Shown one piece after another: positions 1 to 64,000 of a stretch of DNA of 64,000 nt. How positions within the stretch are numbered: position 1 is the stretch's first letter; the number at the start of each line of letters is the position of its first letter. Origin of the DNA: Candidatus Bathyarchaeota archaeon (GTDB lineage Archaea; Thermoproteota; Bathyarchaeia; Bathyarchaeales; Bathycorpusculaceae); NCBI GenBank assembly GCA_963717465.1, contig OY970340.1, positions 1,184,001-1,248,000 on the forward strand, in the 5' to 3' direction. The notes beneath the pieces are model-generated. The model saw nothing but the letters and a program-made list of their open reading frames with translations. It did not search any database and had not been told where the DNA came from. A program made the translations under genes and the position numbers.

Positions 1-2
1 AT

Positions 3-119
3 CCGTTCTCAACTAATTTCCTCTTGTTACTCATTATAATTGTCATCATAGCGGTCATAGTGATCGCCGTCGCAATTACGTTGTCAAGAAGAAAGCCAAA
101 AGTAACCAACACAAGTTAA
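3..119 (+). CDS. 3' end of a membrane-anchored protein (partial)
   Basis: Frame 3 reads ...LLLLIIIVIIAVIVIAVAITLSRRKPKVTNTS*, a TM helix plus basic tail. Confidence 0.6.
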   Translation, partial: PFSTNFLLLLIIIVIIAVIVIAVAITLSRRKPKVTNTS

Positions 120-246
120 AAAACAAACGTTAATAAAAATTAAGACACAATTTAAATGATTTTTCAATCATTTTATAATCAGCGGTATAGTTTTGAAGCG
201 ATAGATAAATAAAGGATATTGTGGCTCAAAAAGTTGGAAATTAACG

Positions 247-1056
247 ATGTCAATGATTTATGTGCAACCCAGAATATGGAAATCCCATGGAATATCCGAG
301 CATGCGGAATACTGTTTTGACGATTTTCTAGTTTTCGCAAAGGAACATGGTTACAACCTTGAATTGGGAACATTCGCTTACGCTGATGCATTGGACAGCA
401 ATTGGCGGCGGGTTGTAAAAGGTCATCAACGTGCCCTATCAGGTTTCAATGGCAAGTTATCGCTTCATGGAGTTTTTCAGGATATCTGTATTCATAGTAA
501 CGATAGCAAAATCGCCAAAATTTCAAAGCAGCGAATCCTCAGAAACATGGATATTGCTCAATCTCTAAATGCTAAATACGCAGTGTTTCATGCAAACTTT
601 AACCCTTATATTTCCAGCGGACTCTACAAGAACAACTGGATTGCAAGAAACGCTAGTTTCTGGTCTGAAGTCCTAGACGAATACGAGGCTACTGTTCTCT
701 TGGAAAACTTTTGGGAGCCTTCACCTGAAATCTTCAAGACGCTCTTAGAAAATGTGAACAATTCCCGCTTAAAGGTGTGCTTAGATACTGGTCACATAAA
801 TGCTTTCTCCAAAGTGCCCTTTGAAGAATGGATAACAAAACTAAATCAGATGATTCCTTACATGCATTTAAGCGATAACATGGGCACATCGGACCAGCAT
901 TTAGCAATAGGTTGCGGCACTACCAATTGGCAAGCGTTTACTGCCATCGTAAAGAAAAACAAATTTTATCCGGAAATTGTGCTTGAAACTGAAACGCTAA
1001 AGAAAACCATTCAATCATTGGATTACCTACAAAAAAACAATGTTTATCCATTTTAG
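247..1056 (+). CDS. Sugar phosphate isomerase/epimerase, xylose-isomerase-like TIM barrel
   Basis: LLEN, CLDTGH, HLSDN..DQHL metal motifs. Confidence 0.8.
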   Translation: MSMIYVQPRIWKSHGISEHAEYCFDDFLVFAKEHGYNLELGTFAYADALDSNWRRVVKGHQRALSGFNGKLSLHGVFQDICIHSNDSKIAKISKQRILRNMDIAQSLNAKYAVFHANFNPYISSGLYKNNWIARNASFWSEVLDEYEATVLLENFWEPSPEIFKTLLENVNNSRLKVCLDTGHINAFSKVPFEEWITKLNQMIPYMHLSDNMGTSDQHLAIGCGTTNWQAFTAIVKKNKFYPEIVLETETLKKTIQSLDYLQKNNVYPF

Positions 1057-1140
1057 ACTAACTGCAGATATTTCATTTTTGTAGTCTTAAGCTTATGCAA
1101 GCATCTTGATCAAAACCAACTTGTTAATGAGTGAAATCAA

Positions 1141-2541
1141 TTACTGACTCACTTTTAAGTTAGGTGTTGATTCGTAAACGAGAGCTCCCACTCCTGTTTT
1201 TGAAGGGTTAACAGTTATTTCTATAAAATAATAATCGTAATAGTTCGGCTTACTTTTCCCGTTGACATCGTTTTCCCAACCAGCCATTAGGAACTTGTCT
1301 TGTCCTAACTCAATAGTGGAGTATGCTTCTGTATACCCATTTTGTTCAATTGTGCGGCTCCATTGAAGTGTTCCATTGTCGTCGAGTTGGAATATCCAAA
1401 AGTCTCTTTCGCCTTTTCCATAAGATGTTGACCATCCTCCGATGATGTAGCCGCCGTATTGTGAAGCGATAATTGAAGTTGGCATGTCATAGTCGGTGCC
1501 GCCTACCGTTTTGTCCCATATTAGGGTGCCGTTTAAATCAACTTTTAAAATTAGGGCATTACTGGCTCCTGATCCGAAAGATAACGTGTTGCCAGCAACA
1601 AGGTAGCCTCCCGGAACACTTATGATTGCGCTAGCCATGTCCGCTTTTGATCCGCCGTAAGTGTGGAACCAAAGCATGTTTCCTGAAGAATTAACTTTCA
1701 TAAGCAAGAAATCGTAATCGCCGGCCCCCGTGGAATTCGTGTAGCCCGCTATTATAAAGCAATTATCAGGTGTCGAAGTTATTGCTGTTCCTACGCCATC
1801 ATCTGACCAGCCATACGACTCATTCCACAACAAATCTCCAGCGTTATCGATTTTTGCAAGCCATACGCTTGACTCATCTGCCGTGTTAGAATAAGAGTTA
1901 GTTAATCCAACCATTAATGCGCCGTCTCCTGTACTCATAGCAGAGAATAAGCGGTCCACTTTTTCTCCACCAACCGTCGTATTCCATATCACATTACCCT
2001 GATCATCTATCTTAACGATAAGTCCATTTACACTCCCAGACGGCCAAAATACGTTTCCAACAAGCAAGAAACCGTCATTTACGTTAATTGCATATCTGAA
2101 CTCCGTGCTGATTCCCTCAACGAAAGACATGTTCCAGACAGGGTTTCCGTTTGTATCAAGTTTTAAAACCCATGCGGACATTTGACCTTGAGTGAATGAG
2201 GATGAGGAACCTACTGCCAAGTAGCCATCTTCTGTTGGCAAAGTATAGTAAAGTTTATCGTCTCCCGACCCGCCGTATGTTTTTTCCCAGCTTACGTTTG
2301 CTTGCTGATTGCTCACCGAAGATAAACTAGGCGTAAGAGCAGCGGAACTTTCAATGACAATAACGATTGCGGCCACAGCAATGATTACGGCAAATAGAAG
2401 AGCAAGTGCTGAACGTTTTTTTCTCACTTTTTTCCGTTCATTAATTTTTTTTTGTTGTTCCTCTACTTTTCTGATTTTTTCTTGTTCATTGACTTTTTTT
2501 CTTTGTTCCTTGATTTTTTTTCGCGTTGATTTCAATTTCAT
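1141..2541 (-). CDS. Membrane-anchored beta-propeller-like repeat protein
   Basis: Basic N-terminus, TM helix, repeated 'KxDxxGNxxWxxTYGG' units. Confidence 0.7.
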   Translation of the reverse strand: MKLKSTRKKIKEQRKKVNEQEKIRKVEEQQKKINERKKVRKKRSALALLFAVIIAVAAIVIVIESSAALTPSLSSVSNQQANVSWEKTYGGSGDDKLYYTLPTEDGYLAVGSSSSFTQGQMSAWVLKLDTNGNPVWNMSFVEGISTEFRYAINVNDGFLLVGNVFWPSGSVNGLIVKIDDQGNVIWNTTVGGEKVDRLFSAMSTGDGALMVGLTNSYSNTADESSVWLAKIDNAGDLLWNESYGWSDDGVGTAITSTPDNCFIIAGYTNSTGAGDYDFLLMKVNSSGNMLWFHTYGGSKADMASAIISVPGGYLVAGNTLSFGSGASNALILKVDLNGTLIWDKTVGGTDYDMPTSIIASQYGGYIIGGWSTSYGKGERDFWIFQLDDNGTLQWSRTIEQNGYTEAYSTIELGQDKFLMAGWENDVNGKSKPNYYDYYFIEITVNPSKTGVGALVYESTPNLKVSQ

Positions 2542-2717
2542 TATTTTTTAACCTTTTAGTTATGCTGCCTATTTTCGCTTGGAGCATATTTTAAGACTAT
2601 TAAGTTTAAATCATGATTTGAAATCCATAATTTCACGTTTCACGCAGTTAATTGACCTAGGGACGATTTGCTTATATTATATGCAGGTTCCCCCTAACAG
2701 GGAAAGAAGGGTTCTGC

Positions 2718-3745
2718 ATGAAAGACGCCAAAAATCTCTTAACGCCTGTAAGTAATTTTGACGAGTTTTCTTCACTAATTCAGAATTCAACAGAAGGCTT
2801 AAAACGGTACAATTTGCTGATGACCGCTTGGAACATAAAATTATTTGATTACACTATCAAACCTAAAACAGCACATGAATTAGCTGAGGCTTTAGGTTAC
2901 TCTGAAATCATGGTTCAGTTGTTTTGTGAAGCTTTGACTGAAATTGGTCTATTGGAAAAAACAAATAACGCGTACACGAATTCATCGATAGCTAGCAATT
3001 ATTTTAGTCGCTCTTCCCCTTATAGCATGGCAAATAAGCTTCAGATCATAATGGAGAACGCCAACCATTGGACTCAATTAACAAGCATACTCAAGAACGG
3101 TCCAATAACTGGAACATTTAAAGAGTTTTTTGGTGAAAGTCGGCTGATTAGCATCGCTGAATGGGCTGAAGGTTCAGCTACCGCAAATACTGTTAAAGCA
3201 GTGGCCGCTTGCCTTGGCATAAAGCAATGGAGTCGCCTCCTAGACATCGGTGGAGGACATGGTCTATTTGCTATAGCTTTTGCCGCATTTAATCCGCAAC
3301 TTGAAGCATTCGTTTTCGACCTTCCCAACATACTTCCAATCACGGAAAGATACATAAAAGAATACGGCGCAGAAAGAGTCCATCCTTTGCCTGGTGACTT
3401 TTACAAGGATGACATCGGTCATGATTATGACGCAATTTTCTCATCACTTAACCCCAGTTGTTATGATCCCACGCTTATTCCAAAGTTAGTCAAAGCGCTA
3501 AAGCCGAAGAGCTATCTTATATTTCGTAGATTCAAAGACAGCATCCGAGAAAGCGCATTAGAAACACTGGATTGGAACTTGTTTGCTTTCGAAGGGAAAA
3601 AAGTTGGAAGCAAGCTCGTACTTCAGGCGATGTTTTAGACCTAAAAGCCTACCTTAACCAGTTAAAGTTGTCAAATCTTGACATATTAGACATAGTTAAG
3701 CAAGATGATTGTGATCTAATTATTGCACGCAAACTCTTAAAATAG
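2718..3745 (+). CDS. SAM-dependent O-methyltransferase family (frameshift near 3612)
   Basis: N-terminal wHTH/dimerisation region, LLDIGGGHG, GDFY; another frame continues ...DLIIARKLLK* to 3745, a typical C-terminus. Confidence 0.75.
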
Positions 3746-3873
3746 CGCAGGAATATCCAACAATAACTTACTGATTTGGTAGTAAGTCAACTTGCAGATG
3801 GTAAAAGTTTACAAGATTAGAGTTAAAGTGATTAATATGAAAGGCGTTAATCAGAAGATAAGCGTATCGAACG

Positions 3874-4449
3874 GTGAACAAATTGAATAGGAAAGACGAA
3901 ACTGAATTCAAGACGTATATTAAAGAAGTCGGCGATTACCATGGGCACGTATGCTTTGGAATTATAATGGGCACAAAAATGGCGTTAGTAGCTATGAAAT
4001 ATTTCGGATTAGACCCTCAAGTTAAGAATAAGGACTTGATTGTTTATACTGAAATTGACCGATGCATGACAGATGCATTGCAGGTTATTACTGGTTGCAC
4101 GCTGGGTCACCGAACGCTAAAATTTGTTGATTATGGCAAATTCGCCGCTACCTTTGTGAACCTAACAAGTGGTAAGGCAATAAGGGTCACCATACGAGAA
4201 ACTTTTGAAATAAAAGGCTCTCCCGAAGAAGTAATTGAAAAAATGACTATAACTCCTGAGAACCAAATTGTAAATATTCAAAAAGTTGAAGTAAACATTC
4301 CAGAAACAGATTTACCTGGAATGCCGAAAAAACGGGAGTTTTGCTCAAAATGTGGAGAAAGAATTAGTGACGGCCGAGAAGTCCACCGCGACAATAAAGT
4401 ACTCTGCCGAGCATGCGCTAACGGCAAATACTACGTTGAATTAAACTAA
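3874..4449 (+). CDS. FmdE/FwdE family protein with C4 zinc finger
   Basis: YHGHVCFG, CMTDALQVITGCT, CSKCGE...CRAC. Confidence 0.85.
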   Translation: MNKLNRKDETEFKTYIKEVGDYHGHVCFGIIMGTKMALVAMKYFGLDPQVKNKDLIVYTEIDRCMTDALQVITGCTLGHRTLKFVDYGKFAATFVNLTSGKAIRVTIRETFEIKGSPEEVIEKMTITPENQIVNIQKVEVNIPETDLPGMPKKREFCSKCGERISDGREVHRDNKVLCRACANGKYYVELN

Positions 4450-4503
4450 TTAAGAGTCACTAAATATTTAGGCAATAGCCGCAAAAAAGATGGCTGGGTA
4501 AAT

Positions 4504-5307
4504 ATGGCAAAGCGAATAGTTGAAGATGCACTAGAAAGAATTAAAAATGAAATACCTGAACTTAATAAAATAACCGCTGATAAAGTTATTTTAGGATTAG
4601 GTTACACTGCTGTAAAATTAAGCAGCGGGCACTCAGGAATCTGCTATACTTTTCAAGATGAAATTGCCCACGCCACAAGTCACTGTCAAGTCTCAGACTT
4701 AGCAGGAACTTTAGCGGGTTCAAACGCTTTTAAGCTAGCTGAGAAGGCAAAATCGTGGGAAATCAGCGAATGCGTAATCGGCTTCGCATCTCTTAATGCG
4801 CTATCCCAAATAATATTGGAAAAAAATCCCGAAAATTACACTATCACTTACGGCGACGCTTTGGACCAGATAAAACTTACAAAAAAAGACGTAGTGGCTA
4901 TGGTTGGTAATATTGGGCCTTTTGTCGACCACATAAACGCGAAAGCAAAAAAACTCTATATTCTCGAAAGAACGCCTGCGAGGCGACATGAAGGCGTTTT
5001 TCCAGATGTGGCATGCGACCAAATTTTGCCAATGGCTGATATAGTTTTGATTACTGGGACAGCGATAGCAAACGGAACGATAGATCATCTGCTTGATTTA
5101 ACAAAGAAGGCAAGAGAGGTTGCAATAGTAGGAGCTTCAGCTGGAATCCTTCCAGACGTTTTATTTGAGAGAGGTGTAACAATCGTCGGTGGAGTCAAAA
5201 TTACTGATGCTGAAAAAATGTTGCAAGTTGTGGCAGAAGGCGGCGGAACACCTGCGCTAAAAGCCGTTGCGGAATTCATAAACATCAGACCAAAGCAAAA
5301 GAAGTGA
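4504..5307 (+). CDS. DUF364 / Rossmann-like family protein
   Basis: VAMVG, ITGTAIANGTID, VGASA motifs. Confidence 0.75.
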   Translation: MAKRIVEDALERIKNEIPELNKITADKVILGLGYTAVKLSSGHSGICYTFQDEIAHATSHCQVSDLAGTLAGSNAFKLAEKAKSWEISECVIGFASLNALSQIILEKNPENYTITYGDALDQIKLTKKDVVAMVGNIGPFVDHINAKAKKLYILERTPARRHEGVFPDVACDQILPMADIVLITGTAIANGTIDHLLDLTKKAREVAIVGASAGILPDVLFERGVTIVGGVKITDAEKMLQVVAEGGGTPALKAVAEFINIRPKQKK

Positions 5308-5385
5308 TTGCGTTTTCGTGCAAAGGCTCGTTAAGAAAAGCCTTCAGGTAAAGTTTTAAATTTAACCTAAGAATGGTTTCTTGCT

Positions 5386-6621
5386 ATGTGGCGTTTAGGT
5401 TTCTTCTTTCACGATATGGCGTTCGGGTTGCTAACAGTTTTCATACCCCTTTACGTCATAGCTTTTCCACTAAACGATACAAGCATTTTAGGTGGGCCGC
5501 TGCTTGCAGTTGGGATCATGACATCCATTGCTATATTCTGCTCTATTCCCGCATCTTTTCTTTGGGGCTACCTCTGCGACAAAACACGCCACTACAAGAT
5601 TTTTATTCTTCTTTCTTTTGCTTCCATAGCCACCATTCTTTTCCTTATGACTTTTCCGTTCGCTAAAAACCTGCTTGTTTTTGTCGGGTTATACATTGCA
5701 ATGCAAATGCTTCATGTGGCTCACGAATCACCGAAAAACGTGCTCGTCACTGAGCATTATAGTCGAAATCAGTGGGAATATTCTTTTGGATTCTATGAGG
5801 GGCTCACAGAAATTGGCACAATTATTGGCTTAGCTTTGGGCATAGTTTTGTTTGTGTTTGCGTCAAGCCTTGGTTTCTCTGCTTTATCAACCTACACGTT
5901 TTATATCTGCAGCGGATTAAACGTGATAGGGTTAGTTCTAGGAACATTTTTGATTGCGGATCCTTTGATGATTTTTGAGAGACGCTTGGTCGGTATTGAA
6001 AATAAAGTAGATTATACTAGCCGTGCAGTTGAAGGCTCTTCCAGAGTATTGGATGGCTTGTCTTTGAATGGTCCTATTAAACAGGACAATTTTGCGGGCT
6101 TCGCGTTAGCGATAATCTTGTTTGCACTCGCAACTAGCCTGTTCTTTACGCCTTTGCCCATCTTTCTCAAGTCTGGTTTAGACTTGTCACCAAGCATGGT
6201 ATATGTAGGTTATATCTTAAACTCTATCGGGGGAACAGCAGGTTATTTCTTGATTCGCGGCAAAGCTCAATCAATGGATATAAGGAAACAGATGCCTCGT
6301 TTCATCCTTTTACGAAGCGTGCTTATTTTTGCACTTGTCGGCGTCATCTGGTTGGCCATTTCAGAAACAATTAGCACATTTATTCTTTTGATGTTTATCG
6401 GCTTTGCCTATGCCATGTATTACATTATGATGCTTTCCCTTTCAATGGAAGTTATCCCTCAAGGCAAAGCTGGTTTATTTGACGGCTTTGTTGGTTTAGG
6501 CTCAGCCTTGGGTGCTTTTCTGGGGCCATTTCTTGCGTTTAAACTCTCTTATGTCCCAATGTTTGTCATTACCGCTGTTGTTTTTTTAGCTGCCTTCCTA
6601 GCTCTAAAACTACTCCGCTAA
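5386..6621 (+). CDS. MFS transporter
   Basis: About 12 TM helices, WGYLCDK loop motif. Confidence 0.8.
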   Translation: MWRLGFFFHDMAFGLLTVFIPLYVIAFPLNDTSILGGPLLAVGIMTSIAIFCSIPASFLWGYLCDKTRHYKIFILLSFASIATILFLMTFPFAKNLLVFVGLYIAMQMLHVAHESPKNVLVTEHYSRNQWEYSFGFYEGLTEIGTIIGLALGIVLFVFASSLGFSALSTYTFYICSGLNVIGLVLGTFLIADPLMIFERRLVGIENKVDYTSRAVEGSSRVLDGLSLNGPIKQDNFAGFALAIILFALATSLFFTPLPIFLKSGLDLSPSMVYVGYILNSIGGTAGYFLIRGKAQSMDIRKQMPRFILLRSVLIFALVGVIWLAISETISTFILLMFIGFAYAMYYIMMLSLSMEVIPQGKAGLFDGFVGLGSALGAFLGPFLAFKLSYVPMFVITAVVFLAAFLALKLLR

Positions 6622-6695
6622 GATATTAGCTCCTGTTGAACGTTTGAGCGTTTTTGGTTTTTGAAAATTAAAGGAAAGACTTGCTTTTTGTGGAT

Positions 6696-8138
6696 TTATT
6701 CAGTGTGTACTCTGAATAAGTCTATGTCTTCTCGCATGCTTGGTGTTAACTCAAGGAAGTTTCTAACTGCTCGTTCTACGTCTTTGGACTGTGTCACATA
6801 CCTGCCTACAATGACTATATCAGCGCCTTTCTCTAATGCTTCTTTTGCGGTTTCTGGCACTATTCCGCCTGCAACAGCAATGAGGAATTTCTTATCTTGG
6901 TATGCTTGGCGAATTAATGGTATTCGTTCTAGTCCGCTGGAACGTCCTGTTTCTTGGTCAATGCCTCTGTGCAGAATAACGATATCTGGGAAATTCTTCA
7001 AAGATTTGAGTTTACCCAGAACATCATCAACATTCATCATGTCGATGACACCGTATATTCCGAGACGCTTAGCTTCATGAACGAATGCATCAATCGTTTC
7101 TGGCGCTGCCAATCCTGAAACAACTACCGCGTCTGCAGTGTCCTCGTAAGCTATGTCAACTTCGACTTTTCCAACGTCCAAAGTTTTAAGGTCAGCAACC
7201 ATGAACACGTCCTTTGCCACTTGCCTTAATTCACTGATTACCTTTGTTCCATAACGTTTGATTAGCGGTGTTCCAGCTTCAATTATTATTCTATCGCTTC
7301 CTGGAAACTTTGATATTATCTTCTTCTGTTGTTCAAGTTCTGGTACATCAAGGGAAATTTGTAAGTATGGTGGTCTCCATAAACGAGGAACTTTGAAGCC
7401 CATTATTGGGTGTTTTGCTCGATCTTTTTCATAAATCAGTTTATCAAGCGACGGATAATTCTTAAGTGCTCTTTGTAAAGCCATTTTTACTGCACCATAG
7501 TTGTATTGATATATTTTTCTGTAATCTTTAGCTTCAGGATGAATGAAAACGCTGCATACAATTACCCACTCATCAAGCTTCGATATTGGGATCACTCCTT
7601 CCTCAGTGGAATCAGCGATAGCTTTTGCAACTGCGGCTTGAGCAGGACCAAAGATTTTTCCCGAGTCCTCCATATTTTTAATTGTAACTTTGGGAACAAT
7701 TAGTGTCTGTGGTTTCGTTGGTAGGTTGGGTCTTATCACTGCGAGCAAAGGAGTGTGGCCAGCTGATGCGTTTGCCATGCCATTCGCAAATGCTTGCCCA
7801 ACGGGTCCATCTTTATTGCCAATCATTAAATCAATATGTGCAACCTCGTTTCCTTCTCCGACAAGTGATTCACCGATTAAAAAGGTGTTTCCTTCCTTTT
7901 GTCTATTTTCATCAACAATATCTGTCGGCATATTCTCTAAAACCTCCTTAAAATCGACATGAAACTCTTTTAACCACGTGTAAAGCGTATCACGATGAAT
8001 TTCCATTTCTTTAGCTGTTCCAATAATTGTCGGTTTTGCCGGCTTTCCCTTGGAATTCATTTCCTTCTTAGCGGCTTCAATCAACATTTTTACGAATTCT
8101 TCTTTTGTTTCTGGTTTTCTAACGTCATATCCCGACAT
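6696..8138 (-). CDS. fae-hps: Bifunctional formaldehyde-activating enzyme / 3-hexulose-6-phosphate synthase with N-terminal HTH-like extension
   Basis: Fae motifs GESLVGEGNEVAHIDL and FGPAQAAVA; Hps motifs EAGTPLIK, DLKTLD, VAGG. Confidence 0.9.
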   Translation of the reverse strand: MSGYDVRKPETKEEFVKMLIEAAKKEMNSKGKPAKPTIIGTAKEMEIHRDTLYTWLKEFHVDFKEVLENMPTDIVDENRQKEGNTFLIGESLVGEGNEVAHIDLMIGNKDGPVGQAFANGMANASAGHTPLLAVIRPNLPTKPQTLIVPKVTIKNMEDSGKIFGPAQAAVAKAIADSTEEGVIPISKLDEWVIVCSVFIHPEAKDYRKIYQYNYGAVKMALQRALKNYPSLDKLIYEKDRAKHPIMGFKVPRLWRPPYLQISLDVPELEQQKKIISKFPGSDRIIIEAGTPLIKRYGTKVISELRQVAKDVFMVADLKTLDVGKVEVDIAYEDTADAVVVSGLAAPETIDAFVHEAKRLGIYGVIDMMNVDDVLGKLKSLKNFPDIVILHRGIDQETGRSSGLERIPLIRQAYQDKKFLIAVAGGIVPETAKEALEKGADIVIVGRYVTQSKDVERAVRNFLELTPSMREDIDLFRVHTE

Positions 8139-8325
8139 TTATTTACCCTCTGGGCTTTGTTTAACATATCATATATAATGGTGTCGGAATTTAGCTTAAA
8201 GTTTTCGATCAACAAACAAAGCCCAGTCTTTACGAACTTCAATTAACAAAAGTCACAAATGTTCAGCGTTAAGTCTATATACTTTAAAAGAAACCAAGTT
8301 TTCATAATTTAAAGGATAGTTTCAT

Positions 8326-8538
8326 ATGTCTTGGACTGATTGGTTAATCTTAGGCATTGTTACAGCAGGATTCATAATGTTTCTTTTGGGTGCCAACGCA
8401 AGTTCTTTATGGAATCAACTGAACAATTATGATGCGACAGCCATAGGCTGGGCAGGAATTGTACTTTTCATAGGCGGAATCGTTTTCTACATCATCATTT
8501 TCATATACAGAGCTTTCAAGAGAAGCCCAGTTCTTTAA
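8326..8538 (+). CDS. Small 2-TM membrane protein
   Basis: Two hydrophobic helices, ATG with AGGA upstream. Confidence 0.6.
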   Translation: MSWTDWLILGIVTAGFIMFLLGANASSLWNQLNNYDATAIGWAGIVLFIGGIVFYIIIFIYRAFKRSPVL

Positions 8539-10127
8539 AAACCATAGAGTTCGCCATATTTGCTTCTTAGGTACTGCAGAAACATTTCAGAATCCAAGCT
8601 TTTTCCCGTTGCTTTTTCAATAAGCTCTTCAGGCTCGTATAAATCTCCTTGAGAATGAATGTTTTTGTTTAGCCAGGTGTTAACTTCCTTTAGCTTTCCT
8701 TGACTGAGTTGAATGCGCCAGTTCGGCTTTTCTTTTGTTATTGCAGCCTCGATTTGTCCACTGTAAATGTTGCCAAGAGTGTAGCTTGGGAAGTACCCGT
8801 ATAGCCCGCTTGCCCAATGAGTATCCTGCATTACACCCTCTGAATCATTTTCCACTTTTACTTTCAAGTAGTCATTGTACTTTTGGTTCCAGACTTCAGG
8901 AAGTTCTTTTACAGTTAATTTGTCTGCGAAAAGGTCTCGTTCGATCTCAAAGCGAACTATCACATGCAGACTGTAAGTCACTTCATCAGCTTCAATGCGA
9001 ATCTTAGATAACTCTACTCTGTTAACCGCACGAATAAACTGGTCTAAGTCCACAGTGGCTAAAGTAGGTGCAATCTTTTTTATCTTGGGCAAAGTATTCG
9101 TCCAGAATTCTCTTGAACGACCAATTATATTTTCACAAAAACGTGATTGCGATTCATGGATTCCAAAGGAACACGGTGAGCCTACTGGTTGAAATTTCCA
9201 TTTTTTATTGATGTTTTGTTCATAAAGTGCGTGTCCTGATTCGTGAAGCACAGAAAAGATTGAACTTGAATAATTATTTGGGTAATAATGGGTCGTGATG
9301 CGTACATCATCATAGTTGCCTGAGGTGAAGGGGTGCTCTGTTTCATCTATTCTTCCGCGTGCGGTTTGTGAAACAGTGTCGTAACCAAGGGTTTCAGTTA
9401 ATAGTTGAGCGATTTGTCGCTGATTTTCTACTGGCACAACCTGTTTAAGCAAACCTGAAGCAGGTTGCGTTTGATTTTCTTGAATTTTTTCTATCAGAGG
9501 CTTCAATCCGTTTAAAAGCTTACTAAAAGTGGCTGAAATCGTTTGAGTGGTCATTTTAGGCTCAAAATTATCAATCATTGCTTCATAAGGCGATTTGGTT
9601 TCTTTCACTTTCATTAATATCTCAGCTGCTTGCTTGCTTAAGCCTAAAAGCTTCTCTAAATCAGGTCTAAACAGCGAAAAATTTTTCTTAGCTTTCGCTT
9701 TCCTCCAAATGTTAACAGTCAATGCTTGTTGCTTAGCTAAATCAGCCACCAATTTTTCAGGAAGCTGAATTTGTTCATCATACGCCTTTTTTATCAAGTA
9801 AACATTGCGTTTTTCAAGTAAGCTTAACGTTTGATACGCGCTCTGAGTTTGAATAGATTCTAAAAGTTTTCCTATCTCCGGATTCGTACTCATTTTATGA
9901 TTAATACGACTAAGCAATTCAAGCTGCAAGCTTCTCTGGTTCACGGCTCCTCGCGGCATTACAGTTTCCATGTCCCAACTAACTAAGGACGAAACTGACT
10001 GCATTATCATTAAATCCCTGGCTTTTGCAAGAAGCTGCTTGTAATCTGAACTTATTTTGGAAACCAAATCATATTCGCCTTTACACTGGTTTAATGCTAG
10101 GCTTCTATTTACTCTTGCCCAAAACAC
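8535..10127 (-). CDS. Carboxypeptidase M32 (Taq type)
   Basis: HPF, HESGH, HESQS, IRIEADE, GYFPSYTLG; true start probably somewhat downstream. Confidence 0.92.
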   Translation of the reverse strand: MFWARVNRSLALNQCKGEYDLVSKISSDYKQLLAKARDLMIMQSVSSLVSWDMETVMPRGAVNQRSLQLELLSRINHKMSTNPEIGKLLESIQTQSAYQTLSLLEKRNVYLIKKAYDEQIQLPEKLVADLAKQQALTVNIWRKAKAKKNFSLFRPDLEKLLGLSKQAAEILMKVKETKSPYEAMIDNFEPKMTTQTISATFSKLLNGLKPLIEKIQENQTQPASGLLKQVVPVENQRQIAQLLTETLGYDTVSQTARGRIDETEHPFTSGNYDDVRITTHYYPNNYSSSIFSVLHESGHALYEQNINKKWKFQPVGSPCSFGIHESQSRFCENIIGRSREFWTNTLPKIKKIAPTLATVDLDQFIRAVNRVELSKIRIEADEVTYSLHVIVRFEIERDLFADKLTVKELPEVWNQKYNDYLKVKVENDSEGVMQDTHWASGLYGYFPSYTLGNIYSGQIEAAITKEKPNWRIQLSQGKLKEVNTWLNKNIHSQGDLYEPEELIEKATGKSLDSEMFLQYLRSKYGELYGF

Positions 10128-10245
10128 TTTCTAAAGAATCATGAGATTTGCTTTTGAAAAAAAAGCTATTATCGATAGACACAATTAACATTTTATTGAA
10201 GTAAAACTTGAATGAGTTGTATGGCGACAAGAATCCACAATTAAG

Positions 10246-11058
10246 CTATGACGACAAGAATCCGCCGTCAACAGCGACAAGCGCGCCTTCAACGTAGCTT
10301 GAAAGGTCGCTTGCGAGTACTAAAGCCATGCATGCTACTTCATCTGGGTCTCCTAACCTTCCAAGCGGAAGCCTTTGGCCATATCTAATGCCTGATCGAA
10401 TGATTTTAACATTAAATTTGAGGGCTTCCTTGGCTAAACTTTTAGTGCTTGGCGTTATAATGCCGCCTGGAATTAACGCGTTTATTCTGAAGCCATGTCT
10501 ACCATACTCAGCAGCGAGAGACCTTGTAAGAGTTATGATGCCGATTTTACTTAATCCATAGGGCACCAGGTCTTCTTTGAATGGCAAAAGCGCTTCAACT
10601 GATCCCACATTCACAATTACTCCTCCTTTTGCCATTCTACGCTTTATCATGTTCTGGCACATCCACAAAGCTGAATTTAAATTAATATCCAATACTTTAT
10701 ACAGAAAAGCCGCGTCTAATTCCAAAAAATTCTTCATCGGGTATATTCCTGCATTATTAACAAGAACATCCGGTTCTTTTCCATCAAGTTGAGTCCATAG
10801 CTGTTCTATTTCCTTTTTTTGGCTAAGATCAACTTTGAACGGATTTATTTTCACATTAAACTTTGAAAGTTCCTCACAGCAAGCTTTCATTTTCTCTTCA
10901 TCAATATCAACAAGTATTAAATCCGCGCCAGCTTCCGCAAACCTAGAAGCCATCGCTTTACCTATACCTGACGCAAAACCAGTTATCAAAACGGTTTTTC
11001 CCTTTAAAGAAATGAGTTCAGCCAAAGTTTTTCGATTCTTTGATTGACTTCGTAACAA
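10246..11058 (-). CDS. SDR family oxidoreductase
   Basis: TGFASGIG, NNAG, YGLSK. Confidence 0.9.
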   Translation of the reverse strand: MLRSQSKNRKTLAELISLKGKTVLITGFASGIGKAMASRFAEAGADLILVDIDEEKMKACCEELSKFNVKINPFKVDLSQKKEIEQLWTQLDGKEPDVLVNNAGIYPMKNFLELDAAFLYKVLDINLNSALWMCQNMIKRRMAKGGVIVNVGSVEALLPFKEDLVPYGLSKIGIITLTRSLAAEYGRHGFRINALIPGGIITPSTKSLAKEALKFNVKIIRSGIRYGQRLPLGRLGDPDEVACMALVLASDLSSYVEGALVAVDGGFLSS

Positions 11059-11316
11059 TTATGAAACCTCTATAGATACTTAAGTGCTTTTCATAAAAAG
11101 GTTTGTTGACAAAATTATTGTTTAATAACGTTGAATCATAGAAGGTTTTGCAGATTATATTCGAGAGTTCATGTGGTTGCTTGTCTCGCGAAATATTCGT
11201 GCATAAAGGTGTTCGCTGTCATTATCTTATTTTGTCTCATGATAATTTATGTTAGGCTTATATAGATCAACATTATTTAGTCTGATTTTGTTTAGAAAAT
11301 AAACAAGGCATGAAAT

Positions 11317-11886
11317 ATGGATGAAGTGGACAAGAAAATTTTAGCTCAACTTCAGCAAGATGGCAGAAAAACACTTCAAGATCTCGCCCAAGGAACTGGA
11401 TTTACGAGCATGGGGATAAAGAAAAGATTAGAAAAACTTCAAAAGAACGGCACAATTAAAATTTCAGCTTTAGTAAATCCTGATGCCTTGAAAATTCGTA
11501 CAGCACTCGTAATGTTGGAAATGGAAAGTTCTCAATCGATGCAAAAACTGCTTAATCTTTGGAAAGATTGCCCGCGGGTCGTGCAAATGTTCAAGGCTAT
11601 CGGTAGCTATAACTTGATAGCCATTATTGTTGCAGAAGACCAAGATACATTAGAAAGTACTTCGATGGAAAAGTGCTCTTTAAGATGCTGCGAGGGAGTG
11701 AGGCGTTCTGAATTTTACCCACTTAGCGAAATTTGCTATTCACCTTTTTTGCAGATAAGAGAAAGTCTTGCTCATAAAGAAAAAACTCTTACACCCTGCA
11801 AGGTTGAATGCGAAACGTGTGAACGATTTAAAATTAAGAAATGCGTTGGCTGCCCAACCATCAAGAATTACAGAGGTCAGCTGTAG
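11317..11886 (+). CDS. Lrp/AsnC family regulator with Cys-rich C-terminus
   Basis: MDEVDKKIL..LQQDGR HTH; C-terminal CxxxCxxC...CxGCP. Confidence 0.85.
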   Translation: MDEVDKKILAQLQQDGRKTLQDLAQGTGFTSMGIKKRLEKLQKNGTIKISALVNPDALKIRTALVMLEMESSQSMQKLLNLWKDCPRVVQMFKAIGSYNLIAIIVAEDQDTLESTSMEKCSLRCCEGVRRSEFYPLSEICYSPFLQIRESLAHKEKTLTPCKVECETCERFKIKKCVGCPTIKNYRGQL

Positions 11887-12095
11887 AGCACGTTGATGAT
11901 AGACTGAAATATTAACGACAATGGCTTTTCAAAAGGTTGCTTTCTTGACCATTTCCGTAATTCAAAGATTTTTCACTCTCAACTGATTCTCAGCTGGAAT
12001 ACTATTTCTATTTAGTCGTTTAGTTAATATGGGTTATTCAAGGAAAAAATCTTTTTCATAAGGGTAAGTTTTAATAGTCCAAAGTTTGAAGTCCA

Positions 12096-12127
12096 GTCAG
12101 TAAAATAATTTACTGACAAAATTGTCA
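12096..12127. promoter_or_regulatory. Overlapping inverted repeats upstream of the hydrogenase operon
   Basis: GTCAGTAAA-N4-TTTACTGAC (12096-12117) and TGACAA-AA-TTGTCA (12114-12127). Confidence 0.45.
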
Positions 12128-12236
12128 AGAGGCGTAAAAGTCAAATGTCAAAAATTAAGGAGAAATCCTTAAATGTTGATGTGAAAAGCTTATCGATATG
12201 CATCCATAAACATGTCGGGAAAGAGAGGAAAATCAT

Positions 12237-12566
12237 ATGCTCTTGGAAGCATTAATTGCATTTGCACTAATACTTATTTCAACAATCATAATTTACGCTT
12301 TAGGTAAGCGTTCAGCGCCTAAGACAACCATAAGCGAAAACGAACAAGCGTCCTACGCTTGTGGAGAAAAGGTTTCGTACAGCGGATTAAGAATAAACGT
12401 ATCCTTATACAAGTACATAATCTACTTTGTAATTTTTGATGCTGCCGTTTTGCTTGTTGCTTTTTCTTCTTTTTCGCTAGAAGCGACTAACCCTCTTTAC
12501 ATGTTTCTTTACCTGGGCATAATACTTGCCGCAGGTTTGGTTCTCGTAGAAGGAGGTAAAGATTAA
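12237..12566 (+). CDS. NuoA-like membrane subunit
   Basis: 3 TM, YACGE, YFVIFD. Confidence 0.85.
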   Translation: MLLEALIAFALILISTIIIYALGKRSAPKTTISENEQASYACGEKVSYSGLRINVSLYKYIIYFVIFDAAVLLVAFSSFSLEATNPLYMFLYLGIILAAGLVLVEGGKD

Positions 12567-13120
12567 TGCCTAATGCGGTAACATGGGCAAGAGTTAAGTC
12601 TCCTTGGGTTTTACATTTTAATTCCGGCGCGTGCAATGGTTGCGACATAGAAATAGTTGCTTTGCTTACTCCCAAGTACGATGTTGAACGCTTCGGAATA
12701 AAACTTGAACCTTCGCCACGCCATGCAGACGTCCTGCTCGTAACAGGTTGCGTCACTCAGCAGTGTGCAGACCGATTAAAACGAATTTATGATCAAATGC
12801 CACAACCCAAATTCGTCGTAGCTATTGGAGCTTGTGCATGCTCAGGTGGAGTTTTCGAAGGAAATTACAACGTAGTTGGAGGCGCAGATAAAGTTGTTCC
12901 AGTTACCGCTTACATACCTGGATGTCCGCCTCGTCCAGAAGCACTTGTGGACGGGGTAGTTAAACTTCTAAATGCGTTAAGTCCGCCTAAACAAAAGAAG
13001 TCTGCTAAAGAAGAAAAACCTGCTGAATTACCTAAGGAAGAAGCAAAAACACAGAAAGACCCTGCCTCACAAGAGTCAGTACGAACAGTTGAGGAGGTAA
13101 AAGCAGATGCCAAACAATAA
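12566..13120 (+). CDS. NuoB-like / group 4 hydrogenase small subunit
   Basis: CNGCDIE, SPRHAD, GACA, IPGCPPRPE. Confidence 0.92.
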   Translation: MPNAVTWARVKSPWVLHFNSGACNGCDIEIVALLTPKYDVERFGIKLEPSPRHADVLLVTGCVTQQCADRLKRIYDQMPQPKFVVAIGACACSGGVFEGNYNVVGGADKVVPVTAYIPGCPPRPEALVDGVVKLLNALSPPKQKKSAKEEKPAELPKEEAKTQKDPASQESVRTVEEVKADAKQ

Positions 13121-14684
13121 AGTCGACGTTGTTAAGGTAATTGAATCCAAACTAGGTGGCAAGGTTCAAATTCAACTAGGGCAACTTGGCAAAGCCGCCG
13201 TAGTTGCAAATAATGGTTTACATAGGGACGTGATGAAAGCGATGGTTGACGCTGACGAGTACACCGCCATTGCAGCAATCACGGGTTTGGACCTTGGAAC
13301 AAACTTGGGTGTTTTGTATCATGTTCGCACTTCAGACGGATTGGTAACGATACGTGCAGAAGTTCCCAAGAGCGACCCGAAGATTCAAACAATAAATGAT
13401 ATTTCTCCAAGTGCCACATTTCATGAATTAGAAGTGGCAGACCTCTTTGGTGTAGTCTTCGAGGGAAATCTACTCCCTGGTCACTTTGTCTTATCAGAGT
13501 ATTGGCCGCAAGGCGTGTATCCGTTAAGGAAAGATGTTAACGCAAGCACAGTGAAGCTCAACCCGCCACCACCGACTGAAGAAACAAAAGAGTCTGAAAC
13601 TGAAAGGGTTGTAAAAATTATAATAGGTCCCCAACACCCAGCGTTGCTTGAGCCAGAGAAGTTTGCAGTAACTGTTGATGGAGAAACAGTAACAAAGGTT
13701 GAGCCCCGGATAGGTTATGTTCACAGGGGTATCGAGAAGGCGGCTGAGTCACGCACCTACATACAGGATGTTTACTTAATTGAACGAATCTGTGGTATAT
13801 GCAACACAGTTCATGCCTGTAACTTTGTTGAAGCAGTTGAAAAAATATTAAAGACTGAAGTGCCCCCGAGAGCCAAGTATCTTCGAGTAATAGCTTTAGA
13901 ACTTAACAGGTTACACAGTCATCTTTTGACTTTAGGTCACGCAGGATTAGAAATAGGTTATGAAACTCTTTTCCAGTATTTCTGGCGAGACCGCGAACCA
14001 ATCATGGATCTAATTGAGTTAACTAGCGGTAACCGCGTTTACTCTTCGCTTATGACTGTAGGCGGCGTAAGACGTGACATAAGAGATAACGATATTCCTA
14101 AAATAAAATCAACCTTGAAAGATTTGAGAGGAAAGCTACCTTTCTACCGCAAAATCTACGAGGATGAGCGTTCAATAAAGGCACGCATGCAAAACGTAGG
14201 CGTACTCAAACGAGAAGACGCTTTAAAACTTGGAGTAGTTGGTCCAGTAGCCCGCGGCTCAGGCGTAGATATTGATGTGCGCAAGGATGAGCCTTACGAA
14301 GCGTACGCTGAAATTCCATTCAAACTAATAGTCTACAATAACTGTGACACATGGGCAAGGATGAATGTTCGAATGGACGAAGTCGAAGAAAGCATCAACA
14401 TAATCGAGTACGTACTTGATCATTTACCCTCAGGACCCTTCAGAATTAAAGTACCCAGAAACGTACCAGCCGGCGAGGCGTGCAACCGCGTCGAAGCTCC
14501 AAGAGGCGAACTATTCTGTTACGTCAAGGGCAACGGCACAACTTCCCCTGATCGGGTTAAGGTTCGTACTCCAACTTATGCGAACATTCCAGCATTCTTA
14601 AAGACAGCAATAGGAGAGAGCATAGCTGATGTTCCTCCGAATTTTGTCAGCTTAGACCCATGCTTCTCATGCACAGATAGGTGA
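13107..14684 (+). CDS. Fused NuoC/D-like group 4 [NiFe]-hydrogenase large subunit
   Basis: NuoC-like N-domain (PLRKD), GPQHP, HRGIEK, L1 ERICGIC, L2 DPCFSCTDR*. Confidence 0.88.
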   Translation: MPNNKVDVVKVIESKLGGKVQIQLGQLGKAAVVANNGLHRDVMKAMVDADEYTAIAAITGLDLGTNLGVLYHVRTSDGLVTIRAEVPKSDPKIQTINDISPSATFHELEVADLFGVVFEGNLLPGHFVLSEYWPQGVYPLRKDVNASTVKLNPPPPTEETKESETERVVKIIIGPQHPALLEPEKFAVTVDGETVTKVEPRIGYVHRGIEKAAESRTYIQDVYLIERICGICNTVHACNFVEAVEKILKTEVPPRAKYLRVIALELNRLHSHLLTLGHAGLEIGYETLFQYFWRDREPIMDLIELTSGNRVYSSLMTVGGVRRDIRDNDIPKIKSTLKDLRGKLPFYRKIYEDERSIKARMQNVGVLKREDALKLGVVGPVARGSGVDIDVRKDEPYEAYAEIPFKLIVYNNCDTWARMNVRMDEVEESINIIEYVLDHLPSGPFRIKVPRNVPAGEACNRVEAPRGELFCYVKGNGTTSPDRVKVRTPTYANIPAFLKTAIGESIADVPPNFVSLDPCFSCTDR

Positions 14685-15703
14685 TAAAAATGATCGATGC
14701 TTCGCTAATTTTACAAATACTAATCTTCCCAGGTTTTGTATTTATTTTACTCTTAACTTTGATCTGCGACTGGATTGAGCGGAAAATTGAAGCTCGCATG
14801 CAGAATCGTGTTGGTCCCATGGTTGCGGGTCGAGGGGGGATTCTTCAACCGTTTGCTGATTTCATTAAACTTTTGACAAAAGAGGATATTGAGCCAAGAA
14901 ATTCCAAAAAGATAATTTTTACCGCAGCGCCATTGATAGCTTTCGCCCTTATGGTTTTCGCAATGTGTTTTTTGCCTATAGATAGTCCAACCTCAATCTT
15001 AGGATTCAACGGTAGCTTAACTGGTGGGTTCAACGGCGACTTAATTGTTATCTTAGTGCTTGTTACAATTGCGAATTTTCTCTTGTTCCTTGCAGGATGG
15101 GCTTCATGCAATCCCTATAGCACTATTGGCTCAGCAAGAGTCCTGACCCAGTTTCTGGGTTACGATATACCGCTTTTCTTGCTCGCACTCGCACCGGCAT
15201 TCTTAGCTGGAAGCCTGCAAATATCCACGATTGCTGCAAGCCAAACTTTTCCATTCATACTTTTAGCACCATGGGCTTTCGTTCTTTTTATTATAACTAT
15301 GCAGGCAGAGCTTGAAAAAGATCCCTTTGATGTTCCACACGCAGAAAGTGAAGTAGTCGGAGGATTGTCAACTGAGTATACAGGAGCTAAACTTGCTTTT
15401 CTCCACTTAACAAACGATGTCCAAATTATTTTTGGCTCCGCCTTAGTTGTTGAACTGTTTCTAGGTGGACCATACGGGCCAGTATTCTTCGGTCTGCCAG
15501 CCTTTTGGTATACCTTATGGTTTATAATTAAACTCTTGATAGTCGTGGTGATTACCGAGTACATTTCGGTTCTATTTGCACGGTTGCGAATTGACCAAGT
15601 GTTATCATTTAATTGGAAAATAATTTTGCCTGCTGCCGTATTATCGTTGATGCTTACTTATGCGATGATATTATGGGTGTACCACCCATTCGGAGTGTTG
15701 TAA
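14681..15703 (+). CDS. NuoH-like subunit
   Basis: ERKIEARMQNRVGP, QPFADFIKLLTKE, PFDVPHAESE. Confidence 0.92.
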   Translation: MIKMIDASLILQILIFPGFVFILLLTLICDWIERKIEARMQNRVGPMVAGRGGILQPFADFIKLLTKEDIEPRNSKKIIFTAAPLIAFALMVFAMCFLPIDSPTSILGFNGSLTGGFNGDLIVILVLVTIANFLLFLAGWASCNPYSTIGSARVLTQFLGYDIPLFLLALAPAFLAGSLQISTIAASQTFPFILLAPWAFVLFIITMQAELEKDPFDVPHAESEVVGGLSTEYTGAKLAFLHLTNDVQIIFGSALVVELFLGGPYGPVFFGLPAFWYTLWFIIKLLIVVVITEYISVLFARLRIDQVLSFNWKIILPAAVLSLMLTYAMILWVYHPFGVL

Positions 15704-15705
15704 AA

Positions 15706-16086
15706 ATGACAAAGAAATCACGTCTATCTCCAATGTGGAAAAGAACTGTTTCGCACCTGTTTACGAAACCTGCCACAACCAAATACCCGTTTGTAAAAGC
15801 AAAGGTTGCTGATGATTTCCGAGGTGAACAAGTCTTCAACATTGACTTGTGCGTAAGTTGCGGTCTTTGCAGTAGAGATTGCCCAGCTAAAGCGATTAAA
15901 ATGATTGAAGTAAATGGCAAAAAACGACCTCAATTCTTGCTTGATAGGTGCATTTTCTGTTACCAATGTGCTGATAGCTGCCCTAAAAACGCAATAAAAA
16001 GCTCAACCCTATTCGAGCTAGCTACAACTGATAAATCATCGCTAGTTATAAATCCTAAAGCCAGTTCCAGCGGAGGCGCAAAATAA
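15706..16086 (+). CDS. NuoI-like 2[4Fe-4S] subunit
   Basis: CVSCGLCSRDCP and CIFCYQCADSCP; start chosen at ATG 15706. Confidence 0.9.
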   Translation: MTKKSRLSPMWKRTVSHLFTKPATTKYPFVKAKVADDFRGEQVFNIDLCVSCGLCSRDCPAKAIKMIEVNGKKRPQFLLDRCIFCYQCADSCPKNAIKSSTLFELATTDKSSLVINPKASSSGGAK

Positions 16087-16547
16087 TGTTATTTGAAATT
16101 TTATCAATTGGTTTAGTAATTTGCGCTTGCTTGGCACTCTTTTTAGATGAGGCTGTTTATTCAGTTGCAGCTTTAGCGGGCTGTTTCCTCTTTACAGCAT
16201 TAATTTATGGGCTAGAGGGTGCTGTTTACGCTGCCGTTTTCCAATTTGCTGCTGGTGTTGGAACCTGTGCAATATTATTCTTGTCAGGAGAACTTCTAAG
16301 CAATAAAGCCGCAAAGAAGACCTCCATAAACAAGGCGCTTGGCCTGGTTGTTGCAGGGTTTATTTTATCTTTGCCCGCTCTGTTTCTTTCAATTTCTGGC
16401 CCCACAACTGCAACCACAAATGTCTCTTTCGGCGACGCTTTGTGGAGCTTAAACGGGTTGGATGTGATTCTGCAAGGTTTAGTTTTGTTGACTGTGGCTA
16501 CAGGAATAGTCATTGTACTGTATGAAAAAAGGAGTGGTGGTAAATAA
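16086..16547 (+). CDS. NuoJ-like subunit
   Basis: Hydrophobic; position between nuoI- and nuoK-like genes. Confidence 0.75.
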   Translation: MLFEILSIGLVICACLALFLDEAVYSVAALAGCFLFTALIYGLEGAVYAAVFQFAAGVGTCAILFLSGELLSNKAAKKTSINKALGLVVAGFILSLPALFLSISGPTTATTNVSFGDALWSLNGLDVILQGLVLLTVATGIVIVLYEKRSGGK

Positions 16548-16882
16548 TGGGATTCGTCATATTTTCTGTTGACTTTGTCATACTATCTGTCGTATTGCTT
16601 GCAATAGGCATCTATGGGTTGCTTACTAATCGACAACTATTGAAAATTTTCATTTCTATTGAATTAATCGCTATTGCTGCAACTTTGAATTTTGTAACGC
16701 TTTCTTCCACTAACACTATAGGTTTAGGTCAAGCTTATTCGGTCTTGGCATTTTCAACTGACACTGCCGTGAGTGCAGTGATTTTAGCGTTGCTTGTTGT
16801 GGTATCGAAAAAGTTTGGAACAAGCGATGTCGGTCAAATCCTAAAGATAGCGAGTGAAGATAAAGACGAGGTTGAATCGTAA
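16547..16882 (+). CDS. NuoK-like subunit
   Basis: GIYGLL..R, SIELI, 3 TM. Confidence 0.85.
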   Translation: MGFVIFSVDFVILSVVLLAIGIYGLLTNRQLLKIFISIELIAIAATLNFVTLSSTNTIGLGQAYSVLAFSTDTAVSAVILALLVVVSKKFGTSDVGQILKIASEDKDEVES

Positions 16883-18828
16883 TGGTTTCATTTTATGATG
16901 TTTCTGCATGGCTTGTATGGGTCTTACCGCTTGTTTCAAGTTGTTTTGTTCCTCTTATCGCGAAGATCGGAGGTAAAGCAAGAGATGCCTTTGTGATTCT
17001 TATCTCTGCTGTTACTGCGTTTTTTGCATTTTCACTAATACCTAGCGCCTTATCGGGGACAACTTTATCGCAAATTCCATGGCTTCCAGGCATACAGGCA
17101 GGAGGCTTAGACGCGGGAGTGTACGTAGATTCACTCAGTGTTTTGTTTACTTGTCTTATCGCGTTCTTCGGGATAATCATTCTAGTCTACTCTTTGGGTT
17201 ACATGAAAAAAGAGGAAGGTTTAACAAGGTACTACTTCTACATGCTACTTTTCATAGGCTCAATGATAGGTCTTGTGATCTCGGATAACCTTCTCCAATT
17301 GTTCATTTTCTGGGAGATGGTTGGTTTATGCTCATACGCTTTAGTTTCATTTTGGTATAAACGAAAAGAATCAGTTAATGCAGGCAACAAAGTTTTTATA
17401 ATGACACGTATCGGGGACGCATGCCTTTTAGCAGCGATAGGATTACTTTACGCTGCACCTCTGGTAAATGGACAGCCCATTCTCTCCTTCAGCATACAAG
17501 ACATAATGGCTAAACTGTCAACAGCAACTACCGGAAACTTGAACGCTGGGCTTTTAGTTTTAACATTCTTTTTAATTTTAGGCGGAGCTATTGCTAAATC
17601 AGCTCAACTCCCATTATTCACTTGGCTATACAGTGCAATGGAAGCCCCAACGTCAGTTAGCGCCCTTCTGCACGCGGCTACAATGGTAAAAGCAGGTATC
17701 TACCTTCTCTCAAGATTCATATTAATTGCCACAGTGGCGACTCCTATAATCCTTGCACTTCAACCAGCCTGGTTCCCAGCGGTTGCTTGGATAGGTGTTT
17801 TAACAGCGTTTATCGGAGCTACACTCGCCATTACTACCACTGATATTAAAGGAGTACTTGCCTACTCAACCGTTAGTCAAATCGGCTTCATGATGGCTGC
17901 CTTAGGCAGTGCCATTGCGGGTTCAGCAAGCGTCGGCTGGTTCGCAAGCTTGTCCCAAATGGTAAGTCACGCTTTCTTCGAAGGTCTCGGATTCCTCCTC
18001 GCCGGAGGCATCATCCATGCGCTTGGAACTCGAGACATGCGTTCGATGGGCGGTTTAAGAAAAGCTATGCCCATATCCTTCATTTTAATGCTTATAATGG
18101 TCATAACCACTAGTGGTCTGCCACCGTTTGCCGCATTTTTCAGCAAAGGCTTGGTCATTTCAAGTGTAACAGACGTAAGCCTAATACAAGGAATAATACT
18201 TTACATCTCTGCAGCAATCACATTCGCTTACTGCATAAGAATGTTGTACTTGGTGTTTCTCGGCAAAGAATCTGCGCTTTTGCAAAAGCAGCATGTGCAT
18301 GAGGCTCCTTATATCATGCTTATCCCAGCTGCAATACTTGCGGCATTGTGCATTGTTTGGGGTTTAGCCTTGCCAGCAGTTGCTAGTTTTATGCAAGTAA
18401 GTAATACAGGATTAACATCGTTTAGTTCATTCATCTCTAGTTCATTCATCGGAACTGAAACGGGAATTTTTCTAGCAATTCTACTGCCCACTGCTTTGCT
18501 CGTCTACTTGGCTTACTGGAAGAACAACATGGCAATACGAAGTGTAGGCGGAGGCTCAAATCCAATTTCAAAATTACTAGGGCACGCTTACTTCTTTGAC
18601 GGTGCTTACTATGCTATTGCCGAAGGATTCATGAAGTTTTCAGACGGTATTAAAATTGTTGAGGATTCAAGCACACGACTTCTTGATTCATTTGGATCAG
18701 GTTTAGTGCATGTTTCCTCAAGGCTCAGAAAAGTGCCTTCAGAAACTTATCAGAATTTAATCGTTGCTGCCTTAATCGGCTTGGTTCTTGTCATCGTGCT
18801 ATTAATATTGACTGGGATAGGGGTGTAA
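16882..18828 (+). CDS. NuoL-like antiporter subunit
   Basis: FWEMVGLCSY, KSAQLP, AMEAPTSVSALLHAATMV. Confidence 0.92.
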   Translation: MVSFYDVSAWLVWVLPLVSSCFVPLIAKIGGKARDAFVILISAVTAFFAFSLIPSALSGTTLSQIPWLPGIQAGGLDAGVYVDSLSVLFTCLIAFFGIIILVYSLGYMKKEEGLTRYYFYMLLFIGSMIGLVISDNLLQLFIFWEMVGLCSYALVSFWYKRKESVNAGNKVFIMTRIGDACLLAAIGLLYAAPLVNGQPILSFSIQDIMAKLSTATTGNLNAGLLVLTFFLILGGAIAKSAQLPLFTWLYSAMEAPTSVSALLHAATMVKAGIYLLSRFILIATVATPIILALQPAWFPAVAWIGVLTAFIGATLAITTTDIKGVLAYSTVSQIGFMMAALGSAIAGSASVGWFASLSQMVSHAFFEGLGFLLAGGIIHALGTRDMRSMGGLRKAMPISFILMLIMVITTSGLPPFAAFFSKGLVISSVTDVSLIQGIILYISAAITFAYCIRMLYLVFLGKESALLQKQHVHEAPYIMLIPAAILAALCIVWGLALPAVASFMQVSNTGLTSFSSFISSSFIGTETGIFLAILLPTALLVYLAYWKNNMAIRSVGGGSNPISKLLGHAYFFDGAYYAIAEGFMKFSDGIKIVEDSSTRLLDSFGSGLVHVSSRLRKVPSETYQNLIVAALIGLVLVIVLLILTGIGV

Positions 18829-18832
18829 TAAA

Positions 18833-20368
18833 ATGTCGTTTGCTCTTTTATCAGTATTTTTGATTCCAACTTTAAGCATACCATTCGTTTACTTAGTAGG
18901 AAAGAAATCAGCTAAAGCTGCAGCAGTATTCGTTTCTCTAATTGCTCTAGTCAACATAGCATTACTTTTAACGACTGTGCCAACTATTCTTAATAGCTCT
19001 AGCCACCAGTACATTGAATCCTACACATGGATTTCTGCAATTAACACATCATTTACTCTTTTCACCGATGGCATCAGCGTCTCCATCGCAACAGTCTGCC
19101 TATGCCTTATTCTAGCAGCCGCAATTTTCTCAATTTCGCATTTCGCAGGAAAAAAGAACCTGCCAGTTTACTACGCGTTGTTATGCATGCTTACCGTCGG
19201 CTCAGTCGGAGTTTTCCTAACATCCAACCTAATTCTATTCTACTTCTGCTGGGAAATGATGCTTATCCCCGCATTCTTCATCGTCGGAGAATGGGGAGGC
19301 AAAGACTCATACAAATCAGCATTTAAACTCTTCATATACACTCACATCGGAGCCGTTTTCGTCCTCTTAGGCATAGGCGCAACCTATGTTGCAACGGGTA
19401 CAACCGACATGTTTGCAGCCCAAGCTGCTCTACTATCAGCGAGTCCAACACTTGTCGAATGGATTCTCATATCCTTCACAGCAGGGTTCGCCGTTAAAAT
19501 GGCTGTTATACCAGTTCATATGTGGCTGCCTGATTCCTACTCTAACGCGCCGCCAGCAATGTCAGCTTTGCTAGGTGGAGTTCTGAGCGCCGCAGGAGCA
19601 TACGCACTTCTACGCATTTCTCTTGGTATGGTCTTCCCCGCAGTTAGTTTAACATTCGCAACAGATTTCCTGTATGCATTGTGCATAATCGGAGTACTTT
19701 CTGCCTTTTTCGGATCATTCATGGCATTATCGTCTAAAGATATGAAACGCATCATCGCATACTCAAGCATCAGCCATATGGGTTACATAATGTTTGGGTT
19801 TTCGCTTTTTCCATTGAGCCCTGTCGTCGGAATTACCATAGCAATTAGTGGAACCGTGCTTCACATAATCAACCATTCTTTAAGCAAAGGTCTTTTCTTC
19901 CTCGGCGCAGGAGGAGTTGAAAACCAAACATCCGAGAGAGACATTGGCAAAATGGGTGGATTAGCAAGCAAGATGCCTTTCACAGCAGTTTCAACAACAA
20001 TAGCCGCCTTAAGCATAGGCGGAGTGCCTCCGTTCGCATGCTTCATCAGCGAATTTCTAATATTCGTCGGCGCTTTCCAAGTAATAGGCGGCTCCATAAG
20101 CAGCTTCTATATCATACCCACAGCGCTTATGCTAGTAGCAACAATACTTTCACTTGCTTATTCGCTAAGATTCACTTCGCAAGTTTTTCTCGGGCAGTCA
20201 CACGATGGAAGCGTTGAAGCTAATATTAAAGGAGAAAGTGAACGGAAAGTCGTTGACGTACCTAACTACATGAAATTGTCCTTTGCAATCTTAGTTGTAT
20301 TGGTAATTCTTGTTGGTATTTTCCCAACATTCTTCTTGAACTTAATTCAAACGGTGAAAATAATTTAA
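18833..20368 (+). CDS. NuoM-like antiporter subunit
   Basis: WEMMLIP, PVHMWLPD, AYSSISHMG. Confidence 0.9.
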   Translation: MSFALLSVFLIPTLSIPFVYLVGKKSAKAAAVFVSLIALVNIALLLTTVPTILNSSSHQYIESYTWISAINTSFTLFTDGISVSIATVCLCLILAAAIFSISHFAGKKNLPVYYALLCMLTVGSVGVFLTSNLILFYFCWEMMLIPAFFIVGEWGGKDSYKSAFKLFIYTHIGAVFVLLGIGATYVATGTTDMFAAQAALLSASPTLVEWILISFTAGFAVKMAVIPVHMWLPDSYSNAPPAMSALLGGVLSAAGAYALLRISLGMVFPAVSLTFATDFLYALCIIGVLSAFFGSFMALSSKDMKRIIAYSSISHMGYIMFGFSLFPLSPVVGITIAISGTVLHIINHSLSKGLFFLGAGGVENQTSERDIGKMGGLASKMPFTAVSTTIAALSIGGVPPFACFISEFLIFVGAFQVIGGSISSFYIIPTALMLVATILSLAYSLRFTSQVFLGQSHDGSVEANIKGESERKVVDVPNYMKLSFAILVVLVILVGIFPTFFLNLIQTVKII

Positions 20369-20380
20369 AGGTGAAAACTC

Positions 20381-21844
20381 ATGGTTGAACTAATAGACGT
20401 AATATCACCAATTCTTACCTTAGTTATTGCCGCGTTACTAACAATCCCTATACTACGAGCGATACGAACAACCTCTCATAAAACTGCCCTCACACTAGTC
20501 TGGTTCATAGCAGTCTTCGCCATCGCAGGCACACTAGTAGCAAACTTAGCCTCAAATTTCTACGCCTCACCAGGAACCATTACTTTGTCATTAACTAGCG
20601 GCGTCAACTACCTTTACTCAAGCACTTTTCTGGTAGACACAATATCAGTTTTCATGACAATACTCTTGATAACGATAAGCTCAGTAGTCGTAATTTACAC
20701 TGTATTCGCCGTGGGTAACAACGAAAAAATTTCAGAACGATATTTTGCAATAATGCTTATAATCACAGCCGCTTTACTTGGCGCTGTACTCGCAGGCGAC
20801 CTTCTAACGCTCTTCATATTCTGGGAAGTAGGATCGGTTGGTGCAGCCTTCTTAATGCTCTACAAGCGAAACGCCCTAAGCATAAATGCATTTTTAAAGT
20901 ATCTAATTATGATAACTATTGCTTCCGCTTTAGTAGTTTTTGGGCTGTCACTGATTTATGGTCTAACTGGAACGCTTAACTACTTAGCAGTTAGCCAACT
21001 CTTGCACACGATAGGTAGTAATGACGTTTTGGTATTGGCATTCATATCCATCTTTGCGGGATACGCTATTGAAGCTGCGGTTGTGCCTTTTCACTTCTGG
21101 CTGCCAGATGCATACACTGCTGCTCCAGCTTCATCAGCAGCCTTCCTGTCAGCGCTCGTTGACCAAGCCAGCTACTACATACTCATCAGAGTCTTACTTT
21201 ACATTCTGTTGCCCTCAACTCTTAACTGGACAATAATGTTAGCCATAATGGCTGCTTTAGCCATGATCATCGGCAACTTGTTTGCCCTAATACAAACCGA
21301 CATAAAACGTATGGTAGCATACATCTGCGTCGCTGACGTAGGCTACAACTTGGTAGCAATTACAAGCCAAACAGTACTCGGCTTAGAAGGAAACCTTTAC
21401 TTCCTTTTAATCGGAGGTATAACAACCGCTCTTGCATTCATGGTTGTCGGTGTAGCAAACAGTCAAGGATTCAAGAGTCTTGATGATTTTTCAGGCTTAG
21501 GCAAGAAAATGCCACTTGTATGCTTAGCCTTGGTAATGGCTGGATTATCGTTTGCTGGTGTTCCACCCTTTGGCGGGTTCACAGGCAAATTCCTAGTCTT
21601 CACAGCAGCGATAGAATCAAACCTAAGTTGGCTAGCAGTAATCGGCGTCTTAACAAGCGTCCTCCAAGCAGCAATCCTATTCAGGCTAACATGGGTCATG
21701 TACGGAAAGAAACCAAAAATCGAAGCAACAATAAAAGAATCAAAAAACCTTTTAATCCCAATCTTCATCTTAGCAGGCGCATTAATAATCCTAGGGATAT
21801 TCCCAAACATAGTCTTAAACCTCATCCACTCAGTAACAATATAA
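20381..21844 (+). CDS. NuoN-like antiporter subunit
   Basis: PFHFWLPDAY, GVPPFGGFTGK. Confidence 0.9.
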   Translation: MVELIDVISPILTLVIAALLTIPILRAIRTTSHKTALTLVWFIAVFAIAGTLVANLASNFYASPGTITLSLTSGVNYLYSSTFLVDTISVFMTILLITISSVVVIYTVFAVGNNEKISERYFAIMLIITAALLGAVLAGDLLTLFIFWEVGSVGAAFLMLYKRNALSINAFLKYLIMITIASALVVFGLSLIYGLTGTLNYLAVSQLLHTIGSNDVLVLAFISIFAGYAIEAAVVPFHFWLPDAYTAAPASSAAFLSALVDQASYYILIRVLLYILLPSTLNWTIMLAIMAALAMIIGNLFALIQTDIKRMVAYICVADVGYNLVAITSQTVLGLEGNLYFLLIGGITTALAFMVVGVANSQGFKSLDDFSGLGKKMPLVCLALVMAGLSFAGVPPFGGFTGKFLVFTAAIESNLSWLAVIGVLTSVLQAAILFRLTWVMYGKKPKIEATIKESKNLLIPIFILAGALIILGIFPNIVLNLIHSVTI

Positions 21845-22148
21845 CCCAAGACGAAATAGCAAAGATTCAACTAGCGCTGAGACATTAACGAAGCCGGGAA
21901 GCCATTAATTACATTACTTTTTAACTCTAATTTCTTGAATTAAAAGGCCAGCTGAATTTAGTTGCTTTCTTTAAGATGGACTGGTATGCACCTCAAATCA
22001 GAATTCGCTTTCTAAAAAATTTTGATTACCTCTATACTCAAATGTCGTGTTTTCCTACTAAGAATTAGACTAATAGAATTTTGCTGCCTGGCTAATTCAT
22101 CTTTCTGAAGGATTTTAAGCAATGTTTTTGTTTTTTTCGTGCGCGTAT

Positions 22149-22255
22149 ATGTGTCTTGTAAGCTGATTTTATTGCAATTTTGTAAACGTAGTTTAATGAA
22201 ATGCCCTATTTTGTGATAAAACATGAAACAGACTTAGAATTTAACCTTAAATATC
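22149..22255 (+). promoter_or_regulatory. Island regulon promoter, copy 1
   Basis: WTGTG, TGCAA(+24), TGTAAA(+32), TTGTG(+62), TTAAATAT(+98). Confidence 0.8.
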
Positions 22256-22291
22256 AATTAGGAACCACGTTATGTCGGAGTTGAAAAAAAA

Positions 22292-23866
22292 TTGAGAACT
22301 GGAGCAAATATAGCTAGAAGGTATACTCGCCCTATAGCAACGAGAGAAGAATTAATGACAATCCATACTGCTGCAATGTTTCTATTGGAAAAAGTTGGAG
22401 CCGGGGGTATTACTCCTAAACTTCAAAAAGTCTACAAGGATTTAGGCTGCACCATCGCTGACGAGAAGAAAGGAATCGTAAAGATACCTCAAAATCTTGC
22501 AGTTGAAGCAATAAATGCAATACCAAGTGAGCAGGTTTTGCCAGGTAGGACGCCAGAAAACGATATTCTGATGAATGCCGGAAGTGGAAGAACTTTCCGT
22601 GGAGGTTTCGGCATCATGGCTCTATATTCAAAGTTGAATACAGATAACTACCATTTTGAATTCAGAGACTGTGTTGACGCTGACAATTGGAGAGAACAGA
22701 AGATTGTTGAGTACTTCCCAGAGTACGACATGACAAGCCCAATTTTCCTGCCGATGGACTTGGCGGAAGCTGGTTTGCCCGTTGATACTCATGACCTTAA
22801 CAGCACTATTCAATGCAACACGAAGCACATTTGGCACATTGACGCGATTGACCACATCGAATGTTACACTGATTTGGCTGCTGAGGTTCTTGGAGGCATA
22901 GAAGAGCTTCAAAAGAGACCGTTCATTACTAACCATGGTGATACACCAGGTTTAGTTTATGGCCAAAAGACCAGTGACCGAATGAGTGGAACGTTGGAAG
23001 GTTGGGAAAAGGGTAGGCCTTTGCTTATAGATCATACTGATGTTTGCATACCTGGGTTCCAAGGTCCATGCACCTTAACTGGAGCTTACGCAGTGACTGT
23101 TGCCACATCCGCATCGATGGCAGTAGGTTTAGCCCTTGGAAAGAATGGAGTTGCAAAAGGACATATCCCTGTAATGACCTACGACCTAGTAATGCCTATG
23201 GATCCATACACTCAAATGCTATGCGCTTGTGCAGATTCATTCAGTAAAATGCTGGCTTTGCACGTAAACTTCTGGCACAACAACTATAATTTACCAAAAG
23301 CTACCATGTGGCCCGCATGTAACGTTGGAGGTACAGCAGCTGGTGGAGACACGCAAGCAGGCCTTCTAATTTACCATATGTTTAACGCCCACCAATCCGC
23401 TACGGATCAGTGTGGAGTTTGGTCCACAACTGTAGGTCCAAACGGAATCTGGCCCGACGGCTACGCGATAGCTGCTGAACTGCTTAAGATGCTTTCGTTC
23501 TATTTCAAAGATTTAGACTTTTCTCCCGAAGCTTATATGCAGGAAGGGTGGCTTGCTAAGGGTCCAAGAGGCGACTTCATGAAGGATAAATACACTCTAA
23601 CACATATGGTTGACACTGGCTTCTATCCTATGCGTCATGGTTATGGCTTATGGGAGTTGAGGCAATATCTGCGTTGGATCGAAGATAAACTTGGAATAAA
23701 TGACCGTGCACACGCTTTAACAAACAAGATCGTTAAGGAGTTCCCTGCCCCACTACCACCAAAAGATGTAGCTGACAGAATGCATGCAATAATCGCTAAA
23801 TACGACAAGATGTACCAGATTGGCGGCTACACAGTTGACAAAGTAGGAACTGGTGCAAGATTCTAA
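22292..23866 (+). CDS. Divergent MttB/MtgB-family (trimethylamine methyltransferase superfamily) methyltransferase, no in-frame TAG
   Basis: IHTAAMFLLEKVG, GPCTLTG, KGPRGDFM..TL; followed by a corrinoid protein. Confidence 0.75.
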   Translation: MRTGANIARRYTRPIATREELMTIHTAAMFLLEKVGAGGITPKLQKVYKDLGCTIADEKKGIVKIPQNLAVEAINAIPSEQVLPGRTPENDILMNAGSGRTFRGGFGIMALYSKLNTDNYHFEFRDCVDADNWREQKIVEYFPEYDMTSPIFLPMDLAEAGLPVDTHDLNSTIQCNTKHIWHIDAIDHIECYTDLAAEVLGGIEELQKRPFITNHGDTPGLVYGQKTSDRMSGTLEGWEKGRPLLIDHTDVCIPGFQGPCTLTGAYAVTVATSASMAVGLALGKNGVAKGHIPVMTYDLVMPMDPYTQMLCACADSFSKMLALHVNFWHNNYNLPKATMWPACNVGGTAAGGDTQAGLLIYHMFNAHQSATDQCGVWSTTVGPNGIWPDGYAIAAELLKMLSFYFKDLDFSPEAYMQEGWLAKGPRGDFMKDKYTLTHMVDTGFYPMRHGYGLWELRQYLRWIEDKLGINDRAHALTNKIVKEFPAPLPPKDVADRMHAIIAKYDKMYQIGGYTVDKVGTGARF

Positions 23867-23890
23867 GGAGACAAAGAAGAAGGAATCTTT

Positions 23891-24544
23891 ATGGTAACTA
23901 AGGCTGAAGTACTTGAGCACCTCGCTAAAGCAATTATTGATTATGATGAGGATAAGGCTGTTGTAGCGGCTAAAGAGGCTGTTGAGAATAAGCTGGAGAT
24001 TATGGATGCTATCGAGAAGGGCTTATCCGTGGGCATCAAAGAAGTTGGTGACCGCTTTGGCCGCTTCGAATATCCTCTACCCTACGTGATTATGGCTGCT
24101 AATGCGATGACTGCTGCAGTTAATTATCTTAAGGAAAAGTATCCCAAAGACAAGTTGCCAAAGGCAAAAGGAATAGTTGTAATTGGTACAGCGTTTGGTG
24201 ATATTCACAGTATTGGCAAGAACTTGATTGCTGATATGTTGCGTACTGATGGCTTTGACGTTTATGATTTAGGTGAAGAGATTCCGACTGAGGATTATGT
24301 GAAGAAGGCTGAGGAAGTTCATGCTGATATTGTTGCAATGGGCGCATTGATGACTAGCAGTATGTCCTATCAAAGAGCGCTGGTTGATACATTGGTTGAG
24401 CGTGGTCTTCGTAAGAAGTACAAAGTGCTTGTTGGCGGTACTCCGATGACTGATGATTTCTGCAAGCGGATTAAGGCTGATACTTGGGGTGCAGACTGCG
24501 GTGACGCAATCAAGAAAGCACGAATGCTCGTAGGCAAAACTTAA
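23891..24544 (+). CDS. Methyltransferase corrinoid protein (MttC/MtaC-like)
   Basis: Cap domain, GDIHSIGKN, DLG, VGG. Confidence 0.92.
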   Translation: MVTKAEVLEHLAKAIIDYDEDKAVVAAKEAVENKLEIMDAIEKGLSVGIKEVGDRFGRFEYPLPYVIMAANAMTAAVNYLKEKYPKDKLPKAKGIVVIGTAFGDIHSIGKNLIADMLRTDGFDVYDLGEEIPTEDYVKKAEEVHADIVAMGALMTSSMSYQRALVDTLVERGLRKKYKVLVGGTPMTDDFCKRIKADTWGADCGDAIKKARMLVGKT

Positions 24545-24614
24545 GCAAACCAACACAAACCAAAAAATCCAAAAACAAACATCTCTCCTCTTTTCTTTAA
24601 TGAAAAAAAATTAG

Positions 24615-25034
24615 GTGGGTAAAGTTATGTCGTATGAAGAAAAGCTGTTGAATTTCGTCTATAAGCTGTACTCTATGCTCGGCGATAGCCCAGCAGTTAG
24701 TGAGCCGTTAAAAGATCAAGAAAAAGATGTAGTGGTTGAACTTCGTATCGAAGATGTTCCTGATGTTGTATGGCAGATTGGTTCAAAAAATAAAAAGTGG
24801 CTTGTAAATAAAGGTGCAACCGATACGCCAAGTGCAGTCCTGCAATATCTTAAGGTGAAATACTTAAATGATTGGTGGGCAGGCAAAATGAACTCTGAGA
24901 CATTGTTCTCATCAGGAGCTATGCAGATCGTGGAGGGCTCGTTTGATGATCTTATGTTCATGGCACCTGTGGAAGAACCGTTGAAAGTTGCTTATCAAAA
25001 GTTGAAAGGCGAGTTTCCAGGTCTACCAGAGTAG
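24615..25034 (+). CDS. SCP2 sterol/lipid-binding domain protein
   Basis: Size and the pattern 'W.GKMN..TLF.SG.M.IVEG'. Confidence 0.6.
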   Translation: MGKVMSYEEKLLNFVYKLYSMLGDSPAVSEPLKDQEKDVVVELRIEDVPDVVWQIGSKNKKWLVNKGATDTPSAVLQYLKVKYLNDWWAGKMNSETLFSSGAMQIVEGSFDDLMFMAPVEEPLKVAYQKLKGEFPGLPE

Positions 25035-25134
25035 CCTGAAGGACTACAAATTCCCATACACTTTTTTTTTCTTTAACCAGCATGATTTATCTATCCACGA
25101 ATCAATAGGAAAGATCTCAAAATGCAGCAAGAAA

Positions 25135-25470
25135 GTGAGACCCAGTATGATAGAAATCTCGGGAAAGAAGATGATAGAAAATAAATGGGTAGAGAAAGAG
25201 GAAAATTTTAAAGTTTTGTTTTCTCTGATGTCGTTTGGCAATAAAAGTGATAGGGCGATTTCCAAAATATTAGGTTTTAATAACTCAATATTTTCTAAGA
25301 GAAGAAAGCTGGAGAAAATGGGTTATGTAAAAGAATATACTATAATACCCGACTTCTGTAAATTAGGATTCGAATTCGTCGTATTTACGTTAGCTTCAAC
25401 TACTAATGCTGTAAAATCAACGCAAATTGCTGAATTTTGTGCATTGACAAATAAACATCCTCAATGTTGA
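25135..25470 (+). pseudogene. Truncated paralogue of the adjacent wHTH regulator
   Basis: ENFKVLFSLM..KSDRAISK...KEYTIIPDF matches both domains of 25725-26882 but stops after KHPQC. Confidence 0.7.
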
Positions 25471-25724
25471 TGCAAAAATAGCCTCTATTAACGTCTAAAT
25501 TAGTGTGTGCCAAGGATGGTATAATAATACATGATGAGAACTATATCTACTTTTTAACGTGCATAGAACATGATTGATTGTATCATAATCAAATAAGCAG
25601 TTGCTGCAAAAGTCATCGATTTTTTATTTTAACTCGCAGAAATGGCAGACAAAAAAAAGACAAAAAACTTAAATATAGTAAGGGCTTAAGTATAAATACT
25701 TTACGAGTAGTCTGTTGGAATAAA

Positions 25725-26882
25725 ATGATACAATTTGACGGGAAGACGCAAGAAAACCTTAAAGTTTTGTTTGCTCTAATGGCGTTAGGTGGTAAGAGCG
25801 ATAGGGCGATTGCTAAAGCTCTTGGGGTAAGTAATACAGCATTGTCTAGAAGAAGGAGGAAGCTGGAGCAAGAGGGCTATATAAAAGAATACACGATAAT
25901 ACCTAACTTTCATAAAATGGGACTAAATGTTTTCGTATTCGCATTAGCCTCAACTACTATGTGCTTAAAGCCAGAGCAAGAAAAAGCATTTGCTGAATTG
26001 ATGCAAAAACATCCTGAAATAATCTGCATGCTAGAGGATCAAGGCTTAACAGGAACAAACTGGGCTGGCATAACAGTACACAAGAGTTACGATGGTTTTA
26101 TTGAAATGTATAAAGAATTGCAAAAAGAAGCGTCTAGTATTCCACAAGTGCCTCTCTCAGTGTATACAGCTGTTTTTAATTCTGGCAAACAACACCCAGT
26201 ACCATTTTCGTTACGAAACATGGAACCGCTATTTCCAGGTGTCAAACTACTTCCAACTATTACCCCATCTTTGAGCGAGAAGGATACCTCTGAAGAAAAG
26301 ACGCAAGATAACCTGAAAGTTTTGTTTGCTCTAATGGCTCTAGCAGGTAAAAGCGATAAAGTGATTTCCAAAACTCTGGGTATGAGTAACTCAGCATTAT
26401 CTAGAAGAAGAAACAAGCTAGAGCAAGAGGGCTATATTCAAGAATACACTATAATACCTGATTTCCACAAAATGGGACTGGAAGTTATTGCGATTACATT
26501 AACCTCAACTTCTGGTACGATAACACAAGAGCAACTTAGAAATGTTCGTGACTTGGTGAGCAAGCATCCTGAAGTATTGTGCGTCCTTGAGGATCGAGGC
26601 TTAGCAGGAACAAACTGGGCTAGTATAACAGTACACAAGAATTATGATGGTTTCATTGAATTGTATAAACAAGTGGAAGAAGAATTATTGGCTTTGCATC
26701 GGGGTCAACAAATACCTCCTTATGAAACGCATACGATGATGTTTCATACTAGCAAACTGGCTCCAAAACCCATCTCATTACGAGACATTGAATCAATATA
26801 CAATACTGTCATTACTCTTCAAACTGCCAAACAATCGCTTCGTGTTGGGACTAGGAGATTTGATAAAAATAAAAGCTGTTGA
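25725..26882 (+). CDS. Lrp/AsnC-like wHTH regulator with internal tandem duplication
   Basis: Two ~175-aa units, each LKVLFALMAL..KSD..LSRRR.KLEQEGYI.EYTIIP.F.KMG...GTNWA.ITVHK.YDGF. Confidence 0.8.
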   Translation: MIQFDGKTQENLKVLFALMALGGKSDRAIAKALGVSNTALSRRRRKLEQEGYIKEYTIIPNFHKMGLNVFVFALASTTMCLKPEQEKAFAELMQKHPEIICMLEDQGLTGTNWAGITVHKSYDGFIEMYKELQKEASSIPQVPLSVYTAVFNSGKQHPVPFSLRNMEPLFPGVKLLPTITPSLSEKDTSEEKTQDNLKVLFALMALAGKSDKVISKTLGMSNSALSRRRNKLEQEGYIQEYTIIPDFHKMGLEVIAITLTSTSGTITQEQLRNVRDLVSKHPEVLCVLEDRGLAGTNWASITVHKNYDGFIELYKQVEEELLALHRGQQIPPYETHTMMFHTSKLAPKPISLRDIESIYNTVITLQTAKQSLRVGTRRFDKNKSC

Positions 26883-27011
26883 TACTTAGAATGACCTGGC
26901 TGAATGACTTAATGTTCAGAATGTAGTTTTTTAATTTTTAAATTGATACTTGTTTGCGCTTTTCTCTTTTTTATTATTTAATTGAAAACCTAAAAAAGTA
27001 TGAATTTCAAA

Positions 27012-27118
27012 TTGTGTCTAAAAAACTGTTTTTCATGCAATTTTGTCAATGGCAATCGTTGAAAGCCTTATTTTTGTGTCGAAAGTCGAAGCTGACCTAC
27101 AATTTAACCTTAAATATC
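27012..27118 (+). promoter_or_regulatory. Island regulon promoter, copy 2
   Basis: Same boxes at +24/+32/+62/+98. Confidence 0.8.
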
Positions 27119-27174
27119 CATTAGACCGCATTTTTACTCTTGTGTTAGAAACACGTAAAAAATAGGGGATAAAA

Positions 27175-29490
27175 ATGAGTGAGGTTAAAATTGAAACAGA
27201 CCCAATGAAGTACGATGGAGTGCATAGATGCATTTGCGGTTTCTGCAGTACTGGAACTTGCTTATTGCTTGAGACGGTTGAAAACGGAAAAATAACTAAG
27301 GTTGAACCTGACTGGGAAAGCCCGTTTAATCCCGGGCCCTACTGTGTAAAATGGAAGTATGCTTTGGAATACATTTATCATAAGGATAGGCCGACCTATC
27401 CGCAAAAGAGAGTTGGTAAACGCGGTGAGGGCAAGTGGCAACGGATATCATGGGAACAAGCGTTCAATGAAATACACGCCAAGATAAAGGAAATAACTGC
27501 AAAGTACGGTGCCGAATCAATGTGTGGCTTCTTTGGCACCGGCCGAGCCGCACATTTAGGTCAGGGAATGTACCGATACTTTTACTTATCAGGCAGCCCA
27601 AACATTGCTTCTGGGCAGGTCGAGCACTGAGATGGACCCACGTTCGCAGCGTTAACGACAACCTACGGCGTGGGAACTACGAATCCAATGATGATTCCAG
27701 GTAAGACGAAAGGTATCTTTAATATTGGCTCGAATCCTATTGAGTCTTGGACGTTTGCGTGGCCAATATACCTTGCGGCCTTGGAGGCCGGCGCGAAAAT
27801 GCTCTGTGTCGATCCCAGATTTACGGAGACTGTGCGAAACAGTGAATTATGGCTAGCCATCAGACCGGGAACTGACACTGCTCTAATGATGGCCCTAATC
27901 AACGTTACCATTGAGGAGGACTTGTACGACCATGATTTTGTGGAGAAATGGTGCTTCGGATTTGACAAGCTCAAAGAACGAGCTAAGCAGTATACACCTG
28001 AGAAAGCTGCAGAAATAACATGGATTCCAGCTGAGAAGATCAGAGAGGCGGCAAGGTGGATAGCGAAAAATCATCCGTGTGATTTTCCATATGGTTACGG
28101 CATCGAATCATCAGGCAGGAACTCTATGAGCAATGTCCGATCAAAATACATTATGCCTGCGATAACTGGTAACATTGACATAGAAGGCGGCGATTACCTA
28201 CATGCAAGACCGAAACAACATAATGGTCTGGAAGCCATGGTACCATCAATAAATTTGACGGATCAAAGCATATTTCAGAAAATGATTGGGGCAGAAAAAT
28301 ACAGAGCCGGAACCTTTACGTTAATGGCTTTGCTTATGGAGGCAGGAATGGATAAAGGATATTGGAAGGGCTCTCCAGTTCCTGCGTTCTCGGGACCAAA
28401 TTGGCCCGCCACTATAGATACTATACTCACGGAAAAGCCCTATCCGATTAAGGTTATGATTGCTGGTGAAACAGGTCCGATGAGGTGTTATCCGAACATC
28501 AAAAAGGTATACGAGGCTATAAAGAAGCTTGATCTCTTCGTCTACATTGAAGACGCTCAAATGACACCCGAAGCAATGCTAGCAGATTATCTATTACCAA
28601 CCACCAGTCAATTTGAGAGACCTTCTGGCTATTCGACTATTACAAGTCAAGGCGCCATGGAATTTGAGATTGCAGGTGATCGCGCATTACCCAACAAAAT
28701 ACCCGGCTTGTGGGACCTTAAAGATGACTGGAACGTGTTCCGCGAACTCGCAGTGCGCTCAGCTCCTGAGAAAATTGAAGAGGCATGGCCTTGGAGAAAT
28801 TTGGAAGAAGCGCAGGATTGGTTCTATGAAAACACAGGCTATACGCGTCAGCAAATTGTTGAAGATTGGAAAGGTGTGGCACCATGGGAGCCCAGGTTTA
28901 AGAAGTATGCGGAGCCAGACCCAGAGACAGGTCAGCCAAGAGGCTTTGGAACATTTTCAGGCAAGGTTGAACTCTACAGCCAGATACTTGAAAAACTTGA
29001 CTATAATCCGTTGCCGTACTATACTGAGTGTGCTTGGACGCCGATCAGCGCTCCTGACATTGCTAAAGACTATCCATTAATCATGACTAGCGGAGCCAGA
29101 TTCCAGGAGGCGCATCATGGCGAACTACGACATATCAGCTTGATGCGAAAGCTACGGCCTGTTCCACGTGTCAAGATGCACCCACTGACAGCGCGTAACA
29201 TGGGCATTGGAGATGGTGAATGGGTTTATATCGAGACGCCACTTGGCAGATGCAAACAGACAGTACGGTACGATTTCGGAGTAAACCCGAAGATAATTGA
29301 TCCAGAGCATGGCTGGTGGAGACCCGAACTACCCGCTGAAGGACCAACACTATACGGCTGGCAAGACTGGAACATTAACGTCACCGTGCCTGATGACCCA
29401 GAGCATCTTAGCCCAGAGCTTGGTGCATGGTGCTTCAAGGCTAATCTTGCAAAAGTATACTCAGCAAAAGTTGGACCTACGGGGCCATAA
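27175..29490 (+). CDS. Mo/W-bisPGD (DMSO reductase family) oxidoreductase with in-frame TGA at 27628 (candidate Sec)
   Basis: N-terminal CGFC..C..C [4Fe-4S], RPTYPQKR, VDPR, RPGTD, ADYLLP, C-terminal HPLTA domain; both listed ORFs are in one frame separated only by TGA. Confidence 0.85.
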
Positions 29491-29670
29491 GAAGAAAAAT
29501 CATAATCTTCTTCTTTTTTTGTTCTTGGTTTTCAATTAATTGTTTACTAACAAATGAATAATAATATATTAAAAAAGAAACCCATAAATCAAATTCCAGC
29601 TATTTCTGTTTCTTACTTGAATTGAATTTTTTTCATAATATTCATAATACTCCCAAAAGTAGATTGTAAT

Positions 29671-29776
29671 TTGTGCTAAGGAAGATGCTTTTAACGCAAA
29701 AACGTAAATACTATTTAGTGAATTGCATAATTTTGTAAATATAGCTAAAACAGGTTAAAATCTAATTTTAAATATC
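29671..29776 (+). promoter_or_regulatory. Island regulon promoter, copy 3
   Basis: TTGTG, CGCAA(+24), CGTAAA(+32), TTGTA(+62), TTAAATAT(+97). Confidence 0.75.
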
Positions 29777-29851
29777 TATCGATCATATACAAGTTCAATT
29801 TTGAGCTAAGGAAAACAAAAAAGGAGTTTACAAAACTAGAAGGAATCTGAA

Positions 29852-31877
29852 ATGAGTGTAAAATTTAAATACCTTTTCTCCCCGTTGAAAATAGGGCCAG
29901 TGATAATTCCTAACAGAATAATGTTAACTGGCCACGCAAATGCACACGTTGAAACACCGTTAGAAGGCCCAACAGCTCCTGGTGAACATTTGGCCTACTA
30001 TCAGGCTGAAAGAGCAAAAGGCGGCTGTGGACTAATATGCTATGGATACATCTCAGTATGTCCATTTGAGAATGCGGACAGCAAGTTCCATCGCGCACGT
30101 CTTGGTGGTGCGAGAATACTTGGTGCATATCCAGCTGGTCCTGATCCTAAGGTTATTCCAGCTTTTAAGAGATTAGTTGACATGTGCCACCCTTATGGCA
30201 CAAAAGTCTTCGCCCAAATAGGTGCTAGCGGAGTTTGGGAAGGCAGATGGGGACCTTCCAAAACTGTAGATCCAGAAGACCCAAGAAAATCAAACGCAGA
30301 AATGACTGAGGAGCAAATTGAAGCTGTACTTGAAGGTTATAGATTAACTGCCCAGAACGCAGTGAAAGCAGGTTTTGATGGCATTGAAATTCATGATCAC
30401 GGTGGCATGGTGCATAATTTCATGTCTCCTTTAACGAATAGGCGAAAAGACAAGTGGGGCGGGAGCTTAGATAATAGGTTAAGATTCCTTTATGAAGCAA
30501 TCAAGAGATGCAGAGAAGGCATGAACAGTGATATGGCATTAATTACTAGGCTTTGTGTTGACGAATTCATTCCCGGCGGAATAGGAGTGCAAGATGGAAT
30601 AGAAGTCTCAAAGAGACTAGAAGACAAAGTGGACGGCCTTAATCTTGACATAGGAATCGAGCCTACAAGCCTTAACGTTATAGTTGCTCCACTGTTCATG
30701 GAGCCTGGTTATCAATTATACGGAGCTGAAGCAGTAAAAGAAGTCGTGAAAAAAATACCCATAGGTTGTGTCGGTCGAATTAACGACCCAGTGTTCGCTG
30801 AAAAAATCTTAGTTGACGGCAAGGCCGACTTTATAGGTATATGCAGAGGTCAAATAGCTGATCCTGAATTCGCCAATAAAGCCAAGGCAGGAAGACTCGA
30901 TGACATAAGACCATGTATCTATGAAAATGAAGGCTGCTTTAAATCAGGTGCTGTACAATGCACTGTAAATCCCACGTGTGGTGTTGAGAAGTACTTGGGA
31001 ATCGGAACCATCACGTCTGCCGAAAAGAAAAAGAAGATACTTAGTTGCTGGAGCTGGCCCTGCAGGATTAGAATTCGCCAGAATTGCAACTATCAGAGGT
31101 CATAATGTAACCGTTTACGAAAAGTCAAACGATATAGGAGGGGCTATTAATTTAGCCATGAAACTACCGGGAAGAATGGAATATGATGGCTTCAAGAGAT
31201 GGCTTAAAATGCAGTGTGACAAGTTAGGCGTTAAAATTGTCCTCAATAAGGAGGTTACACCTGAACTTGTTAAGAGCGAAAACCCAGACGTTGTAGTGTG
31301 CGCCACTGGAGCTGACCCCATGCGAGACGGTGATAACGCGGGCGTATATTGTGCTATTGAGGGTTGGAATCAGCCGAACGTATGCGTAGGCGAAGACATT
31401 ATTGAAGGCAAAGTTGACATGAGCAAACTTGGACCACGAGTGATCATTTATGATCAAATTGGCTATGATGAAGGTTTGGGAATTGCTGAAATGCTGGCTG
31501 ATGCAGGAAAAACTGTTGATATTAGGGCTGCAGCGCATTTCGTCGGTGGTAATGATGTATTCATGACTATGCAATTTGCACAACTATACGAACGCCCTAT
31601 GTCAAAAGGAGTAAAGTTCAGTCCAATGTCGATGATGACATACATAAATGGGAACAAAGCCGGGTTCATGAACGGATTTAGCCATGAAATGTTTGAAGTA
31701 GAAGCAGATTCTTTTGTGCTCTGTGTGTCTAAATCGCCAAATGATGACCTATTCAAGAAGCTAATGGCAGCAGGATACAAACACAACGGCAACCTATACA
31801 AGATCGGCGACGCCAATAGTCCGCACAACATCTGTGACGCTGTTTACTTCGGTCACGTTTTAGGAAGAGAAATTTAA
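29852..31877 (+). CDS. OYE/FadH (BaiCD/BaiH-like) flavin Fe-S oxidoreductase, frameshift at ~31042
   Basis: LFSPLKIG..NRI, AGFDGIEIH, TNRR.DKWGGS..NR; removing one T joins to ILVAGAGPAG FAD motif. Confidence 0.88.
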
Positions 31878-32119
31878 AAGTTCTCACTCTTTTTCTTTTT
31901 TTCCTTAAAATTGGCAAACTTGCTCACTATTTAATTATCTTCTATGTCCATTTTAACGACCACGCCCGTTATTAGTCGCCTCTGTTGTCATCGCAACTGC
32001 TATGGGTAATAGCATAGAAAAGTTCAATCATTCCCCTAATAGATTGCAATTTCGTAAGTTAAAAGAACTTATTTACTTAAGGATGCCAGATTCAGTAAAG
32101 CTAAAATGGTGATTTCATT

Positions 32120-32226
32120 ATGTGTCAGAAAAACTCTTTATTTTGCAAAAATGTCAACAGCAACTGCTAAAATGTCTTCTTTTGTGAGAAAAGCTTGAAA
32201 ATCATTTATAATTTATCTTAAATATC
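32120..32226 (+). promoter_or_regulatory. Island regulon promoter, copy 4
   Basis: Same boxes at +24/+32/+62/+98. Confidence 0.8.
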
Positions 32227-32311
32227 AATCGTGCTGAATAAATTTTCCGTTAAAGAAGGAAATTAGGTTTAAGAGTGTTTGATGACCGGTTCGCTGGGGG
32301 AGGTGAATAAC

Positions 32312-32698
32312 ATGGTGAAATTTGGAACATTGGAATACTATCAGGTACACGCTGACGTTTTAAACAAGGATCCAGACTGGATAAAGGGAGCCTTTACCAG
32401 TAATTTGCTTTATGTCTTTTCTGATGTGCTTGGTGCAGACGGGCAGCCGAAAGCTTTCCTTTTGAAATTTGATAAAGGGAAAGTTACAGCTAGTGAAGCT
32501 AAAGCTTCTGATATTAGTTCCAAGGAAATCGAGTTCGCTCAAACCGCAAATTATGCTATGCATGTAGGTATTGCTAAAGGTGAAATTAGCGTGCAGAAAG
32601 CTAAATTAAAGCTTAGCATGATAAAAATAATGAAGCACCAAAAGACTTTTATGCGAATACTTGAGACCGCGCAAACACTTAAAGATGTTGAATACTGA
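32312..32698 (+). CDS. SCP2 sterol/lipid-binding domain protein
   Basis: GGAGGTGA SD before ATG 32312; paralogue of 39771-40169 (KFGT.EYY ... DVEY). Confidence 0.7.
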   Translation: MVKFGTLEYYQVHADVLNKDPDWIKGAFTSNLLYVFSDVLGADGQPKAFLLKFDKGKVTASEAKASDISSKEIEFAQTANYAMHVGIAKGEISVQKAKLKLSMIKIMKHQKTFMRILETAQTLKDVEY

Positions 32699-32895
32699 GA
32701 TAAGAAGTCTTAAATTGATCCCCTTGACGGAACTTAGACGTTAACGATTGCGAACAGTCATCTCATCTTATAACATTTCTGTGCTCTTTTTGGAAATGTT
32801 GCCCAAATAGAATAAGATTTGAAAGTAGCAAATCAAAAATTGCCTTTTCTTTTTGCTTTAAGGTCGATCAAGTAAGTCCAAAATTACATTTCAAA

Positions 32896-33002
32896 TTGTG
32901 CTAAGAAAGACGTTTCTAGTGCAAAGATGTAAATCATTATAGAATCAATACTTCGTTTTGTTGCAAAAACTTGAGCAGACTCATAGTCTATGCTTAAATA
33001 TC
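32896..33002 (+). promoter_or_regulatory. Island regulon promoter, copy 5 (no convincing ORF downstream)
   Basis: Same boxes at +24/+32/+62/+98. Confidence 0.75.
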
Positions 33003-33096
33003 CACTAAAACGTGATAATTAAGAACAAAATAAATTCGATCAAAAAATTGAAATCATGACTTACCAGACATGAAGGTGCTCACGCTAGAAGTAACA

Positions 33097-33214
33097 TTTT
33101 CACCTTTAGATGGTGGCTATAGGGACGGACTCCCTCCTCCTATAGCCATCGGTAGTGGCTGTAAGGGAATCTCAAACCTCTGTTCCCTGCTCTCGTTCTC
33201 TTATAGCCACTACC
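33097..33214 (+). ncRNA. Putative structured sRNA with two conserved-stem hairpins
   Basis: GGTGGCTATAGG/CCTATAGCCATC (33112-33150) and GGTAGTGGCTGTAAGGGAA/TTCTCTTATAGCCACTACC (33151-33214). Confidence 0.55.
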
Positions 33215-33342
33215 AGCCGGGTTGTCTATTTTGTTTTATAAGAGAGTCTCTTTTTCTCAGAATTTGTAATTTAAAAACCTGTCACAGTTTATTTTTCTTT
33301 TGCTATTTAATTTTGAACGAAGCCTAAAAGTTGCTCTGTAAA

Positions 33343-33448
33343 TTGTGCCCAGAAGAGCATTTTTTTTGCAATAATGTCAATGATGATTAAATAAGTGCCT
33401 TGTTTTGTGTCGAAATACGAAAAGAGCTTGCAATTTACCTTAAATATC
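33343..33448 (+). promoter_or_regulatory. Island regulon promoter, copy 6 (no convincing ORF downstream)
   Basis: Same boxes at +24/+32/+62/+97. Confidence 0.78.
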
Positions 33449-33494
33449 AATCATGCAACTCCTTTAACGCGCTGTGATTCATCAAGTCTCGCGC

Positions 33495-33572
33495 AATTCA
33501 CCTCGGTGGTAGCTATAGGAAGCTTCGTAAAATCAATCTCCTATTATCTATCTCCTTCCTGTAGCTACTACC
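33495..33572 (+). ncRNA. Putative structured sRNA hairpin 3
   Basis: GGTGGTAGCTATAGGAAG/CTTCCTGTAGCTACTACC, 18-bp stem with a compensatory change. Confidence 0.55.
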
Positions 33573-33843
33573 CGCTTGATTGCTAATTCTTTTTAGAATG
33601 AACTTTAATTTAGAATTTGCGGTTTAAAGACTTCCAACATGGCTTTTCTTTTTGCTTTTACAGCACATTAAGGAAAGCCAAAAGTGGTTGAACACTTTTT
33701 AAGTGAATGCTCGTTTTACAGCTAGAACCAGACTAACTTGGTTTATCTAAATATCCAGTTAGGGAGAAGAAATATAGAACCTGAAAAATCAGCTTATGCT
33801 AACTTTATTACACTCTTGAACAAAGCCAAAAACCATTTTAATT

Positions 33844-33948
33844 TTGTGCTAAGAAAGATGTTTTATATGCAAAAACGTCAATCGTTACAAAATAAATACT
33901 TTGTTTTGTGGCTAATGTGAAAAGAACCTTGCAATTTAACTTAAATAT
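33844..33948 (+). promoter_or_regulatory. Island regulon promoter, copy 7
   Basis: Same boxes at +24/+32/+62/+97. Confidence 0.78.
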
Positions 33949-33980
33949 TGTAGCAAGACCCTCTAACGTGCGGCCGCTAT

Positions 33981-34035
33981 TAACCTTTAGGTGGTGGCTA
34001 TAGGATAGCCAAAGTCCCAACCTGTAGCCACCATC
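33981..34035 (+). ncRNA. Hairpin 4 (sRNA or 5' leader of the SDR gene)
   Basis: GGTGGTGGCTATAGG/CCTGTAGCCACCATC, 15-bp stem. Confidence 0.5.
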
Positions 34036-34066
34036 GCAAAAAGTGGAAAAAGAAGGCTTAAAAGTA

Positions 34067-34833
34067 ATGAAGAAATTAGAACAGAAAGTATCCATTATAA
34101 CAGGCGCTGGTTCCGGAATGGGGAAGGCAATCGCGTTATTGTTTGCTTTGGAAGGAAGTAGAATTGTAGCAACTGATATTGATCAGAATAGGCTAAATGA
34201 TCTTAAAGCTGAAATTAACCAGATAGGGGGAGAAGTAACCACTCTTCTTTCTAATATTGCGAAAAAAGAGGACGTGGAAAATATGATACAAGTGTCAACT
34301 GCGACTTACGGGACACTAGATATTTTGGTAAATAATGCTGGTGTTATGGATAGTTTTGGTGCTGTGCATGAAGTTGATGATGCTACATTGGAAAGGTTAA
34401 TGAAAATTAACTTTGAAGGTCCGTTTAGGGCGATGCGTGCAGCTATAAAAGATGTGTTTTTGCCAAAAAAATCTGGCGTTATTGTTAATATCTGCTCAAA
34501 AGCTGGTATTTGCGGGGGGCAGGCGGCGCGGCTTATACTGCAAGTAAATGGGCTCTAGTAGGATTAACGAAAAATACAGGTTTTCTATACTCTAATTCAG
34601 GTGTACGGTGTAATGGAATAGCTCCGGGCAGCGTTGTAACAAATATTCAACAATCAATAGATCCAGATAAAATGGGCATGTTTGCTGACGCGATGAACGC
34701 TGGATTAGTTATAAACCCAAGAGGAGGCGATCCTGAGGAAATAGCAAGAGTTGCCTTATTCTTAGCAAGTGATGATTCTTCATTTATAAATGGCGTAGTT
34801 ATTCCAGTTGACAGTGGCTGGAGCGCATACTAA
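34067..34833 (+). CDS. SDR oxidoreductase (HSDH-like), frameshift in G-run ~34514-34519
   Basis: TGAGSGMG and NNAG in the first ORF; YTASK and VDSGW in the second. Confidence 0.85.
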
Positions 34834-34919
34834 AATAATTCTTTATGCATGCGGAAGCTAACTCTTTTATTATTTTTAAATTGTGCTTCTTATTATCGGC
34901 TACGAAGTAACCAGAATGT

Positions 34920-35025
34920 ATGTGCTTATGAAGCTATTTTTCTTGCAAGACTGTGAATGAAAACTGCTGAGATACTTTAATTTGTGTCAGAAAACTAAGT
35001 GCGTTTTATAATTTAACATAAATAA
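34920..35025 (+). promoter_or_regulatory. Island regulon promoter, copy 8
   Basis: Same boxes at +24/+32/+62/+98. Confidence 0.75.
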
Positions 35026-35060
35026 TACTCTTCCTGAATAAAATTCGTCATTAAGATAAA

Positions 35061-35726
35061 TTGCATGATACTATGGGGAATTGGAAAACCTTGGAAATAG
35101 ATGATCTTAGAAAAGTAACAGCAGAAGTAAAAATGGAAGAAATGGAGAAATTAACCGACGAACTCATCAAGCAAGGCGTTGACCCCGTTAAAATACTGGA
35201 AGATGGCATAGTAAGAGGCCTCTACGATTTAGGAGAGAAATTTGAAAAACGAAAAGCATTCATCCCAGACTTAGTAAGAGGTGAAAAAGCAGCCAGAAAA
35301 TGCATTGAAAAACTCACAAAACTTCTTCCAACGGCGCAGTCTGGCAAAATTTCTAAAAAAATCGTTATTGGAACAATGCTTAGCCAACATAACATTGGCA
35401 AAAACCTTGTAAGCACCTTCCTATCAATCAACGGTTTTGATGTCATTGATATTGGCGAGAAGAAGGAGCCGTGGGATTTCTATGAAAAAGCCGAGCAAGT
35501 TCACGCAGACATGATTGCGGTCTCATGCATCTTTTTGCCATCCCTGACTAAGTTCCCAGAGTTGATCGACGTATTGAAGCAAATGAAAGTACGCGACAAA
35601 TACAAGGTCATTGTAGGCGGGACTTTAACCTCAAAGAAATGGGCTGAAGAAAACGGTGCCGACGGCTGGGGCTTTAACGCAAACGAAGGTGTACAAGTAG
35701 CAAAGAAACTTCTCGGCGTAGCCTAA
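35061..35726 (+). CDS. Methyltransferase corrinoid protein (variant B12 motif SQHNIG)
   Basis: Cap domain, HNIGKNLV, GFDVIDIG, VGG, GADGW. Confidence 0.88.
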   Translation: MHDTMGNWKTLEIDDLRKVTAEVKMEEMEKLTDELIKQGVDPVKILEDGIVRGLYDLGEKFEKRKAFIPDLVRGEKAARKCIEKLTKLLPTAQSGKISKKIVIGTMLSQHNIGKNLVSTFLSINGFDVIDIGEKKEPWDFYEKAEQVHADMIAVSCIFLPSLTKFPELIDVLKQMKVRDKYKVIVGGTLTSKKWAEENGADGWGFNANEGVQVAKKLLGVA

Positions 35727-36318
35727 TAAACCAATGAGTATCTGAATAAAGCTTGTGAAAAAAAAGGTTATTTGAATGTCATCAAACACAAAAGAAACAT
35801 CAACAAGTGAAATAAAAGAAAGCAAAGAAGCTGAAGAACTCAGGAAAAAATATTTAAAGAAAATTCGCAAAATGCCCGGAATTTGCTAATTCTCACTAAC
35901 AATCGAACAATTGCTTTTATTTGCTGCCTGTTTGCATTATCACGCGTGCAAACTGCTAGTCTGTATCGTAGCGTTGTCTAAACGCCGTTAGCCTAGTTGC
36001 CAAGAATAGAAACGTAAGTCCAAGCATACTTATTTCAACATGCAAATCTCAATAAAGCGATGGCTAATTAGGTCACATTTGTCTTAGGGGGAAGTGCTAA
36101 TTCTTTTTGCATAGCCACAACTGAGGACTTGCTTATTTACTCTTGAAACAAGAGATCTTTGATCCTGCCATTCAATTGAAAAGGGAATACTGAACTGCGT
36201 AACCTTTTGTAGCGGCTGTAAAGTCGGCTGATTCAGCAAAGCTGAACGAAACAGGATTATTCAGTTAAAAAGCATAAAGAATTTGCGGGTTCATTCTTGC
36301 TAAAAGTTCAAAATAAAA

Positions 36319-36424
36319 TTGTGTCTAAAAAATTGTGTTTCATGCAAATATGTGAATGACGATTGCCTAATTGCTTTATTTTGTGATGAAAGCCGAGAAT
36401 GGCTTATAATCTAACTTAATTATC
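36319..36424 (+). promoter_or_regulatory. Island regulon promoter, copy 9
   Basis: Same boxes at +24/+32/+62/+97. Confidence 0.8.
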
Positions 36425-36448
36425 ATCCAAATCGCATAACTTGAGCCA

Positions 36449-38173
36449 GTGATAGAAATGGTCGATAAAAATAATCCTAAGAAATGGGATATTGAAACTG
36501 ACGTTGTGGTGGTAGGGTCCGGGGCTGCCGGTTTATGTGCAGCTAACGTAGCAGCTACTGAAGGAGCGAAGGTTGTTGTGCTGGAAAAGACTGATCAGAT
36601 CGGTGGAGCAACAGCGTTGTCAGGAGGCGGATTGTGGGTGCCTAACAATAAATTTCTCAGAATGGGCTTCAAAGTTGAAGTTTATGATCCGGTTAAAAAG
36701 ACTTGGAGCTTTAAGCGTATCGATGGTGATGTAGGCAGAGAGATGGCTATAAGGTACTCAAAAAAGTGTTCAATGGGATATACAACTGATGAACTCATTG
36801 AAACTTACGTTGATAACGCATGGAAGATGACTGACTATCTTGAAGATCATACACGCGTAAGATGGGGTCATACGCGGTTTATGCCTGAATATTACCCAGA
36901 ATGGGATGGAGCGATAAAAGCAGGCAGAACCATAGAATCACTACTTGTTGATTGTAAACAGATGCCAATGGAACTTGTTGAAAAGCTTCGAATATCGCCA
37001 CAAGGCTTCCCAATGCTGATTGATGAAAATGACAAGTGGGGTGGACTTAACGCGATAGCCACTCCTGGCGCATGGGATATGGAAGCCTTACTTGAAAGGG
37101 GAAATAATCGATTAATTGCACTGGGACTTGGCTTGGTTGGATCGTTGGCTTGGTCGTGTAGAGATAAGGGAATCGACATTATGCTTGAGACTCCTGCAAA
37201 ACACTTAGCGGTTGAGAAAGGTCGAGTTGTTGGTGTAATCGCAGAGAAGAAAGGAAAAGAATTGGCAGTTCACGCTAAGAAAGGCGTAATCTTGTGCGCT
37301 GGAGGCTTCGAATGGAACCCGATAATGACCAAGAGCTTTACAAGAGGTCCGCTGTTTGGACCTATGTCTGGACCCGGTAATGCTGGCGATGGGCAACGTA
37401 TGGGAATGGAGATTGGAGCACAAATGTCGCAGATGCAGGATGCATGGTGGTTCCCAACAACTTACGTCGATGGAGATTCATATGAGGGTCATCCGTCTTA
37501 CAGAATGATTATGTATGATAAGTCTACTCCCGGAACAATATGGGTTAACAAGTATGGGAAGCGGTTCGTTGATGAAGCCATTAACTATAGAAGTGTTATG
37601 AGAGCATTATCCAATTACGATGCCCTCAAACATGACTGGTCAAATTATCCAGCATACATGATCGTTGATGAAGCCTGCCGCAAAAACTATATGGTTGCAC
37701 AATTTCCGCCAGGCGAAGAACTGAGATCACCTCCTTTTACAAAAGGCAATACACTAAGGGAGTTGGCTGAAAAGGTAGGCATAGACCCTAATGGATTGGA
37801 GGAAACAGTGAAGAACTTTAACAAGTTTGCTAAGGAAGGTAAGGATCCAGAGTTTCATCGAGGTGAAAGCTATTATGACTGGTTCTACGGAGACAAAAAC
37901 TTTAAGGGTCCAAGTCCATGCCTTGCACCTCTTGAGACACCGCCGTTCTATGCTATCGCGGTTCTTCCAGGGGTTCTTGGTACTGCGGGAGGCGTTGCGA
38001 TAAACACGAAGGCTCAGGTGCTTGATTACGACAACAAGATAATACCCGGTCTATATGCGGCTGGAAATAACACTGGATGCATTTTAGGCTGGGGTTATCC
38101 AGGTGGTGGATCTACAGTAGGGCCTGCTCTTACTATGGGATATATTGCTGCAAAAGAAATAGTTAAGGAGTAA
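36449..38173 (+). CDS. FAD-dependent dehydrogenase, 3-ketosteroid-delta1-dehydrogenase (KstD)-like
   Basis: GSGAAG, GGATALSGGGLWVPNN, G.DPEFHRGE..YD, LGTAGG, YPGGGSTVG. Confidence 0.8.
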   Translation: MIEMVDKNNPKKWDIETDVVVVGSGAAGLCAANVAATEGAKVVVLEKTDQIGGATALSGGGLWVPNNKFLRMGFKVEVYDPVKKTWSFKRIDGDVGREMAIRYSKKCSMGYTTDELIETYVDNAWKMTDYLEDHTRVRWGHTRFMPEYYPEWDGAIKAGRTIESLLVDCKQMPMELVEKLRISPQGFPMLIDENDKWGGLNAIATPGAWDMEALLERGNNRLIALGLGLVGSLAWSCRDKGIDIMLETPAKHLAVEKGRVVGVIAEKKGKELAVHAKKGVILCAGGFEWNPIMTKSFTRGPLFGPMSGPGNAGDGQRMGMEIGAQMSQMQDAWWFPTTYVDGDSYEGHPSYRMIMYDKSTPGTIWVNKYGKRFVDEAINYRSVMRALSNYDALKHDWSNYPAYMIVDEACRKNYMVAQFPPGEELRSPPFTKGNTLRELAEKVGIDPNGLEETVKNFNKFAKEGKDPEFHRGESYYDWFYGDKNFKGPSPCLAPLETPPFYAIAVLPGVLGTAGGVAINTKAQVLDYDNKIIPGLYAAGNNTGCILGWGYPGGGSTVGPALTMGYIAAKEIVKE

Positions 38174-38193
38174 AAAAGGAAAGGTGAAAAAAT

Positions 38194-39559
38194 ATGGGAT
38201 ATCTATTGTGGGAAGTCTTGGAAAGAACTAGAACTGGTCCAATCATGAAAGAAGACGAATTTGAGGTCACATATTTTCCGACGATACTAAAGAAGGTCAT
38301 CCAAGATTACAAGATCAAATGGGATGGCGAGCCAGTAATGGCAGATGCACAGATGGCTGATGCTATTTTTGAAGCTGGTATACAAGTGCTAGTTCAGTGC
38401 GGATTATACTGCAAAGATACTAAACACATAGTTAAATTCAATGAAAATGAACTGAGAGAAGTTGTCAAAACACGAAAGCATGAGGTTGAGTGGGGAACCG
38501 GCAGAGACGTGCTAAAGATGGGTATTAGAGGTCCTGAGGATAAGCAGCATCCATACTGCCTAAATGCGGGCGGAACAATGGGAAGCAACATACAAGAGTG
38601 GAGGGACGCTGTTTATCTCGCTGCTCGTGAACCGACGACAGATGGAATGATGACGGGAATACTTGAGGCGTCTTTTGGTCAGAAGTCAACGTATGCTACG
38701 CCTACTGAGTCGCTTGCTGTTCATGCTGAATGTGAGTTGATGACTGCTGGGGCGCGCGCTGCGGGAAGGCCTGGTATGTTGCTTGGTTTTCCTGAGACTG
38801 GTACGAGTATGGTTGCGTTGATGCAGGCTTTTGATCCTGGTTACTATACGCCTAAGGAACTGTATGATGCCAGTGCATATACTGCAGGACATGAGGGTAG
38901 TCGTTGATAGGCTTAATCTTGCTTACTTTGCTATGCAGCATGGGATTGTTCCGTGGCAGAGTTGTAGTCCTACGCTGTACGCTTATATCAGTAGTCCTGA
39001 GGAAGCGGCTGTTGAGGGAATGGCTCATTCGCTGGGTCAGATGGCTTATGCAGACGGGTCATTCACCCAGGCAATGAACAACACAATTGATAACCTATAT
39101 GTAGGTACAGATTGTTTTTGGACTAATTCAGCGATGGCTTTGGCTGCAGAAAGAAACATAAAGGTTCCTTGGATTTCCACCGGATTAGGATTAATGCAAC
39201 CTATGACTGACGCTGATTGGTATGCAACAGCATGTAGCTGCATTAATGCTTGTATATCTGGCATGGAAGGAATGTGGATGGTCGATGGTGGTTGCCCCGT
39301 TATCGGTGTAAGATTTGGAAGTGAATTCACACGAGCAGCTGCTGGAATAAAAGTAAGCGAAGGGACCAAGATAATAAAAGAGCTCACCAAGAAATTTGCA
39401 CCGGCTATAAAGGTATTTGACATTAGTCAAATAATGCGCAGTCTTTACTTGGACTATGACCCGGAAACTTTGAAACCTAGAAAGGAAACTGTGGATATGT
39501 ACAATAGGATGACGAAAGAGTTTAAAGACATGGGTTTTGACTACCCAACATGGGGTTAA
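38194..39559 (+). CDS. Pyrrolysine-free MtmB-family methyltransferase (EmtA-like), frameshift at ~38854
   Basis: R..TGPIMKEDEF, AD.IFEAG, AGRPGMLLGFPE (no TAG at the Pyl position), YLDYD.ETLKP. Confidence 0.8.
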
Positions 39560-39770
39560 TGAAGCCCCCATTTTTTTTGATCTAATTAATTTAAAATTAA
39601 AAAATTCTCTAATTCATTTAAAGCAGACATTATTTTCAAACACTAAGAGGGGAGCGTGCACGCGCGAGCAAGCACACATATTGATTCAGAGAAGATGGAT
39701 AACTAAGTGTGAATAGCTCACGCGGTAAGGAGGCACTTTAACCGTAGCCTTGATCTTGCTGTTTCAATAA

Positions 39771-40169
39771 CTAATATTCCACATCTGGAAGATTCTTTGC
39801 AAGCTCAGCCATTCGTGTTATAGTTTTAATGTTCTTCATCATCTTTGAGAATGGTCCTTCAATCTTGTATTTCCCAGTAACTGTTGCCTTCTGAGCATTA
39901 ATCGTTCCTTGCACAACTCCAGCCCATGTTACATAATCACCTAGGAATTTAAAGTCAACTGGATCATTCAGGTTTCCCTCTTTAACAGTAACATTCCCAT
40001 TGTCCCACGTAGCAATAAAAGTCAACGGAGTACCAAAATCAGTAATTTTGTCAGTAAAGACATACGCCCACTTCTCTGTAAGACTTCCCGCTTTCATGAT
40101 CGGATCATTACTCATCGTTTTCGCCCACAAGTCATAATATGCTTGTGTACCATACTTTACTTTCGCCAT
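39771..40169 (-). CDS. SCP2 sterol/lipid-binding domain protein
   Basis: DFKFLGDYVTWAGVVQGTINAQKA.VTGKYKIEG SCP2 pattern; GGAGGTGA SD. Confidence 0.78.
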   Translation of the reverse strand: MAKVKYGTQAYYDLWAKTMSNDPIMKAGSLTEKWAYVFTDKITDFGTPLTFIATWDNGNVTVKEGNLNDPVDFKFLGDYVTWAGVVQGTINAQKATVTGKYKIEGPFSKMMKNIKTITRMAELAKNLPDVEY

Positions 40170-40236
40170 CTTCTTGTCACCTCCTCATACTTTCCGTGTG
40201 CAGGTTTGTGAAGTTGAAAAACTATACTGTCTGATG

Positions 40237-40342
40237 AATATTTATGGTTGAATTATAGCAAGCTAATACTTCTAACACAAAATAAAGATATTTTGAGTTA
40301 CCTATTTACAAAATTGCATGAATAAAAGGTTTTTAAGCACAA
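40237..40342 (-). promoter_or_regulatory. Island regulon promoter, copy 10 (minus strand)
   Basis: Reverse complement has the same boxes at +24/+32/+62/+97, pointing to the SCP2 gene. Confidence 0.8.
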
Positions 40343-40774
40343 TTTGAATTGCACCTTTTTTTTGCTTTCAATCATAAAATTGTTAGCGAAAGGCGATGAC
40401 CGTGATAAAAATCACCAGTGTGCTCCAGAGCGTGTTCTGGGGTTAACTCAAAACCTCCATATCTTTTAAACTATTTTTTAATTTTTTACTTAACTAAAAA
40501 ATTGCCTTGCCATTATCCACAAAAAGAAACTTGGGCATTATCATCATTTTCTTTGCTGCTAATCGTTAATTTTTCTCACCTAGCATGAAATGGAAAGAAT
40601 TAAAATAAATTGGCAATCATCATACATAAAGACCGAAATTTGCATGCGCACTAACGCTTTTATTGCTTGGGTATTTTGAGCCAGCAAACTTGAGAATAAC
40701 GTTTCCAAGTATGGACGATGTGCAAAAATTGTTAAGAACACAAGGCTGGGCTAGATTTGCCGTGTCTTAATTAG

Positions 40775-40858
40775 CAAAAAGAGCTTAAAGGGTGACTATT
40801 CTGCGAAAGTTGGTGCTTCGGCCTAGTTCTATACTCGGGTTCTGACTCGGAAAACACG
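40775..40858 (-). repeat. Degenerate att-like copy of the tRNA-Glu 3' end with conserved flanks
   Basis: TGGTGCTTCGGCC (40811-40823); right flank near-identical to 44140-44177; left flank similar to 51890-51930. Confidence 0.7.
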
Positions 40859-40899
40859 CTTGATAGATTTTTGTTAATATCAATGAAATCGAATTCTGA

Positions 40900-40968
40900 T
40901 AGTGCGGAGGGTAAGGCTTTGAACCCTCATCACGGTGGGGATGTCACTCGCCCTTCACCATCTTTTTT
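40900..40968. repeat. tRNA-3'-like fragment plus hairpin/poly-T element, copy A
   Basis: AGTGCGGAGGGT..TTTGAACCC...GGGGATGTCACTCGC...TTTTTT. Confidence 0.5.
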
Positions 40969-41117
40969 GCAGTACTTTTAGTTTGTTTTCTACGCGTTAA
41001 AGTTGCTTGCTTTTGTGTTGCTCCATAGTTATAATCTTTAGAGTCTAACCTTTTTATTTGCAATGTGTAAAAAATTAGGGATTTATATTTTAAGAACTTT
41101 GTATCATTGGGTTAAAA

Positions 41118-41327
41118 GTGGTTGATATGTCTGCCAATCCATTAGCTTCTGACGAAGTACGAAGAAAAAAGAGAGTAGTTGGTGTAATTGCAATAGTTCT
41201 TTTGCTGTTTTTCACCGTTTTGGATATATTACGATTCATTTCGGTAATAGTGTGGATTATAGCAGATTTGGCTGTGGCGTTAATAGCGAATTTTCTGATT
41301 AGAAGAATTGGAAGAGTAAGCCTCTAA
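41118..41327 (+). CDS. Small 2-TM membrane protein
   Basis: Two hydrophobic helices flanked by basic residues. Confidence 0.55.
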   Translation: MVDMSANPLASDEVRRKKRVVGVIAIVLLLFFTVLDILRFISVIVWIIADLAVALIANFLIRRIGRVSL

Positions 41328-41544
41328 ATACTAATGTTTTGTCTGATGCCTTAAACGCTTGTTACCGCTGGCTAGACTTCATCTGGCTGTTGACGTTAGA
41401 AGTGATTTTGATAGCTGTTGAGGACGGTTTTGATCACGTCTGCGACTTCCAAGATGGTAACCTATTCAGAAAAAGAAAGTAACATGCTGGCGTATGGCAA
41501 CTGCGGGAAACAAGTTTTGCCACCCCTCGGCAATTTACTTATAA

Positions 41545-41609
41545 TGGTGCGCGGGGTGGGACTTGAACCCATGTCAGGGAGATGTCGCCCGCATCGTCTT
41601 CCCTTTTTT
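41545..41609. repeat. tRNA(Leu-like) 3' fragment plus hairpin/poly-T element, copy B
   Basis: Reverse complement of 41545-41571 is TGGGTTCAAGTCCCACCCCGCGCACCA (T-arm, acceptor, CCA); then GGGAGATGTCGCCCGCATC...CCCTTTTTT. Confidence 0.65.
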
Positions 41610-41678
41610 ATAGCGCATTTAAGGTGTCGGGCGATAAGAAATGATATTGGGCAGGGGGCGCATCTATACCTTTCGGCG

Positions 41679-43073
41679 TCAGGGATTGCCTATGTCTGAT
41701 GCTGTCGCGGCCGCCTTGATCAGCTCGCCGTCCTCGGCCAGCAAAAAGCCTGATTGTACAGCTGCATCAGTAGCCTTTCCTACAGCCTTTACATAAGTAT
41801 GGTGGTCGGGGTACAATTTTGAGAGTGTTACTTTATCAAACAGCTTAGTAGTTCCGTAAAGACCCAGGCCGGAAAGCCTGGCGACAGGTACATCGACAAA
41901 GGGGGTGCGGATGCCACCTTTCACATTGCCAAGCTCATCGAGCACAAGTTCTGGGGGATTACCAGCGATCTCGAGTCGGGCAGCGGCAGTCGGGGCAACA
42001 CCGGTGCACACCCATTTGTCGAGTTGGTGAATCGCCGCTCTTGTAATGAAATGCTGTGGTCCCGCATTTATCGGCAGATCGCAATCCGCAAAACCAGAAT
42101 TAGGTCTTGCTACCTCAACTACATTGGCAAACGATGGATCATTACCGGTGTCATCTTTACCTGTGAGCAGATAGAGATCAGCGTGTGCGGTACCCGCCAT
42201 TTCCCACAGCCGGATTTTATCCGTATCGTCCTGCCTTGCCTTATAATAACCAAGCAACATGAGATCCGTTTCCGACTCTAATATCAGAACGGGAACATTG
42301 ATGTCAGTGCGGATGAAAACCTGATCCATATCTGAAAAATCAATATTCTCTTTAGAATTGACCTCAGTTGAATTGTTTTCGAATAATGCGAAACCCGATC
42401 GGCCGTGTAAAAGAAATCCATCAAAGACTTGATCACGGAGCTGGATAGCATTGACATAGGAAGTGAGATGCATAGCGGATTGTGATTCGCCTACCGCCAA
42501 TATACGATCGGCATGGCATCCAGCGAGTAGATTGACGCTGCCCGGGCTACGAATGGCTCTGGCAGCTTGTGAATAAATATCATAGCAATATTCATCCCCG
42601 GGATGGGTTAGTGACCCATAACGTTGCGGATCAGCGGTTTTCAGATCCAATTTGACATTGCCTAATGAAATGGATGAGTGGCCTTCAACTCCTCCACATT
42701 GTGCCGACACGCCAATCCAGATATAACCCCGGCGGAGTAATTCGTTGTGCATAAATATCCAATCGGGTGCGTAATCGAGTCCGCCTGAAACGTTGAGCCA
42801 CTCCATTACAACGGTGCCGTTGAATTTGGCAACATCCAAGGGCTGGCAGACTATAATCCTGGTCTTATAGGCAGCAGATCCCATCGGTTCTACTTCCCAG
42901 ATGCCGTTCGCTGGTAATTCATTGACATTACGATATGATATAGCAGTTCCAGAGATGAAATATTCTTTTGTTTCGTATCCAGCGGCTGTTAGGACTTGAT
43001 TCGATGGTGTGCTCATCAAAAAAGGTACGCTGGGACCGGCGATGGGTCCCTCGATAATGGGAATACTGATCAC
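41679..43073 (-). CDS. Alpha/beta-hydrolase domain protein, GC-richer than its surroundings
   Basis: FNGTVVMEWLNV, GESQSA nucleophile elbow, EMAGTAH. Confidence 0.75.
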   Translation of the reverse strand: MISIPIIEGPIAGPSVPFLMSTPSNQVLTAAGYETKEYFISGTAISYRNVNELPANGIWEVEPMGSAAYKTRIIVCQPLDVAKFNGTVVMEWLNVSGGLDYAPDWIFMHNELLRRGYIWIGVSAQCGGVEGHSSISLGNVKLDLKTADPQRYGSLTHPGDEYCYDIYSQAARAIRSPGSVNLLAGCHADRILAVGESQSAMHLTSYVNAIQLRDQVFDGFLLHGRSGFALFENNSTEVNSKENIDFSDMDQVFIRTDINVPVLILESETDLMLLGYYKARQDDTDKIRLWEMAGTAHADLYLLTGKDDTGNDPSFANVVEVARPNSGFADCDLPINAGPQHFITRAAIHQLDKWVCTGVAPTAAARLEIAGNPPELVLDELGNVKGGIRTPFVDVPVARLSGLGLYGTTKLFDKVTLSKLYPDHHTYVKAVGKATDAAVQSGFLLAEDGELIKAAATASDIGNP

Positions 43074-43336
43074 GATGACACCCTCGCTCGTGCGGTTAAC
43101 TGCGGAATAATCTTGCTACCAATCAAATACAAACCCTCTTCAATTGGCATATTCATTTCTCCCCTTTCCTTCAAATTTGATAATAAAAGGTAAGCTCTAA
43201 GCGTATATTAGGTTAACTTTGGACGTAGTTCTTAACTTCAACTCAGTACTTTTGTGGCTAGTTGACTTTTGTTATTTAACAAGCAAATATACCTGCAGGT
43301 GCGTTGGATTCCACGCAACAGTAAATTGAACAGACA

Positions 43337-43388
43337 TGACTTAAACCCCCAGTTAAGTGGAGATTTCACCTGCAAAGCCCCCTTTTTT
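43337..43388. repeat. Hairpin/poly-T element, copy C
   Basis: ACTTAAACCC...GGAGATTTCACCTGCA...CCCTTTTTT. Confidence 0.45.
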
Positions 43389-43837
43389 CTTAAAAGCAAC
43401 CATTCTGACAGCTAGGACGAGCCCTTCGATACCAATTACTTCTACTTCTTTATCTTTTTCTATCCAGCTCTCCTTTGCCACGGCTTGCCAGAATTCACTC
43501 TTGACACGAATTTCCCCCTTCTGTTTTAAATCAGTAATAGCAATTCCTATTGCGCCAACTAGTATTCTGGACCTGCCTTGACATTGGCAAGCATATCCAT
43601 CCTAACTCCTCTGTAAAGACGAAACGCTCGGAAAGTTAATATCACAATACCGAATATGACAACCAAAACCTGAATTAGTAAACTAACCCTGAAAAAACTA
43701 AGACCTAAAACAATGAAAAACAAAATTAAACCCGGAATCAACGTCCAAAGAATAATCAGAAAAACCCACTCCAAAGGCTTGCTTAGATTCCTCCTTTCTT
43801 CGCATGCTAAAACAAAACCGCCATTCTTAAACCTCAT
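43353..43837 (-). CDS. NfeD-like protein (TM helices plus C-terminal OB fold), frameshift at ~43562
   Basis: After GPE the other frame reads VGAIGIAITDLKQKGEIRVKSEFWQA...VEVIGIEGLVLAV. Confidence 0.7.
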
Positions 43838-44110
43838 TTTTCACGCTACCCGTGTAAACTTGATTTTGATCCACATTGTCCAAAAGATAATCTAGATGAA
43901 GAGTTACTTAAATAGAAAGAAGGTGTAGTTGGAATCAAGTATTACGTGCGCTTTTAATCCCAAACATATAAACCGTCTTTTGCTTATTTTTTGGGGGAGT
44001 TTTATGCTTGCGAAGTAATAAACGAATTTTCAGGGAAAACAAGCGGCAAATACGCTTAAACTAAGCTCGATTTGCAACGCCTTAATTACCAAAAAAAGCC
44101 TAAAAACTGA

Positions 44111-44177
44111 CTATTTCGGGAAAGTTAATTAGTGCTCCGGCCTAGGTCTATACTCGGGTTTTAACTCGGAAAACACG
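44111..44177 (-). repeat. att-like direct repeat of the tRNA-Glu 3' end
   Basis: 32 bp at 44111-44142 identical to 51912-51943. Confidence 0.85.
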
Positions 44178-44337
44178 ATTTACATCTTTTTGTTAATTTG
44201 AATACTTTAAAGAAGAGGTTATCTCAAAAGAAGTGTTTAACATAATTTTACGTTTCATAAATCCAGTTTGATTAATTATCGCAACTTAAGCGGTTCCAAT
44301 CCCTAAAATATTTAAATCCAAGAGAATAATTGTATTC

Positions 44338-44799
44338 ATGGCTCAAGGCAGGAAAGAAGAACTAAAAAGCGCCGTTTTAGGAAAGAACGTCACAAAATTT
44401 GTTTTTAATCGTCCCAGCGCCAAAATTCTTGAGATATTTCAAAACAGGTACTCAAAACGTGATTATTTCATTAATATTGATATACCCGAGTTTACCAACA
44501 TTTGTCCGTTAACTGGACAACCAGACTTTGCGGTAATTCGCATACGCTACGTTCCCGACGAAAAATGCTTAGAGTCAAAATCGCTGAAAATCTACATTTT
44601 CTCTTATCGCAATTTTCCTGAATTTCATGAAGATTGCATTAACAGAATTTTAGATGATTGTGTAAAGGTATGTGCGCCTAGATGGATGCAAGTATCGGGC
44701 AAGTTTAATGCCAGAGGAGGCATTTCATTCACGCCTGTGGCTGAGTTCACTAAAAAGGGTTTCAAATTGGCTCAGCAGAGCGCAAAATTAGATTTATGA
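44338..44799 (+). CDS. queF: PreQ0 (7-cyano-7-deazaguanine) reductase, unimodular type
   Basis: PEFTNICPLTGQPDFA, ESKSLKIY, FHE, FNARGGI. Confidence 0.88.
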   Translation: MAQGRKEELKSAVLGKNVTKFVFNRPSAKILEIFQNRYSKRDYFINIDIPEFTNICPLTGQPDFAVIRIRYVPDEKCLESKSLKIYIFSYRNFPEFHEDCINRILDDCVKVCAPRWMQVSGKFNARGGISFTPVAEFTKKGFKLAQQSAKLDL

Positions 44800-45254
44800 T
44801 GCTCGCAAGAGTTGAGGATGCAAAGATGAAAAAATCTGAATTCGACAAATATCTCCAAGAAAGGTACAATGACCAAGTAAAATGGTATGACACCAAAGCA
44901 ATCCTTTACAAAAGATTGAATTACATATTCCAAATCCCAACAATCTTTGTTGCAGCAATTATTCCAATATTCGCTTTGCTTGAACAAAAATGGGTAACAG
45001 TAATCCTTTCAGCTACAATGGCTATATTTATCGGAATCCTGAACTATTCCAAATTCGAGGAAAAATGGCATAATTATAGGTTTACATGTGAAAGACTAAA
45101 GAAAGAACTCTTCTTTTACACAGGTAAAATTGACGACTATAAAAATGCAGAAGAACCAGAGAGCTTGTTTGTTCAGCGAGTTGAATCAATTACTTCCGAC
45201 GAACATTCACAGTGGGTCACAATTGAAAAAACCAAGAAGAAACAAAATCAATAA
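44796..45254 (+). CDS. SLATT / DUF4231 2-TM effector
   Basis: YL.ERY.DQ..WYD.KA, 2 TM, W.NYR.TCE.LK.E, FV.RVE.I. Confidence 0.82.
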   Translation: MMLARVEDAKMKKSEFDKYLQERYNDQVKWYDTKAILYKRLNYIFQIPTIFVAAIIPIFALLEQKWVTVILSATMAIFIGILNYSKFEEKWHNYRFTCERLKKELFFYTGKIDDYKNAEEPESLFVQRVESITSDEHSQWVTIEKTKKKQNQ

Positions 45255-45264
45255 GGCGATTTAA

Positions 45265-46254
45265 TTGCTTGTTGAAAAAAAATCACTTAGATCTTTTAAA
45301 ATTGAAGATTCTGGAAAATCATTTGAAACCCCTTTGTTTGTCCCTGCGACATCTAGTACAAAAGCAAATTGGACAGTTTTGCAATATATTGACTTAATAG
45401 AAAACGTCGGGTATCCGTCGTTTCTTGTCTCAGCTTATGATTATTGCAAGCTTGAAAAAAAGCAAAAAGAGGATTTTGAGAAGCTTTTGGGAAAATACAG
45501 AAAGAAAGGCACTTTTTTCTTTTTAGATAATGGTAACTATGAAGCTTATTGGTACAAAGACAAAAAATGGAATCTGGACGGATTAAGAGATGCTTTGGAG
45601 ACTGTTTGCCCAGACTTTTGCTTTTCCTTTGATGTTTTCTGGGAAAAAGACACAAAAACAGAATCATACATCAAAGATACTGTATCGGCTATTGCAAAAA
45701 CAGCAGGTTCGCAAAAAACAGGGTCAACTATTGCATTGTTTCATTCCAGGCCTGATTTATTTCCGAAAGTAGTTAGAAAAGTCGTTGATAGCATTAATCC
45801 CGAAATAATTGCTGTCCCTGAAAGGGAATTAGGATGTAGCGTTTTTGAACGTGCCCTATCAATTAAAAACATTCGAAGTGAACTTGATAAAGACGGAAAG
45901 TTGATACCAATGCATATTCTCGGCACAGGTAACCCACTTTCAATTCTTATTTACACATTGTGTGGAGCTGATACCTTCGATGCCCTTGATTGGTCAAGTG
46001 TATTTATGGACCCAAAAACTTGTCAGCAGGGTCATTTTTCACAGAAGGATTTGTCAACCTGTAGTTGCGAGGCATGTCAATTGAAACAGGTTCCATACGA
46101 TTACCAGGTCATGGCCCACAATCTAATCTTCTATCAAAGATTCTTGGAAAAAATCAAAAAATCTCTTGAATCATGTAAAGTTGATACGCTGCTCAAAGAG
46201 TATCTATCTGACAAAAACGTATTGGAAGTAAAGAAAATAGCGGTATTGAAATGA
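45265..46254 (+). CDS. TGT-like (tRNA-guanine transglycosylase fold) protein, Cap10-like
   Basis: ETPLFVP, LDNGNYE, HILGTG, GADTFD, CSCEAC...HNL zinc site. Confidence 0.8.
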   Translation: MLVEKKSLRSFKIEDSGKSFETPLFVPATSSTKANWTVLQYIDLIENVGYPSFLVSAYDYCKLEKKQKEDFEKLLGKYRKKGTFFFLDNGNYEAYWYKDKKWNLDGLRDALETVCPDFCFSFDVFWEKDTKTESYIKDTVSAIAKTAGSQKTGSTIALFHSRPDLFPKVVRKVVDSINPEIIAVPERELGCSVFERALSIKNIRSELDKDGKLIPMHILGTGNPLSILIYTLCGADTFDALDWSSVFMDPKTCQQGHFSQKDLSTCSCEACQLKQVPYDYQVMAHNLIFYQRFLEKIKKSLESCKVDTLLKEYLSDKNVLEVKKIAVLK

Positions 46255-46991
46255 CTGAACTTTGCTTGATTACTGAAAGAATTGAGAATACTATTATGAA
46301 GGTGTGCGACTTCGTCGATTCACAACAAACAACTGGCTCTTGTTGGAAAAACCTCTGCGAGGAAGAGCTTTGGCCAGAATTGGTGTCCTGTATATTGGGC
46401 AGTAGAGTTAGATATGAGACTGCGAAAGCATGTTCTATCCAGTTATTAAAAACTGGTTTGCTTGATATTTCTACTATTTTGAAAAATCCTAAGCGTGTTG
46501 AAAAAGCAATAACCAAGGAATTAGGCAGACCCATGTATCCGCCAATGAAAGGCCGCCTAGGTTCAAGATAGCGTTACCCGAAATCCAAGTCTAAATTTAT
46601 CGTAGACACCGCGGTTAAAATATACTATGAAGACAAAACTACGATAAAGGATATTCTAAATAGCTCTCATGATGGGATTGAAGCAAGAGCGACGCTGATT
46701 GAAAAATGCAAAGGTATAGGACCAAAACAAGCAAGTCTTTTTCTTAGAAACATAAGTTTTAGCAATGATTTGGCTATTCTTGATTGTCATGTTGACCGAT
46801 ACATGAGATTGCTTCGATTGAGCGATAGTTTGGACTTGATAGACAAGCAGAAAATGCATCCCTATTTTAAGATGGAAAATAAGTTGAGAATATACGCGAT
46901 ATCTAAAAAGAGATCGCTTGCAACTTTGGATATAGGCATTTGGACTGTTATGCGCCTAGTAAAAAAGGAGGATATAGTATGGCAGTTGTAA
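46251..46991 (+). CDS. OGG-like HhH N-glycosylase/lyase (Cap11-like) with in-frame TAG at 46569
   Basis: ELVSCILGS, R*RYPKSKS, KGIGPKQASLFLRN, AILDCHV, LDIGIW all in one frame. Confidence 0.75.
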
Positions 46992-47608
46992 GTTTAGTTT
47001 CTGGTGGAATTGATTCTCTAACTATGTCAAAAATTATTGTTGAACAAGGAGAAGAAATATTACCGATTTTTATTGACTATGGTCAATTAGCTAAAGACAA
47101 GGAATGGGCTGCCTGTCAACTGGTTTTCAAGGAATCTGGCTTGTCTGCCCCAATCAGAATCGACTTAAGCGGTTATGGCAAATTAATGCCGACAGGAATT
47201 ACTGACCCAAAAAAGGAAATACGTGATCAAGCTTTTCTTCCCGGAAGAAATCTCTTATTTCTTGTTGTCGGAAGTTCTTATGCTCATTTCAAAGGAGCTA
47301 GGGGAGTAGCAATCGGTTTGCTTACAGAAAAGTCACATATATTTCCTGATCAGACTGGCAGATTTGTTGTCAATACAAATATAGCTGTAAACGAAGCTCT
47401 GGACGATGATATTACTATATTGACGCCGCTGATTAATTTCTCCAAAAGCCAAGTAATCGAACTTGCTAAACACTACAAACTTCCAATAGAAAAAACATAT
47501 TCTTGTCACTCGGGTAACGACACTTATTGTGGGAAGTGTATTTCTTGCCTGGAGCTTCTCGGTTCAATTGGAAAAGACTTGCCACAATTTAAAGCTAAAG
47601 GTGTTTAA
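46979..47608 (+). CDS. queC: QueC-family PP-loop ATPase, Cap9-like
   Basis: SGGIDS, IDYGQ, PGRNLLFL, FPD, TYSC...CGKCISC. Confidence 0.88.
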   Translation: MAVVSLVSGGIDSLTMSKIIVEQGEEILPIFIDYGQLAKDKEWAACQLVFKESGLSAPIRIDLSGYGKLMPTGITDPKKEIRDQAFLPGRNLLFLVVGSSYAHFKGARGVAIGLLTEKSHIFPDQTGRFVVNTNIAVNEALDDDITILTPLINFSKSQVIELAKHYKLPIEKTYSCHSGNDTYCGKCISCLELLGSIGKDLPQFKAKGV

Positions 47609-47609
47609 T

Positions 47610-48131
47610 GTGGGTGGTTCACCGGTATACAGCGATACGGGTCATGGTGGAGCAACTGATACTGACAAGTTGCAGGATATCGCTCGAAAAGAGCTTGAAA
47701 AACCAGCTCCAGAATCTAGAAAGAAAGTTTTCCTCAGCTTCAAAGGAGAAGATAAGACCTATGTTGACTTATTCCGTGGTCAGGCAAAAAATGAAAATTC
47801 AGACCTTGATTTCATTGACTTTTCGCTCAGAGCACCTTTTAACAGCGAAAACGCCGAGTATATCAAAAGTGGGATCAGACAAAGAATTGAGCAATCTTCT
47901 GTTACAATTGTGTGCTTAACTGAAGACACTCACAAGAGCGAATGGGTGGATTGGGAAATCAAAGAAAGCATAAGGCTTGGTAATGGTGTAATAGGTGTAA
48001 AAATGAAAGATGATTCCTCAATAAAGACACCAAAAGCAATGGAAGAAAATGGTTGCAAGGTGGTCAACTGGAATCACGAAGAGATTAATCAAGCGATGAG
48101 TGAGGCGGATAAAAAGCGCAAAGAACAATAA
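47610..48131 (+). CDS. TIR domain protein (ThsB/DUF1863-like) with N-terminal MGGS extension
   Basis: GTG start 2 nt after the queC stop with an AGGTG SD; VFLSF, SSVTIVCL, SEWVDWEI with catalytic Glu. Confidence 0.85.
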   Translation: MGGSPVYSDTGHGGATDTDKLQDIARKELEKPAPESRKKVFLSFKGEDKTYVDLFRGQAKNENSDLDFIDFSLRAPFNSENAEYIKSGIRQRIEQSSVTIVCLTEDTHKSEWVDWEIKESIRLGNGVIGVKMKDDSSIKTPKAMEENGCKVVNWNHEEINQAMSEADKKRKEQ

Positions 48132-48272
48132 TCTTTGGCAACTAAACATCTAAGGGCTATGTATCTTCTTCTTTGCCCTCGTTTTCTATTCTCTTGTGCT
48201 TCTAAGCCTGGAAACTAAACTGTGCAGACATTGACTATGTGAACTCAACCATCAGCATTACACCAGAAAAAC

Positions 48273-48387
48273 TGGGAATTACACCCCAAGCAAATGGAGA
48301 CGTCTCCCGCAAAACTCCCTTTTTTTGGATCGGTGGGGAATTTGAACGTAGCCGATAGTGGAGATATCACCCGCATATCTCCTTTTT
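48273..48387. repeat. Hairpin/poly-T element, tandem copies D and E
   Basis: GGAGACGTCTCCCGCA..CCCTTTTTTT and perfect GGAGATAT-CACCCGC-ATATCTCC-TTTTT, each preceded by a GGGAATT..-like T-arm remnant. Confidence 0.55.
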
Positions 48388-48491
48388 ATTTCGGCCTTAA
48401 TTCGAGCTATTCTATTTTGCTTTTTAGATTAAAAAGGTTCAAAAATTTTTAACTACTGTTATAGAGATCAACGGGTCGTTTTGGCTTTCCC

Positions 48492-49622
48492 TCATAAAGT
48501 CCTTTTTTTGATTTCAAGCCAGACGAGTGGAATTCCTGATAAAAATGAGCCAACAATAAGAAAAACAAAAGTCAAAATAGTGACGTAGTTATTGCTGAGT
48601 TTGAAATATGTCACAATGTCATTGGGGAAGGTGGCTGCTATTCCTATGAGAAGGATTCCAGCGATCATAGATACTATAAGGGAGTAAACTTCAAGTCTCT
48701 TTGACATTAATTTATATGGAAGCTTGATCGAAGGCGTCTCAAAATTCTCATCGGATTCTGTAACAACTATTTCTGAGCTTTCGCTTGTAAGAGTTTCTTT
48801 GGTTTGAAAATCAAAATACTTGGTATATTTGTCCTGAGCCATTGGCAAATCAATCTCTGATGAGCCTACATGGGATATTAATTTATCATCAACGCTAATG
48901 GTAATTTTTTTGTTTGGCTTGTTGTTATGCTTCTGATGATCTGGATTAAAAGCACTCAAAGATACAGCATACGGTCTTCCTTGACTGATTTTAAAAGAAT
49001 GTTCTTCAATGGATAATTGGGACTTGAGCTCCGTTCTGAGAAGAATGTTGGTTCTGAAAAATATCGAATTACTAAATTGTTCTTGCCCTTTCAATCGGGC
49101 AATAGGGTCAGCTCTTGCCAACATTTTGGCTGTCTCTTCCCAAATCTCTTGTTGAGAGTTTGTGCTGTTTTGATTTCCAACTAAAGGGTCGGCGCCTTTT
49201 AACACAAGTTTTTGAAGATATTCATCACTATTTGGAGTGGCTTTTGATAACATTTTTTTTTGACTCAAAATAGTTCGGATATCATCGTTGAATTTCTTAG
49301 TGTCAACCGGATTTACGAAATCTTCCATGCTTAGAATAATCTGATAAGTTACCCCTATCGTAGGTGGTATGATTTCTGAAACTTTGCAACGTCTGATTGG
49401 ATAAAATTCTGCGTTCTGTTTTGAATAATCAAGGAAGATTACGAGACCAGATATATTTTTAGCTTTGTTCAAATTCAATTTAATGTCATCGGATAGCCAT
49501 TTTTCGTCATACTCGACAAATTGAATCAGGCCGTTTGGTAAACTGAGAATCGAAAGAATCTTCTGCCTGAAGTCGGGATAATAGGTTGATTTAAAGAAGA
49601 AAATGATTTCAGGTGTGCTCAT
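48492..49622 (-). CDS. Hypothetical protein with 2 C-terminal TM helices
   Basis: 376-aa ORF, probably co-transcribed with the radical SAM gene. Confidence 0.7.
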   Translation of the reverse strand: MSTPEIIFFFKSTYYPDFRQKILSILSLPNGLIQFVEYDEKWLSDDIKLNLNKAKNISGLVIFLDYSKQNAEFYPIRRCKVSEIIPPTIGVTYQIILSMEDFVNPVDTKKFNDDIRTILSQKKMLSKATPNSDEYLQKLVLKGADPLVGNQNSTNSQQEIWEETAKMLARADPIARLKGQEQFSNSIFFRTNILLRTELKSQLSIEEHSFKISQGRPYAVSLSAFNPDHQKHNNKPNKKITISVDDKLISHVGSSEIDLPMAQDKYTKYFDFQTKETLTSESSEIVVTESDENFETPSIKLPYKLMSKRLEVYSLIVSMIAGILLIGIAATFPNDIVTYFKLSNNYVTILTFVFLIVGSFLSGIPLVWLEIKKRTL

Positions 49623-49641
49623 TTATCCATTCATCTCTCTT

Positions 49642-50793
49642 TCAGAGCGGAACCTCACATCTGTATCTTCTTATCTCTGGCTCGCTATAAAAGCTTGGAA
49701 GAACACTTTCATACCACAATTGCGTAACAGTTTTCTGAAATCGCACAAATTTCGGAAACCACTCATCTGGACTTTCGTTATCGTGCCAAGGCAGTTTTCT
49801 TCCTTCTTTAAGGGCAGCGACCATATTTGGCTTCACAGCGGAATACGATTTAATTTGCAGCATGTTTGCCCTCAACGGAAGATTTGTATGAATTTGTTTG
49901 AGCCTACAACAACAAATATTCAATCTTCTTTTTAACTCGTCATTTTCAGCAAAAACCATCGGTATTAAATAGACATATGTGTCTGCCTTAAGTTCATTGA
50001 CCAAGAAATTCAAAACCTCAAATTGTTTTGCGAAGAATTCAGGCTGTGAATTAGTAATCTGAGAAAAATCTTCCGATCCTACTTGTCCGTCTCCAATGCC
50101 TTTCAAGCACCCGACTATCCCAAAATTGTGGTTGCCTATAGTTTCCTTTAGTTCATCCAACACTCTTTCCAAGTAATTGGTTGTTGACAAATTACAATCT
50201 GCCCAAACGTAGACACTGTTTGAAATGTTTCGTTTGTCAAGTTCCCTGTAAACGTCGATTATTAGTTCGGGAACTATAGTTGTTGCTTCTCCCCCACTAA
50301 TCCTAATAACATTCAGTTCCTCAGTGGTTGCCCTAAGTTTTTCGTACTCATCAATAATATCGCTTACTTTGAAGTATCGTCCTCTGCCAGCTTCAGGATT
50401 ATTCAAATCCCTGTCCACATAGCAATAGCTGCAATCATAATCGCAACCGTTGAGTTGGATCGTAAACGTATTGTTGTATTTTCGAGGATCACCACCCATT
50501 TTCTTCGCTGCGCTGTAAGGTGGATTCTGAAACTCTAGTTTTTGAAAACCGCCTTCAAGTCCTAGAAATTTCGGTGACCAGATTTCTGAGGTTGGAACAC
50601 TTGTCCACCATTGTGCATATAAATCTGACGGATCTCTGGGATCTATGTACGTTCTAGTCCGAAAATTTTTTTTAATGTCTTTACTATCCTTTATCTGGAC
50701 TCCTTGAGTAAAATCCGGAACAAAATAGCTGTTCGTAGCTGGGTCTCTCATTTGTTTTCTGCGTTTTGCTGCTATTTCTTCTGGATTTAGCAT
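49642..50793 (-). CDS. Radical SAM protein
   Basis: GCDYDCSYC and IRISGGE. Confidence 0.85.
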   Translation of the reverse strand: MLNPEEIAAKRRKQMRDPATNSYFVPDFTQGVQIKDSKDIKKNFRTRTYIDPRDPSDLYAQWWTSVPTSEIWSPKFLGLEGGFQKLEFQNPPYSAAKKMGGDPRKYNNTFTIQLNGCDYDCSYCYVDRDLNNPEAGRGRYFKVSDIIDEYEKLRATTEELNVIRISGGEATTIVPELIIDVYRELDKRNISNSVYVWADCNLSTTNYLERVLDELKETIGNHNFGIVGCLKGIGDGQVGSEDFSQITNSQPEFFAKQFEVLNFLVNELKADTYVYLIPMVFAENDELKRRLNICCCRLKQIHTNLPLRANMLQIKSYSAVKPNMVAALKEGRKLPWHDNESPDEWFPKFVRFQKTVTQLWYESVLPSFYSEPEIRRYRCEVPL

Positions 50794-51129
50794 ATTTCTT
50801 GATTGCGCCTTTGGTAGTATTTTAATTCTTCCTATTTAGGTCACATAGATCCTAATCAAGAAGTCAAAAACCATTGGAATTCAATTCAGCCCATTTCACC
50901 AAGTGGATTTGATTCTGGAACAAACGTCTTATTGTTAAATCAATACACTGCTGCCAGTGCCGGAGCTGATTTACTGATGGGTACTGGTGTGTTTGCCCTC
51001 ATCTGTATTGGTTGGTATGTACACAAGCAGTAGAGATATTACTTTCATCTATGTTCCCAAAGTCAACTGGTTTTTGAAGTTTTGAAATTTTACTAATGAG
51101 GCGTAAGCTTCCTGTTTGCTTACGCTTTA

Positions 51130-51753
51130 AAGGTTATGTATACACTCAACACAAAATTATCAACCCTAAAGAGTGTTCTGGCATTCTGATAAGGATAAAA
51201 AATGTGGCAATGGGGGAATGACAATTTCTCGAATATCCTTCAAACACTTATCAACTTTTCAGAAACTGGCTATCCGGTGAAATCTATATCGACCAAGGCC
51301 TTGAATCTGCGATGAGCATCAATCGAAGCGATTTTAAAATAACAAATCCGGATTACATCGCGCTCAAGAATTGGATTCATAATTTTTTGGATGACATCGT
51401 TTTCAAATATACTAACAAGCAATATTATCAAAAAGGACGGGAAAACAGAAAGAAAGAAGAAGAAACCGACAAATTTTCAACTCTGAACAGAATTGTAACC
51501 AATGAAATCGGAAACAATTATCGATTATGTTACCAAGAATTGCCTGAAAAAAACAATAGCGATAGACCAAAAACAAGAATAGGTAATAATAAACAATAGG
51601 CATCCGTTGTTTAGAAAGGTACCCAAACAATTTGAGAGTATTATTCAACAGATGTTTCTTTTGTTTAAGATAGCACAAGAGAAGAGTGGCGATGACGTAA
51701 AGAAATTAGAACTTCTGTTTGAAGAAGAGCTTGAGAAATGGATCACTGAGTAA
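51130..51753 (+). pseudogene. Fragmented C-terminal part of a GHKL/MORC-type ATPase
   Basis: Pieces KGYVYTQ..GILIRIKNVA and WLSGEIYIDQGLESAMSINRSDF..NPDY, interrupted by stops and shifts; no N-terminus. Confidence 0.5.
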
Positions 51754-51933
51754 TCAGACTGCATTTAAAGCCATCCTTTCTTTATAATATAAAACGCTTT
51801 TTCAGCGAATAATGGAGTAAGTAACTAACTACAAAATTGAAATGTCCACAGTGAATCAATTATTAGAATTGACCAAGTGATAATGCATACCAAAAAGAGC
51901 TTAAAAAATGGCTATTTCGGGAAAGTTAATTAG

Positions 51934-52008
51934 TGCTCCGGCCGGGATTTGGACCCGGGTCCGCGACTCGAGAGGCCGCTATACTTGACCGGACTATACT
52001 ACCGGAGC
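51934..52008 (-). tRNA. tRNA-Glu (anticodon CTC)
   Basis: GCTCCGG/CCGGAGC acceptor stem; anticodon arm GCGGC-CTCTCGA-GTCGC. Confidence 0.92.
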
Positions 52009-52268
52009 AGTTTTAGGCTTTAGCGTAAATACTGATTTAGCTTGTATTAATTTACTTTCCTCTTAAGGAATAAATCTGAAGCGTTCAAGTGTAAGTTCGA
52101 TTCTTTAAATTCTTTCTATGGAATTATTTAGTAAGCTTTTGCTAGCTACCCTTCTTGAAAGTTAGCCCTTGTTGCGATTAAGAATAATGCTTTAAGAAAA
52201 TTTAGGAAATGTTTAGTTTTTTGGTTACGGCTATTTAGGAAGTTTTAAAGAAAAATTAAGGGAGAATT

Positions 52269-53915
52269 TTATTCTTCAGGCATTCCGGGCATTCCGCCTG
52301 GTGCGCCGCCGCTTAATTTTGGTTTGGTTGCTTGTATTGTGTCGTCTATGCGTAGTATCATACATGCTGATTCTGCTGCTGATTTGATGGCTTGTTCTTT
52401 TACTACGACTGGCTCGATAACTCCGGTTTCTATGCAGTTTTGTATTTTTCCTGTGAATACGTTTAAGCCTTTGTTTTTGCCGTCTTCTTTATCGTGTGTC
52501 GAGCGCATTTCGACAAGTATATCTATTGGATCTAGACCGCCGTTTTCTGCGAGGGTTCTTGGGATTACTTCTATTGCGTCTGCGAAGGCTTCTACTGCTA
52601 GTTGTTCTCTTCCGCCGACTTTTGTTGCGTACTTTCGGAGTTCTTTAGCTACTTCGATTTCTACTGCTCCTCCACCAGCTACAATCTTGTTGTTTTCGAC
52701 GACGTCCGAAATGACTGATAATGCGTCTATCATTGTTCTTTCTGCTTCGTCCACCATTCTTTCAAGTCCAGCTCGGATAAGAATGGATACACTGTGCGGG
52801 TCTTTGCATTTTTCTACAAAGATCATTTTGTCTTCGCCGATTTTGCGTTCTTCTACTATTCCTGCCATGCCTAGGTCGCTTGCTTTCAGGTCGTCAATGT
52901 TTGAAACTACCTTTGCACCTGTTGCTTTAGCGAGCTTTGCCATATCTGATTCTTTTACACGTCTTGCTGCCATTATGTTTTCTTTAGTTAGGAAGTGTTG
53001 TACCATGTCGTCAATGCCTTTCTGGCAGAATAATACTTCTGCTCCTGAAGCTTTGATTTTTATAGCCATTTGTTTCATCATGTCGTTTTCTTGGTCCAAG
53101 AATGCTTTCATTTGTTTTGGATCTTTAATGCGAATTTCCGCGCTAATGTCTGTTTTCTCAATTTCAAGTGCCACATCCAATAAGGCAATCTTTGCGTTTT
53201 CTTTCATTTTTGGCATGCCTGGGCTTACGACTTCTTTGTCGACGATTATTCCTTGGATAAGTTGAGTTTCTAAAAGGCTCTTGCCAGCTTTCTTTACGAG
53301 TTGCACGTTATCAATGTCAGCAAGTGTTTTGTCTCCGCGCTGTTCAGCGATTTGTTTGACTGCGTCAATTGCTATTTCTGCAAGGTGGTCTCGTGCTGAA
53401 CCAACTGATTTGCTGCTTGTTGATGTCAATGCTACTTTAAGAAGTGTTTTGCGGTCATTAATGTCGACTGGCTCAGCAAGTTTGTATATGACCTCGATTG
53501 CTTTTTGAGCTGCTTTACGGTATCCGCTTACTAGTACTGTTGGATGAATGTTCTGATCTAAAAGCTCTTCAGCTTTTTTGAGAAGTTCACTTGCTAGTAT
53601 TACAGCCGTGGTTGTTCCATCGCCAACCATGTCATCTTGCGTTTTGGCGATTTCAACCATCATTTTTGCTGCGGGATGTTCAACGTCTATTTCTTTTAGA
53701 ATAGTTGCACCGTCATTTGTTATTGTTATGTCTCCTAAACTGTCGATAAGCATTTTATCCATGCCTTTTGGACCCAATGTGCTTTTCAGTACTTCGCCGA
53801 CTATCTGTGCGGCTGCAATATTATTTTTCTGGGCTTCTTTACCCTTGCTTCTAGTTGTTCCTTCTTTAAGTATTAGGACTGGCTGTCCTGAACCTGTAGT
53901 TGTTAAATACGCCAT
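52269..53915 (-). CDS. ths: Thermosome (group II chaperonin) subunit
   Basis: [27 protein letters not shown] tail. Confidence 0.97.
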
Positions 53916-54309
53916 ATACTATCATTCCCTAGAACGTGTTTATCGGAAATATGCAAAAATCAAACTGAAATATAAACCTTAACCTTAATTTTGGCATTGT
54001 CTTGTTGATTTTGATGTTTTAGGGCTAAAAAAGGAGGCGAGTTTCCTAATCGAATCTTAATTGGTTTTAGCAAGTTCCGCGATGCCAAGTTAATTTGAGA
54101 TTACTATGCGCTCGTCAAAAAAATTAATCAGGTAATTCTTTACGTCTTTTCACAGAAAAATACTTCGTAAATTAATGAGAATTGCATTTGATTAATTGTT
54201 GATCATTTAGCGTGACTTCTTCAGGAAGAAGGCTCTCAGAGGATTTTTGCTGATTTGTTTGGTAAAGGGTTAAATTTTAAGGTTTACATTCACTTGAAAG
54301 GTAACCTGT

Positions 54310-54918
54310 ATGTCATTTGTCGATAAAGTTGCTGAAGCCTTGTTTGAGTCAGGATGTATCAAGTTTGGGTCTTTCAAGATAAAGTCAGGAGCAACCAGCC
54401 CATACTACATTGATCTTGCCCGTTTGCTTTCAAAGCCAAAACAGCTTTGCATAATTGCTGACGCGGCCGCTGACGAGATCAAGAGCATAATGGCTTACGA
54501 TAGGATTGATAAGTTGGCTTCGATTGAGCTGAAGGGCGCGTTGATTTTGCCAAGTATCGCTTGTAAGGTTGATATGCCATGCGTCATAGTGCGAAAAGAA
54601 GACAAAGCCTACGGCGTAACAGGCAGAATCGCAGGAGCAGACGTCGCTCAAGGTGATAATGTCTTGTTTTTTGATGATGTCGTAAGTGAAGGATTATCCA
54701 AAATCGAGGGAATAAAACCGCTTCAAGACTTGGGTGCCCAAGTAAAGCACATGCTGGTTGTTGTAAATCGTGAACAAGGCGGCAAAGAAAACCTTGAAAA
54801 ACTTGGCTACCAAGTTCACGCTTTAGCTAAAATCTCACAGGTAGTTGATGCTTTAGTTCGCTCCAAAAAAATTTCTAAGGAGCAAGCAAAAATCGTCCAC
54901 GATTACATCAACATCTAA
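54310..54918 (+). CDS. pyrE: Orotate phosphoribosyltransferase
   Basis: F..KSGA.SPYYID, VRKE.K.YG, FDDVVSEG. Confidence 0.9.
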   Translation: MSFVDKVAEALFESGCIKFGSFKIKSGATSPYYIDLARLLSKPKQLCIIADAAADEIKSIMAYDRIDKLASIELKGALILPSIACKVDMPCVIVRKEDKAYGVTGRIAGADVAQGDNVLFFDDVVSEGLSKIEGIKPLQDLGAQVKHMLVVVNREQGGKENLEKLGYQVHALAKISQVVDALVRSKKISKEQAKIVHDYINI

Positions 54919-55030
54919 AAGCGCTCTCCTCACCTACCGTCGCATTGTCCAGTTATTCGCTTTTACAATTCTGCAAAGGATTAATTAAATCGTCTTAAGT
55001 TATGGCAATCTTTGTAGTCTGAAGATGTAA

Positions 55031-55264
55031 TTAGTCTTCCACCATTATCAAAGTTAGTGTTGATCTTACTTGATTGATTGAGCGGATTTTTTGCGTAACT
55101 GTGTTCTTTAAGTTTTCCATGGTGTCAGCTTTTACTTTTATGATAAGGTCGTAGACTCCGTATGAAACGTAAGATTCCTCTACAGTCTCAATATTCTTAA
55201 GTTGTTTCAAAACTTCGTCTTCTGAACCTGTTGCAACATTAAGAAGGACAAAGGCTCTAGGCAT
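55031..55264 (-). CDS. Stand-alone Lrp/AsnC ligand-binding (RAM) domain
   Basis: AFVLLN, YGVYDLIIKV, STLTLI. Confidence 0.85.
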   Translation of the reverse strand: MPRAFVLLNVATGSEDEVLKQLKNIETVEESYVSYGVYDLIIKVKADTMENLKNTVTQKIRSINQVRSTLTLIMVED

Positions 55265-55632
55265 TGAAATTATCCCTATCTTAATTATGTTTACGAAGTT
55301 AATTAATTTTTATCGAAGCAAAGTGATTCTAATTGATAAAAGTTCAGGATTTTTTGCGCTAAAAATGTAAATTATTAATTAAGCGACTTTACATGAAGTT
55401 TTTTTACATTACTGGGCTGTATTGCTTGGTTACTTTTTTGGACGTGTTTGCAGCTTGAAGAGAATTTTCTAGTTCACTTTGAATTATTGTCCAACATTGA
55501 GGTATTTATTTGAACGTTTAACTATTATGTTTTCTAATGGCTCTTCATATGGATAGGCTTTAATACTTCAATGTGCTAAATGCACAGCAAACAAGGTAAT
55601 TAAGTAACAATTGTCAAAAGAGGAAAAACCAA

Positions 55633-56922
55633 ATGTCTTTCAACTCTGGAGATATAGCATGGGTAATAACTGCAACAGCACTAGTCATGATAATGACGCC
55701 AGCCTTAGGATTCTTCTACGGTGGACTCGTACGCAGAAAAAACCTAATATCAACAATCGTTCAATGCTTTGCAATCTTCGCAGTGATAAGCATAGTCTGG
55801 ATGCTCTGGGGTTACATGGAAGTCTTCGGAACAAGCGTTAATGGCATCATCGGCTTTGATCCAGGATTAATAGCCCTAAACAATTTGGGCATAAACACTC
55901 CATGGAGCAGCGCTCCACAAATCCCTGAACTGTTGTACTTTGCATTTCAATTAAAATTCGCCGCAATCACCCCTGCACTCATCATAGGAGCAACCGCAGA
56001 GCGTATCCGCTTTAAGCCCCTGCTAATCTTCATGGTGCTTTGGTCAACATTAATTTATGGTCCTATCGCCTGCTGGGTATGGAACCCAACTGGTTGGCTG
56101 CATAGTCTTGGCGCTATTGACTTTGCAGGAGGCATTGTAGTGCATATTTCTGCTGGTATATCTGCCTTAGCAGCGGCACTAGTAGTCGGTAGGAGAAAAG
56201 GTGCAGGAATTCCTTGGAAAAATCACATGAAAGCTCTCGACCAAAAAGATAGTGCGTCAGAATTCAAGCCTACAAACATTCCTTATGTGCTCTTAGGCGC
56301 AGCATTGCTATGGTTCGGATGGTTTGGATTCAACGCAGGCAGCGCACTAGCAGCAAACGATATAGCTGTTTCAGCTCTAGTAACCACGAACATTGCGGCA
56401 GCCGCAGCCGGAGTAAGCTGGATGCTTGTTGACTGGACAAGGAAAGGTAAGCCATCCGCATCTGGCTTGGCAATTGGTGCAGTTGTAGGCTTAGTTGCTA
56501 TTACGCCAGCGGCAGGTTACGTTAGCGTTTCCTCAGCGCTGATTATTGGTTTAATCGCAGGCGTAATCTCAAACTTTGTAGGAAACTGGCGGGCAGCAAG
56601 AAGCCGTATTGACGATTCATTGGACGTTTTTGCCTGCCATGGTGTGGGCGGCTTGTGGGGTTCAATCGCAACAGGCTTGTTCGCTACGGCAGCTATCTCC
56701 ACAGCAGGCGTCACAGGAGTCAATGGAGCGCTATTTGGAAATCCTATGCAACTAGTTTATCAGTTAATAGCGGTTGCCGTTGTTGTGCCTTTTGCCTTTT
56801 TCGGATCATATGCCCTGCTTAAAGTAATAAACAAGTTCTGCCCGTTGCGAGTTAGTGAGGCAGCGGAGGATGCAGGATTAGATTTAAGTGAACACGGGGA
56901 AGAAGCGTACCAGTTAGAGTAA
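55633..56922 (+). CDS. amt: Ammonium transporter
   Basis: [38 protein letters not shown]. Confidence 0.95.
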   Translation: MSFNSGDIAWVITATALVMIMTPALGFFYGGLVRRKNLISTIVQCFAIFAVISIVWMLWGYMEVFGTSVNGIIGFDPGLIALNNLGINTPWSSAPQIPELLYFAFQLKFAAITPALIIGATAERIRFKPLLIFMVLWSTLIYGPIACWVWNPTGWLHSLGAIDFAGGIVVHISAGISALAAALVVGRRKGAGIPWKNHMKALDQKDSASEFKPTNIPYVLLGAALLWFGWFGFNAGSALAANDIAVSALVTTNIAAAAAGVSWMLVDWTRKGKPSASGLAIGAVVGLVAITPAAGYVSVSSALIIGLIAGVISNFVGNWRAARSRIDDSLDVFACHGVGGLWGSIATGLFATAAISTAGVTGVNGALFGNPMQLVYQLIAVAVVVPFAFFGSYALLKVINKFCPLRVSEAAEDAGLDLSEHGEEAYQLE

Positions 56923-57204
56923 ATCAAGCGCATTTTCAAAACGCTTTTTTTCTAATTGTTCTCCAAAATTAATGCCTATTTTCCAAAATTAATGTAGAAC
57001 AAATTAACTTTTTAATACTTGCTTATTTGAACAAAAATTGATTATTCGAGGATTATTTTAAACATATGTAAAGAAAAATTTTTGATTGTTTCTTGTTTTG
57101 GACATTTGTTCAAATTAACCCTTTCTAATTTCTCGAATGTCACATTTAAATATATGTTAAGTGCACAATAGAGAAGAATAATTCAGGGACAGGTATCGAA
57201 GCAG

Positions 57205-58501
57205 ATGTCACTAAACGCAGGAGACGTAGCGTGGGTTCTTACCTCAACAGCACTAGTAATGCTAATGACACCCGCATTAAGCTTCTTTTATGGTGGACTT
57301 GTACGCCGAAAAAATCTGGTATCCACCCTTAGTACAATGCATAATAATTTTCGCGGTGGTCAGCCTTATCTGGTTTGCCTACGGCTACGGCTTGGTCTAT
57401 GGTCCAAGCGTAGACGGGGTAATAGGCAACCCTTGGACTCTTCTAGGATTAAATAATATGACTTCATTCACAATGAGCTCTTATGCACCAGCAATACCGG
57501 AAGCACTCTTTTTTGCTTTCCAACTAAAATTTGCGGCAATAACACCAGCACTGATAATTGGTGCATGTGCTGAAAGGATTAGGTTTAAACCGCTATTGAT
57601 CTTTGTTGTTTTATGGTCTACGTTCATTTACTCGCCGATTGCTCATTGGATTTGGAATGCAAACGGGTGGTTACATGTTCTTGGAGCCGTAGATTTTGCA
57701 GGTGGATTAGTAGTGCATGTTGCAGCAGGTTTATCTGCTCTTGCAGCAGCTCTGGTCGTTGGCAGAAGAAAAGGAAACTTGTACTGGAAAGACCAATTAA
57801 AAGCACTAAATCAAAAAGGCACAGAAGCACCGTCACTTGGCACTGAATTTAAGCCAACCAACATTCCATACGTGATCTTAGGCGCAGGCTTACTGTGGTT
57901 CGGATGGTTTGGATTCAACGGTGGCAGTGCATTAGCAGCAAACGGTATTGCAGTTTCAGCACTTGTAAATACCAATTTAGCCGCTGCAGCGGCAGCGGTA
58001 AGCTGGATGATCGTGGATTGGATTACTAAAGGAAAGCCGTCAGCCGTCGGCATTTCAGTTGGTGCAGTATGTGGATTAGCTGCTGTCACAGCTGCCTCAG
58101 GCTACATCAATTTCTATGCCGCCGTGATAATCGGCTTAGCAGCAGGAGTAATCTCTAATTTGGTAGCTAATTGGCGCTCGGGAAGGTCAAGAATAGACGA
58201 TACGTTGGACGTGTTCGCATGTCACGGAGTAGGCGGAATGATTGGCGCTATAGCAGTAGGCTTATTTGCATCTGTAGCCGTGAACAATGTCAACGGTGTT
58301 AACGGATTGTTATATGGGAACCCATATCAGCTCGGTGTTCAATTGCTAGCAACGGTTGTTGTGTCAGCGTTCGCATTTTGCGGCTCCTATTTGCTTCTAA
58401 AAATCGTAGATAAAATTTCGCCACTAAGAGTAAGCCCTGAAGAAGAAGATGCAGGATTAGACATAAGCCAGCATGGCGAAGAAGCTTACTGTCTAGATTA
58501 G
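57205..58501 (+). CDS. amt: Ammonium transporter paralogue, frameshift at ~57330
   Basis: Same motifs; deleting one T restores STLVQC. Confidence 0.9.
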
Positions 58502-58633
58502 TTAGATTCAGTTCTGTTTTCTTTCTTATTTTTAATTTCAAAAAATTTACTAAACTGATAAACTCGGTGCAGAGATTTTGATAATTTTTTTGCAGATAGT
58601 TTATAACGCTAACTTGACTTAACAAATTAGCAG

Positions 58634-59230
58634 GTGACTAAAATGAAGGTTATCGCTTTTAATGGAAGCGGAAGAAAAGATGGAAACACCGCCATTCTAA
58701 TCAAGAAAACCCTACAAGCCTTAGAAGCAGAGGGAATACAAACTGAATTTATACAATTAGCAGGAGAAGCCATCCATGGCTGCAAGGCCTGCCAAATCTG
58801 TCGAGAAAAAAAGAACAAACTTTGCGCCCAAAACGATAAGGTAAATGAGTATTTGCCCAAAATCTGGGAAGCTGACGGCTTGATTTTAGGTTCACCAGTC
58901 TACTTCGGAATGATGACGCCCGAATTAAAAGCGCTCATTGACCGAACTGGCTACGTGTCAATGCGAAATGATGGTCTGCTGAAAAGAAAAGTCGGCGCAG
59001 CTATAGTTGTGAATCGAAGAGCAGGCGCCTTAGCCACTTTTAGCGCGATAAACAACTTCTTTTTAATTAATCAAATGATAGTTCCAGGTTCCTCCTACTG
59101 GAACATCGGCATGGGCAGAGAAAAAGGCGAAGTAGAAAAAGATGAGGAAGGCATGCGTGTAATGGAGGGTTTGGGAAAAAACGTGGCTTGGCTTCTAAAA
59201 CAGCTCGAAGCCGCCAAAAAAAATTCCTAA
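58634..59230 (+). CDS. Iron-sulfur flavoprotein (Isf)/flavodoxin family
   Basis: GSGRKDGNT, CKACQIC..C, GSPVYFG. Confidence 0.88.
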   Translation: MTKMKVIAFNGSGRKDGNTAILIKKTLQALEAEGIQTEFIQLAGEAIHGCKACQICREKKNKLCAQNDKVNEYLPKIWEADGLILGSPVYFGMMTPELKALIDRTGYVSMRNDGLLKRKVGAAIVVNRRAGALATFSAINNFFLINQMIVPGSSYWNIGMGREKGEVEKDEEGMRVMEGLGKNVAWLLKQLEAAKKNS

Positions 59231-59447
59231 ATTCTTTTTAATCCATTATTGCTTTAAAATCATCCCTGGGCAGTGCGGTTTTTGTCGGGGGAATTTTTTT
59301 TGGCATTTCTTGATATAATAAGCTAAGCAAGTAGGCAAATGTAACCTTGCCAATACAATTTTTATCAATTCAACACTTAATAATTAAATTTTAAGGCAAG
59401 AATTAAGAAATGCTTAACTGTTGCATGATAGATACTAATAGGGTTGA

Positions 59448-60029
59448 GTGGAGAAAATGCCACTATTCGACATATTCAGGAAACGTAAAAAGGAAGAAAA
59501 GCCAGTTGACAATTTGCCTCCTCAGGAGCCAGAAAAGCAGTCTGTAGCAGAATCGACTCAGGCAACGCAGGTAACATCGGAGCCTGAAAAAACAGTTGAA
59601 ACCAAAGCCGAATCTACGGCTGAAGTAGCTAAAGAAGTGCCCAAGGAGCCAGAACCAGCAAAACCAGTTGAACCTGTTCAAGAACTAAAAATGGAAACTG
59701 AACCAAAACCTGTTCAAGAACTAAAAATGGCAGCTGAACCGACTAAAACATACCTGAAAGCGATGCCTCTTCATGATCTATCTGATCTTGAGGCTATCAA
59801 GGCGGACATTAACAACGGAGTTATTCTTATTCTAAAAATGAGCCCGCTTGCAACCAAAAGCATTGAGGACGTGAAACGTGCGGTAAATGAACTTTCTGAA
59901 TTTGCTGGAGCAATCGGTGGAGACATTGCACGTTTAGGCGAAGAAAGAGTTGTGATTTGCCCGAAAAACATAAAAATTTGGCGTGAAAAAAAGTCAACTG
60001 CAAATGAGCCTGTGCCTACAGCAGCCTAA
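59448..60029 (+). CDS. sepF: SepF-like (DUF552) protein with long Glu/Pro-rich N-terminus
   Basis: G.ILIL, KRAVNEL, GGDIARLGEERVVICP. Confidence 0.75.
   Translation: MEKMPLFDIFRKRKKEEKPVDNLPPQEPEKQSVAESTQATQVTSEPEKTVETKAESTAEVAKEVPKEPEPAKPVEPVQELKMETEPKPVQELKMAAEPTKTYLKAMPLHDLSDLEAIKADINNGVILILKMSPLATKSIEDVKRAVNELSEFAGAIGGDIARLGEERVVICPKNIKIWREKKSTANEPVPTAA
59673..59730 (+). repeat. Coding tandem duplication (36-bp period)
   Basis: CCTGTTCAAGAACTAAAAATGG twice (PVQELKM). Confidence 0.75.
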
Positions 60030-61953
60030 AAGTCTCTAAATTCGCCGGAGCAACCGTGCTAATACCAGCTTTAATATCCAGAAAATTAGCGAAGTTAATT
60101 GTTTTCTGTTTTTCACCGTGGCAAACAAATATCCGCTCAGGCTTAGGAGTTAGATGAGTTAAGTAATTAATCAGTTGTCTTCTGTCAGAGTGACCTGAAA
60201 AGCCTTCAATTGAATCAACCTGCAGCTTAACTTGTAGAGCCACCATTTTGCCCTCATTATCCATCATGGTTACTTCATTAACGCCTTTCTGAACCCTTTT
60301 ACCCATTGTGCCTTCAATCTGGTAGCTGACAAAGATGATGGTGTTCTTTTCATCATTGGCCCAATTCTTAAAATACTCAATTACTGGTCCACCTTCAAGC
60401 ATTCCTGAAGTCGCAAGGACAATGCATGGTTCCCCATCCATAATGCTTTGTCTCACACTCGGATGCTCGACAATAGTAAAGTAATCCGATTGGAACGGGT
60501 TTATTTCTTCATGCAAAATGCTGTGACGAACTTCGCGTCCCAAGTATTCAGGGTACGCGGTGTGAATCGCAGTAGCTTCACTAATCATGCCTTCAATGAA
60601 AACAGGTGCTTCCTTTAGCAAGCCTCGTTTCATGTATCCGTCAATTATAAGCATTATTTCTTGTGCTCTTCCAACAGCTGGAACAGGAATGAGCACTTTC
60701 CCCCTTCGCTCCAAAGTCTGATTAACAACCTTCACTAAGCCTTCTTCAGCTTCAACTCTTGTCGGCATAATATCATCAACTCCACCGTAGGTGCTCTCAG
60801 TTATTACCGTCTCGATGCGGGGAAACTCAGTGGTGGCTGCTTCTAAAAGCATAGTTCGCGCAAACTTGTAATCGCTCGTATAAACAATGTTATGCAATCC
60901 TTCGCCTATGTGTAAATGTACCATTGCTGAACCAAGAATATGCCCTGAATTATGAAGAGTTAAGCGAATATCCGGTGCAATGTCGGTGACAACCCCGAAC
61001 CGCAAGGGAATTGTATGCAAAACGCATTCACGGACATCTTTTTGATCATAGTGAGGTGTAATGCCCTGTTTGCTTGCCACATCCAAATAGTCTAATTGAA
61101 GCATAGTCATTAGATTAGAAGTTGGCGCTGAACAGTAAATTGGGCCATCATAACCATACTTGTACAAAAACGGTGCCAAGCCACAGTGATCAAGATGTGC
61201 ATGGCTGATAACTACTGCATCCAAGGAATCAATCTGGAACTCTGGCGAATCAAACCTTGGGAATGCCTCAAAAGGCTTCTGTGATCCAGGATTTATTCCG
61301 CAATCCAAAAGAACGCTGCTTTCACGAGTCTTAACAAGAAATGCGGAACGACCGACTTCTTGTGCTCCGCCAAGTACTGTTATCGTTACGTTGCCTACAT
61401 CAAAGGTTTTTTGCCTGAAAATTCTTTCGCCAACTGTTCGAAGTATTCTTTCTCGTTCTTTACTTTCCGAATGAAGATAATGACGCATATGAGTGACGAT
61501 TTTTGATTTAATCGGTGGGCTTCTTAAGACGTGAGGACGCCACTTGGTTTTCTTGATAATTTCCTGCAAAACAGCGCCGTTTCTTCCGATAACCAGACCT
61601 GGCTTTTTTGTTTCAATTATTATCTCGCCAAGACTCGGGTCAAAATTAATATCTGTTATTTCCGCTTCCTGGGGAATTAGTTCTCTTGCGATTTTTTCTG
61701 CTTCTACTTCTGGAAGTCGAACCGAGGGGTCAGGGCGAATTACAATTCTTTTTCTAATAACACTGACGATTTCAGCTACAATACTGCTTTGCTCGACCAG
61801 AACTTCAGGTTTTTTTGTGTAAACGCTGAGCATCGGTCCTTCGTATTCTATTCGGGTAACTTCTGCTTCTCTTGGAACGTGCTGAAGAATATATTGGCTA
61901 ATTTCAACTTGGTCTTTTTCTTTTTCTTGGGTTCGAGCCACGATTTGAAACAT
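60016..61953 (-). CDS. fttA: aCPSF1/FttA KH-domain beta-CASP ribonuclease
   Basis: KH domains, HAHLDH, GHILG, FSGHSD, HGE. Confidence 0.95.
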   Translation of the reverse strand: MFQIVARTQEKEKDQVEISQYILQHVPREAEVTRIEYEGPMLSVYTKKPEVLVEQSSIVAEIVSVIRKRIVIRPDPSVRLPEVEAEKIARELIPQEAEITDINFDPSLGEIIIETKKPGLVIGRNGAVLQEIIKKTKWRPHVLRSPPIKSKIVTHMRHYLHSESKERERILRTVGERIFRQKTFDVGNVTITVLGGAQEVGRSAFLVKTRESSVLLDCGINPGSQKPFEAFPRFDSPEFQIDSLDAVVISHAHLDHCGLAPFLYKYGYDGPIYCSAPTSNLMTMLQLDYLDVASKQGITPHYDQKDVRECVLHTIPLRFGVVTDIAPDIRLTLHNSGHILGSAMVHLHIGEGLHNIVYTSDYKFARTMLLEAATTEFPRIETVITESTYGGVDDIMPTRVEAEEGLVKVVNQTLERRGKVLIPVPAVGRAQEIMLIIDGYMKRGLLKEAPVFIEGMISEATAIHTAYPEYLGREVRHSILHEEINPFQSDYFTIVEHPSVRQSIMDGEPCIVLATSGMLEGGPVIEYFKNWANDEKNTIIFVSYQIEGTMGKRVQKGVNEVTMMDNEGKMVALQVKLQVDSIEGFSGHSDRRQLINYLTHLTPKPERIFVCHGEKQKTINFANFLDIKAGISTVAPANLETFRLL

Positions 61954-61954
61954 C

Positions 61955-62590
61955 CTAGCTAAGAAGCTTGCTTTTTTCTTCTTCCGTTAATTCTCTGTAA
62001 CCATTCTTGTCAATTACAGTTATGTTGTAGCTGTTGCCGCTTGCAACGTCACGTTTCATCGCTGCGTTAACGGCCTTTACAATAGTAGGTAACAGTTCCT
62101 TAATCGTCATTCCTTCACGATACTTATCCTCTAATATGCCATAAGCAATAGGTGAACCTGAACCGGTTGAAACAGATTTTTCCTCCATTAAGCTTCCATA
62201 TGGATCTAAATTATACACGTGAGGACCAGTATCGTCAACGCCACCAACCAAAACTTGAGTTGACAACGGCAAATACCTGTTTTGGAACAACAAATTGGCT
62301 ACAAGTCTTGCTGCGGAGCTAACTGGCATTGGTCTGTTTAAATTTATTTTGTAAAGCTTCGCGTTGGCAATAAGTATGTCAACAACTTTTTGTGCATCCG
62401 CAACTGTTCCCGCGATTGTCATGCCCAAATGATCATCAATCTGATAGACTTTTTTTCCGAATTTATGCGCAACATAGTAACCCATAGTAACGCGAGTGTC
62501 CGAAGCTAAAATCACTCCGTCCTTGCAGACGACGCCTATTGTTGTAGTACCTTTCAAGACCAATTGGCTAGTTGCATTATTCTGTGACAT
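61955..62590 (-). CDS. psmB: Proteasome beta subunit
   Basis: KG/TTTIG processing site, GSGS, RDVASG; start chosen at MSQNN. Confidence 0.95.
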   Translation of the reverse strand: MSQNNATSQLVLKGTTTIGVVCKDGVILASDTRVTMGYYVAHKFGKKVYQIDDHLGMTIAGTVADAQKVVDILIANAKLYKINLNRPMPVSSAARLVANLLFQNRYLPLSTQVLVGGVDDTGPHVYNLDPYGSLMEEKSVSTGSGSPIAYGILEDKYREGMTIKELLPTIVKAVNAAMKRDVASGNSYNITVIDKNGYRELTEEEKSKLLS

Positions 62591-62720
62591 AGTTTTTGTT
62601 CTCCCTAAAACCAATTCAGGATGAATATCATCCACTATAGGAAGTAATTAACAAACATGTATTCGATACTGTGAACTTAATTAATATTACGGTTCACGGT
62701 TCTGTGAAGTTAGCGTTTGG

Positions 62721-63497
62721 TCATTTTTGCTGTGAAAATTCGTTTGGTGAAGCTTTAGATACGTTAAAATGTCTAAGTTCTTCAAATTTCCAGTTCATTA
62801 TGTCAAATAGTAAGTCGTCAAAAGGTCTAACGTTTTTGCAGTATTCAGCATGTGGCTTTCTTTCGTAGTCATCGAAAATTCTTGATTCTATTCCTCGGTA
62901 ACCTTGAGCCTCAGCTCTCTCAAAAACATGATAAAACGTGTCTATGTCAGTAACTATCCCATTATTCACTTGATCGTACTTCTTTATTATGTAGATTCTA
63001 TCCAAGAAGCACTCAAGCAGTTTTCGAGGTTTATTTCCAGTTTCGCATGTTTTAAGCTCTGACTGATTTTTTTGTCCATATCTATCCGCATCTTCGGTAA
63101 CAAGGACGTACTTGATTTTTTGAGGACGTACTAATTGTGCCCAAAAAAGGGCTTCTGTTTCTCTTGCATGAAACGAAACTTTACAGCTAACAATACAAAG
63201 AGGATGCCAAGCTTTGACTACATGGTTTACCTTATCCTCTTCTTTGTAAACAACAACAATATCCGTATCAGGTAATGTCAGAGATTGGTCTTGGGAACAT
63301 GAATTTTTAATTTCTACTTTGAGATAGTTCAATAGTTTCCTGTGAACACCATCCGTCTTTGCCCATCGTGAAATTTGCGAAACTGAGAAAGCTTCAATAT
63401 CTTTTTTGCTAAGTATTTGATTAAGAATTTTTCTAACATTGACTTCTAATTTTGACCCAGTTTCTTGTACACGTCTTTGCCTTTCTGATTCTACCAT
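62721..63497 (-). CDS. Putative type II restriction endonuclease
   Basis: PDTD...SCKVS..RETE (PD..SxK..E variant); directly downstream of a DNA MTase. Confidence 0.65.
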   Translation of the reverse strand: MVESERQRRVQETGSKLEVNVRKILNQILSKKDIEAFSVSQISRWAKTDGVHRKLLNYLKVEIKNSCSQDQSLTLPDTDIVVVYKEEDKVNHVVKAWHPLCIVSCKVSFHARETEALFWAQLVRPQKIKYVLVTEDADRYGQKNQSELKTCETGNKPRKLLECFLDRIYIIKKYDQVNNGIVTDIDTFYHVFERAEAQGYRGIESRIFDDYERKPHAEYCKNVRPFDDLLFDIMNWKFEELRHFNVSKASPNEFSQQK

Positions 63498-63500
63498 AAA

Positions 63501-64000
63501 TCATGCTTCCAATACTAATATTTCAGGTTGAATTCTTTTACATACTGTATCAACGGAAAGACTCATTTGGGGTTTACAGAAATTTTCCAATCTTTTAAGA
63601 GCTATTTCGCAATATTCTTTGCAAATATCTATGTGCACAAATTGTCGGTCATTCTTCATGGCAACGTAAGCTACTGTACCTGTGCCCCCGAACATGTCCA
63701 ACAATATGTCACCCTTGTATGTATAAAATTTTGCCAACCTGTAAATTAGTTCTTCTGGAAATGGGGCCGGATGACCGTTTCTAACTCTTTCCGCTGATAT
63801 GTGCCAAAATCCTTCATTATCAGGTTGAATCTGCCAAAAGCCATCAGAGTATTTTTCAAACTCTTCTGGTCTAATATCAGCTTGAGCTTTCTCTTCTATA
63901 TCGCCTTTTTTGCGTTTTGCATCAAGACGCCATTCATTCTTTGAAAAAACCATTACATATTCCCAAGATGGAATTATATGTGGGTTTGATGGACTTTGCC
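63501..64000 (-). CDS. N4C/N6A DNA methyltransferase, beta class (5' part outside window)
   Basis: WEYVMVF, HPAPFPEEL, LDMFGGTGT. Confidence 0.88.
   Translation of the reverse strand, partial: QSPSNPHIIPSWEYVMVFSKNEWRLDAKRKKGDIEEKAQADIRPEEFEKYSDGFWQIQPDNEGFWHISAERVRNGHPAPFPEELIYRLAKFYTYKGDILLDMFGGTGTVAYVAMKNDRQFVHIDICKEYCEIALKRLENFCKPQMSLSVDTVCKRIQPEILVLEA

Follow-up and report, generated by a model that had tools for sequence, protein, structure and literature searches.

A candidate archaeal gene island for oxygen-independent demethylation of steroid-like cyclic ketones, in a partly decayed copy

The closest described systems are bacterial. The papers on emtA describe it in Denitratisoma oestradiolicum and Steroidobacter denitrificans as an MtmB-like methyltransferase gene without a pyrrolysine (Pyl) codon, and AbeA, reported to be approximately 40% identical to EmtA, is described as demethylating 1-dehydrotestosterone, the product of a 3-oxosteroid 1-dehydrogenase (PMC11912376). 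Here, we describe an 18-kb archaeal island (22292..40169 of the 64-kb window, the whole stretch of DNA analysed; features lie on the + strand unless marked −) whose core of a KstD-like flavoprotein, an MtmB-like methyltransferase and a second corrinoid protein is likened to bacterial AbeABC/EmtAB. Every gene listed in the original prediction was recovered in its place. Judged from sequence, there is roughly an even chance that the island encodes an AbeABC/EmtAB-type, O2-independent C-demethylation that would aromatize steroid-like dienones and pass the methyl group to tetrahydromethanopterin (H4MPT), in a co-regulated, horizontally acquired and partly decayed copy. The island would then be one copy of a horizontally acquired and later amplified toolkit for the O2-free conversion of hydrophobic cyclic ketones, the candidate substrate of which may be a true steroid or another polycyclic terpenoid bearing an angular methyl group.

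The single promoter motif foreseen for nearly all of the genes corresponds to an approximately 112-nt upstream module ahead of 8 transcription units. An nhmmer model built on the module copies of these units detected 10 copies inside the island (E < 1e-3): copy 1, 5' of the MttB-like gene (22148..22259; nhmmer 1206148-1206259, E 6.5e-21, with an upstream-region alignment); copies 2 (27011..27122, E 7.2e-25), 3 (29670..29781, E 1.6e-16) and 4 (32120..32231, E 3.2e-20); an orphan module with no credible ORF downstream (32895..33005, E 3.2e-11) and a second orphan (33342..33453, E 3.7e-17); and modules 5' of the short-chain dehydrogenase/reductase (SDR) gene (33844..33949, E 1.4e-18), corrinoid protein 2 (34920..35030, E 6.8e-20), the KstD-like/MtmB-like pair (36318..36428, E 8.4e-24) and SCP2 protein a (40232..40342, −, E 6.6e-17). 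The sequence is well conserved among copies. At the same threshold the 3.05-Mb genome holds 28 sites, and 11 of the 18 outside the island lie immediately 5' of genes for MtmB-like, MttB-like or acetylene-hydratase-like (AH-like) proteins; the MttB-like/corrinoid-1 pair and the selenocysteine AH-like enzyme belong to the island regulon. Three Lrp-like regulator modules at 25135-26882, absent from the original prediction, comprise a truncated winged helix-turn-helix (wHTH) copy (25135..25470; 51-57% identity to the N-terminal ~105 residues of regulators of ~200 aa at paralogous loci) and two Lrp/AsnC-like wHTH modules in tandem in a single frame (25578..26882; Pfam HTH_24 twice); each half shares 52-62% identity with the single regulators encoded at loci L010, L011 and L015. 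This tandem protein is a candidate regulator of the shared promoter, through which the Lrp-like regulators would switch on all island units.

The putative first methyltransferase (MT1; 38194..39559, Pfam MtmB 4.5e-37 in two frames) was anticipated to be a Pyl-free MtmB homologue, and it indeed has no TAG codon, with Gly occupying the pyrrolysine position. It is 80% identical to paralog A of the same genome and 42% identical to D. oestradiolicum P0337, which paralog D matches over its full length (43% identity, E 2e-136); this 42-43% range is close to the AbeA–EmtA identity given in PMC11912376. P0337 is most likely the EmtA orthologue of D. oestradiolicum, judging from organism, family and clade; it shares 65% identity with a protein of Steroidobacteraceae, and its accession was not found in any searchable paper. 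The proposed phylogenetic comparison with EmtA and MtmB placed the island protein with P0337: in the IQ-TREE phylogeny, 25 rows (the genome's own paralogs, 3 Jordarchaeum sequences, Dehalococcoidia, and proteobacteria including P0337) form one clade (UFBoot/SH-aLRT 100/100, stem 0.46) that leaves outside 17 further Pyl-free representatives of the MtmB family. Only two members of the EmtA/AbeA lineage have been characterized, both from specialised steroid degraders, and most of the clade comes from marine or sediment metagenome-assembled genomes.

Gene order around this methyltransferase recurs in part. As originally described, the KstD-like gene (36449..38173) lies 20 nt 5' of the MtmB-like gene, ending at 38173 with the latter starting at 38194, and the genome repeats this immediate adjacency at another locus, that of paralog D. 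All three Jordarchaeum loci show the order MtrH <- corrinoid <- KstD-like | MtmB-like ->. Among the 33 non-Jordarchaeum related loci, many with short flanks, none has a KstD-like gene adjoining the MtmB-like gene; genes for old yellow enzyme (OYE)-type proteins adjoin it in Dehalococcoidia and Steroidobacteraceae loci, and AH-like genes do so in 3 Dehalococcoidia loci. Corrinoid protein 2 (35061..35726; Pfam B12-binding) is EmtB/AbeB-like, of the type that accompanies EmtA-clade genes: it is 49-66% identical to corrinoid genes directly 3' of MtmB-like genes in related loci, a position that this type occupies in 30 of 36 such loci. Clade membership and gene order together suggest that the MtmB-like protein would move the angular methyl group from the dienone onto the Co(I) centre of corrinoid protein 2, aromatizing the ring.

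The other of the two corrinoid proteins foreseen, and both were found, is MtbC/MtgC-like (23891..24544; Pfam B12-binding and B12-binding_2; NCBIfam pyl_corrinoid 2.3e-58). Next to it, the MttB-family enzyme is present as a divergent superfamily member without a Pyl codon (22292..23866), its match being weak and confined to the N-terminal half (Pfam MTTB 4.7e-14; PDB MttB 7xcm, 2.5e-14; MtgB 2qne, 6e-9); nine paralogs in this genome match it at 70-81% identity. The three predicted SCP2 proteins all held up, by different routes: SCP2a (39771..40169, −) by HMM (Pfam SCP2 6.8e-9), SCP2b (32279..32698) by identity to the Pfam-positive SCP2a (35%, E 1e-24), and the small protein at 24615..25034 by predicted fold, with sequence-level SCP2 signal absent in HMM, BLAST and hhalign searches (AF2 pLDDT 91.7; 44 PDB matches at E <= 1e-3 in Foldseek with the AF2 model, SCP2 proteins on top). 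Genes of this last type follow an MttB-like and a corrinoid gene in 3 paralogous loci, with paralogs in L010 and L011, and the paralogous loci also carry SnoaL, CoxG/SRPBCC and CrtC-lipocalin genes. Together, these folds indicate hydrophobic substrates, for which the three SCP2-fold proteins would serve as water-insoluble-substrate carriers.

Conventional methylotrophy would instead have the MtmB-like and MttB-like proteins demethylate N-, O- or S-methylated small molecules (methylamines, quaternary amines or methoxylated aromatics), with the redox enzymes unrelated and only a regulator in common. The Pfam and NCBIfam labels, monomethylamine and trimethylamine methyltransferase, agree with this, as does the amplification of the MttB-like/corrinoid-1 pair, whose 9 copies exceed those of any other methyltransferase pair; related contigs are also present in a peat metagenome run, and peat is expected to be rich in methoxylated aromatics. 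In addition, Pyl-free MttB homologues of related uncultured archaea have been read as quaternary-amine methyltransferases (PMC11291895). We nevertheless consider this explanation unlikely: the MtmB-like protein lacks the catalytic pyrrolysine, shares only 26-30% identity with most of the other representatives of its family and sits within the clade of presumed EmtA, its operonic linkage to a KstD-like gene reappears in Jordarchaeum, the lipid-carrier folds and the SnoaL, SRPBCC and lipocalin genes suggest hydrophobic substrates, and no transporter or pathway gene specific for amines or betaines is found in the island.

The intact KstD-like protein, a predicted FAD-dependent delta-1-dehydrogenase of cyclic 3-ketones, matches Pfam FAD_binding_2 (7.6e-68) and the NCBIfam 3-ketosteroid-delta-1-dehydrogenase model (1.4e-129, 433 bits against a cutoff of 789 bits), remaining below the cutoff of every NCBIfam equivalog model. 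A check of its catalytic tyrosines found all four KstD catalytic positions kept (Y148, Y380, Y550 and G554); roles of KstD Tyr318 and Tyr487 in catalysis are described in PMC8220720. These conserved residues suggest that the flavoprotein would convert a ring-A 3-ketone to a 1,4-dien-3-one. Such residues specify only α,β-desaturation of a cyclic ketone, however, and the substrates could be monocyclic or other small alicyclic ketones, with cyclohexanone-type rings aromatized as by ChcC1/ChcC2 and the methyltransferases acting on phenolic methyl or methoxy groups. In line with this, the non-steroid cyclohexanone dehydrogenase model ChcC1 scores almost equally with KstD (1.9e-123; ChcC2, 8.3e-79), the 4-oxocyclohexanecarboxylate 2-dehydrogenase model reaches 412.7 bits against 433 bits for KstD, and the C-terminal part of the SDR matches cis-/trans-4-hydroxycyclohexanecarboxylate dehydrogenase models. 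Yet every ChcC and ChcB score is far under its cutoff, AcmB, which acts on sterols, is the top match of solved structure (7p18; 1.2e-82, 281 bits, versus 197 bits, 3.2e-57, for KstD1 4c3x), the methyltransferase encoded alongside falls within the steroid C10 clade, and soluble acids need no SCP2 carriers, making small ketones an improbable substrate class.

Three further redox-type enzymes accompany the core. The OYE and SDR of the original prediction were found at 29852..31877 and 34043..34833. The former has FadH/BaiCD architecture, with a pyridine-nucleotide-disulfide reductase part (Pfam Oxidored_FMN 2e-43 and Pyr_redox_2, two frames; NCBIfam FadH/OYE 1.5e-90 and BaiCD 5.6e-65, both under cutoff), and the latter matches Pfam adh_short (1.2e-33, N-terminal part) and adh_short_C2 (2.7e-21, C-terminal part) in two frames; the pair may dispose of electrons by reducing further molecules of substrate, or may prepare the 3-keto group. 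The Mo/W enzyme is likewise present (27175..29490), with a likeness to acetylene hydratase that had been overlooked (a W/Mo bis-PGD enzyme; PDB 2e7z, 3.2e-105 across residues 19-762), as had an in-frame TGA at 27628-27630, read as selenocysteine at the metal-ligand position; the opposite residue in 2e7z is Cys141, which we take to be a metal ligand. This TGA stands at the identical codon in 6 of 7 AH-like paralogs, with Cys there in Dehalococcoidia homologues, and the genome encodes selenocysteine machinery (two tRNA-SeC, SepSecS and a PSTK-SelB fusion).

The direction of methyl transfer was also considered. In the EmtAB-like direction, a phenolic A ring (estrogen-like, or of other phenols) would be methylated to the dienone and then degraded via the KstD-like protein and OYE: the Denitratisoma clade member is reported to methylate in vivo and EmtAB to be reversible in extracts (PMC11912376, PMC7448270), and the OYE and hydratase-like Mo/W enzyme could carry on ring-A degradation. 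We regard this as very improbable, since Denitratisoma methylation is described as endergonic and SAM-driven (PMC7448270) but SAM-regeneration genes are absent from the island, and since MtrH in the Jordarchaeum cluster, together with CdhC in this genome, fits methyl supply to the Wood–Ljungdahl pathway, the direction taken by AbeABC. For demethylation, an MtrH-type methyltransferase would move the methyl group to H4MPT and thence into that pathway; the genome carries MtrH at 4 loci, RACo activators at 5 and CdhC at 1, with no MT2 gene within the 64-kb window.

The toolkit is amplified, with 6 EmtA-like, 5 KstD-like, 9 MttB-like and at least 11 AH-like loci in this genome. The EmtA-like protein occurs in none of 300 other sampled genomes of the phylum, the MttB-like protein in none of 60 family genomes and the KstD-like protein in 1 of 60. 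The synteny, found again at the paralog D locus and in Jordarchaeum, is thus not a lineage trait of the phylum. Three island genes are frameshifted, all missed originally: MtmB-like (one extra base at 38857, placed against intact paralogs), OYE (near 31040-31047, from the sequence at the break; two paralogs elsewhere have full-length open frames) and SDR (inside a G6 run, 34514-34519). Paralogs are broken at 2 of 5 KstD-like, 2 of 6 MtmB-like, 2 of 4 MtrH and at least 3 AH-like loci, and the system may therefore be decaying. By reading, no split genes were seen in 36 ORFs elsewhere in the window or in non-toolkit ORFs of 7 paralogous loci; with breaks confined to toolkit genes, random sequencing error is unlikely. 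That the toolkit is the non-functional, decaying remainder of a gene set once received by transfer, or that its breaks are uninformative assembly errors, would accommodate these breaks and the gene-less orphan modules, but is the least probable reading given the conserved promoter module, the selenocysteine codon kept among AH-like paralogs and the many intact copies (4 MtmB-like, 3 KstD-like, 8 of 9 MttB-like without internal stop, at least 4 AH-like with the TGA alone). Working enzymes are probably encoded by paralogs elsewhere, such as the intact KstD-like/MtmB-like pair at G000:C1:2801937-2805042.

For the steroid-type demethylation originally proposed, the frameshifts, the absence from the 300 phylum genomes and the ChcC1 near-tie weigh against it, whereas the EmtA clade, the KstD residues, the SCP2 proteins and the recurrent adjacency speak in its favour. 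Although three genes are broken in this copy, the island suggests that archaea may perform the O2-free angular-methyl chemistry known from bacterial sex-steroid metabolism.

All of the genes named in the original prediction of an archaeal demethylation island were found between positions 22148 and 40342 of the window, the genome being one 3.05-Mb contig. Encoded on the forward strand are an MttB-superfamily protein (22292–23866), corrinoid protein 1 (Cor1; 23891–24544), a 139-aa protein that is the third of the SCP2-fold proteins (24615–25034), a truncated and a tandem Lrp-like regulator (25135–25470 and 25578–26882), a bis-PGD Mo/W enzyme (27175–29490), an OYE plus pyr_redox flavoenzyme (29852–31877), a 139-aa SCP2-like protein (32279–32698), an SDR (34043–34833), corrinoid protein 2 (Cor2; 35061–35726), a KstD-like flavoprotein (36449–38173) and, after a gap of 20 nt, the MtmB-like protein (38194–39559), the presumed methyltransferase MT1; a further SCP2 gene (39771–40169) is on the reverse strand. 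The gene anatomy fits the AbeABC scheme. For the KstD-like/MtmB-like/Cor2 core we favour a function in C-demethylation, corrinoid-dependent and aromatizing, with steroid-like dienones as substrates, a reading that we would give about an even chance of being right.

The MtmB homologue had been called pyrrolysine-free, and this was borne out: it matches PF05369 (4.5e-37), the full-length paralogs contain no stops, and a TAG codon is absent from all six MtmB-family loci of the genome (four intact and two split). Glycine occupies the pyrrolysine position of M. barkeri MtmB (1l2q), which is matched at an E value of 2e-30 by paralog D, an intact MtmB-like gene paired with a KstD-like gene elsewhere on the contig (2801937–2805042). 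A search of 1.84 billion representatives returned 554 family members at E ≤ 1e-3, with identities beyond paralog D's own cluster of 39%, then 34% and below; 94 relatives, most of them 45–77% identical, came from a word-indexed search, and a scan of species genomes gave 36 related loci, hosted by Dehalococcoidia, three Jordarchaeum/Jordarchaeales metagenome-assembled genomes, Myxococcota, Binatia, Gammaproteobacteria (including Steroidobacteraceae and Halieaceae) and others. The nearest named archaeal homologues were those of Jordarchaeales and Freyarchaeota. The genome scan used an alignment of close relatives (A3), and its two patterns did not reach Denitratisoma; a Steroidobacteraceae protein used as the query led to the Denitratisoma oestradiolicum protein P0337 (WP_145772131.1; 65% identity). 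According to the accessible text of the estrogen methylation studies, EmtA is MtmB-like (~30% identity) and lacks a Pyl codon, and emtABCD are present in D. oestradiolicum (DENOEST_v1_1167–1170) and Steroidobacter denitrificans (10.1101/714501, PMC7448270). We infer that P0337 is the EmtA orthologue of D. oestradiolicum, and hold the assignment at that strength because its accessions were found in no searchable paper. Its identity with paralog D is 43% and that with the window copy, the break being represented by X, is 42%; the functionally studied AbeA is described as ~40% identical to EmtA (PMC11912376). Neither the ten nearest 50% representatives nor the NCBI-sourced matches share an accession with the accessible SI Table S8 of that paper, so no row of our tree is tied to its putative EmtA/AbeA proteins from metagenome-assembled genomes.

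In a 42-row IQ-TREE phylogeny, with P0337 as the sole stand-in for the characterized AbeA and strain DHT3 EmtA, 25 of the rows formed one clade (UFBoot/SH-aLRT 100/100, stem 0.46) that contained P0337, the genome's own paralogs and their near relatives, Jordarchaeia, Dehalococcoidia and proteobacteria; one further protein (P0099) was sister to it, 16 other Pyl-free representatives fell outside, and a quick tree of 67 rows agreed. Rather than falling far from the presumed EmtA, as could have been the case, the MtmB-like protein thus lies in its clade, and the phylogeny shows that archaea own members of that clade. Ordinary methylotrophy would be in keeping with the PF05369 match; the grouping with P0337 and the adjoining KstD-like gene point away from it, and we regard it as rather improbable.

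The KstD-like flavoprotein has as its best solved relatives AcmB of Sterolibacterium (7p18, 1.2e-82), aligned over its full length, and KstD1 (4c3x, 3.2e-57). Its Y148 and G554 align with Y118 and G540 of AcmB, which we take to be further catalytic Tyr and Gly residues. Y380 and Y550 align with Tyr318 and Tyr487 of KstD1, described as the proton acceptor and the residue that binds the 3-keto group, respectively (PMC8220720), so that the alignment bears out the expected catalytic tyrosines, with a Tyr/Tyr/Tyr/Gly set kept on an FAD_binding_2 fold. Unlike AcmB and KstD1, the protein has an archaeal host and shares an operon with a corrinoid methyltransferase, and it scores below all NCBIfam equivalog cutoffs: 433 bits against PRK12844 (cutoff 789), 403 bits against PRK07843 (cutoff 788) and, nearly equal to the KstD score, 412.7 bits against the cyclohexanone-carboxylate dehydrogenase ChcC1 (cutoff 1000). 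By homology, the predicted chemistry shown here is α,β-desaturation of a cyclic ketone, steroid specificity lying beyond this evidence. The ChcC1 score would suit a monocyclic alicyclic substrate, which we consider quite unlikely with AcmB as the best solved relative and a P0337-like partner.

The genome has five KstD-like loci. A copy that is 75% identical stands immediately upstream of paralog D; another faces a split MtmB-like gene in convergent orientation, with a split MtrH and genes for corrinoid and SRPBCC proteins beside it; a third precedes an SDR–SnoaL–SDR series, and a fourth is a pseudogene with stops. In 30 of the 36 related loci the next gene downstream of the MtmB-like one is of the Cor2 type, 49–66% identical to window 35061–35726; in the three Jordarchaeum loci such a gene lies within 2 kb, and in the other three of the 36 none was seen. 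The window's Cor2 lies 2.5 kb upstream of the MtmB-like gene, behind a promoter copy of its own. In all three Jordarchaeum loci, MtrH, corrinoid and KstD-like (52% identical) genes are read leftwards in that order and the MtmB-like gene beside the last is read rightwards, which by gene content is a complete predicted set of MT1, corrinoid protein and the second methyltransferase (MT2) together with a dienone-forming enzyme. No KstD-like gene was found in the flanks, many of them short, of the other 33 related loci. OYE-type enzymes are encoded beside the MtmB-like gene at two loci from Dehalococcoidia and at one from Steroidobacteraceae, as are cysteine-containing relatives of the Mo/W enzyme at three Dehalococcoidia loci. 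In one Dehalococcoidales locus (L016, 13206–14177, minus strand), a thymidylate-synthase-like protein with a pterin-binding DUF4346 comes after the MtmB-like, corrinoid and Mo/W enzyme genes and is a possible bacterial MT2 candidate. On the C1 side, the genome carries four MtrH loci (two intact, one of these at contig 1652647–1653495), five loci for RACo corrinoid activators, and CdhC. Within the window, a gene for Fae fused to an Hps-like protein of the OMP-decarboxylase fold (6696–8138, minus strand) and an FmdE-like gene (3874–4449) fit H4MPT-based C1 metabolism.

To our knowledge, cobalamin-dependent methylation or demethylation at steroid C10 is represented by two bacterial systems only, EmtAB and AbeABC. 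As far as the accessible text describes the latter in Phosphitispora sp. TUW77, KstD forms 1-dehydrotestosterone, AbeA moves the C19 methyl group to AbeB, AbeC hands it on to a pterin and thence to the Wood–Ljungdahl pathway, while reduction of the rest of the steroid to androstanediol serves as the electron sink (PMC11912376). Shared with that description are a Pyl-free MtmB-like MT1 with its cognate corrinoid protein, a separate MT2 leading to a pterin carrier with a Wood–Ljungdahl pathway present, a dienone substrate that requires a 3-oxosteroid 1-dehydrogenase, and a strictly anaerobic organism with several paralogous copies. Here, by contrast, the host is an archaeon of a phylum that includes ammonia oxidisers (archaeal AmoA was found in 43 of its 301 sampled genomes), the KstD-like gene shares an operon with MT1, the MT2 candidate is MtrH (H4MPT) instead of AbeC (THF), and the regulon is larger, with MttB-like, SCP2, OYE, SDR and selenocysteine-containing Mo/W enzymes. 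The OYE and SDR would form a reductive branch serving as an electron sink, as in TUW77; we infer this role, since the accessible text of that paper names no reductases (PMC11912376). The EmtABCD system of Denitratisoma sp. DHT3 and D. oestradiolicum shares the 100/100 clade, via P0337 as the presumed EmtA, and in most clade members a corrinoid partner of the same type adjoins the gene. EmtAB differs in that it methylates estrogens with a SAM-derived methyl group in a denitrifier (10.1101/714501, PMC7448270), whereas demethylation is predicted here and no EmtC- or EmtD-like genes were identified. The methylating direction, for which EmtAB is the model, has to be set against the AbeABC-like anatomy and the MtrH candidate, and we see only a slim chance of it.

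Three island genes are split over two frames. The MtmB-like gene of the window fails to keep an intact reading frame, with one surplus base at 38857 where intact paralogs read GYYTPKNCMMPVH across the site; the OYE frame shifts near 31040–31047; and the SDR frame shifts inside a G6 run (34514–34519). The OYE nevertheless shows, over its two frames, the two-domain architecture of the BaiCD/FadH type (Oxidored_FMN plus Pyr_redox_2), scoring 219.7 bits against the BaiCD model (cutoff 825) and hence below equivalog level. No split gene occurs among the 36 ORFs in the other 46 kb of the window, and in seven paralogous loci with 130 ORFs all of the splits seen fall in KstD-like, MtmB-like, MtrH, OYE or Mo/W enzyme genes; this confinement to the island's enzyme families and their paralogs (hereafter the toolkit) is a pattern unlike scattered random sequencing error. 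One public DNA run, a peat metagenome (share 0.05), was listed for the window, and no RNA run was. In that metagenome, 417 related contigs (85–99% alike) span 29 of 30 bins of the window, and among the matches listed none has an indel at the three frameshift sites, these contigs being relatives or paralogs and not the source. A dead relic would account for the breaks, but with four intact MtmB-family loci, among them paralog D beside its KstD-like gene, it is the poorest of the explanations and very unlikely.

The pair recurs at paralog D and in 3 of 3 Jordarchaeum loci, but EmtA-like proteins (E ≤ 1e-60) were found in none of the 300 other sampled genomes of the phylum, among which its own genus is represented by 6 and its family by 10. 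Among 60 genomes of the family, the MttB-like subfamily was found in none, KstD-like proteins in one (39% identity, partial) and relatives of the Mo/W enzyme in six (36–43% identity), whereas the genome itself holds 5, 9 and at least 11 loci for the KstD-like, MttB-like and Mo/W enzymes, respectively. This scarcity in sampled relatives, together with the multiple own copies, marks the toolkit as accessory, and it was probably gained by transfer and then amplified in this genome. An Asgard origin of the genome, considered in view of the Jordarchaeales and Freyarchaeota homologues, was rejected, since its thermosome shows no more than 59–62% identity to that of Jordarchaeum genomes and AmoA-bearing archaea belong to its phylum; a place in Bathyarchaeia is plausible. 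The locus around paralog D and its KstD-like partner (contig 2793000–2812900) is flanked by type I restriction–modification, IS240-family transposase and ParE toxin genes, surroundings consistent with mobile DNA. Elsewhere in the window, clustered QueF-like, DUF4231/SLATT, TGT-like, QueC and ThsB-TIR genes (44338–48131) look like a 7-deazaguanine/TIR defence island, and the end of the window (62721–63998) bears neighbouring genes for a BsaWI-like restriction endonuclease and a DNA methylase.

A common promoter motif had also been proposed, and the regions upstream of eight units do align over ~112 nt, with conserved boxes aTTGTGTCtAAAAA, TTCATGCAATTTTGTnAAT and cTTTATTTTGTG and a TATA/BRE-like TATAATTTAACcTTAAATATC. 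A profile of these eight regions found 28 genomic sites at E < 1e-3 (the eight matching by construction), 10 of them inside the island; of the 18 outside, 11 stand directly before MtmB-like (2), Mo/W enzyme (6) or MttB-like (3) genes, 4 are orphan tandem copies and 3 are ambiguous. Two of the ten island sites (32895–33005 and 33342–33453) are likewise orphans with no credible ORF behind them. The orphan tandem modules, there and at contig 125754–126554, are spaced by 350–500 nt in AT-rich DNA (GC 0.35) and may be remnants of deleted genes or small-RNA promoters. Each paralogous locus encodes an Lrp-like winged-helix regulator of ~200 aa, and in the island (25135–26882) two such modules are fused in a 434-aa frame, with a third cut to its first ~110 residues; these regulators are candidate binders of the module. 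The SDR gene's 5′ leader contains an element of ~60 nt with hairpin potential (33975–34035) that recurs at four other genome sites (near 126348, 2488169, 2793669 and 2987226; 82–90% identity) and has no Rfam match, the Rfam scan of the window returning one tRNA and nothing else. The 11 genes of a Nuo/Mrp-like membrane complex (12237–21844), with a fused 30-kDa/49-kDa subunit bearing a NiFe-hydrogenase-like signature and with three antiporter-like subunits, immediately precede the island and have no copy of the module.

The predicted Mo/W enzyme is present and of the bis-PGD type, and it aligns over its full length with the acetylene hydratase of Pelobacter acetylenicus (2e7z; 3.2e-105), sharing the N-terminal Fe–S cysteine motif, the lack of an evident signal peptide and the metal-ligand position. 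An in-frame TGA at 27628–27630 aligns with Cys141 of acetylene hydratase, presumably its tungsten ligand. At the cluster motif, CSTGTC replaces CDINC, so that the second cluster cysteine is followed by Ser in place of Asp13, which we take to be a functional residue beside the Fe–S cluster; for this reason we use the label acetylene-hydratase-like (AH-like) only, and the enzyme is probably not an acetylene hydratase. Differing further from 2e7z in its TGA-encoded, putatively selenocysteine (Sec), ligand and in the number of paralogs within one genome, the family has TGA at the same codon in six of seven paralogs examined (four without another stop) and Cys at that position in three Dehalococcoidia homologues; the loci noted for this family and the Sec machinery are window 27175–29490 and contig 845695–847097 and 2827363–2829723. 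The genome has two tRNA-SeC genes, one beside SepSecS (6e-120) and the other beside an unusual, fused PSTK–aSelB (730 aa), which SCP2, GcvH and corrinoid genes adjoin. Inspection by eye of the 3′ UTRs of seven paralogs revealed no common SECIS motif or structure, and a search of 12 congeneric genomes yielded no SepSecS. The AH-like enzymes are thus candidates for a Sec/Cys pair family and a new archaeal selenoprotein family, and the Sec trait is a candidate for lateral acquisition; a survey of Asgard selenoproteomes describes seven families, and its main text, as accessible, contains neither 'molybdopterin' nor 'acetylene' (PMC11227280). Separately, ARAGORN called a tRNA at contig 904785–904882 (minus strand) whose anticodon has four bases (ccgg) and to which it gave no type; it may carry an intron or be an artefact.

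All three SCP2 calls stood up, by profile, identity or structure. The protein at 39771–40169 matches Pfam SCP2 (6.8e-9), and that at 32279–32698 is 35% identical to it. The third (24615–25034) gave an AF2 model of pLDDT 91.7 from a 9-row alignment (an earlier 3-row model, at pLDDT 46.5, was discarded), with 44 PDB matches at E ≤ 1e-3 and SCP2 proteins on top (TM 0.55–0.68); its family reached an hhalign probability of 0.7% against the other two and otherwise gave no sequence signal, so the modelled assignment is by fold alone. A Dehalococcoidales ORF of 151 aa between corrinoid and AH-like genes looks SCP2-like by eye and had no BLAST match. The MttB-like enzyme resembles the Pyl-free MttB superfamily (MtgB, 2qne; quaternary amines) in its COG5598/MTTB N-half, in lacking a Pyl codon and in the MtbC/MtgC-like corrinoid protein that follows; the MTTB profile matched positions 33–275 of 500 on the window copy and 33–494 on one paralog (L011). 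It differs from MtgB-type enzymes in that the similarity is very faint (E 1e-14 to 1e-9) and confined to the N-half, in the SCP2-fold protein that follows and in its lineage-restricted subfamily. For related uncultured archaea, the accessible text goes no further than MttB-like proteins that lack Pyl, which it presents as putative enzymes for quaternary amines (PMC11291895).

Tentatively, and with distinctly less assurance than for the core function itself, these components may be combined into a wider hypothesis: archaea such as this one and the Asgard Jordarchaeia would carry out O2-independent, cobalamin-dependent aromatizing demethylation of sterols or of plant or bacterial triterpenoids in anoxic soils and sediments, the angular methyl groups feeding an H4MPT Wood–Ljungdahl pathway, while Sec-W/Mo hydratase-like enzymes and the MttB-like corrinoid system would act elsewhere on the same hydrophobic skeletons. 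Full-text literature searches found no paper joining Asgard archaea, 3-ketosteroid dehydrogenase and cobalamin, and did not find AbeA beyond the estrogen papers. The kind of system is known from EmtAB and AbeABC; new are an archaeal version with the dehydrogenase in the operon, probably MtrH as MT2, a dedicated regulon and a massive lineage-specific amplification. The regulon so defined is compact, comprising the promoter module, Lrp-like regulators, SCP2 carriers, and Sec-containing AH-like and MttB-like enzymes, and the intact gene pairs named here are usable for heterologous tests. Geochemistry knows ring-A aromatic steroids and triterpenoids of early diagenesis, and the wider hypothesis, if true, would give them an enzymatic basis and place 'anaerobic estrogenesis' in a second domain, the archaea. 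Archaeal operons that join MT1 to a dienone-forming dehydrogenase, and in Jordarchaeum also to MtrH, lead to the testable prediction that archaea abundant in sediments and soils may strip steroids or terpenoids of methyl groups for their own use, with aromatic compounds as what is left behind.

Follow-up and report, generated by a model that had tools for sequence, protein, structure and literature searches.

An in-frame UGA at the predicted metal-ligand position of an acetylene-hydratase-like enzyme and a candidate recoding hairpin behind it in a Bathyarchaeota archaeon

An in-frame UGA is almost certainly read as selenocysteine (Sec) in a gene for an acetylene-hydratase-like enzyme of a Bathyarchaeota archaeon, where it occupies the position of the predicted Mo/W ligand. 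The gene lies in a stretch of 64,000 nucleotides of contig OY970340.1, hereafter the window (Table 1), and a hairpin follows the UGA within the coding sequence. Comparison with paralogues and with other Sec genes makes it probable that the UGA encodes a Sec metal ligand, that the hairpin serves as a local recoding signal, and that this arrangement is general in Sec-using Bathyarchaeia.

Table 1. Features of the gene and its flanks, in positions of the window
Feature	Position	Strand	Basis or remark
Promoter-like box TTAACCTTAAATAT, archaeal BRE/TATA-like	27104..27117	+	about 60-70 nt before ATG, in most paralogues
Shine-Dalgarno-like AGGGGAU (paralogues: AGGAGAU)	27164..27170	+	
MopB enzyme gene, acetylene-hydratase-like, one in-frame UGA	27175..29490	+	frame, translation, Pfam, 2e7z match
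[4Fe-4S] Cys codons C21, C24, C29, C57 (N-terminal)	27235..27345	+	CICGFCSTGTC...C57; 2e7z alignment
UGA, putative selenocysteine U152 and predicted Mo/W ligand	27628..27630	+	alignment; TGA in 11 paralogues; Cys in homologues
6-nt spacer GAUGGA, UGA to hairpin base	27631..27636	+	
Coding-region hairpin, candidate SECIS-equivalent	27637..27674	+	lower stem CCCACG/CGUGGG, interrupted upper stem, 6-nt loop
Stop codon TAA of the MopB gene	29488..29490	+	
T-rich tract, likely transcription terminator	29508..29527	+	run of seven T at 29514-29520; 18-37 nt past the stop codon

The open reading frames 27175..27630 and 27670..29490 share one frame, and read-through gives a protein of 771 residues with the junction ...GQVEH-U152-DGPTFA... 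(peptide at residue 152, …GQVEH-U-DGPTFAALTTTYGVGTTNPMMIPGK). This bears out the original prediction that the TGA at 27628-27630 keeps the frame of an enzyme of some 770 codons. The protein contains the domains Molybdop_Fe4S4, Molybdopterin and Molydop_binding, all of the MopB superfamily and above their cut-offs (PF00384, 1.5e-30; PF01568, 2.5e-11; PF04879, 1e-07), while no NCBIfam model reached its cut-off. The best solved full-length relative was acetylene hydratase (2e7z; E 3.2e-105, residues 19-762 against 4-725), with moderate identity. U152 aligned with the Cys of ‘ymCign’ in this structure, of ‘slCtap’ in PsrA (2vpw) and of ‘riCHs’ in formate dehydrogenase (9vap); the UGA falls where MopB enzymes of solved structure have their metal-ligand Cys/Sec, in agreement with its predicted place at the Mo/W ligand.

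Like the acetylene hydratase of Pelobacter acetylenicus (2e7z), the predicted enzyme is cytoplasmic, carries an N-terminal [4Fe-4S] motif and has its ligand at the equivalent position. It differs in the ligand itself, since the tungsten ligand Cys141 is replaced by the variant ligand UGA/Sec, and in the residue that follows, which is Asp/Ala instead of Ile142. The numbering of acetylene hydratase (Asp13, Cys141, Ile142) corresponds to the chain index in 2e7z plus 3. Ser25 (CGFC-S-TG) stands where acetylene hydratase has the catalytic Asp13, and Ser is found here in all Sec paralogues, unlike a Cys paralogue in the genome, which has C-D at this position. Because Ser replaces Asp13, the enzyme is not an acetylene hydratase (EC 4.2.1.112) in the strict sense. 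The gene product would be a cytoplasmic W- or Mo-bis-pyranopterin enzyme in the acetylene-hydratase branch of the MopB superfamily, and a new Sec-liganded, acetylene-hydratase-like family appears to be the best reading. The neighbouring genes, among them MttB-like/corrinoid and old-yellow-enzyme-like ones, suggest an inducible catabolic role with methylated or unsaturated, possibly aromatic, substrates. Sec as a W/Mo ligand beyond the formate-dehydrogenase and formylmethanofuran-dehydrogenase branches would have no precedent in the survey of the MopB superfamily in PMC10100899, and among open-access papers and bioRxiv we found no description of such a recoding signal or such a selenoprotein family.

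TGA was present at this codon in 11 paralogues: seven intact copies with 70-73% identity, one intact copy with 44-45%, and three frameshifted copies. Purifying selection was detected on both gene halves among the paralogues at 70-73% identity. Cys was expected at this position in homologues. Of 112 fetched loci of distant homologues, 49 provided a total of 52 aligned sites, and 51 of these sites have Cys (TGT/TGC); P0012 likewise has Cys at the ligand position (‘SLTCYG’). Elsewhere in the genome TGA acts as a normal stop: of 1032 long ORFs 253 end with it, and the next stop follows after a median of 9 codons. Contigs from two DNA runs of a related strain bridge the site, and among the differences listed none falls at 27628-27630.

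The closest proteins of other assemblies were all called as C-terminal pieces of 560-607 aa, three of which cluster with paralogues of the genome under study (G000) at an identity of at least 90%. A scan of genome contigs with P0001 as query yielded distant relatives only (at most 36% identity), except for a 75-residue fragment at 41%, and a metagenome scan with the paralogue alignment yielded 80 loci of at most 44% identity, with Cys wherever alignable and no close Sec relatives. No member of the acetylene-hydratase-like family turned up in 40 relatives (24 of the genus, 16 of the order; E <= 1e-50), in G053 or in seven further genomes of the same family that use Sec; in G149 and G207 only distant copies were present, without TGA. 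The source names of homologues indicate that G000 probably belongs to the Bathyarchaeia; a thermosome examined for its taxonomic signal proved to be a divergent paralogue, with 48% to its best outside match. At least 11 genes are mis-called as two fragments, likewise HdrA-MvhD, SelD and one unknown gene, and such genes would escape selenoprotein finders that seek archaeal SECIS in 3′ UTRs.

The Sec machinery sought in the genome was all present. It comprises two tRNA-Sec genes (71.8 and 61.8 bits; cut-off 47), SepSecS (488.9 bits), SelD, and PSTK and SelB fused in two single frames of about 730 aa each. SelD is itself of the Sec type, with TGA at the HG-U-SCK site. Among 401 genomes sampled, 12 contain SepSecS. 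The second PSTK-aSelB paralogue is divergent and its GTPase motifs are degenerate. Both copies matched aSelB_III and neither matched PF09106/PF09107, the bacterial SECIS-binding winged-helix domains, which were present in the bacterial SelB proteins among the search matches. A Bathyarchaeota Sec system with a PSTK-aSelB fusion had been described before in the text of PMC8762117 (Mukai et al.) and of the review PMC9499178; of the proposed selenoenzyme in an unexpected lineage, the selenoenzyme stands, and the lineage is less surprising than supposed. The genome resembles that system, as the two texts describe it, in its fused PSTK-aSelB (about 731 aa), and in relatives SepSecS adjoins Sec-type HdrA-MvhD, as in the published clusters. 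Unlike it, G000 has two tRNA-Sec genes and, besides the first fusion, the divergent paralogue. In their main texts, PMC8762117 does not contain the word SECIS, PMC9499178 does not tie it to Bathyarchaeota in the relevant passages, and neither describes a selenoproteome.

The predicted hairpin 6 nt after the TGA was confirmed, CCCACG (27637-27642) pairing with CGTGGG (27669-27674). Taken alone, the hairpin of this gene is only modestly unusual. Its energy was -16.0 kcal/mol over 50 nt (z = -1.96), and 7 of 200 shuffles folded equally. Over 60 nt its energy was -17.1, and 2.6% of 3000 in-frame coding segments drawn at random from the same genome fold as low. It is the weakest hairpin of the Sec-site set (z about -1.9). 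It is lifted above chance by the comparison among paralogues. A hairpin was found at the equivalent place in all 11 TGA-bearing paralogues. In their alignment 89% of cells were paired, against 22-47% with the partners slid, and two-sided changes were seen at five pairs; 2 of 500 shuffles gave as many. These pair statistics are inflated, because the 11 paralogues arose by duplication and also served to derive the structure.

The lower-stem codons CCC ACG / GGC GTG GGA were invariant in all seven intact close paralogues, against 16.6% of 391 conserved-residue degenerate codon columns in the background, and are rare in the genome (CCC 15%, ACG 15%, GTG 16%). This conservation is partly explained by coding constraint, because the stem lies in conserved residues (GPT...YGVG), and at least one other part of the gene is under synonymous constraint that is as strong or stronger. 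The upper stem still pairs though the residues differ (ALGLG, ALTTT or GLELN), with two-sided changes, and in the paralogue with 44% identity, where the register is shifted, a change from GTG to GTT restores the pairing. In one Cys paralogue the hairpin is absent (-9.1 kcal/mol). Distant Cys homologues fold equally strongly (mean -16.4) and are no clean control, because their genomes are GC-richer.

The same layout recurs at other Sec codons. The HdrA-MvhD gene has two Sec-UGAs, each with a strong hairpin 6 nt on, and these hairpins are kept in 8 or 9 Sec-using relatives. The HdrA hairpin reached -25.8 kcal/mol (z -6.0), with none of 200 shuffles as low, and the energies separate the two forms completely: -20.7 to -27.4 in 8 UGA genomes against -4.1 to -14.5 in about 50 Cys-type copies. 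The GC-rich MvhD hairpin (-22.9 kcal/mol; 15 of 200 shuffles fold equally) ranged from -22.9 to -25.9 in UGA forms (7 distinct sequences), against -7.4 to -20.6 in 41 Cys forms. In SelD of three other families (G039, G149, G207) a TGA is likewise followed by a hairpin from 6 nt on. SelD of G000 fits less neatly, with a 9-nt spacer and an ordinary 60-nt fold, and several Cys-type SelD orthologues fold a similar long hairpin; SelD is not discriminating within the genus, because Cys forms also fold.

Across the genome, 13 Sec sites of G000 ranked among the lowest 0.03-2.6% when set against 3000 coding segments taken at random. The loops differ between families (UAGGAUU, AACGAC, AAGUAUA and GUGCA), and comparison of the hairpins of different gene families yielded no common sequence motif and no conserved apical-loop motif. 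Among ordinary TGA stops, 6 of 469 reached -17.1; those examined read through 0-22 codons and were rejected as Sec sites, being plain stops. A de-novo search for read-through ORFs by codon usage gave noisy results and, with a hairpin filter, returned the known sites and one new candidate, P0254, whose Sec site also has a 6-nt spacer. P0255, which adjoins the second tRNA-Sec, was rejected as a selenoprotein, as its TGAs lie upstream of the likely start. The pattern at the other Sec codons suggests that in these archaea, as in bacteria, the recoding signal lies inside the gene. The original prediction of an acquired gene with a bacterial-style SECIS was right about the position of the signal, which gene acquisition does not explain: native HdrA and MvhD codons have the same UGA, 6 nt and hairpin, as has SelD of other families. 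Because it recurs at HdrA, MvhD and SelD, a coding-region signal at the bacterial position would be general in Sec-using Bathyarchaeia.

The flanks leave little space for a signal elsewhere. We infer that the box TTAACCTTAAATAT is a promoter, and its position about 60-70 nt before the ATG implies a short 5′ UTR. The T-rich tract is likely an archaeal transcription terminator and, lying directly behind the stop, would leave no room for a 3′-UTR SECIS; a comparable tract lies 15-30 nt behind the stop in every acetylene-hydratase-like paralogue. No conserved structure was detected in the 200-nt 5′ and 3′ flanks of the 11 paralogues (alifold energy 0.0), and an Rfam search of 10 loci totalling 51 kb (E <= 1) matched no SECIS family and returned one spurious lncRNA match only. 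A conserved stretch of about 40 nt directly follows the stop in six of nine Sec-type HdrA-MvhD genes. It is absent in G000, G311 and G323, which still have both UGAs and both hairpins.

These flanks bear on the possibility that the UGA encodes Sec and the hairpin is only an auxiliary enhancer, which would slow the ribosome or hinder the release factor, the true SECIS being elsewhere (in a UTR, in a read-through transcript or in trans). The eukaryotic selenocysteine redefinition element (SRE) of SEPN1 is a coding-region stem-loop 6 nt after the Sec-UGA that only assists a 3′-UTR SECIS. The present hairpin resembles it in lying within the coding region a few nucleotides after a Sec-UGA, with the same 6-nt spacing. 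It differs in that the SRE has a 3′-UTR SECIS as partner, whereas the UTRs here yielded no SECIS candidate. The lack of a motif common to the hairpins of different families, the lack of a recognisable SECIS-binding domain in either PSTK-aSelB copy, and the post-stop stretch of most Sec-type HdrA-MvhD genes would fit an enhancer. However, the paralogue flanks without conserved structure, the T-tracts directly after the stops, the absence of Rfam SECIS matches, and the three genomes that dispense with the post-stop stretch yet keep UGAs and hairpins speak against it, and we regard a purely auxiliary role as rather unlikely. It is improbable that the hairpin is a roleless by-product of coding constraint and shared ancestry, with the UGA recoded without local structure. 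The lower stem does lie within conserved residues (GPT / YGVG), 6-7 of 200 shuffles of this gene's sequence fold equally, and some Cys-type SelD genes have long hairpins too; a by-product would nevertheless not account for rare G/C-ending codons that are invariant at all five lower-stem positions, for upper-stem pairing kept through two-sided changes despite differing residues, for the pairing restored after the register shift, or for the full separation of UGA from Cys forms in HdrA (8 against about 50).

Two further explanations concern the UGA itself. Decoding by tRNA-Sec could insert Cys or another residue, for example by Sep-tRNA(Sec)/SepCysS cross-talk, which the texts of PMC8762117 and PMC9499178 raise for Bathyarchaeota-type systems, in archaea without SepCysE; the degenerate GTPase motifs of the second PSTK-aSelB also indicate that the system may be unusual. 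The same texts argue that the PSTK-aSelB fusion prevents exactly such cross-talk, SepSecS and the Sec-type SelD are present and intact, and it is hard to see what would be gained by keeping UGA with a hairpin at 14 or more sites just for Cys, so that we consider this reading very improbable. A nonsense mutation or sequencing error, in a pseudogene or between two separate genes, would fit the splitting of the gene by gene callers and the three frameshifted paralogues. It is effectively refuted by the TGA in 11 paralogues at exactly the ligand position, by the purifying selection on both halves at 70-73% identity, and by the related-strain contigs that bridge the site with no difference at the TGA among those listed.

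We therefore favor a Sec metal ligand with a local recoding hairpin. The metal-ligand Cys would be replaced by selenocysteine encoded by the UGA, and the hairpin would stand at the mRNA entrance while the UGA occupies the ribosomal A site. There it would favor the delivery of Sec-tRNA(Sec) by the PSTK-aSelB fusion over termination, by factor binding or by ribosome pausing. Selenium insertion, the requirement for the hairpin and the mode of its recognition are what we infer from these comparisons. We see about an even chance that Sec-using Bathyarchaeia have a third Sec-recoding architecture, in which archaeal/eukaryotic-type PSTK-aSelB works with an in-gene hairpin exactly 6 nt after the UGA. 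If so, the textbook rule that places the SECIS of archaea and eukaryotes in UTRs would be overturned, and the system would have let Sec spread in this genome into a new enzyme family, the 11 acetylene-hydratase-like paralogues with a Se-W/Mo ligand, alongside the second tRNA-Sec and the second PSTK-aSelB. A coding-region SECIS with archaeal-type machinery may be the ancestral arrangement, and the GTPase-degenerate PSTK-aSelB paralogue may be a dedicated adaptor. The combination of archaeal machinery with in-gene hairpins would offer a handle on the evolution of SECIS position and SelB recognition, and a compact in-gene signal for PSTK/SepSecS-type machinery could serve engineered selenoprotein expression.

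The proposed arrangement combines traits of known systems. According to the relevant passages of three reviews (PMC11227280, PMC13188914, PMC9499178), bacteria alone place SECIS elements in coding regions, and those of archaea and eukaryotes lie in UTRs. With Methanococcales and Methanopyrus, whose SECIS has a GAA_A bulge, and with the eSECIS-like elements of Asgard archaea, the Bathyarchaeia share the PSTK/SepSecS route and, in part, the selenoproteins (HdrA, VhuD/MvhD and SelD). PMC11227280 lists seven selenoprotein families of Asgard archaea, and no MopB enzyme is among them. In those archaea SECIS elements are placed in 3′, rarely 5′, UTRs in the passages of PMC11227280 and PMC13188914, whereas the candidate signals described here lie in coding sequence only. 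The bSECIS of E. coli fdhF (formate dehydrogenase H, Sec140) is similar in being a stem-loop within the coding sequence directly after the Sec-UGA, and in that enzyme, too, selenocysteine is the Mo/W ligand of a MopB protein. The bSECIS elements of different genes need not look alike, as PMC13188914 states in its passage on them. In contrast to the predicted signal, bSECIS is bound by the winged-helix domains of bacterial SelB, which both PSTK-aSelB copies lack, and the machinery present here is of the archaeal/eukaryotic type, with PSTK, SepSecS and an aSelB that carries aSelB_III.

The in-frame TGA was found where the original prediction had placed it: the two ORFs it separates share one frame, and translation across the TGA gives a protein of 771 residues (...GQVEH-U152-DGPTFA...). 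The Pfam trio of the MopB family (Molybdop_Fe4S4, Molybdopterin, and Molydop_binding) was detected in this protein, and no NCBIfam model matched it at its cut-off. The best solved relative was acetylene hydratase (2e7z; full length, E 3.2e-105), where U152 aligned with the Cys of “ymCign”, which we take to be the tungsten ligand Cys141 (chain index + 3). In PsrA (2vpw), U152 also lay opposite the ligand Cys, and in a formate dehydrogenase (9vap) opposite the Cys/Sec-His position.

A tblastn search identified 11 acetylene-hydratase-like (AH-like) paralogues with TGA at the exact U152 codon (seven intact at 70–73% identity, one intact at 44–45%, and three frameshifted), together with one C-terminal fragment and one Cys paralogue at 33–36% identity. 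The frameshifts may reflect true pseudogenes or assembly indels. The nearest database proteins are C-terminal pieces only (560–607 aa), and three of these, from other assemblies, cluster at at least 90% identity with paralogues of this genome. The expectation of Cys in homologues was borne out: among distant relatives, 49 of 112 fetched loci gave 52 alignable ligand sites, of which 51 read TGT or TGC and the remaining one encodes Thr, with TGA at none. The distant full-length relative P0012 carries Cys in “SLTCYG”.

The genome (one contig, 3.05 Mb, 40% G+C) was searched for the selenocysteine machinery, which proved to be present: two tRNA-Sec genes (71.8 and 61.8 bits; cut-off 47), SepSecS adjoining the first of them, SelD with a TGA of its own at the HG-U-SCK site, and two genes joining PSTK to aSelB in a single reading frame of about 730 aa. 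In the available text of two articles, this fusion is already published for Bathyarchaeota (PMC8762117, PMC9499178). Judged by the source names of its closest homologues, the genome probably belongs to Bathyarchaeia. TGA otherwise serves here as a normal stop: of 1032 long ORFs, 253 end in it, and the next stop follows after a median of 9 codons. The reading of U152 as selenocysteine is thus supported by the alignment with ligand Cys residues, the machinery in the genome, and the TGA kept in 11 paralogues.

The second PSTK-aSelB is 54% identical to the first, and its motifs are degenerate (switch I (RGxT), DxPGH to EMPGN, and NKID to SKID). In a search of 5.8 billion proteins, none exceeded 55% identity to it. 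It may serve as an adaptor without GTPase activity, or provide a second channel for decoding. Domain III is archaeal in both fusions, and a domain search found bacterial winged-helix domains in neither. The island holding this second cluster may be fast-evolving or foreign. A very divergent thermosome paralogue (best outside match 48% identity) lies on the same island. ARAGORN reported only 38 tRNAs in the genome. It labelled a stretch of 98 nt “tRNA-???”, giving it an anticodon of four bases (ccgg); this is probably an intron-containing archaeal tRNA.

Coordinates of the features discussed (G000:C1, contig of the source genome; L numbers, extracted loci)
Feature	Location	Strand	Remark
In-frame TGA	window 27628-27630		
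ORFs on either side of the TGA	window 27175..27630 and 27670..29490		common reading frame
Hairpin arms CCCACG / CGTGGG	window 27637-27642 / 27669-27674		base 6 nt 3' of TGA
MttB-like methyltransferase and corrinoid protein pair	window 22292-24544		upstream of AH-like gene
Old-yellow-enzyme + Pyr_redox_2 gene	window 29852-31877		past the AH-like gene
Frameshifted Sec paralogues	G000:C1 near 617.80 kb, 2798.70 kb, 132.72-132.77 kb		
Cys-type paralogue	L257:6825-9068 = G000:C1:1817834-1820059	plus	
SelD	L008 = G000:C1:951672-952682		compared with L153-L178
Second tRNA-Sec and PSTK-aSelB	L251:11363-13725 = G000:C1:2827363-2829725	minus	
P0254, candidate new selenoprotein	L251:6987-8237	minus	TGA in FMMS-U-GCPMGH
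Thermosome paralogue	L251:3197-4822	minus	
98-nt “tRNA-???”	G000:C1:904785-904882	minus	

The hairpin described downstream of the UGA was confirmed in its arms and 6-nt spacer. Taken singly, it is only modestly unusual: a 50-nt segment folds at −16.0 kcal/mol (z −1.96; 7 of 200 shuffles folded as well), and a 60-nt segment at −17.1 kcal/mol, which places it at the 2.6th percentile of 3000 in-frame coding windows drawn at random from the same genome. A hairpin occupies the identical place, 6 nt past the TGA, in 11 of 11 paralogues. In the paralogue alignment, paired cells reached 89% versus 22–47% with the partners slid, and two-sided changes occurred at five pairs, a count matched by 2 of 500 shuffles; these statistics concern kin sequences, from which the structure itself was derived. 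RNAalifold recovered the lower and upper stems independently. The five lower-stem codons are rare in the genome (CCC 15%, ACG 15%, GTG 16%) and invariant in all seven intact close paralogues, against a background of 16.6% among 391 conserved-residue degenerate columns. Pairing in the upper stem is maintained despite differing residues (ALGLG, ALTTT, GLELN), and the 44% paralogue keeps its pairing with a one-base register shift and GTG changed to GTT. Another stretch of the gene is more synonymously constrained than the hairpin region.

Hairpins were also found at other selenocysteine codons. The HdrA-MvhD gene, of the HdrA2 type (NF040770), has TGAs at two sites, DCSI-U and CNW-U, and a hairpin begins 6 nt downstream of either one (HdrA, −25.8 kcal/mol, z −6.0, 0 of 200 shuffles as low; MvhD, −22.9 kcal/mol). 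Within the genus, only 2 of 41 genomes yielded a tRNA-Sec; within the class, SepSecS was found in 12 of 401. In eight Sec-using relatives (G053, G433, G326, G311, G435, G323, G282, and, in part, G445), HdrA-MvhD is 81–86% identical and retains both TGAs and both hairpins, with variation mainly in the loops. Measured on the 60 nt that follow the codon, the HdrA site folded at −20.7 to −27.4 kcal/mol in 8 genomes with UGA versus −4.1 to −14.5 kcal/mol in 50 Cys copies, and the MvhD site at −22.9 to −25.9 kcal/mol in 7 distinct UGA sequences versus −7.4 to −20.6 kcal/mol in 41 Cys copies. Directly past the HdrA-MvhD stop, a stretch of ~40 nt (GCAAAGAAUU.G.UC.UGAG...GCGG...) is conserved in 6 of 9 Sec-type genomes (L240, L263, L264, L266, L268, and L269) and absent from the source genome, G311, and G323.

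In SelD of G039, G149, and G207, from three other families, a hairpin likewise begins 6 nt past a TGA. SelD of the source genome fits this pattern less well, with a 9-nt spacer and a comparable fold in some Cys orthologues; among the 27 SelD-holding genomes of the genus its codon is TGA here only and Cys in the other 26, and a hairpin of ~85 nt past the site folds here and also in several Cys forms. Thirteen Sec sites of the genome lie within the lowest 0.03–2.6% of random coding windows, and among 469 TGA codons that act as ordinary stops only 6 are followed by a fold of −17.1 kcal/mol or lower, those examined being plain stops. In P0254, a hairpin (−19.6) begins 6 nt past the TGA, and a further TGA occurs at residue 207; the gene has a RACo-type activator on one side and a corrinoid protein on the other, the second Sec cluster is 4 kb away, and nothing in Pfam or NCBIfam matched it.

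The hairpin in the window is most likely the recoding signal, and the comparison of sequences is best read as pointing to a coding-region equivalent of the SECIS element, general to Sec-using Bathyarchaeia. Such a hairpin would stand at the mRNA entrance while the UGA occupies the A site, and would act together with PSTK-aSelB. The main rival explanation is that the hairpin is an enhancer resembling the eukaryotic selenocysteine redefinition element, with the SECIS located elsewhere. No motif is common to the hairpins of the different gene families. As for a signal in the flanks, the AH-like genes have in common a T-tract 15–30 nt past the stop and a conserved promoter-like box about 60–70 nt upstream of the ATG; no consensus structure emerged from 200 nt of flanking sequence on each side of the 11 paralogous genes, and Rfam SECIS families matched none of 10 loci. 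We favor the coding-region SECIS equivalent. Titles and abstract openings of openly accessible articles on Bathyarchaeal selenocysteine, on archaeal SECIS elements, and on acetylene hydratase and selenocysteine mentioned no Bathyarchaeal SECIS, no Bathyarchaeal selenoproteome, and no Sec-containing AH-like enzyme; the text seen of PMC8762117, PMC9499178, PMC5424206, PMC8211752, PMC11227280, PMC13188914, and PMC10100899 contained none of the three.

A winged-helix regulator adjoins the AH-like paralogues and matches HTH_24 in at least five cases. An old-yellow-enzyme + Pyr_redox_2 reductase lies near 4 of 10 paralogues, pairs of an MttB-like methyltransferase and a corrinoid protein near four, short-chain dehydrogenases near three, and MtmB-like genes near two. 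These recurring neighbours suggest that the paralogue units serve the separately induced catabolism of methylated or unsaturated compounds. Pairs nearly identical to the MttB-like and corrinoid pair of the window (524–529 aa + 217 aa) stand beside three other paralogues. The old-yellow-enzyme + Pyr_redox_2 gene of the window is split into two overlapping ORFs (pseudogene or assembly indel); copies beside other paralogues are intact (663–677 aa).

The Cys-type paralogue retains CxxC-D, with an Asp13-like residue, and “SMCMGNT”, and so resembles true acetylene hydratase more closely; 2 kb separate it from the Sec paralogue of 44% identity. In acetylene hydratase, the catalytic Asp13 follows the second Fe-S cysteine, whereas the 771-residue protein has Ser25 there; this protein is therefore acetylene-hydratase-like but lacks a defining feature of that enzyme.

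Follow-up and report, generated by a model that had tools for sequence, protein, structure and literature searches.

The window, i.e. the whole stretch of 64,000 nucleotides that was analysed, contains four hairpins on the forward strand, at 33109-33150, 33151-33214, 33505-33572 and 33990-34035 (window coordinates are used unless genome positions are stated). The first two lie behind a regulon promoter module labelled copy 5 (32867-33004, forward strand; nhmmer match at genome 1216867-1217004, E 4e-25; repeat family D1), which is composed of an upstream conserved block and a TATA box (32994-33001). About 73 nt downstream of the inferred transcription start lies the linker UUUUCACCUUUA (33097-33108), an anti-Shine-Dalgarno-like sequence that mimics the 16S 3' end GGATCACCTCCT. 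It is followed by a double-hairpin unit, comprising hairpin a (33109-33150; 13 bp stem, C-rich loop GACGGACUCCCUCCU; a weak covariance-model match at 33077-33157) and hairpin b (33151-33214; 20 bp stem, 24-nt C/U-rich loop; inverted repeat I4), and by the tail AGCCGGGUUGUC then UAUUUUGUUUUAU (33215-33239) with an oligo-U run as putative terminator; in the fold of 33092-33240, GGGU of the tail is predicted to pair with ACCU of the linker.

The second module (copy 6, 33314-33450; TATA box 33440-33447; nhmmer E 5e-28) precedes a 5' hairpin, P1 (33469-33494; GCGC base, internal loop), which starts 21 nt past the TATA box and whose helix, helix 1, covaries. The linker AAUUCACCUC (33495-33504), the main hairpin P2 (33505-33572; 18 bp stem, 32-nt loop with two AUCUCC motifs) and a tail ending in UUCUUUUUAG (33573-33597; oligo-U, a terminator by presumption) complete this unit, which is covered by a covariance-model match at 33469-33576 (40.3 bits). 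The third module (copy 7, 33816-33950; TATA box 33941-33948; nhmmer E 8e-26) is followed by a copy that has no P1, i.e. by the linker UUAACCUUUA (33980-33989) and P2 (33990-34035; 15 bp stem, class I loop AUAGCCAAAGUCCCAA; covariance-model match 33970-34039, 78 bits). This last hairpin lies in the 5' UTR of a short-chain dehydrogenase (SDR) gene (34043-34833, forward strand; in-frame ATG at 34067), which is read in two frames split at about 34510-34558, with Pfam adh_short on both pieces. Some positions may be sequence errors, because the assembly has frameshifted genes near the hairpins. The three modules end at about 33004, 33450 and 33950, and thus lie just upstream of the hairpins, as the initial annotation had stated.

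The four hairpins were present where they had been claimed and fold far better than shuffled sequences, with minimum free energies of -21.3, -31.2, -28.7 and -26.0 kcal/mol and z-scores of -3.6, -5.4, -6.6 and -4.8 in order of position (0 of 200 shuffles as stable for each hairpin). Their stems of 13, 20, 18 and 15 bp and loops of about 15, 24, 32 and 16 nt are close to the sizes first reported, and CTCC or CCTC does occur in three of the loops. The arm consensus GGTRGTRGCTRTARG (at most two mismatches) has seven matches in the window, all of them inside 33109-34035, against a mean of 0.60 in shuffled windows (0 of 100 shuffles reach seven). The P2 arms of the window copies are 81-100% identical, and the promoters upstream of them are 64-74% identical. 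A CRISPR array was rejected as a candidate, with repeats that are inverted arms around 9-38 nt, 396-485 nt apart and each with a promoter; integron attC sites, which by their general consensus are promoterless cassette-flanking sites, are unlikely on account of the same promoters.

The family is larger than the four members of the initial annotation: a covariance model gave 19 matches at 11 loci in the 3.05-Mb genome, with 13-14 hairpins, and the conserved-stem hairpin, real as it is, constitutes just one helix of a larger conserved unit. The order within the unit is TATA box, about 21-23 nt, P1, the linker UAUUCACCUC, P2, and often the tail GGUUGUCAAUUUU; P1 starts 21-23 nt past the TATA box in all seven copies that have it. 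In the four window copies the P2 helix runs uninterrupted over 13-20 bp, and most of the other copies also have it uninterrupted. Whole units fold with z-scores of -4.8 to -6.7 (0 of 200 shuffles as stable). Linker-tail pairing is predicted in three of six folds, without covariation, and a run of at least four T within 17 nt 3' of P2 was found in only five of 11 copies.

All 11 loci have one orientation and distance relative to the TATA box, and none is intragenic. Nine of them are stand-alone or separated by over 200 nt from the following ORF; the other two directly precede an ORF, namely the SDR gene (33990) and a CrtC-like gene (genome 2987186-2987291); the other copies have a convergent gene or another promoter downstream. 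A riboswitch or cis-regulatory leader was therefore rejected as a candidate class. Degenerate copies lie at genome 2793669-2793708 (shortened loop, bulge), at genome 2987186-2987291 (no 3' arm) and at 33990 (no P1).

The promoter module is repeated 37 times in the genome, and eight of the 11 hairpin loci sit behind copies of it. The islands that carry it consist of paralogous genes for selenocysteine molybdopterin oxidoreductases, MttB-like methyltransferases and old-yellow-enzyme (OYE)-type flavin reductases; judged by its Pfam content, the regulon would serve the anaerobic breakdown of methylated or aromatic compounds. Genes for HTH_24 regulators adjoin several hairpin copies, and none of the island genes was recognised as encoding an RNA-binding protein. 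Three ORF-less regulon promoters (genome 126230, 849914 and 2415278) are followed by unrelated sequence that lacks the scaffold. All 11 selenocysteine oxidoreductase paralogs have an in-frame TGA at one conserved position, and the genome encodes tRNA-Sec, SepSecS and SelD. A separate, conserved hairpin was observed inside these 11 genes, 9 nt 3' of each UGA (11 pairs, four with two-sided changes).

Relatives of the hairpin family were sought in several ways. The covariance model found no locus in 119 same-genus or 150 same-class genomes, in searches that ran with stricter filters when more than 40 genomes were covered, such that weak matches may escape. Searches of same-genus genomes for the promoter module (119 genomes) and for the oxidoreductase gene family (60 genomes) were likewise negative. 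With Rfam 15, the whole window gave only a tRNA at gathering score; the region 32700-34200 gave seven matches at E <= 10, all of them weak and far under the gathering scores, and the copies at genome 125432-125570 and 2496680-2496860 gave nothing relevant at E <= 1. A strict two-arm pattern had no locus in GTDB representative genomes; its one locus in JGI metagenomes was discarded as an unrelated long palindrome. The P1-linker-arm pattern matched 46 loci in GTDB genomes (45 bacterial, one in a euryarchaeote MAG) against a chance estimate of about 50. The linker-arm pattern had 0-2 matches per genome in 40 relatives, which is the level of the reversed-pattern control, and none of these nine matches has a hairpin. 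No RNA sequencing run was found to contain the stretch, and the contigs of the one DNA run that does cover 7 of 30 bins, none of them with a hairpin. What had been put forward as a new small-RNA (sRNA) class amounts so far to one family in one genome. The hairpins belong, by all sequence indications, to about 11 promoter-linked genes for putative structured small RNAs, known from this genome only.

Compensatory change was evaluated in seven canonical paralogs, in which 94.8% of the cells are paired. Two-sided changes were found in eight of 26 pairs, compared with 3.2 +/- 1.3 in shuffles (one of 500 reaches eight) and with 0-3 pairs in slid controls, figures that are inflated by the common ancestry of paralogs from one genome and by the fitting of alignment A5 to the model; the MAFFT alignments A1 and A2, with P1 misplaced in some copies, were left out of the counts. 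In the P2 arms of 12 hairpins, compared without the first hairpin of the genome-125 unit (a row out of register), arm positions 4, 7, 12, 14 and 15 switch between G-C, A-U and G-U. About 11 G-U pairs occur within the helices against two A-C mismatches; the G-U counts include shared changes and perhaps represent 6-7 independent events. Compensation in both helices and the excess of G-U over A-C are indicative of an RNA with the sense of the promoter strand. No credible ORF had been noted behind copies 5 and 6, and indeed no conserved ORF spans the hairpins: three of ten elements examined have stops in all three sense frames, and the remaining ones have open frames of 25-120 codons in inconsistent frame, and a small-protein reading was therefore rejected.

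The leader of the first unit had been described as complementary to the SD regions of two other genes. The matches are real: the complementary 11-mer is present at 20367 and at 38180 and in both places ends 3 nt before an ATG (20381 and 38194). The 11-mer has three matches in the window, including the leader itself, against 0.16 expected. A specific guide role did not hold up: the linker has UCACCU in common with the 16S 3' end in nine of 11 copies, and the leader TTTTCACCTTT, which is paired with the tail in three of six folds, is best understood as a generic mimic of the 16S 3' end (UCACCU) and not as a specific guide.

The loops, which had been taken for unrelated, form recurring classes; they are G-poor and C/U-rich and carry UCCC or CUCC motifs. 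Class I loops differ at one or two of 16 positions, and their arms carry compensated changes. The loops were compared with the translation-initiation regions (TIRs) of 24 regulon genes, a crude set built from the first start past a promoter with an ORF of 80 aa or more. Five of 12 loops, which represent only three independent classes, exceeded 300 shuffles in contiguous pairing (P <= 0.017), and four of these five also did so in energy (P <= 0.01). The five loops also stood out from a genome-wide background of 1,063 SD-bearing TIRs, in which the set-level P was 0.022 for three loops and 0.087 for one, and the 12-nt match of the 33505 loop was equalled by none of the 1,063. The remaining seven loops showed no complementarity above the shuffled or genome-wide TIR controls.

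The matched genes belong to the regulon. For the class II loops (33505 and genome 2796724-2796791) the predicted targets are paralogs of the selenocysteine molybdopterin oxidoreductase, and for the class I loops an OYE-type reductase (gene start at genome 1137419). One more loop is complementary both to an MttB-like methyltransferase and to the oxidoreductase that lies downstream of the loop itself. The predicted duplexes cover the SD sequence and start codon, with energies of -30.3, -26.0, -17.5 and -15.5 kcal/mol; the strongest (-28 to +8) joins the 33505 loop to the TIR of a gene whose start lies at genome 616633. The same loop reads as antisense of 5' UTR and start in the paralogs of the selenoprotein molybdopterin oxidoreductase. 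In the case of the 616633 gene, it aligns over about 35 nt with the reverse-complemented 5' UTR, with identical blocks of 12 and 7 nt and a short indel. Every loop has many chance matches of 10-13 nt across the genome, and no guide-like match of at least 16 nt was found genome-wide for any of them; the longest (13-15 nt) are scattered at non-start positions and at chance level for 6 Mb, for which reason crRNA-like guides were dropped as a candidate. The proposed constant scaffold with variable guide loop is thus supported in part, and in silico, by promoter geometry, helix covariation, the lack of a conserved ORF and three TIR-matching loop classes; the support does not extend to the seven loops without an above-chance target, nor to any match of 16 nt or longer. 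Within this range, the loops that vary have the look of sequences made for covering ribosome-binding sites (RBS) in genes of the same regulon.

We tentatively propose, with a confidence that falls somewhat short of even, that the hairpins are parts of sibling anti-RBS small RNAs built on a constant scaffold. P2 would be the main helix of about eleven paralogous RNAs, each transcribed from its own archaeal promoter; because eight share the island promoter module, these RNAs would be switched on with the island genes. Each RNA would begin with the short GC-rich P1, continue with the linker that resembles the 16S rRNA 3' end and with the long P2 helix of near-constant sequence, which is sometimes doubled, and stop at the oligo-U run, with linker-tail pairing closing the structure in some copies. 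The scaffold would present a G-poor, C/U-rich apical loop that varies by copy and may pair with the SD region and start codon of particular regulon mRNAs, and such pairing might damp or time their translation. A bolder version, which we consider quite unlikely, is a natural 'programmable' antisense system of fixed scaffold (P1, closing helix and P2 arms) plus loops that are inverted copies of target 5' UTRs; new regulators would then have arisen by loop replacement and not by point mutation, and the family would have diversified in one species in parallel with the amplification of the gene families that it targets.

Other explanations place the function in the scaffold, in the past, or in the DNA. 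The scaffold might be a protein-binding or ligand-sensing RNA whose P1-linker-P2 core is recognised by a regulator, with incidental loops; the 5' UTR copies would then act in cis, and stand-alone copies would soak up the same factor as decoys or sponges. In favour of this rather improbable reading, conservation in the P2 arms and linker concerns the sequence and not the pairing alone, two copies sit directly in 5' UTRs (33990; genome 2987186-2987291), seven of 12 loops lack a convincing target, and HTH_24 genes adjoin several copies. Against it, only two of 11 copies directly precede an ORF, loops within classes are more strongly conserved than stems, and neither an RNA-binding protein gene in the islands nor an Rfam riboswitch match was found. 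Improbable, too, is that the hairpins are non-functional leftovers, i.e. promoter-plus-leader modules that were copied during island amplification, some of them losing their genes, and that persist by recent origin or gene conversion. Such a history would suit the degenerate copies and the absence of hairpin family, promoter module and oxidoreductase family from 119, 119 and 60 same-genus genomes, respectively; it fits poorly with compensation in both helices well above the shuffled and slid controls, with loops that are replaced or resized while the arms stay 81-100% identical, with arms better conserved than promoters, and with a G-U excess over A-C that is unexpected under neutral decay.

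For a DNA-level element (an operator bound by island regulators, a recombination site or a repeat of REP/MITE type), which we regard as very unlikely, the near-palindromic, sequence-conserved arms could be quoted, as could the tail TTGTCAATTTTGC, which in inverted form resembles the promoter-module motif TTGCAAAAATGTCAA, and the overlap of P1 with the inferred transcription start as a possible repressor seat. An arm spacing of 9-38 nt is unlike an operator, however, and a double-stranded DNA site would show no strand bias such as that of about 11 G-U against two A-C. The 11 loci share orientation and distance to the TATA box, with none scattered elsewhere, and no target-site duplications or transposase context were noticed on a non-systematic reading of the sequence; a REP/MITE-like repeat was discarded on the finding of 11 loci, all sense-oriented behind a TATA box. 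SECIS elements for the 11 selenocysteine oxidoreductase genes, acting in cis through long 5' leaders or in trans, are the least probable explanation, and hardly to be expected. The conserved in-frame TGA of the 11 paralogs, the presence of tRNA-Sec, SepSecS and SelD, 3' UTRs that leave no room for a SECIS (oligo-T follows within about 35 nt) and two double-hairpin units 240-340 nt upstream of such genes are compatible with it, and a 5'-UTR SECIS is reported for M. jannaschii fdhA (PMC9499178). Against it, an element lies within about 1 kb of only three of the 11 selenoprotein genes, a regulon promoter stands between element and gene in both upstream cases, and selD, which also contains an in-frame TGA, lacks an element in its vicinity. 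Methanococcal SECIS typically have a helix interrupted by a conserved asymmetric internal loop, which the continuous P2 lacks, and the hairpin within the ORFs 9 nt past each UGA is the better SECIS candidate.

The regulatory RNAs of uncultured archaea are, to our knowledge, almost unknown, and a full-text literature search on small RNAs of Bathyarchaeia found nothing related. If the anti-RBS RNAs proposed here are made, they would constitute the first sibling sRNA family described for the lineage, an unusual case of a conserved paired scaffold with an exchangeable seed, and a post-transcriptional layer on a lineage-specific amplified regulon of eleven selenocysteine molybdopterin enzymes, corrinoid methyltransferases and flavin reductases. 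Specific pairings, e.g. of the 33505 loop with the leader of the 616633 gene, are directly testable in vitro.

The family shares features with several known elements. REP/MITE-like palindromes are likewise short, repeated, imperfect and intergenic; the hairpin family differs from them in its 11 loci with fixed TATA geometry in one set of paralogous islands and in its strand-biased G-U excess. Archaeal SECIS (PMC9499178) are likewise UTR hairpins in a selenoprotein-encoding organism, and two units here lie upstream of selenoprotein genes; unlike them, the hairpin family lies away from most selenoprotein genes and has its own promoter and a putative terminator.

Closer in function would be the archaeal intergenic sRNAs sRNA154 and sRNA41 of Methanosarcina mazei, which carry anti-RBS sequences (PMC5867862). 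They are trans-encoded stem-loop RNAs that mask the RBS of metabolic mRNAs (with loop 2 in sRNA154), and their expression is tied to a regulon, for which the counterpart in our case is the promoter linkage. Features of such sRNAs that were found in silico are a TATA box before P1 (7 of 7 copies), the promoter module (8 of 11), the lack of a conserved ORF and, in only 5 of 11 copies, oligo-T. There is no sequence or Rfam relationship; both RNAs are single-copy and genus-conserved there (PMC5867862), whereas the hairpin family comprises about 11 paralogs with exchangeable loops in one genome, and its predicted targets lie within its own promoter regulon. In Staphylococcus aureus, the Rsa RNAs and RNAIII (PMC2790875) combine a 5' hairpin, a terminator and C-rich UCCC motifs, placed in hairpin loops or unpaired stretches, that bind the SD and block initiation; hairpin-family loops carry similar UCCC or CUCC motifs. 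Those RNAs are bacterial, unrelated in sequence and not multi-copy on one scaffold.

The multi-copy aspect is found in FopS of Bacteroides thetaiotaomicron, 14 paralogous sRNAs (PMC11697453) that pair close to the start codon and thereby repress translation of the leading genes in paralogous catabolic loci. FopS is shared by several species, and the hairpin family is confined to one genome. FopS has a conserved single-stranded 5' seed with variable sequence downstream, whereas the hairpin family has a constant paired scaffold and a variable presumed seed. The regulation predicted here is thus of a familiar kind, and its modular form is unfamiliar.

Four hairpins with closely related arms, described for 33097-34035 by the initial annotation, were confirmed in the sequence and then enlarged into a family. 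The arm consensus proposed there, allowing two or fewer mismatches, gave seven matches in the 64-kb window, all within 33109-34035 (shuffle mean 0.60; 0 of 100 shuffles reach seven). The four stretches, named here by their hairpin starts (33109, 33151, 33505 and 33990), have fold energies of -21.3, -31.2, -28.7 and -26.0 kcal/mol, with z of -3.6 to -6.6 and 0 of 200 shuffles each folding equally well. In a repeat search of the window, the arms came up among both the direct repeats (family D5, 81-100% identity) and the inverted ones (pairs I4 and I14); the promoter repeat 5' of the hairpins came up as D1 and D2 (64-74% identity). A tRNA was the sole Rfam match in the whole window at gathering scores; at E <= 10, the stretch 32700-34200 gave seven weak matches, far under the cut-offs.

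The window is part of one 3.05-Mb contig, in which further copies were located by mismatch-tolerant search and their flanks then read; these lie near genome 125.5, 126.4, 176.3, 2488.2, 2496.7, 2793.7, 2796.8 and 2987.2 kb. The likeness among copies extends beyond the hairpin to a common plan: a TATA box (TTAAATAT), a GC-based hairpin (P1) 21-23 nt past it, a linker of the form (U)AUUCACCU(C), the conserved-stem, variable-loop hairpin (P2) 3' of the linker and, in several copies, a tail (GGUUGUCAAUUUU). Double units of a linker and two tandem P2-like hairpins are found at 33109/33151, genome 125432-125570 and genome 2496680-2496860, and their linker and hairpins begin 70-200 nt past the TATA box. 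A covariance model (R1), built on an alignment of four short-loop copies (A3), gave 19 matches in the genome at E <= 10. Since the arms are nearly palindromic, some of these matches are antisense echoes, and the total comes down to 11 loci; zero loci beyond these 11 were added by the search. The A-U(4-6)-G pattern of the P2 tails is reminiscent of Sm-protein binding sites. The tail TTGTCAATTTTGC, in inverse orientation, also resembles the motif TTGCAAAAATGTCAA of the promoter module (e.g. window 33220-33233, and about 5345-5330 on the minus strand of L004, a further stretch of the same genome).

The hairpins are predicted to be RNA read from the promoter strand. In a model-based alignment of seven canonical copies (A5), 94.8% of the cells are standard pairs and 8 of 26 pairs have two-sided changes (five in P1, three in P2), compared with 3.2 +/- 1.3 in column shuffles, of which 1 in 500 reaches eight, and with 0-3 in slid controls. 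When 12 P2 hairpins are aligned without gaps, one row out of register being disregarded, arm positions 4, 7, 12, 14 and 15 switch among G-C, A-U and G-U. About 11 G-U pairs were counted inside helices against two A-C mismatches, some of them shared by descent (perhaps 6-7 independent events); this excess is unlike a double-stranded DNA site, for which such a bias is absent. Whole-unit folds have z of -4.8 to -6.7, and in three of six folds the linker ACCU pairs with a tail AGGU or GGGU, closing P2, without covariation. No conserved ORF was found across the hairpins. All of this evidence comes from paralogs of one metagenome-type assembly with frameshifted genes nearby.

The promoter module (about 135 nt; a conserved upstream block, then a TATA box) drives a set of catabolic islands, here termed the regulon. 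A profile built from nine copies matched 37 times in the genome, including 10 in the window (plus strand at about 22150, 26988, 29648, 32090, 32867, 33314, 33816, 34920 and 36304; minus strand at 40235-40369). Of these promoters, 24 have the start of an ORF of 80 aa or more within 110 nt downstream, eight have a hairpin element downstream, two a distant ORF, and three are without an ORF; at the remaining three hairpin loci, the promoter is a related one missed by the profile. According to Pfam, the genes behind the modules form paralogous sets of MttB-like methyltransferases with corrinoid proteins, molybdopterin oxidoreductases, OYE-type flavin reductases, short-chain dehydrogenases, CrtC-like proteins and HTH_24 regulators.

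Several further features of these regions were recorded. On the minus strand of L004 (5100-5240 and downstream to about 5010), one more copy of the regulon promoter precedes a stretch that lacks an ORF and contains a GC-rich hairpin and a run of 10-11 T, possibly another small RNA, one lacking the P1/P2 scaffold. Three genes are each broken into a pair of overlapping ORFs that differ in frame (29852-31877, OYE-type reductase; 34043-34833, short-chain dehydrogenase, with the frame break at a run of G; 38194-39559, MtmB-like); they are either pseudogenes or the result of indel errors in the assembly. No Pfam match was obtained for small proteins of 139, 111 and 139 aa (24615-25034, 25135-25470 and 32279-32698), and 139-aa ORFs lie behind regulon promoters twice (genome 133331 and 1216090). 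A gene row at 44338-46254 (QueF-like, DUF4231/SLATT two-transmembrane effector-like, TGT-like) may represent a module of the 7-deazaguanine or defence type.

The P2 loops are G-poor and grouped in classes: class I (A.AGCCAAA.UCCCAA; 33990 and the genome 126 kb and 2488 kb copies, with remnants in the 2793 kb and 2987 kb copies), class II (UCAAUCUCCUA...; 33505 and the 2796 kb copy), and one that carries AAUCCC(U)C and belongs to the first hairpin of double units. CUCC or UCCC is present in loops, and UCACCU is common to the linker and the 16S rRNA 3' end (GGAUCACCUCCU) in 9 of 11 copies; in regulon start regions, AAUAGGAGAUA often precedes the start codon. Against 24 regulon start regions, with crudely defined start sites, five of 12 loops have contiguous complementarity of 10-12 nt above that of 300 shuffles (P 0.000-0.017); duplex energy is lower as well for four of the five (P <= 0.01), and the other seven are indistinguishable from shuffles. 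The antisense or guide RNA interpretation of the initial annotation is partly supported. Among 1,063 genome-wide start regions with an SD 5-mer, none equals the 12 nt matched by the 33505 loop; set-level P is 0.022 for three loops (class I of the 126 kb copy, class I of the 2488 kb copy, and the second one in the 125-kb unit) and 0.087 for the 2796-kb loop. Predicted duplexes join the 33505 loop (-30.3 kcal/mol; -28 to +8) and the 2796 kb loop (-26.0 kcal/mol; -32 to +4) to the leader of a selenoprotein oxidoreductase gene starting at genome 616633, a class I loop to the leader of an OYE-type reductase starting at 1137419 (-17.5 kcal/mol; -18 to -3), and the 125-kb unit's second loop to the SD of its own downstream oxidoreductase (-15.5 kcal/mol; -17 to -2). 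A target both long and unique was found for none of the loops; genome-wide, the best matches are 13-15 nt and scattered. The leader 11-mer AAAGGTGAAAA, which had been proposed as complementary to two SD regions, does have its matches at 20367 and 38180, just 5' of start codons, but these are read as a generic SD (GGUGA) meeting a 16S-tail mimic and not as a specific guide.

Selenoprotein genes in the regulon raise the alternative that P2 is a SECIS element. A seemingly split molybdopterin oxidoreductase (27175-27630 and 27670-29490) is a single frame with TGA at 27628-27630, and this TGA is probably selenocysteine, since all 11 oxidoreductase paralogs of the genome have an in-frame TGA at one conserved position. 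The genome, whose 16S is archaeal, encodes a tRNA-Sec (71.8 bits) adjoining SepSecS, and a SelD gene with its own in-frame TGA (1264-2511 of L108, another stretch of this genome); 60 nt on, at 2571, comes a kinase gene whose start carries a P-loop motif; it may encode PSTK or a PSTK-SelB fusion, and the spacer shows no evident SECIS-like hairpin. Both selenocysteine use and a PSTK-SelB fusion are reported for Bathyarchaeota (PMC9499178). P2 elements are associated with only 3 of the 11 selenoprotein genes, and a separate conserved hairpin lies 9 nt past each UGA (11 pairs, four with two-sided, compensatory changes; window 27637-27674), so a SECIS role of P2 is unlikely. In the oxidoreductase 3' UTRs, oligo-T is reached within about 35 nt, which leaves too little room for a SECIS. 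The post-UGA hairpin occupies the bacterial SECIS position, although the host is an archaeon with SepSecS.

A search of Bathyarchaeia genomes with the covariance model, proposed earlier as a check, matched 0 of 150 others sampled across the class, and 0 of 119 other genus genomes were matched. Exact-pattern scans of 185,579 GTDB species genomes and of JGI metagenomes gave no real relative. BLAST with one promoter module copy found 0 of 119 genus genomes, and the large subunit of the island oxidoreductase (E <= 1e-40) 0 of 60. Since all three are missing from the genus genomes searched, the system of hairpins, promoter and oxidoreductase looks like a lineage-specific amplification, as far as searched; analogous elements of other sequence may exist in other genomes, because non-coding DNA diverges fast.

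The likeliest function is that a scaffolded family of sibling sRNAs would control the translation of regulon mRNAs, a tentative assignment held with somewhat less than even confidence, and the favoured mechanism would, by analogy, be that of anti-RBS small RNAs. Sources on comparable systems describe masking of ribosome-binding sites by loop 2 of Methanosarcina mazei sRNA154 and by sRNA41 (review PMC5867862), use of unpaired UCCC motifs in loops by the staphylococcal Rsa RNAs and RNAIII (PMC2790875), and repression near the start codon of those genes that come first in paralogous catabolic loci by the 14 paralogs of Bacteroides FopS (PMC11697453). The hairpin family is homologous to none of these and differs from them in that the paired scaffold is conserved and the presumed seed variable, that it occurs in one genome only, and that a promoter is common to the RNAs and their predicted targets.

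Follow-up and report, generated by a model that had tools for sequence, protein, structure and literature searches.

Genes and borders of the operon

The window, which is the whole stretch of 64,000 nucleotides analysed here, comes from a Candidatus Bathyarchaeota archaeon whose genome is a single contig of 3.05 Mb with a completeness estimate of 88%. A check of its open reading frames bore out the preliminary description of six genes on one strand, each abutting or overlapping the next, in the order QueF, SLATT/DUF4231, TGT-like (Cap10), OGG-like (Cap11), QueC-like (Cap9) and ThsB-type TIR (Table 1), and the family matches of these genes are far beyond chance.

Table 1. Features of the operon and of the segments around it (positions in the window)
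Feature	Position	Strand	Remarks
QueF	44338-44799	+	First operon gene; single-domain NADPH-dependent 7-cyano-7-deazaguanine (preQ0) reductase type; Pfam QueF 1.3e-32
SLATT/DUF4231 two-transmembrane protein, predicted effector	44796-45254	+	ATG overlaps QueF stop (ATGA)
TGT-like protein, Cap10 homologue	45265-46254	+	TTG start; PADLOC TGT 3.9e-27
OGG-like glycosylase gene, Cap11 homologue, stop-interrupted	46251-46991	+	ATG overlaps TGT-like stop (ATGA)
In-frame TAG, codon 107 of Cap11-like gene	46569-46571	+	Read in the sequence
QueC-like PP-loop ligase, Cap9 homologue	46979-47608	+	13-nt overlap with OGG-like gene; Pfam QueC 6.6e-38
ThsB-type TIR protein	47610-48131	+	GTG start, 1 nt past QueC stop; Pfam ThsB_TIR 6.4e-23
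Att-like direct repeat, left border of 7.7-kb operon segment	44087-44203		Repeat comparison
tRNA-Glu(CTC) (51933-52008) with 45-nt downstream flank	51888-52008	-	ARAGORN; Rfam tRNA 54.7 bits; repeats
Right-hand att-like repeat copy	51888-51960	-	Repeat comparison
Third att-like repeat copy, bounding second 3.2-kb segment	40772-40884		Repeat comparison

Three direct repeats copy the 3' end of tRNA-Glu(CTC) plus its downstream flank: the left border of the operon segment matches the right-hand copy over 73 nt at 85% and the third copy, at 40810-40884, over 75 nt at 84%. Since these repeats flank the operon, it sits within a 7.7-kb att-like-bounded segment. The earlier view of a tRNA-integrated island thus stands as regards its borders, while no integrase was seen among the open reading frames scanned in the 7.7-kb segment. 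The second, 3.2-kb segment (40885-44086) contains an alpha/beta-hydrolase gene, with a Pfam Abhydrolase_10 match at 41679-43073.

The lack of a CD-NTase, described before for the window, extends to the genome: a search of the whole 3.05-Mb single contig gave no match to SMODS (PF18144), and the ten local proteins gave no hit to the cyclase models of PADLOC.

The TIR protein and its predicted effector

The last gene encodes a TIR protein of the ThsB type, matched by Pfam over residues 41-135 and by PADLOC ThsB at 4e-18. Residues W112, E116 and E119 are invariant in all 45 sequences aligned. Ahead of the domain lies a 37-residue extension that starts M(GTG)-G-G-S-P, with Gly at position 2 conserved in 44 of the 45 relatives aligned; most of the 120 matches listed start, as judged by eye, with MGGGGG or MGGSGG. 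From its sequence, this Gly/Ser-rich start with Gly2 appears suited to deazaguanylation, the window motif being shorter than the consensus MGGGGG. The predicted effector matches Pfam DUF4231 (2.5e-18) and SLATT_1 (1.6e-12) as well as NCBIfam SLATT_1 (107 bits, cut-off 41), and its translation contains two hydrophobic stretches.

The QueC-like and TGT-like proteins

The QueC-like protein has the motif set of Cap9, comprising an SxGxDS pyrophosphate loop, an RN pair, an aromatic-x-D motif and a Zn site; the residues concerned (S8-G-G-x-D12-S13, R90-N91, F122-x-D124 and the Zn ligands C176, C184, C187 and C190) show no variation across the 35 sequences compared. In addition to its Pfam match it is recognised by PADLOC QueC (7.1e-31), and it scores 124.6 bits on the NCBIfam QueC equivalog, below the cut-off of 150.3. 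The family reads FPDQ in place of YPDC in 34 of the 35 sequences. We also compared the family with Cap9 and with canonical QueC, and by profile scores it is not nearer to Cap9: its profile gave canonical QueC structures 95.6 and 87.9 bits (3.1e-26 and 7.1e-24), slightly better than Cap9 (9nto_B, 80.5 bits, 1.3e-21). The name Cap9 therefore rests on context and motif changes and not on the closest sequence.

The best solved relative of the TGT-like protein is Cap10 (9ntn_A), at 1.8e-8 with the single sequence and 1.1e-13 with the profile. In the comparison of active-site residues, which covers the base-reading D73 and S74 and the catalytic H226 and D248 of Cap10 and leaves D122 and K154 unmapped, D88, H217 and D239 occupy the places of D73, H226 and D248 and do not vary among the 30 sequences. 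The equivalent of S74 is Ser in 26 of these 30, and Asn in the window protein and its two closest relatives.

In structure prediction, a Cap10 dimer with the TIR gave a median ipSAE of 0.54 (runs of 0.62, 0.54 and 0.47), the best of three controls reaching 0.00. Of 157 solved complexes, 116 attain the mark used for ipSAE, as do 2 of 215 mismatches; values of 0.60 or less occurred in just 18 of those 157 and in both of the mismatches that passed. The partner pLDDT of the predicted complex was at least 72 and its contact agreement at least 43%. The prediction tool rates this outcome as weak support for a possible contact between the TIR and Cap10.

We considered that these genes might instead serve the modification of nucleic acids with 7-deazaguanine, in a Dpd-like DNA or tRNA pathway, with the TIR and SLATT genes as unrelated neighbours. 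QueF passes the NCBIfam preQ1 synthase equivalog, the QueC-like family is about equally near canonical QueC and Cap9, and the TGT-like protein retains the transglycosylase nucleophile, all of which would fit such a pathway. We nevertheless regard it as highly improbable: the TIR gene lies directly 3' of the QueC-like gene in nearly all related loci, and its Gly-rich start occurs solely with that gene (see below); the QueC-like protein falls below the equivalog cut-off and carries FPDQ, not YPDC; the TGT-like protein, whose best solved match is Cap10, reaches no more than 19-21 bits with the models for tRNA TGT and ArcS; and FolE, QueD, QueE and DpdB/C-like genes are absent from the cassette and from the flanks of its relatives.

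Recurrence of the gene set

We fetched 160 related loci (80 genome loci and 80 metagenome loci), 153 of which had enough upstream DNA to be assessed. Cap9 lies immediately upstream of the TIR gene in 148 of these 153 loci, across many phyla. Scored by phmmer with the window proteins, Cap10 was present in 68 genome and 49 metagenome loci (of 80 each), Cap11 in 66 and 64, and SLATT in 46 and 25. In the window, the ThsB-type TIR gene belongs to the same operon as the effector gene and the QueC-like, TGT-like and OGG-like genes, and this order is found again in most related loci.

The N-terminus of the TIR follows the presence of Cap9. Among the 148 Cap9-bearing loci, 141 matched a regular expression for a start residue plus Gly, and the remaining seven read M/V/L-G-G/V on inspection; in the five loci lacking Cap9 the extension was found in none, and SLATT is the sole partner. 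The Gly-rich TIR N-terminus is limited to loci with Cap9.

An interrupted Cap11 gene and the supply of 7-deazaguanine

The preliminary description had the family and the position of the OGG gene right, and overlooked the in-frame TAG that interrupts it. Pfam Ogg-HhH matches the C-terminal part at 1.5e-19 and, when the stop is written as X, a single domain over residues 31-216 at 8.1e-23. The TAG falls inside this domain and truncates Cap11 ahead of its catalytic part, and the gene does not encode an intact HhH-GPD glycosylase. Both parts align 1:1 with the intact 245-aa proteins of the six closest relatives (L091-L095 and L097), in all six of which codon 107 is TAT (Tyr). PADLOC models matched neither the window gene (X at the stop) nor the intact gene of L091 nor the gene of L085. 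In the host, TAG acts as a normal stop codon: it closes 178 of the 1032 long open frames, and neither PylS above cut-off nor tRNA-Pyl was found in the genome.

Searches of the host genome found no PTPS/QueD match, no canonical QueC and, by tblastn, no QueT, and among these searches there was no source of 7-carboxy-7-deazaguanine. QueC was matched in 9 of 12 congeners, eight at full length with about 210 bits and one partially; in one congener (G001) it adjoins QueT, and the syntenic spot in the host holds a restriction-modification pair. That the host of such a cassette is an archaeon in which canonical QueC, QueD and QueT all go undetected appears to be unreported.

These observations raise the possibility, which we take seriously but hold as the smaller chance, that the cassette is a decaying and inactive copy, in which Cap11 carries a nonsense codon and the supply of substrate has been lost, so that the TIR would carry no tag and the system would be inactive or wrongly regulated. 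The Tyr codon of the relatives, the ordinary use of TAG and the three genes not found in a single-contig genome, with restriction-modification genes where a congener keeps QueC, all point this way. Against it, the other five genes are undamaged and keep every catalytic residue that was mapped. The frame past the TAG stays open for 139 codons and is well conserved, which indicates a recent change or possibly a base-call error. Moreover, defence by type IV CBASS did not require Cap11, which occurs in only about a third of the systems described by Wassarman et al. (10.1101/2025.04.06.647259), other routes of 7-deazaguanine uptake may exist, and the genome is estimated to be 88% complete. Decay would concern present activity alone and is compatible with the explanation given below for the family.

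QueF as a part of the cassette

QueF scores 160 bits on NCBIfam TIGR03139 (QueF-II, equivalog; cut-off 86.9) and is the sole QueF match in the genome; none was found in the 30 congeners searched. Its translation contains C56, D63, E79-S-K-S-L-K-I-Y and H97-E98, which, after B. subtilis QueF, we take to be the catalytic Cys, the Asp, the NADPH-binding 'QueF motif' and the His-Glu pair. It has a clade of 37 closely related cluster representatives (61-85% identity), seven of which have a longest contig of the same length as TIR homologues.

We think it quite unlikely that QueF has no relation to the five-gene defence cassette beside it and is a housekeeping gene or a passenger. In favour of a passenger, it is present in just 5 of the 160 related loci, in practice a single clade and one further case, and has the sequence of an ordinary QueF. 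However, (i) its stop overlaps the SLATT start; (ii) all four of the nearest loci with enough upstream sequence (L091, L093, L094 and L097) carry the six-gene set in identical order with QueF first, despite differing flanks; (iii) in a Methanoregula locus (L012) a different QueF, 38% identical, lies 3' of the TIR gene and overlaps its end, and this QueF is non-orthologous and was recruited separately; (iv) no QueF was found in any of the 30 congeners; and (v) QueA was not found in the genome, so that preQ1 has no visible use in queuosine synthesis. QueF is a component of the cassette. Its membership, together with its absence from congeners, is apparently unreported.

As to its role, QueF would be a preQ0-to-preQ1 reductase otherwise missing from the host genus, in an archaeal host expected to have preQ0, not preQ1, as end product. 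Tentatively, it may adjust the host pool of free 7-deazaguanine and so prevent competition between the free base and the tagged TIR at the Cap10 pocket. It is rather unlikely, in our estimate, that QueF goes beyond pool housekeeping and takes an active part in the immune chemistry of this clade. Were it so, the cassette might supply its own base-interconverting enzyme in hosts that rely on salvage only, and preQ0 or preQ1 could gate the system by competing in the Cap10 pocket or by serving there as co-substrate; alternatively, the covalent Cys-preQ0 intermediate of QueF could feed tagging of the TIR. If QueF does gate or feed tagging, it would offer the first genetic handle for finding which free base governs deazaguanylation-dependent immunity.

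Discussion

The operon is probably, and we hold this with good confidence, a Thoeris-type abortive-infection system in which a ThsB-like TIR would make an NAD-derived signal for the SLATT effector and is restrained and primed by deazaguanylation machinery of the type IV CBASS kind. The preliminary description had proposed that 7-deazaguanine chemistry controls a TIR, present instead of a CD-NTase, that fires a SLATT effector, and several lines of evidence favour it: the M-G-G start of the TIR is found solely with Cap9, the mapped catalytic residues of Cap9 and Cap10 are conserved, and accessory-free TIR+SLATT pairs occur among the relatives.

By homology at every step, the system of the window could work as follows: (i) removal of the initiator Met would expose Gly2 of the TIR; (ii) Cap9 would activate 7-carboxy-7-deazaguanine with ATP and link the base to the amine of Gly2; (iii) the tagged N-terminus would dock in the base pocket of the Cap10 dimer, and Cap10, which keeps its catalytic Asp/His pair, may pass the TIR-linked base to some target upon infection; (iv) the TIR, once freed or clustered, would produce a cyclic ADP-ribose-type signal, by analogy with type VII Thoeris; (v) SLATT would oligomerise in the membrane and halt the cell; and (vi) Cap11 would undo the transfer, its gene in the window being shortened by the nonsense codon.

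Comparison with known systems places the operon between several families. In QatABCD, as described in PMC13279940 and PMC13329287, QatC deazaguanylates QatB; by analogy, the window too has a QueC-family ligase predicted to tag the N-terminal glycine of a partner. No homologues of QatA, QatB or QatD lie in the window operon, and QatC, of about 400 aa in those accounts, has a remodelled active site, whereas the window protein retains a QueC-like core. With type VII Thoeris, presented in a December 2025 preprint (bioRxiv 10.64898/2025.12.03.692087) as ThsB plus the SLATT effector ThsH with canonical cADPR, the window shares the pairing of TIR and SLATT. Loci L067, L068, L088 and L166 carry just a TIR+SLATT pair, with homologues of both window proteins, and, unlike the window, have neither the N-terminal extension nor Cap genes.

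Type IV CBASS, in the account of Wassarman et al. (10.1101/2025.04.06.647259), consists of a CD-NTase, an effector and Cap9/Cap10, with or without Cap11, its CD-NTases being modified by Cap9 on G2 of M(G/S)G(G/S)GG. Common to both are the accessory trio, the M-G-G start of the signalling enzyme, the PP-loop of Cap9, the Asp/His pair of Cap10 and a two-transmembrane effector. The signal generator is a CD-NTase there and a TIR in the window, which is not a type IV CBASS; Cap9 of type IV CBASS has about 185 aa and YxDC, in contrast to 209 aa and FPDQ in the Cap9-like protein of the window; and S74 of its Cap10 is Asn here.

The closest match is found in the same December 2025 preprint, whose Fig. 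6G and S10B show Thoeris operons with cap9, cap10 and cap11, supported there by an AF3 model with no bench experiment given. Like the window, these combine a ThsB-type TIR and an effector with QueC-like, TGT-like and OGG-like genes, and one of our related loci (L085, from Pseudomonadales bacterium isolate SP163, with the order Cap10-Cap11-Cap9-TIR-SLATT) carries the organism name of that AF3 model. The core architecture of the operon is therefore not new, which lowers its novelty and leaves the interpretation unaffected. The addition of QueF is absent from the preprint's main text, where the name has no occurrence, although its supplementary tables may list such loci. Unlike the operons shown there, the window cassette opens with QueF, resides in an archaeal host and carries an interrupted Cap11.

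The operon and its genomic setting

Six abutting or overlapping genes lie on one strand of the window, an arrangement put forward in the preliminary description and upheld by the reading frames and by the Pfam, PADLOC and NCBIfam matches (see the table). The ATG of the SLATT gene overlaps the QueF stop codon, and the GTG start of the TIR gene lies 1 base past the QueC-like stop. No preQ1 or other riboswitch was found upstream of QueF, the Rfam search of the window (gathering thresholds) giving tRNA alone. The DNA is from an archaeon; the window also has genes for a thermosome, FttA, a proteasome subunit, an Fpo-like complex and Fae-Hps.

Table. Coordinates of the operon and of other features in the window
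Feature	Position	Strand	Family match or detail
Whole operon	44338-48131	+	
QueF	44338-44799	+	Pfam QueF 1.3e-32; NCBIfam QueF-II 160 bits, cut-off 86.9
SLATT/DUF4231 two-transmembrane protein	44796-45254	+	Pfam DUF4231 2.5e-18; NCBIfam SLATT_1 107 bits
TGT-like (Cap10)	45265-46254	+	TTG start; PADLOC TGT 3.9e-27
Codon equivalent to Cap10 S74	45529-45531	+	Cap10-like residue 89
OGG-like (Cap11)	46251-46991	+	Ogg-HhH domain
In-frame TAG in Cap11	46569-46571	+	
QueC-like (Cap9)	46979-47608	+	Pfam QueC 6.6e-38; PADLOC QueC 7.1e-31
ThsB-type TIR	47610-48131	+	Pfam ThsB_TIR 6.4e-23; PADLOC ThsB 4e-18
Radical SAM protein, 383 aa	48492-49622	-	CxxxCxxC; Pfam 5.6e-9
376-aa membrane protein	49642-50793	-	No family match
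Direct repeats	40772-40884; 44087-44203; 51888-51960		Copies of the tRNA-Glu(CTC) 3' end and downstream flank
MtmB-like gene	38194-38907; 38831-39559	+	Monomethylamine methyltransferase family; overlapping frames
Molybdopterin oxidoreductase	27175-29490	+	In-frame TGA at 27628-27630, between VEH and DGP
Intergenic repeats	32878-36423		3-4 copies
BsaWI-like restriction enzyme and N6/N4 DNA methylase	62721-63953	-	

The absence of a CD-NTase, noticed at first in the window, extends to the whole genome, a single contig of 3,053,889 bases in which no SMODS match was found. The proposal that the operon lies in a tRNA-integrated island stands in part: the positions of the three direct repeats place it in a 7.7-kb repeat-bounded segment next to the tRNA gene, but no integrase was seen among the ORFs scanned. 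Among the matches listed for 30 congeners, the stretch 40170-52246 has only two short ones (~41074-41327 and 43398-43803), and the TIR occurs in 2 of 101 sampled genomes of the host family, host included, the other match being 40% identical.

A radical SAM gene and, next after it, a gene for a protein with C-terminal membrane helices share the 7.7-kb segment with the operon, on the opposite strand. The former gives weak viperin, NrdG and PflA-activase-like matches; as a candidate QueE it reached no more than 19.9 bits against the QueE model of the B. subtilis type, and is not counted in the system. Neither protein was found by phmmer in 160 related loci; look-alike clusters of both sizes are known in bacteria and archaea, and the two genes may be a separate accessory or defence module. 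Elsewhere in the window, repeats of 90-105 nt with 60-74% identity are found between genes for corrinoid proteins and dehydrogenases.

The TIR N-terminus in related loci

The TIR protein starts M-G-G-S-P, and a 37-residue extension precedes its TIR domain. Most of the 120 homologues listed, out of 377 at E<=1e-5, start MGGGGG or MGGSGG; where the called N-terminus is longer, V/L-GGGG follows within a few residues. Relatives are present in 182 species-level genomes. The preliminary description had proposed a neighbourhood search; across 160 related loci scored by phmmer with the window proteins (80 of the 182 species-representative genome matches and 80 of 93 metagenome matches), a QueC-like gene lies directly upstream of the TIR gene in 148 of the 153 with enough upstream DNA to be assessed. 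A start-codon-plus-Gly pattern matched in 141 of these 148, and the remaining 7 read M/V/L-G-G/V when inspected. The five loci without a QueC-like gene (L067, L068, L086, L088 and L166) have an extension-free TIR adjoining a SLATT gene. Taken together, these two sets of loci point to TIR and SLATT as the core pair, with the glycine-rich N-terminus accompanying the tagging enzymes. In many bacterial relatives (L028, L063, L071, L103, L104, L106, L108, L117, L140 and others) a second, divergent TIR gene, at E ~1e-11 to 1e-26 to the window TIR, adjoins the effector upstream of Cap10-Cap11-Cap9-TIR.

Residues of the tagging enzymes

The TGT-like family, represented by 30 sequences, has its best match among solved structures in Cap10 (9ntn_A, 1.1e-13). 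Cap10 residues D73, H226 and D248 correspond to D88, H217 and D239 in the window protein, all of them invariant in the family, while D122 and K154 fall outside the aligned stretches. The available text of the CBASS study describes Cap10 as binding the tagged N-terminus, with D73 and D248 needed for defence, and the residue at S74 as reading the Watson-Crick edge (10.1101/2025.04.06.647259). This last position is Ser in 26 of the 30 sequences and Asn in the window protein and its two closest relatives. Over the related loci, Ser is found in 105 others and Cys in one; Asn is confined to the window clade (L091-L094, L097 and L155), six loci that include all four with an upstream QueF. The change was considered as a sign that another base is bound, and this was set aside since, despite co-occurring with QueF, it marks one clade only, and since the residue is described as a reader of the Watson-Crick edge.

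The QueC-like family, over 35 sequences, has retained S8-G-G-x-D12-S13, R90-N91, D124 and four Zn cysteines, and 34 of the 35 have FPDQ in place of YPDC, given as the canonical QueC motif in the part of PMC13329287 available. Its profile scores canonical QueC structures at 95.6 and 87.9 bits and the CBASS Cap9 at 80.5 bits, yet the window protein lies below the NCBIfam QueC equivalog cut-off (124.6 vs 150.3 bits); thus it is Cap9-like by context and motif, not by closest sequence. The motif YxQxHxxE was not used as a discriminator for canonical QueC, being absent from a congener's own canonical QueC.

Structure prediction of a Cap10 dimer with the TIR gave a median ipSAE of 0.54 (runs 0.62, 0.54 and 0.47), the best of three controls giving 0.00, a result that the tool grades as weak support; of 157 solved complexes 116 pass the mark used, as do 2 of 215 mismatches, and the range up to 0.60 has just 18 of the 157 true complexes yet both of the mismatches that pass. 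The partners had a pLDDT of 72 or more, and contacts agreed to 43% or more.

Interruption of Cap11 and supply of 7-deazaguanine

The preliminary description had overlooked an in-frame TAG inside the OGG-like frame. Translated with X for this codon, the frame gives one Ogg-HhH domain (residues 31-216) that spans the stop, so this is one interrupted gene and not two. In the six closest relatives the same codon is TAT (Tyr), in the context G-S-R-Y-R-Y-P, which makes the window TAG either a nonsense change of one base or an error of base calling. The single sequencing run found held 0.07 of the sampled words, and its contigs span only 45960-46270, short of the TAG. The catalytic Lys and Asp of the Ogg2-family HhH-GPD motif would fall downstream of the stop.

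A pyrrolysine reading of the TAG, considered since the window has MtmB- and MttB-like genes, was rejected: no PylS above cut-off was found in the genome (best PylS_Cterm 31 bits vs a cut-off of 178), nor any tRNA-Pyl by ARAGORN, TAG terminates 178 of 1032 long open frames, and the two MtmB-like pieces sit in different frames. The overlap of these pieces indicates a frameshift, and several copies of the MtmB-like stretch, 74-80% identical, lie at other sites of this PylS-less genome. A molybdopterin oxidoreductase gene in the window is likewise broken by an in-frame stop, a TGA that may encode selenocysteine, ARAGORN calling two tRNA-SeC genes in the genome.

Canonical QueC, a PTPS/QueD match and, by tblastn, QueT were not found in the genome. 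QueC was matched in 9 of 12 congeners searched, eight at full length (~210 bits) and one partial; in the congener genome G001 it adjoins QueT, beside proteasome and FttA genes, and the corresponding spot in the window holds the BsaWI-like enzyme and methylase. In the compared congener locus L175, canonical QueC and a QueT transporter (8345-9541) lie where the window has this restriction-modification pair. Congener PTPS matches were rejected as QueD, adjoining FolE2 in both regions examined; in G001, FolB, HPPK and GHMP-kinase genes come next, forming a pterin cluster. The interrupted Cap11 and the failure to find QueC, QueD or QueT, which puts the supply of the tag in doubt, both support a decaying copy of the operon in this genome, a reading we regard as rather doubtful.

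QueF as a member of the cassette

The four closest loci extending far enough (L091, L093, L094 and L097; TIR 83-84% identical) have the identical six genes in identical order, with differing flanks. In the Methanoregula locus L012 a different QueF comes right after the TIR, sharing 38% identity with the window QueF and 45% with that of Priestia, while window and Priestia proteins share 48%, which points to separate recruitment. Beyond this TIR-QueF pair, at 1810-2945 (-), are genes for a nucleoside 2-deoxyribosyltransferase-like protein and a 211-aa protein without known family, which could be the effector of that locus, and next a Bpu10I-like restriction-modification pair.

The window QueF passes the preQ1-synthase equivalog model and has the Cys, Asp, His-Glu and NADPH motif of B. 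subtilis QueF. Its tight clade comprises 37 cluster representatives (61-85% identity), after which come bacterial QueF proteins at 58% or less; for 7 of the 37 the longest contig has the same length as for TIR homologues, which is indirect evidence. QueF was found in none of the 30 genomes of the host genus searched, and QueA was not found in the genome. The recruitment of a preQ0 reductase twice to the cassette, in hosts without their own QueF, suggests a role for free 7-deazaguanine bases in the switch. As a weak guess, QueF might edit free preQ0 in hosts that have preQ0 as the end product.

Discussion

For the family as a whole, gene content and conserved residues make it probable that a deazaguanylation machinery controls a TIR and SLATT defence. 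By homology, the steps would be as follows: (i) the QueC-like (Cap9) protein would tag Gly2 of the TIR; (ii) the tagged N-terminus would dock in Cap10; (iii) infection would lead to release or transfer; (iv) the TIR would make an NAD-derived cyclic signal; (v) SLATT would damage the membrane, with Cap11 acting as a putative reverser. The recurrence of the same N-terminal glycine motif in many phyla of bacteria and archaea speaks for a tag that acts on the control of the signalling enzyme and not on its chemistry.

To our knowledge, protein deazaguanylation was first described in 2025, and we know of no account of its target and trigger. The same tagging machinery here appears to serve a second, unrelated signal generator, a TIR instead of a CD-NTase. 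The window locus, with a damaged Cap11, adds a further member to a large family, and the QueF-bearing archaeal form offers a testable clue on free 7-deazaguanine bases in the switch.

In type IV CBASS, as the available text has it, Cap9 ligates 7-carboxy-7-deazaguanine to Gly2 of a CD-NTase starting M(G/S)G(G/S)GG, and Cap11, present in ~1/3 of the systems, is dispensable for defence (10.1101/2025.04.06.647259). The CD-NTase defines that class and the window locus lacks one; therefore, it is not a type IV CBASS but a Thoeris-type system with CBASS-type accessories. That the architecture might already be catalogued, a possibility raised in the preliminary description, holds for its core, which appears in a preprint on Thoeris with cap9, cap10 and cap11 (10.64898/2025.12.03.692087; Fig. 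6G and S10B), the available part of which holds no experiments on it; the example modelled there, Pseudomonadales bacterium isolate SP163, has the same organism name as our related locus L085. QueF has no occurrence in the main text of the preprint, supplements apart, or in the available CBASS text, and our literature search returned no relevant paper joining QueF with Cap9 or TIR. What looks unreported is thus the QueF-bearing archaeal form of Cap9/Cap10/Cap11 Thoeris.
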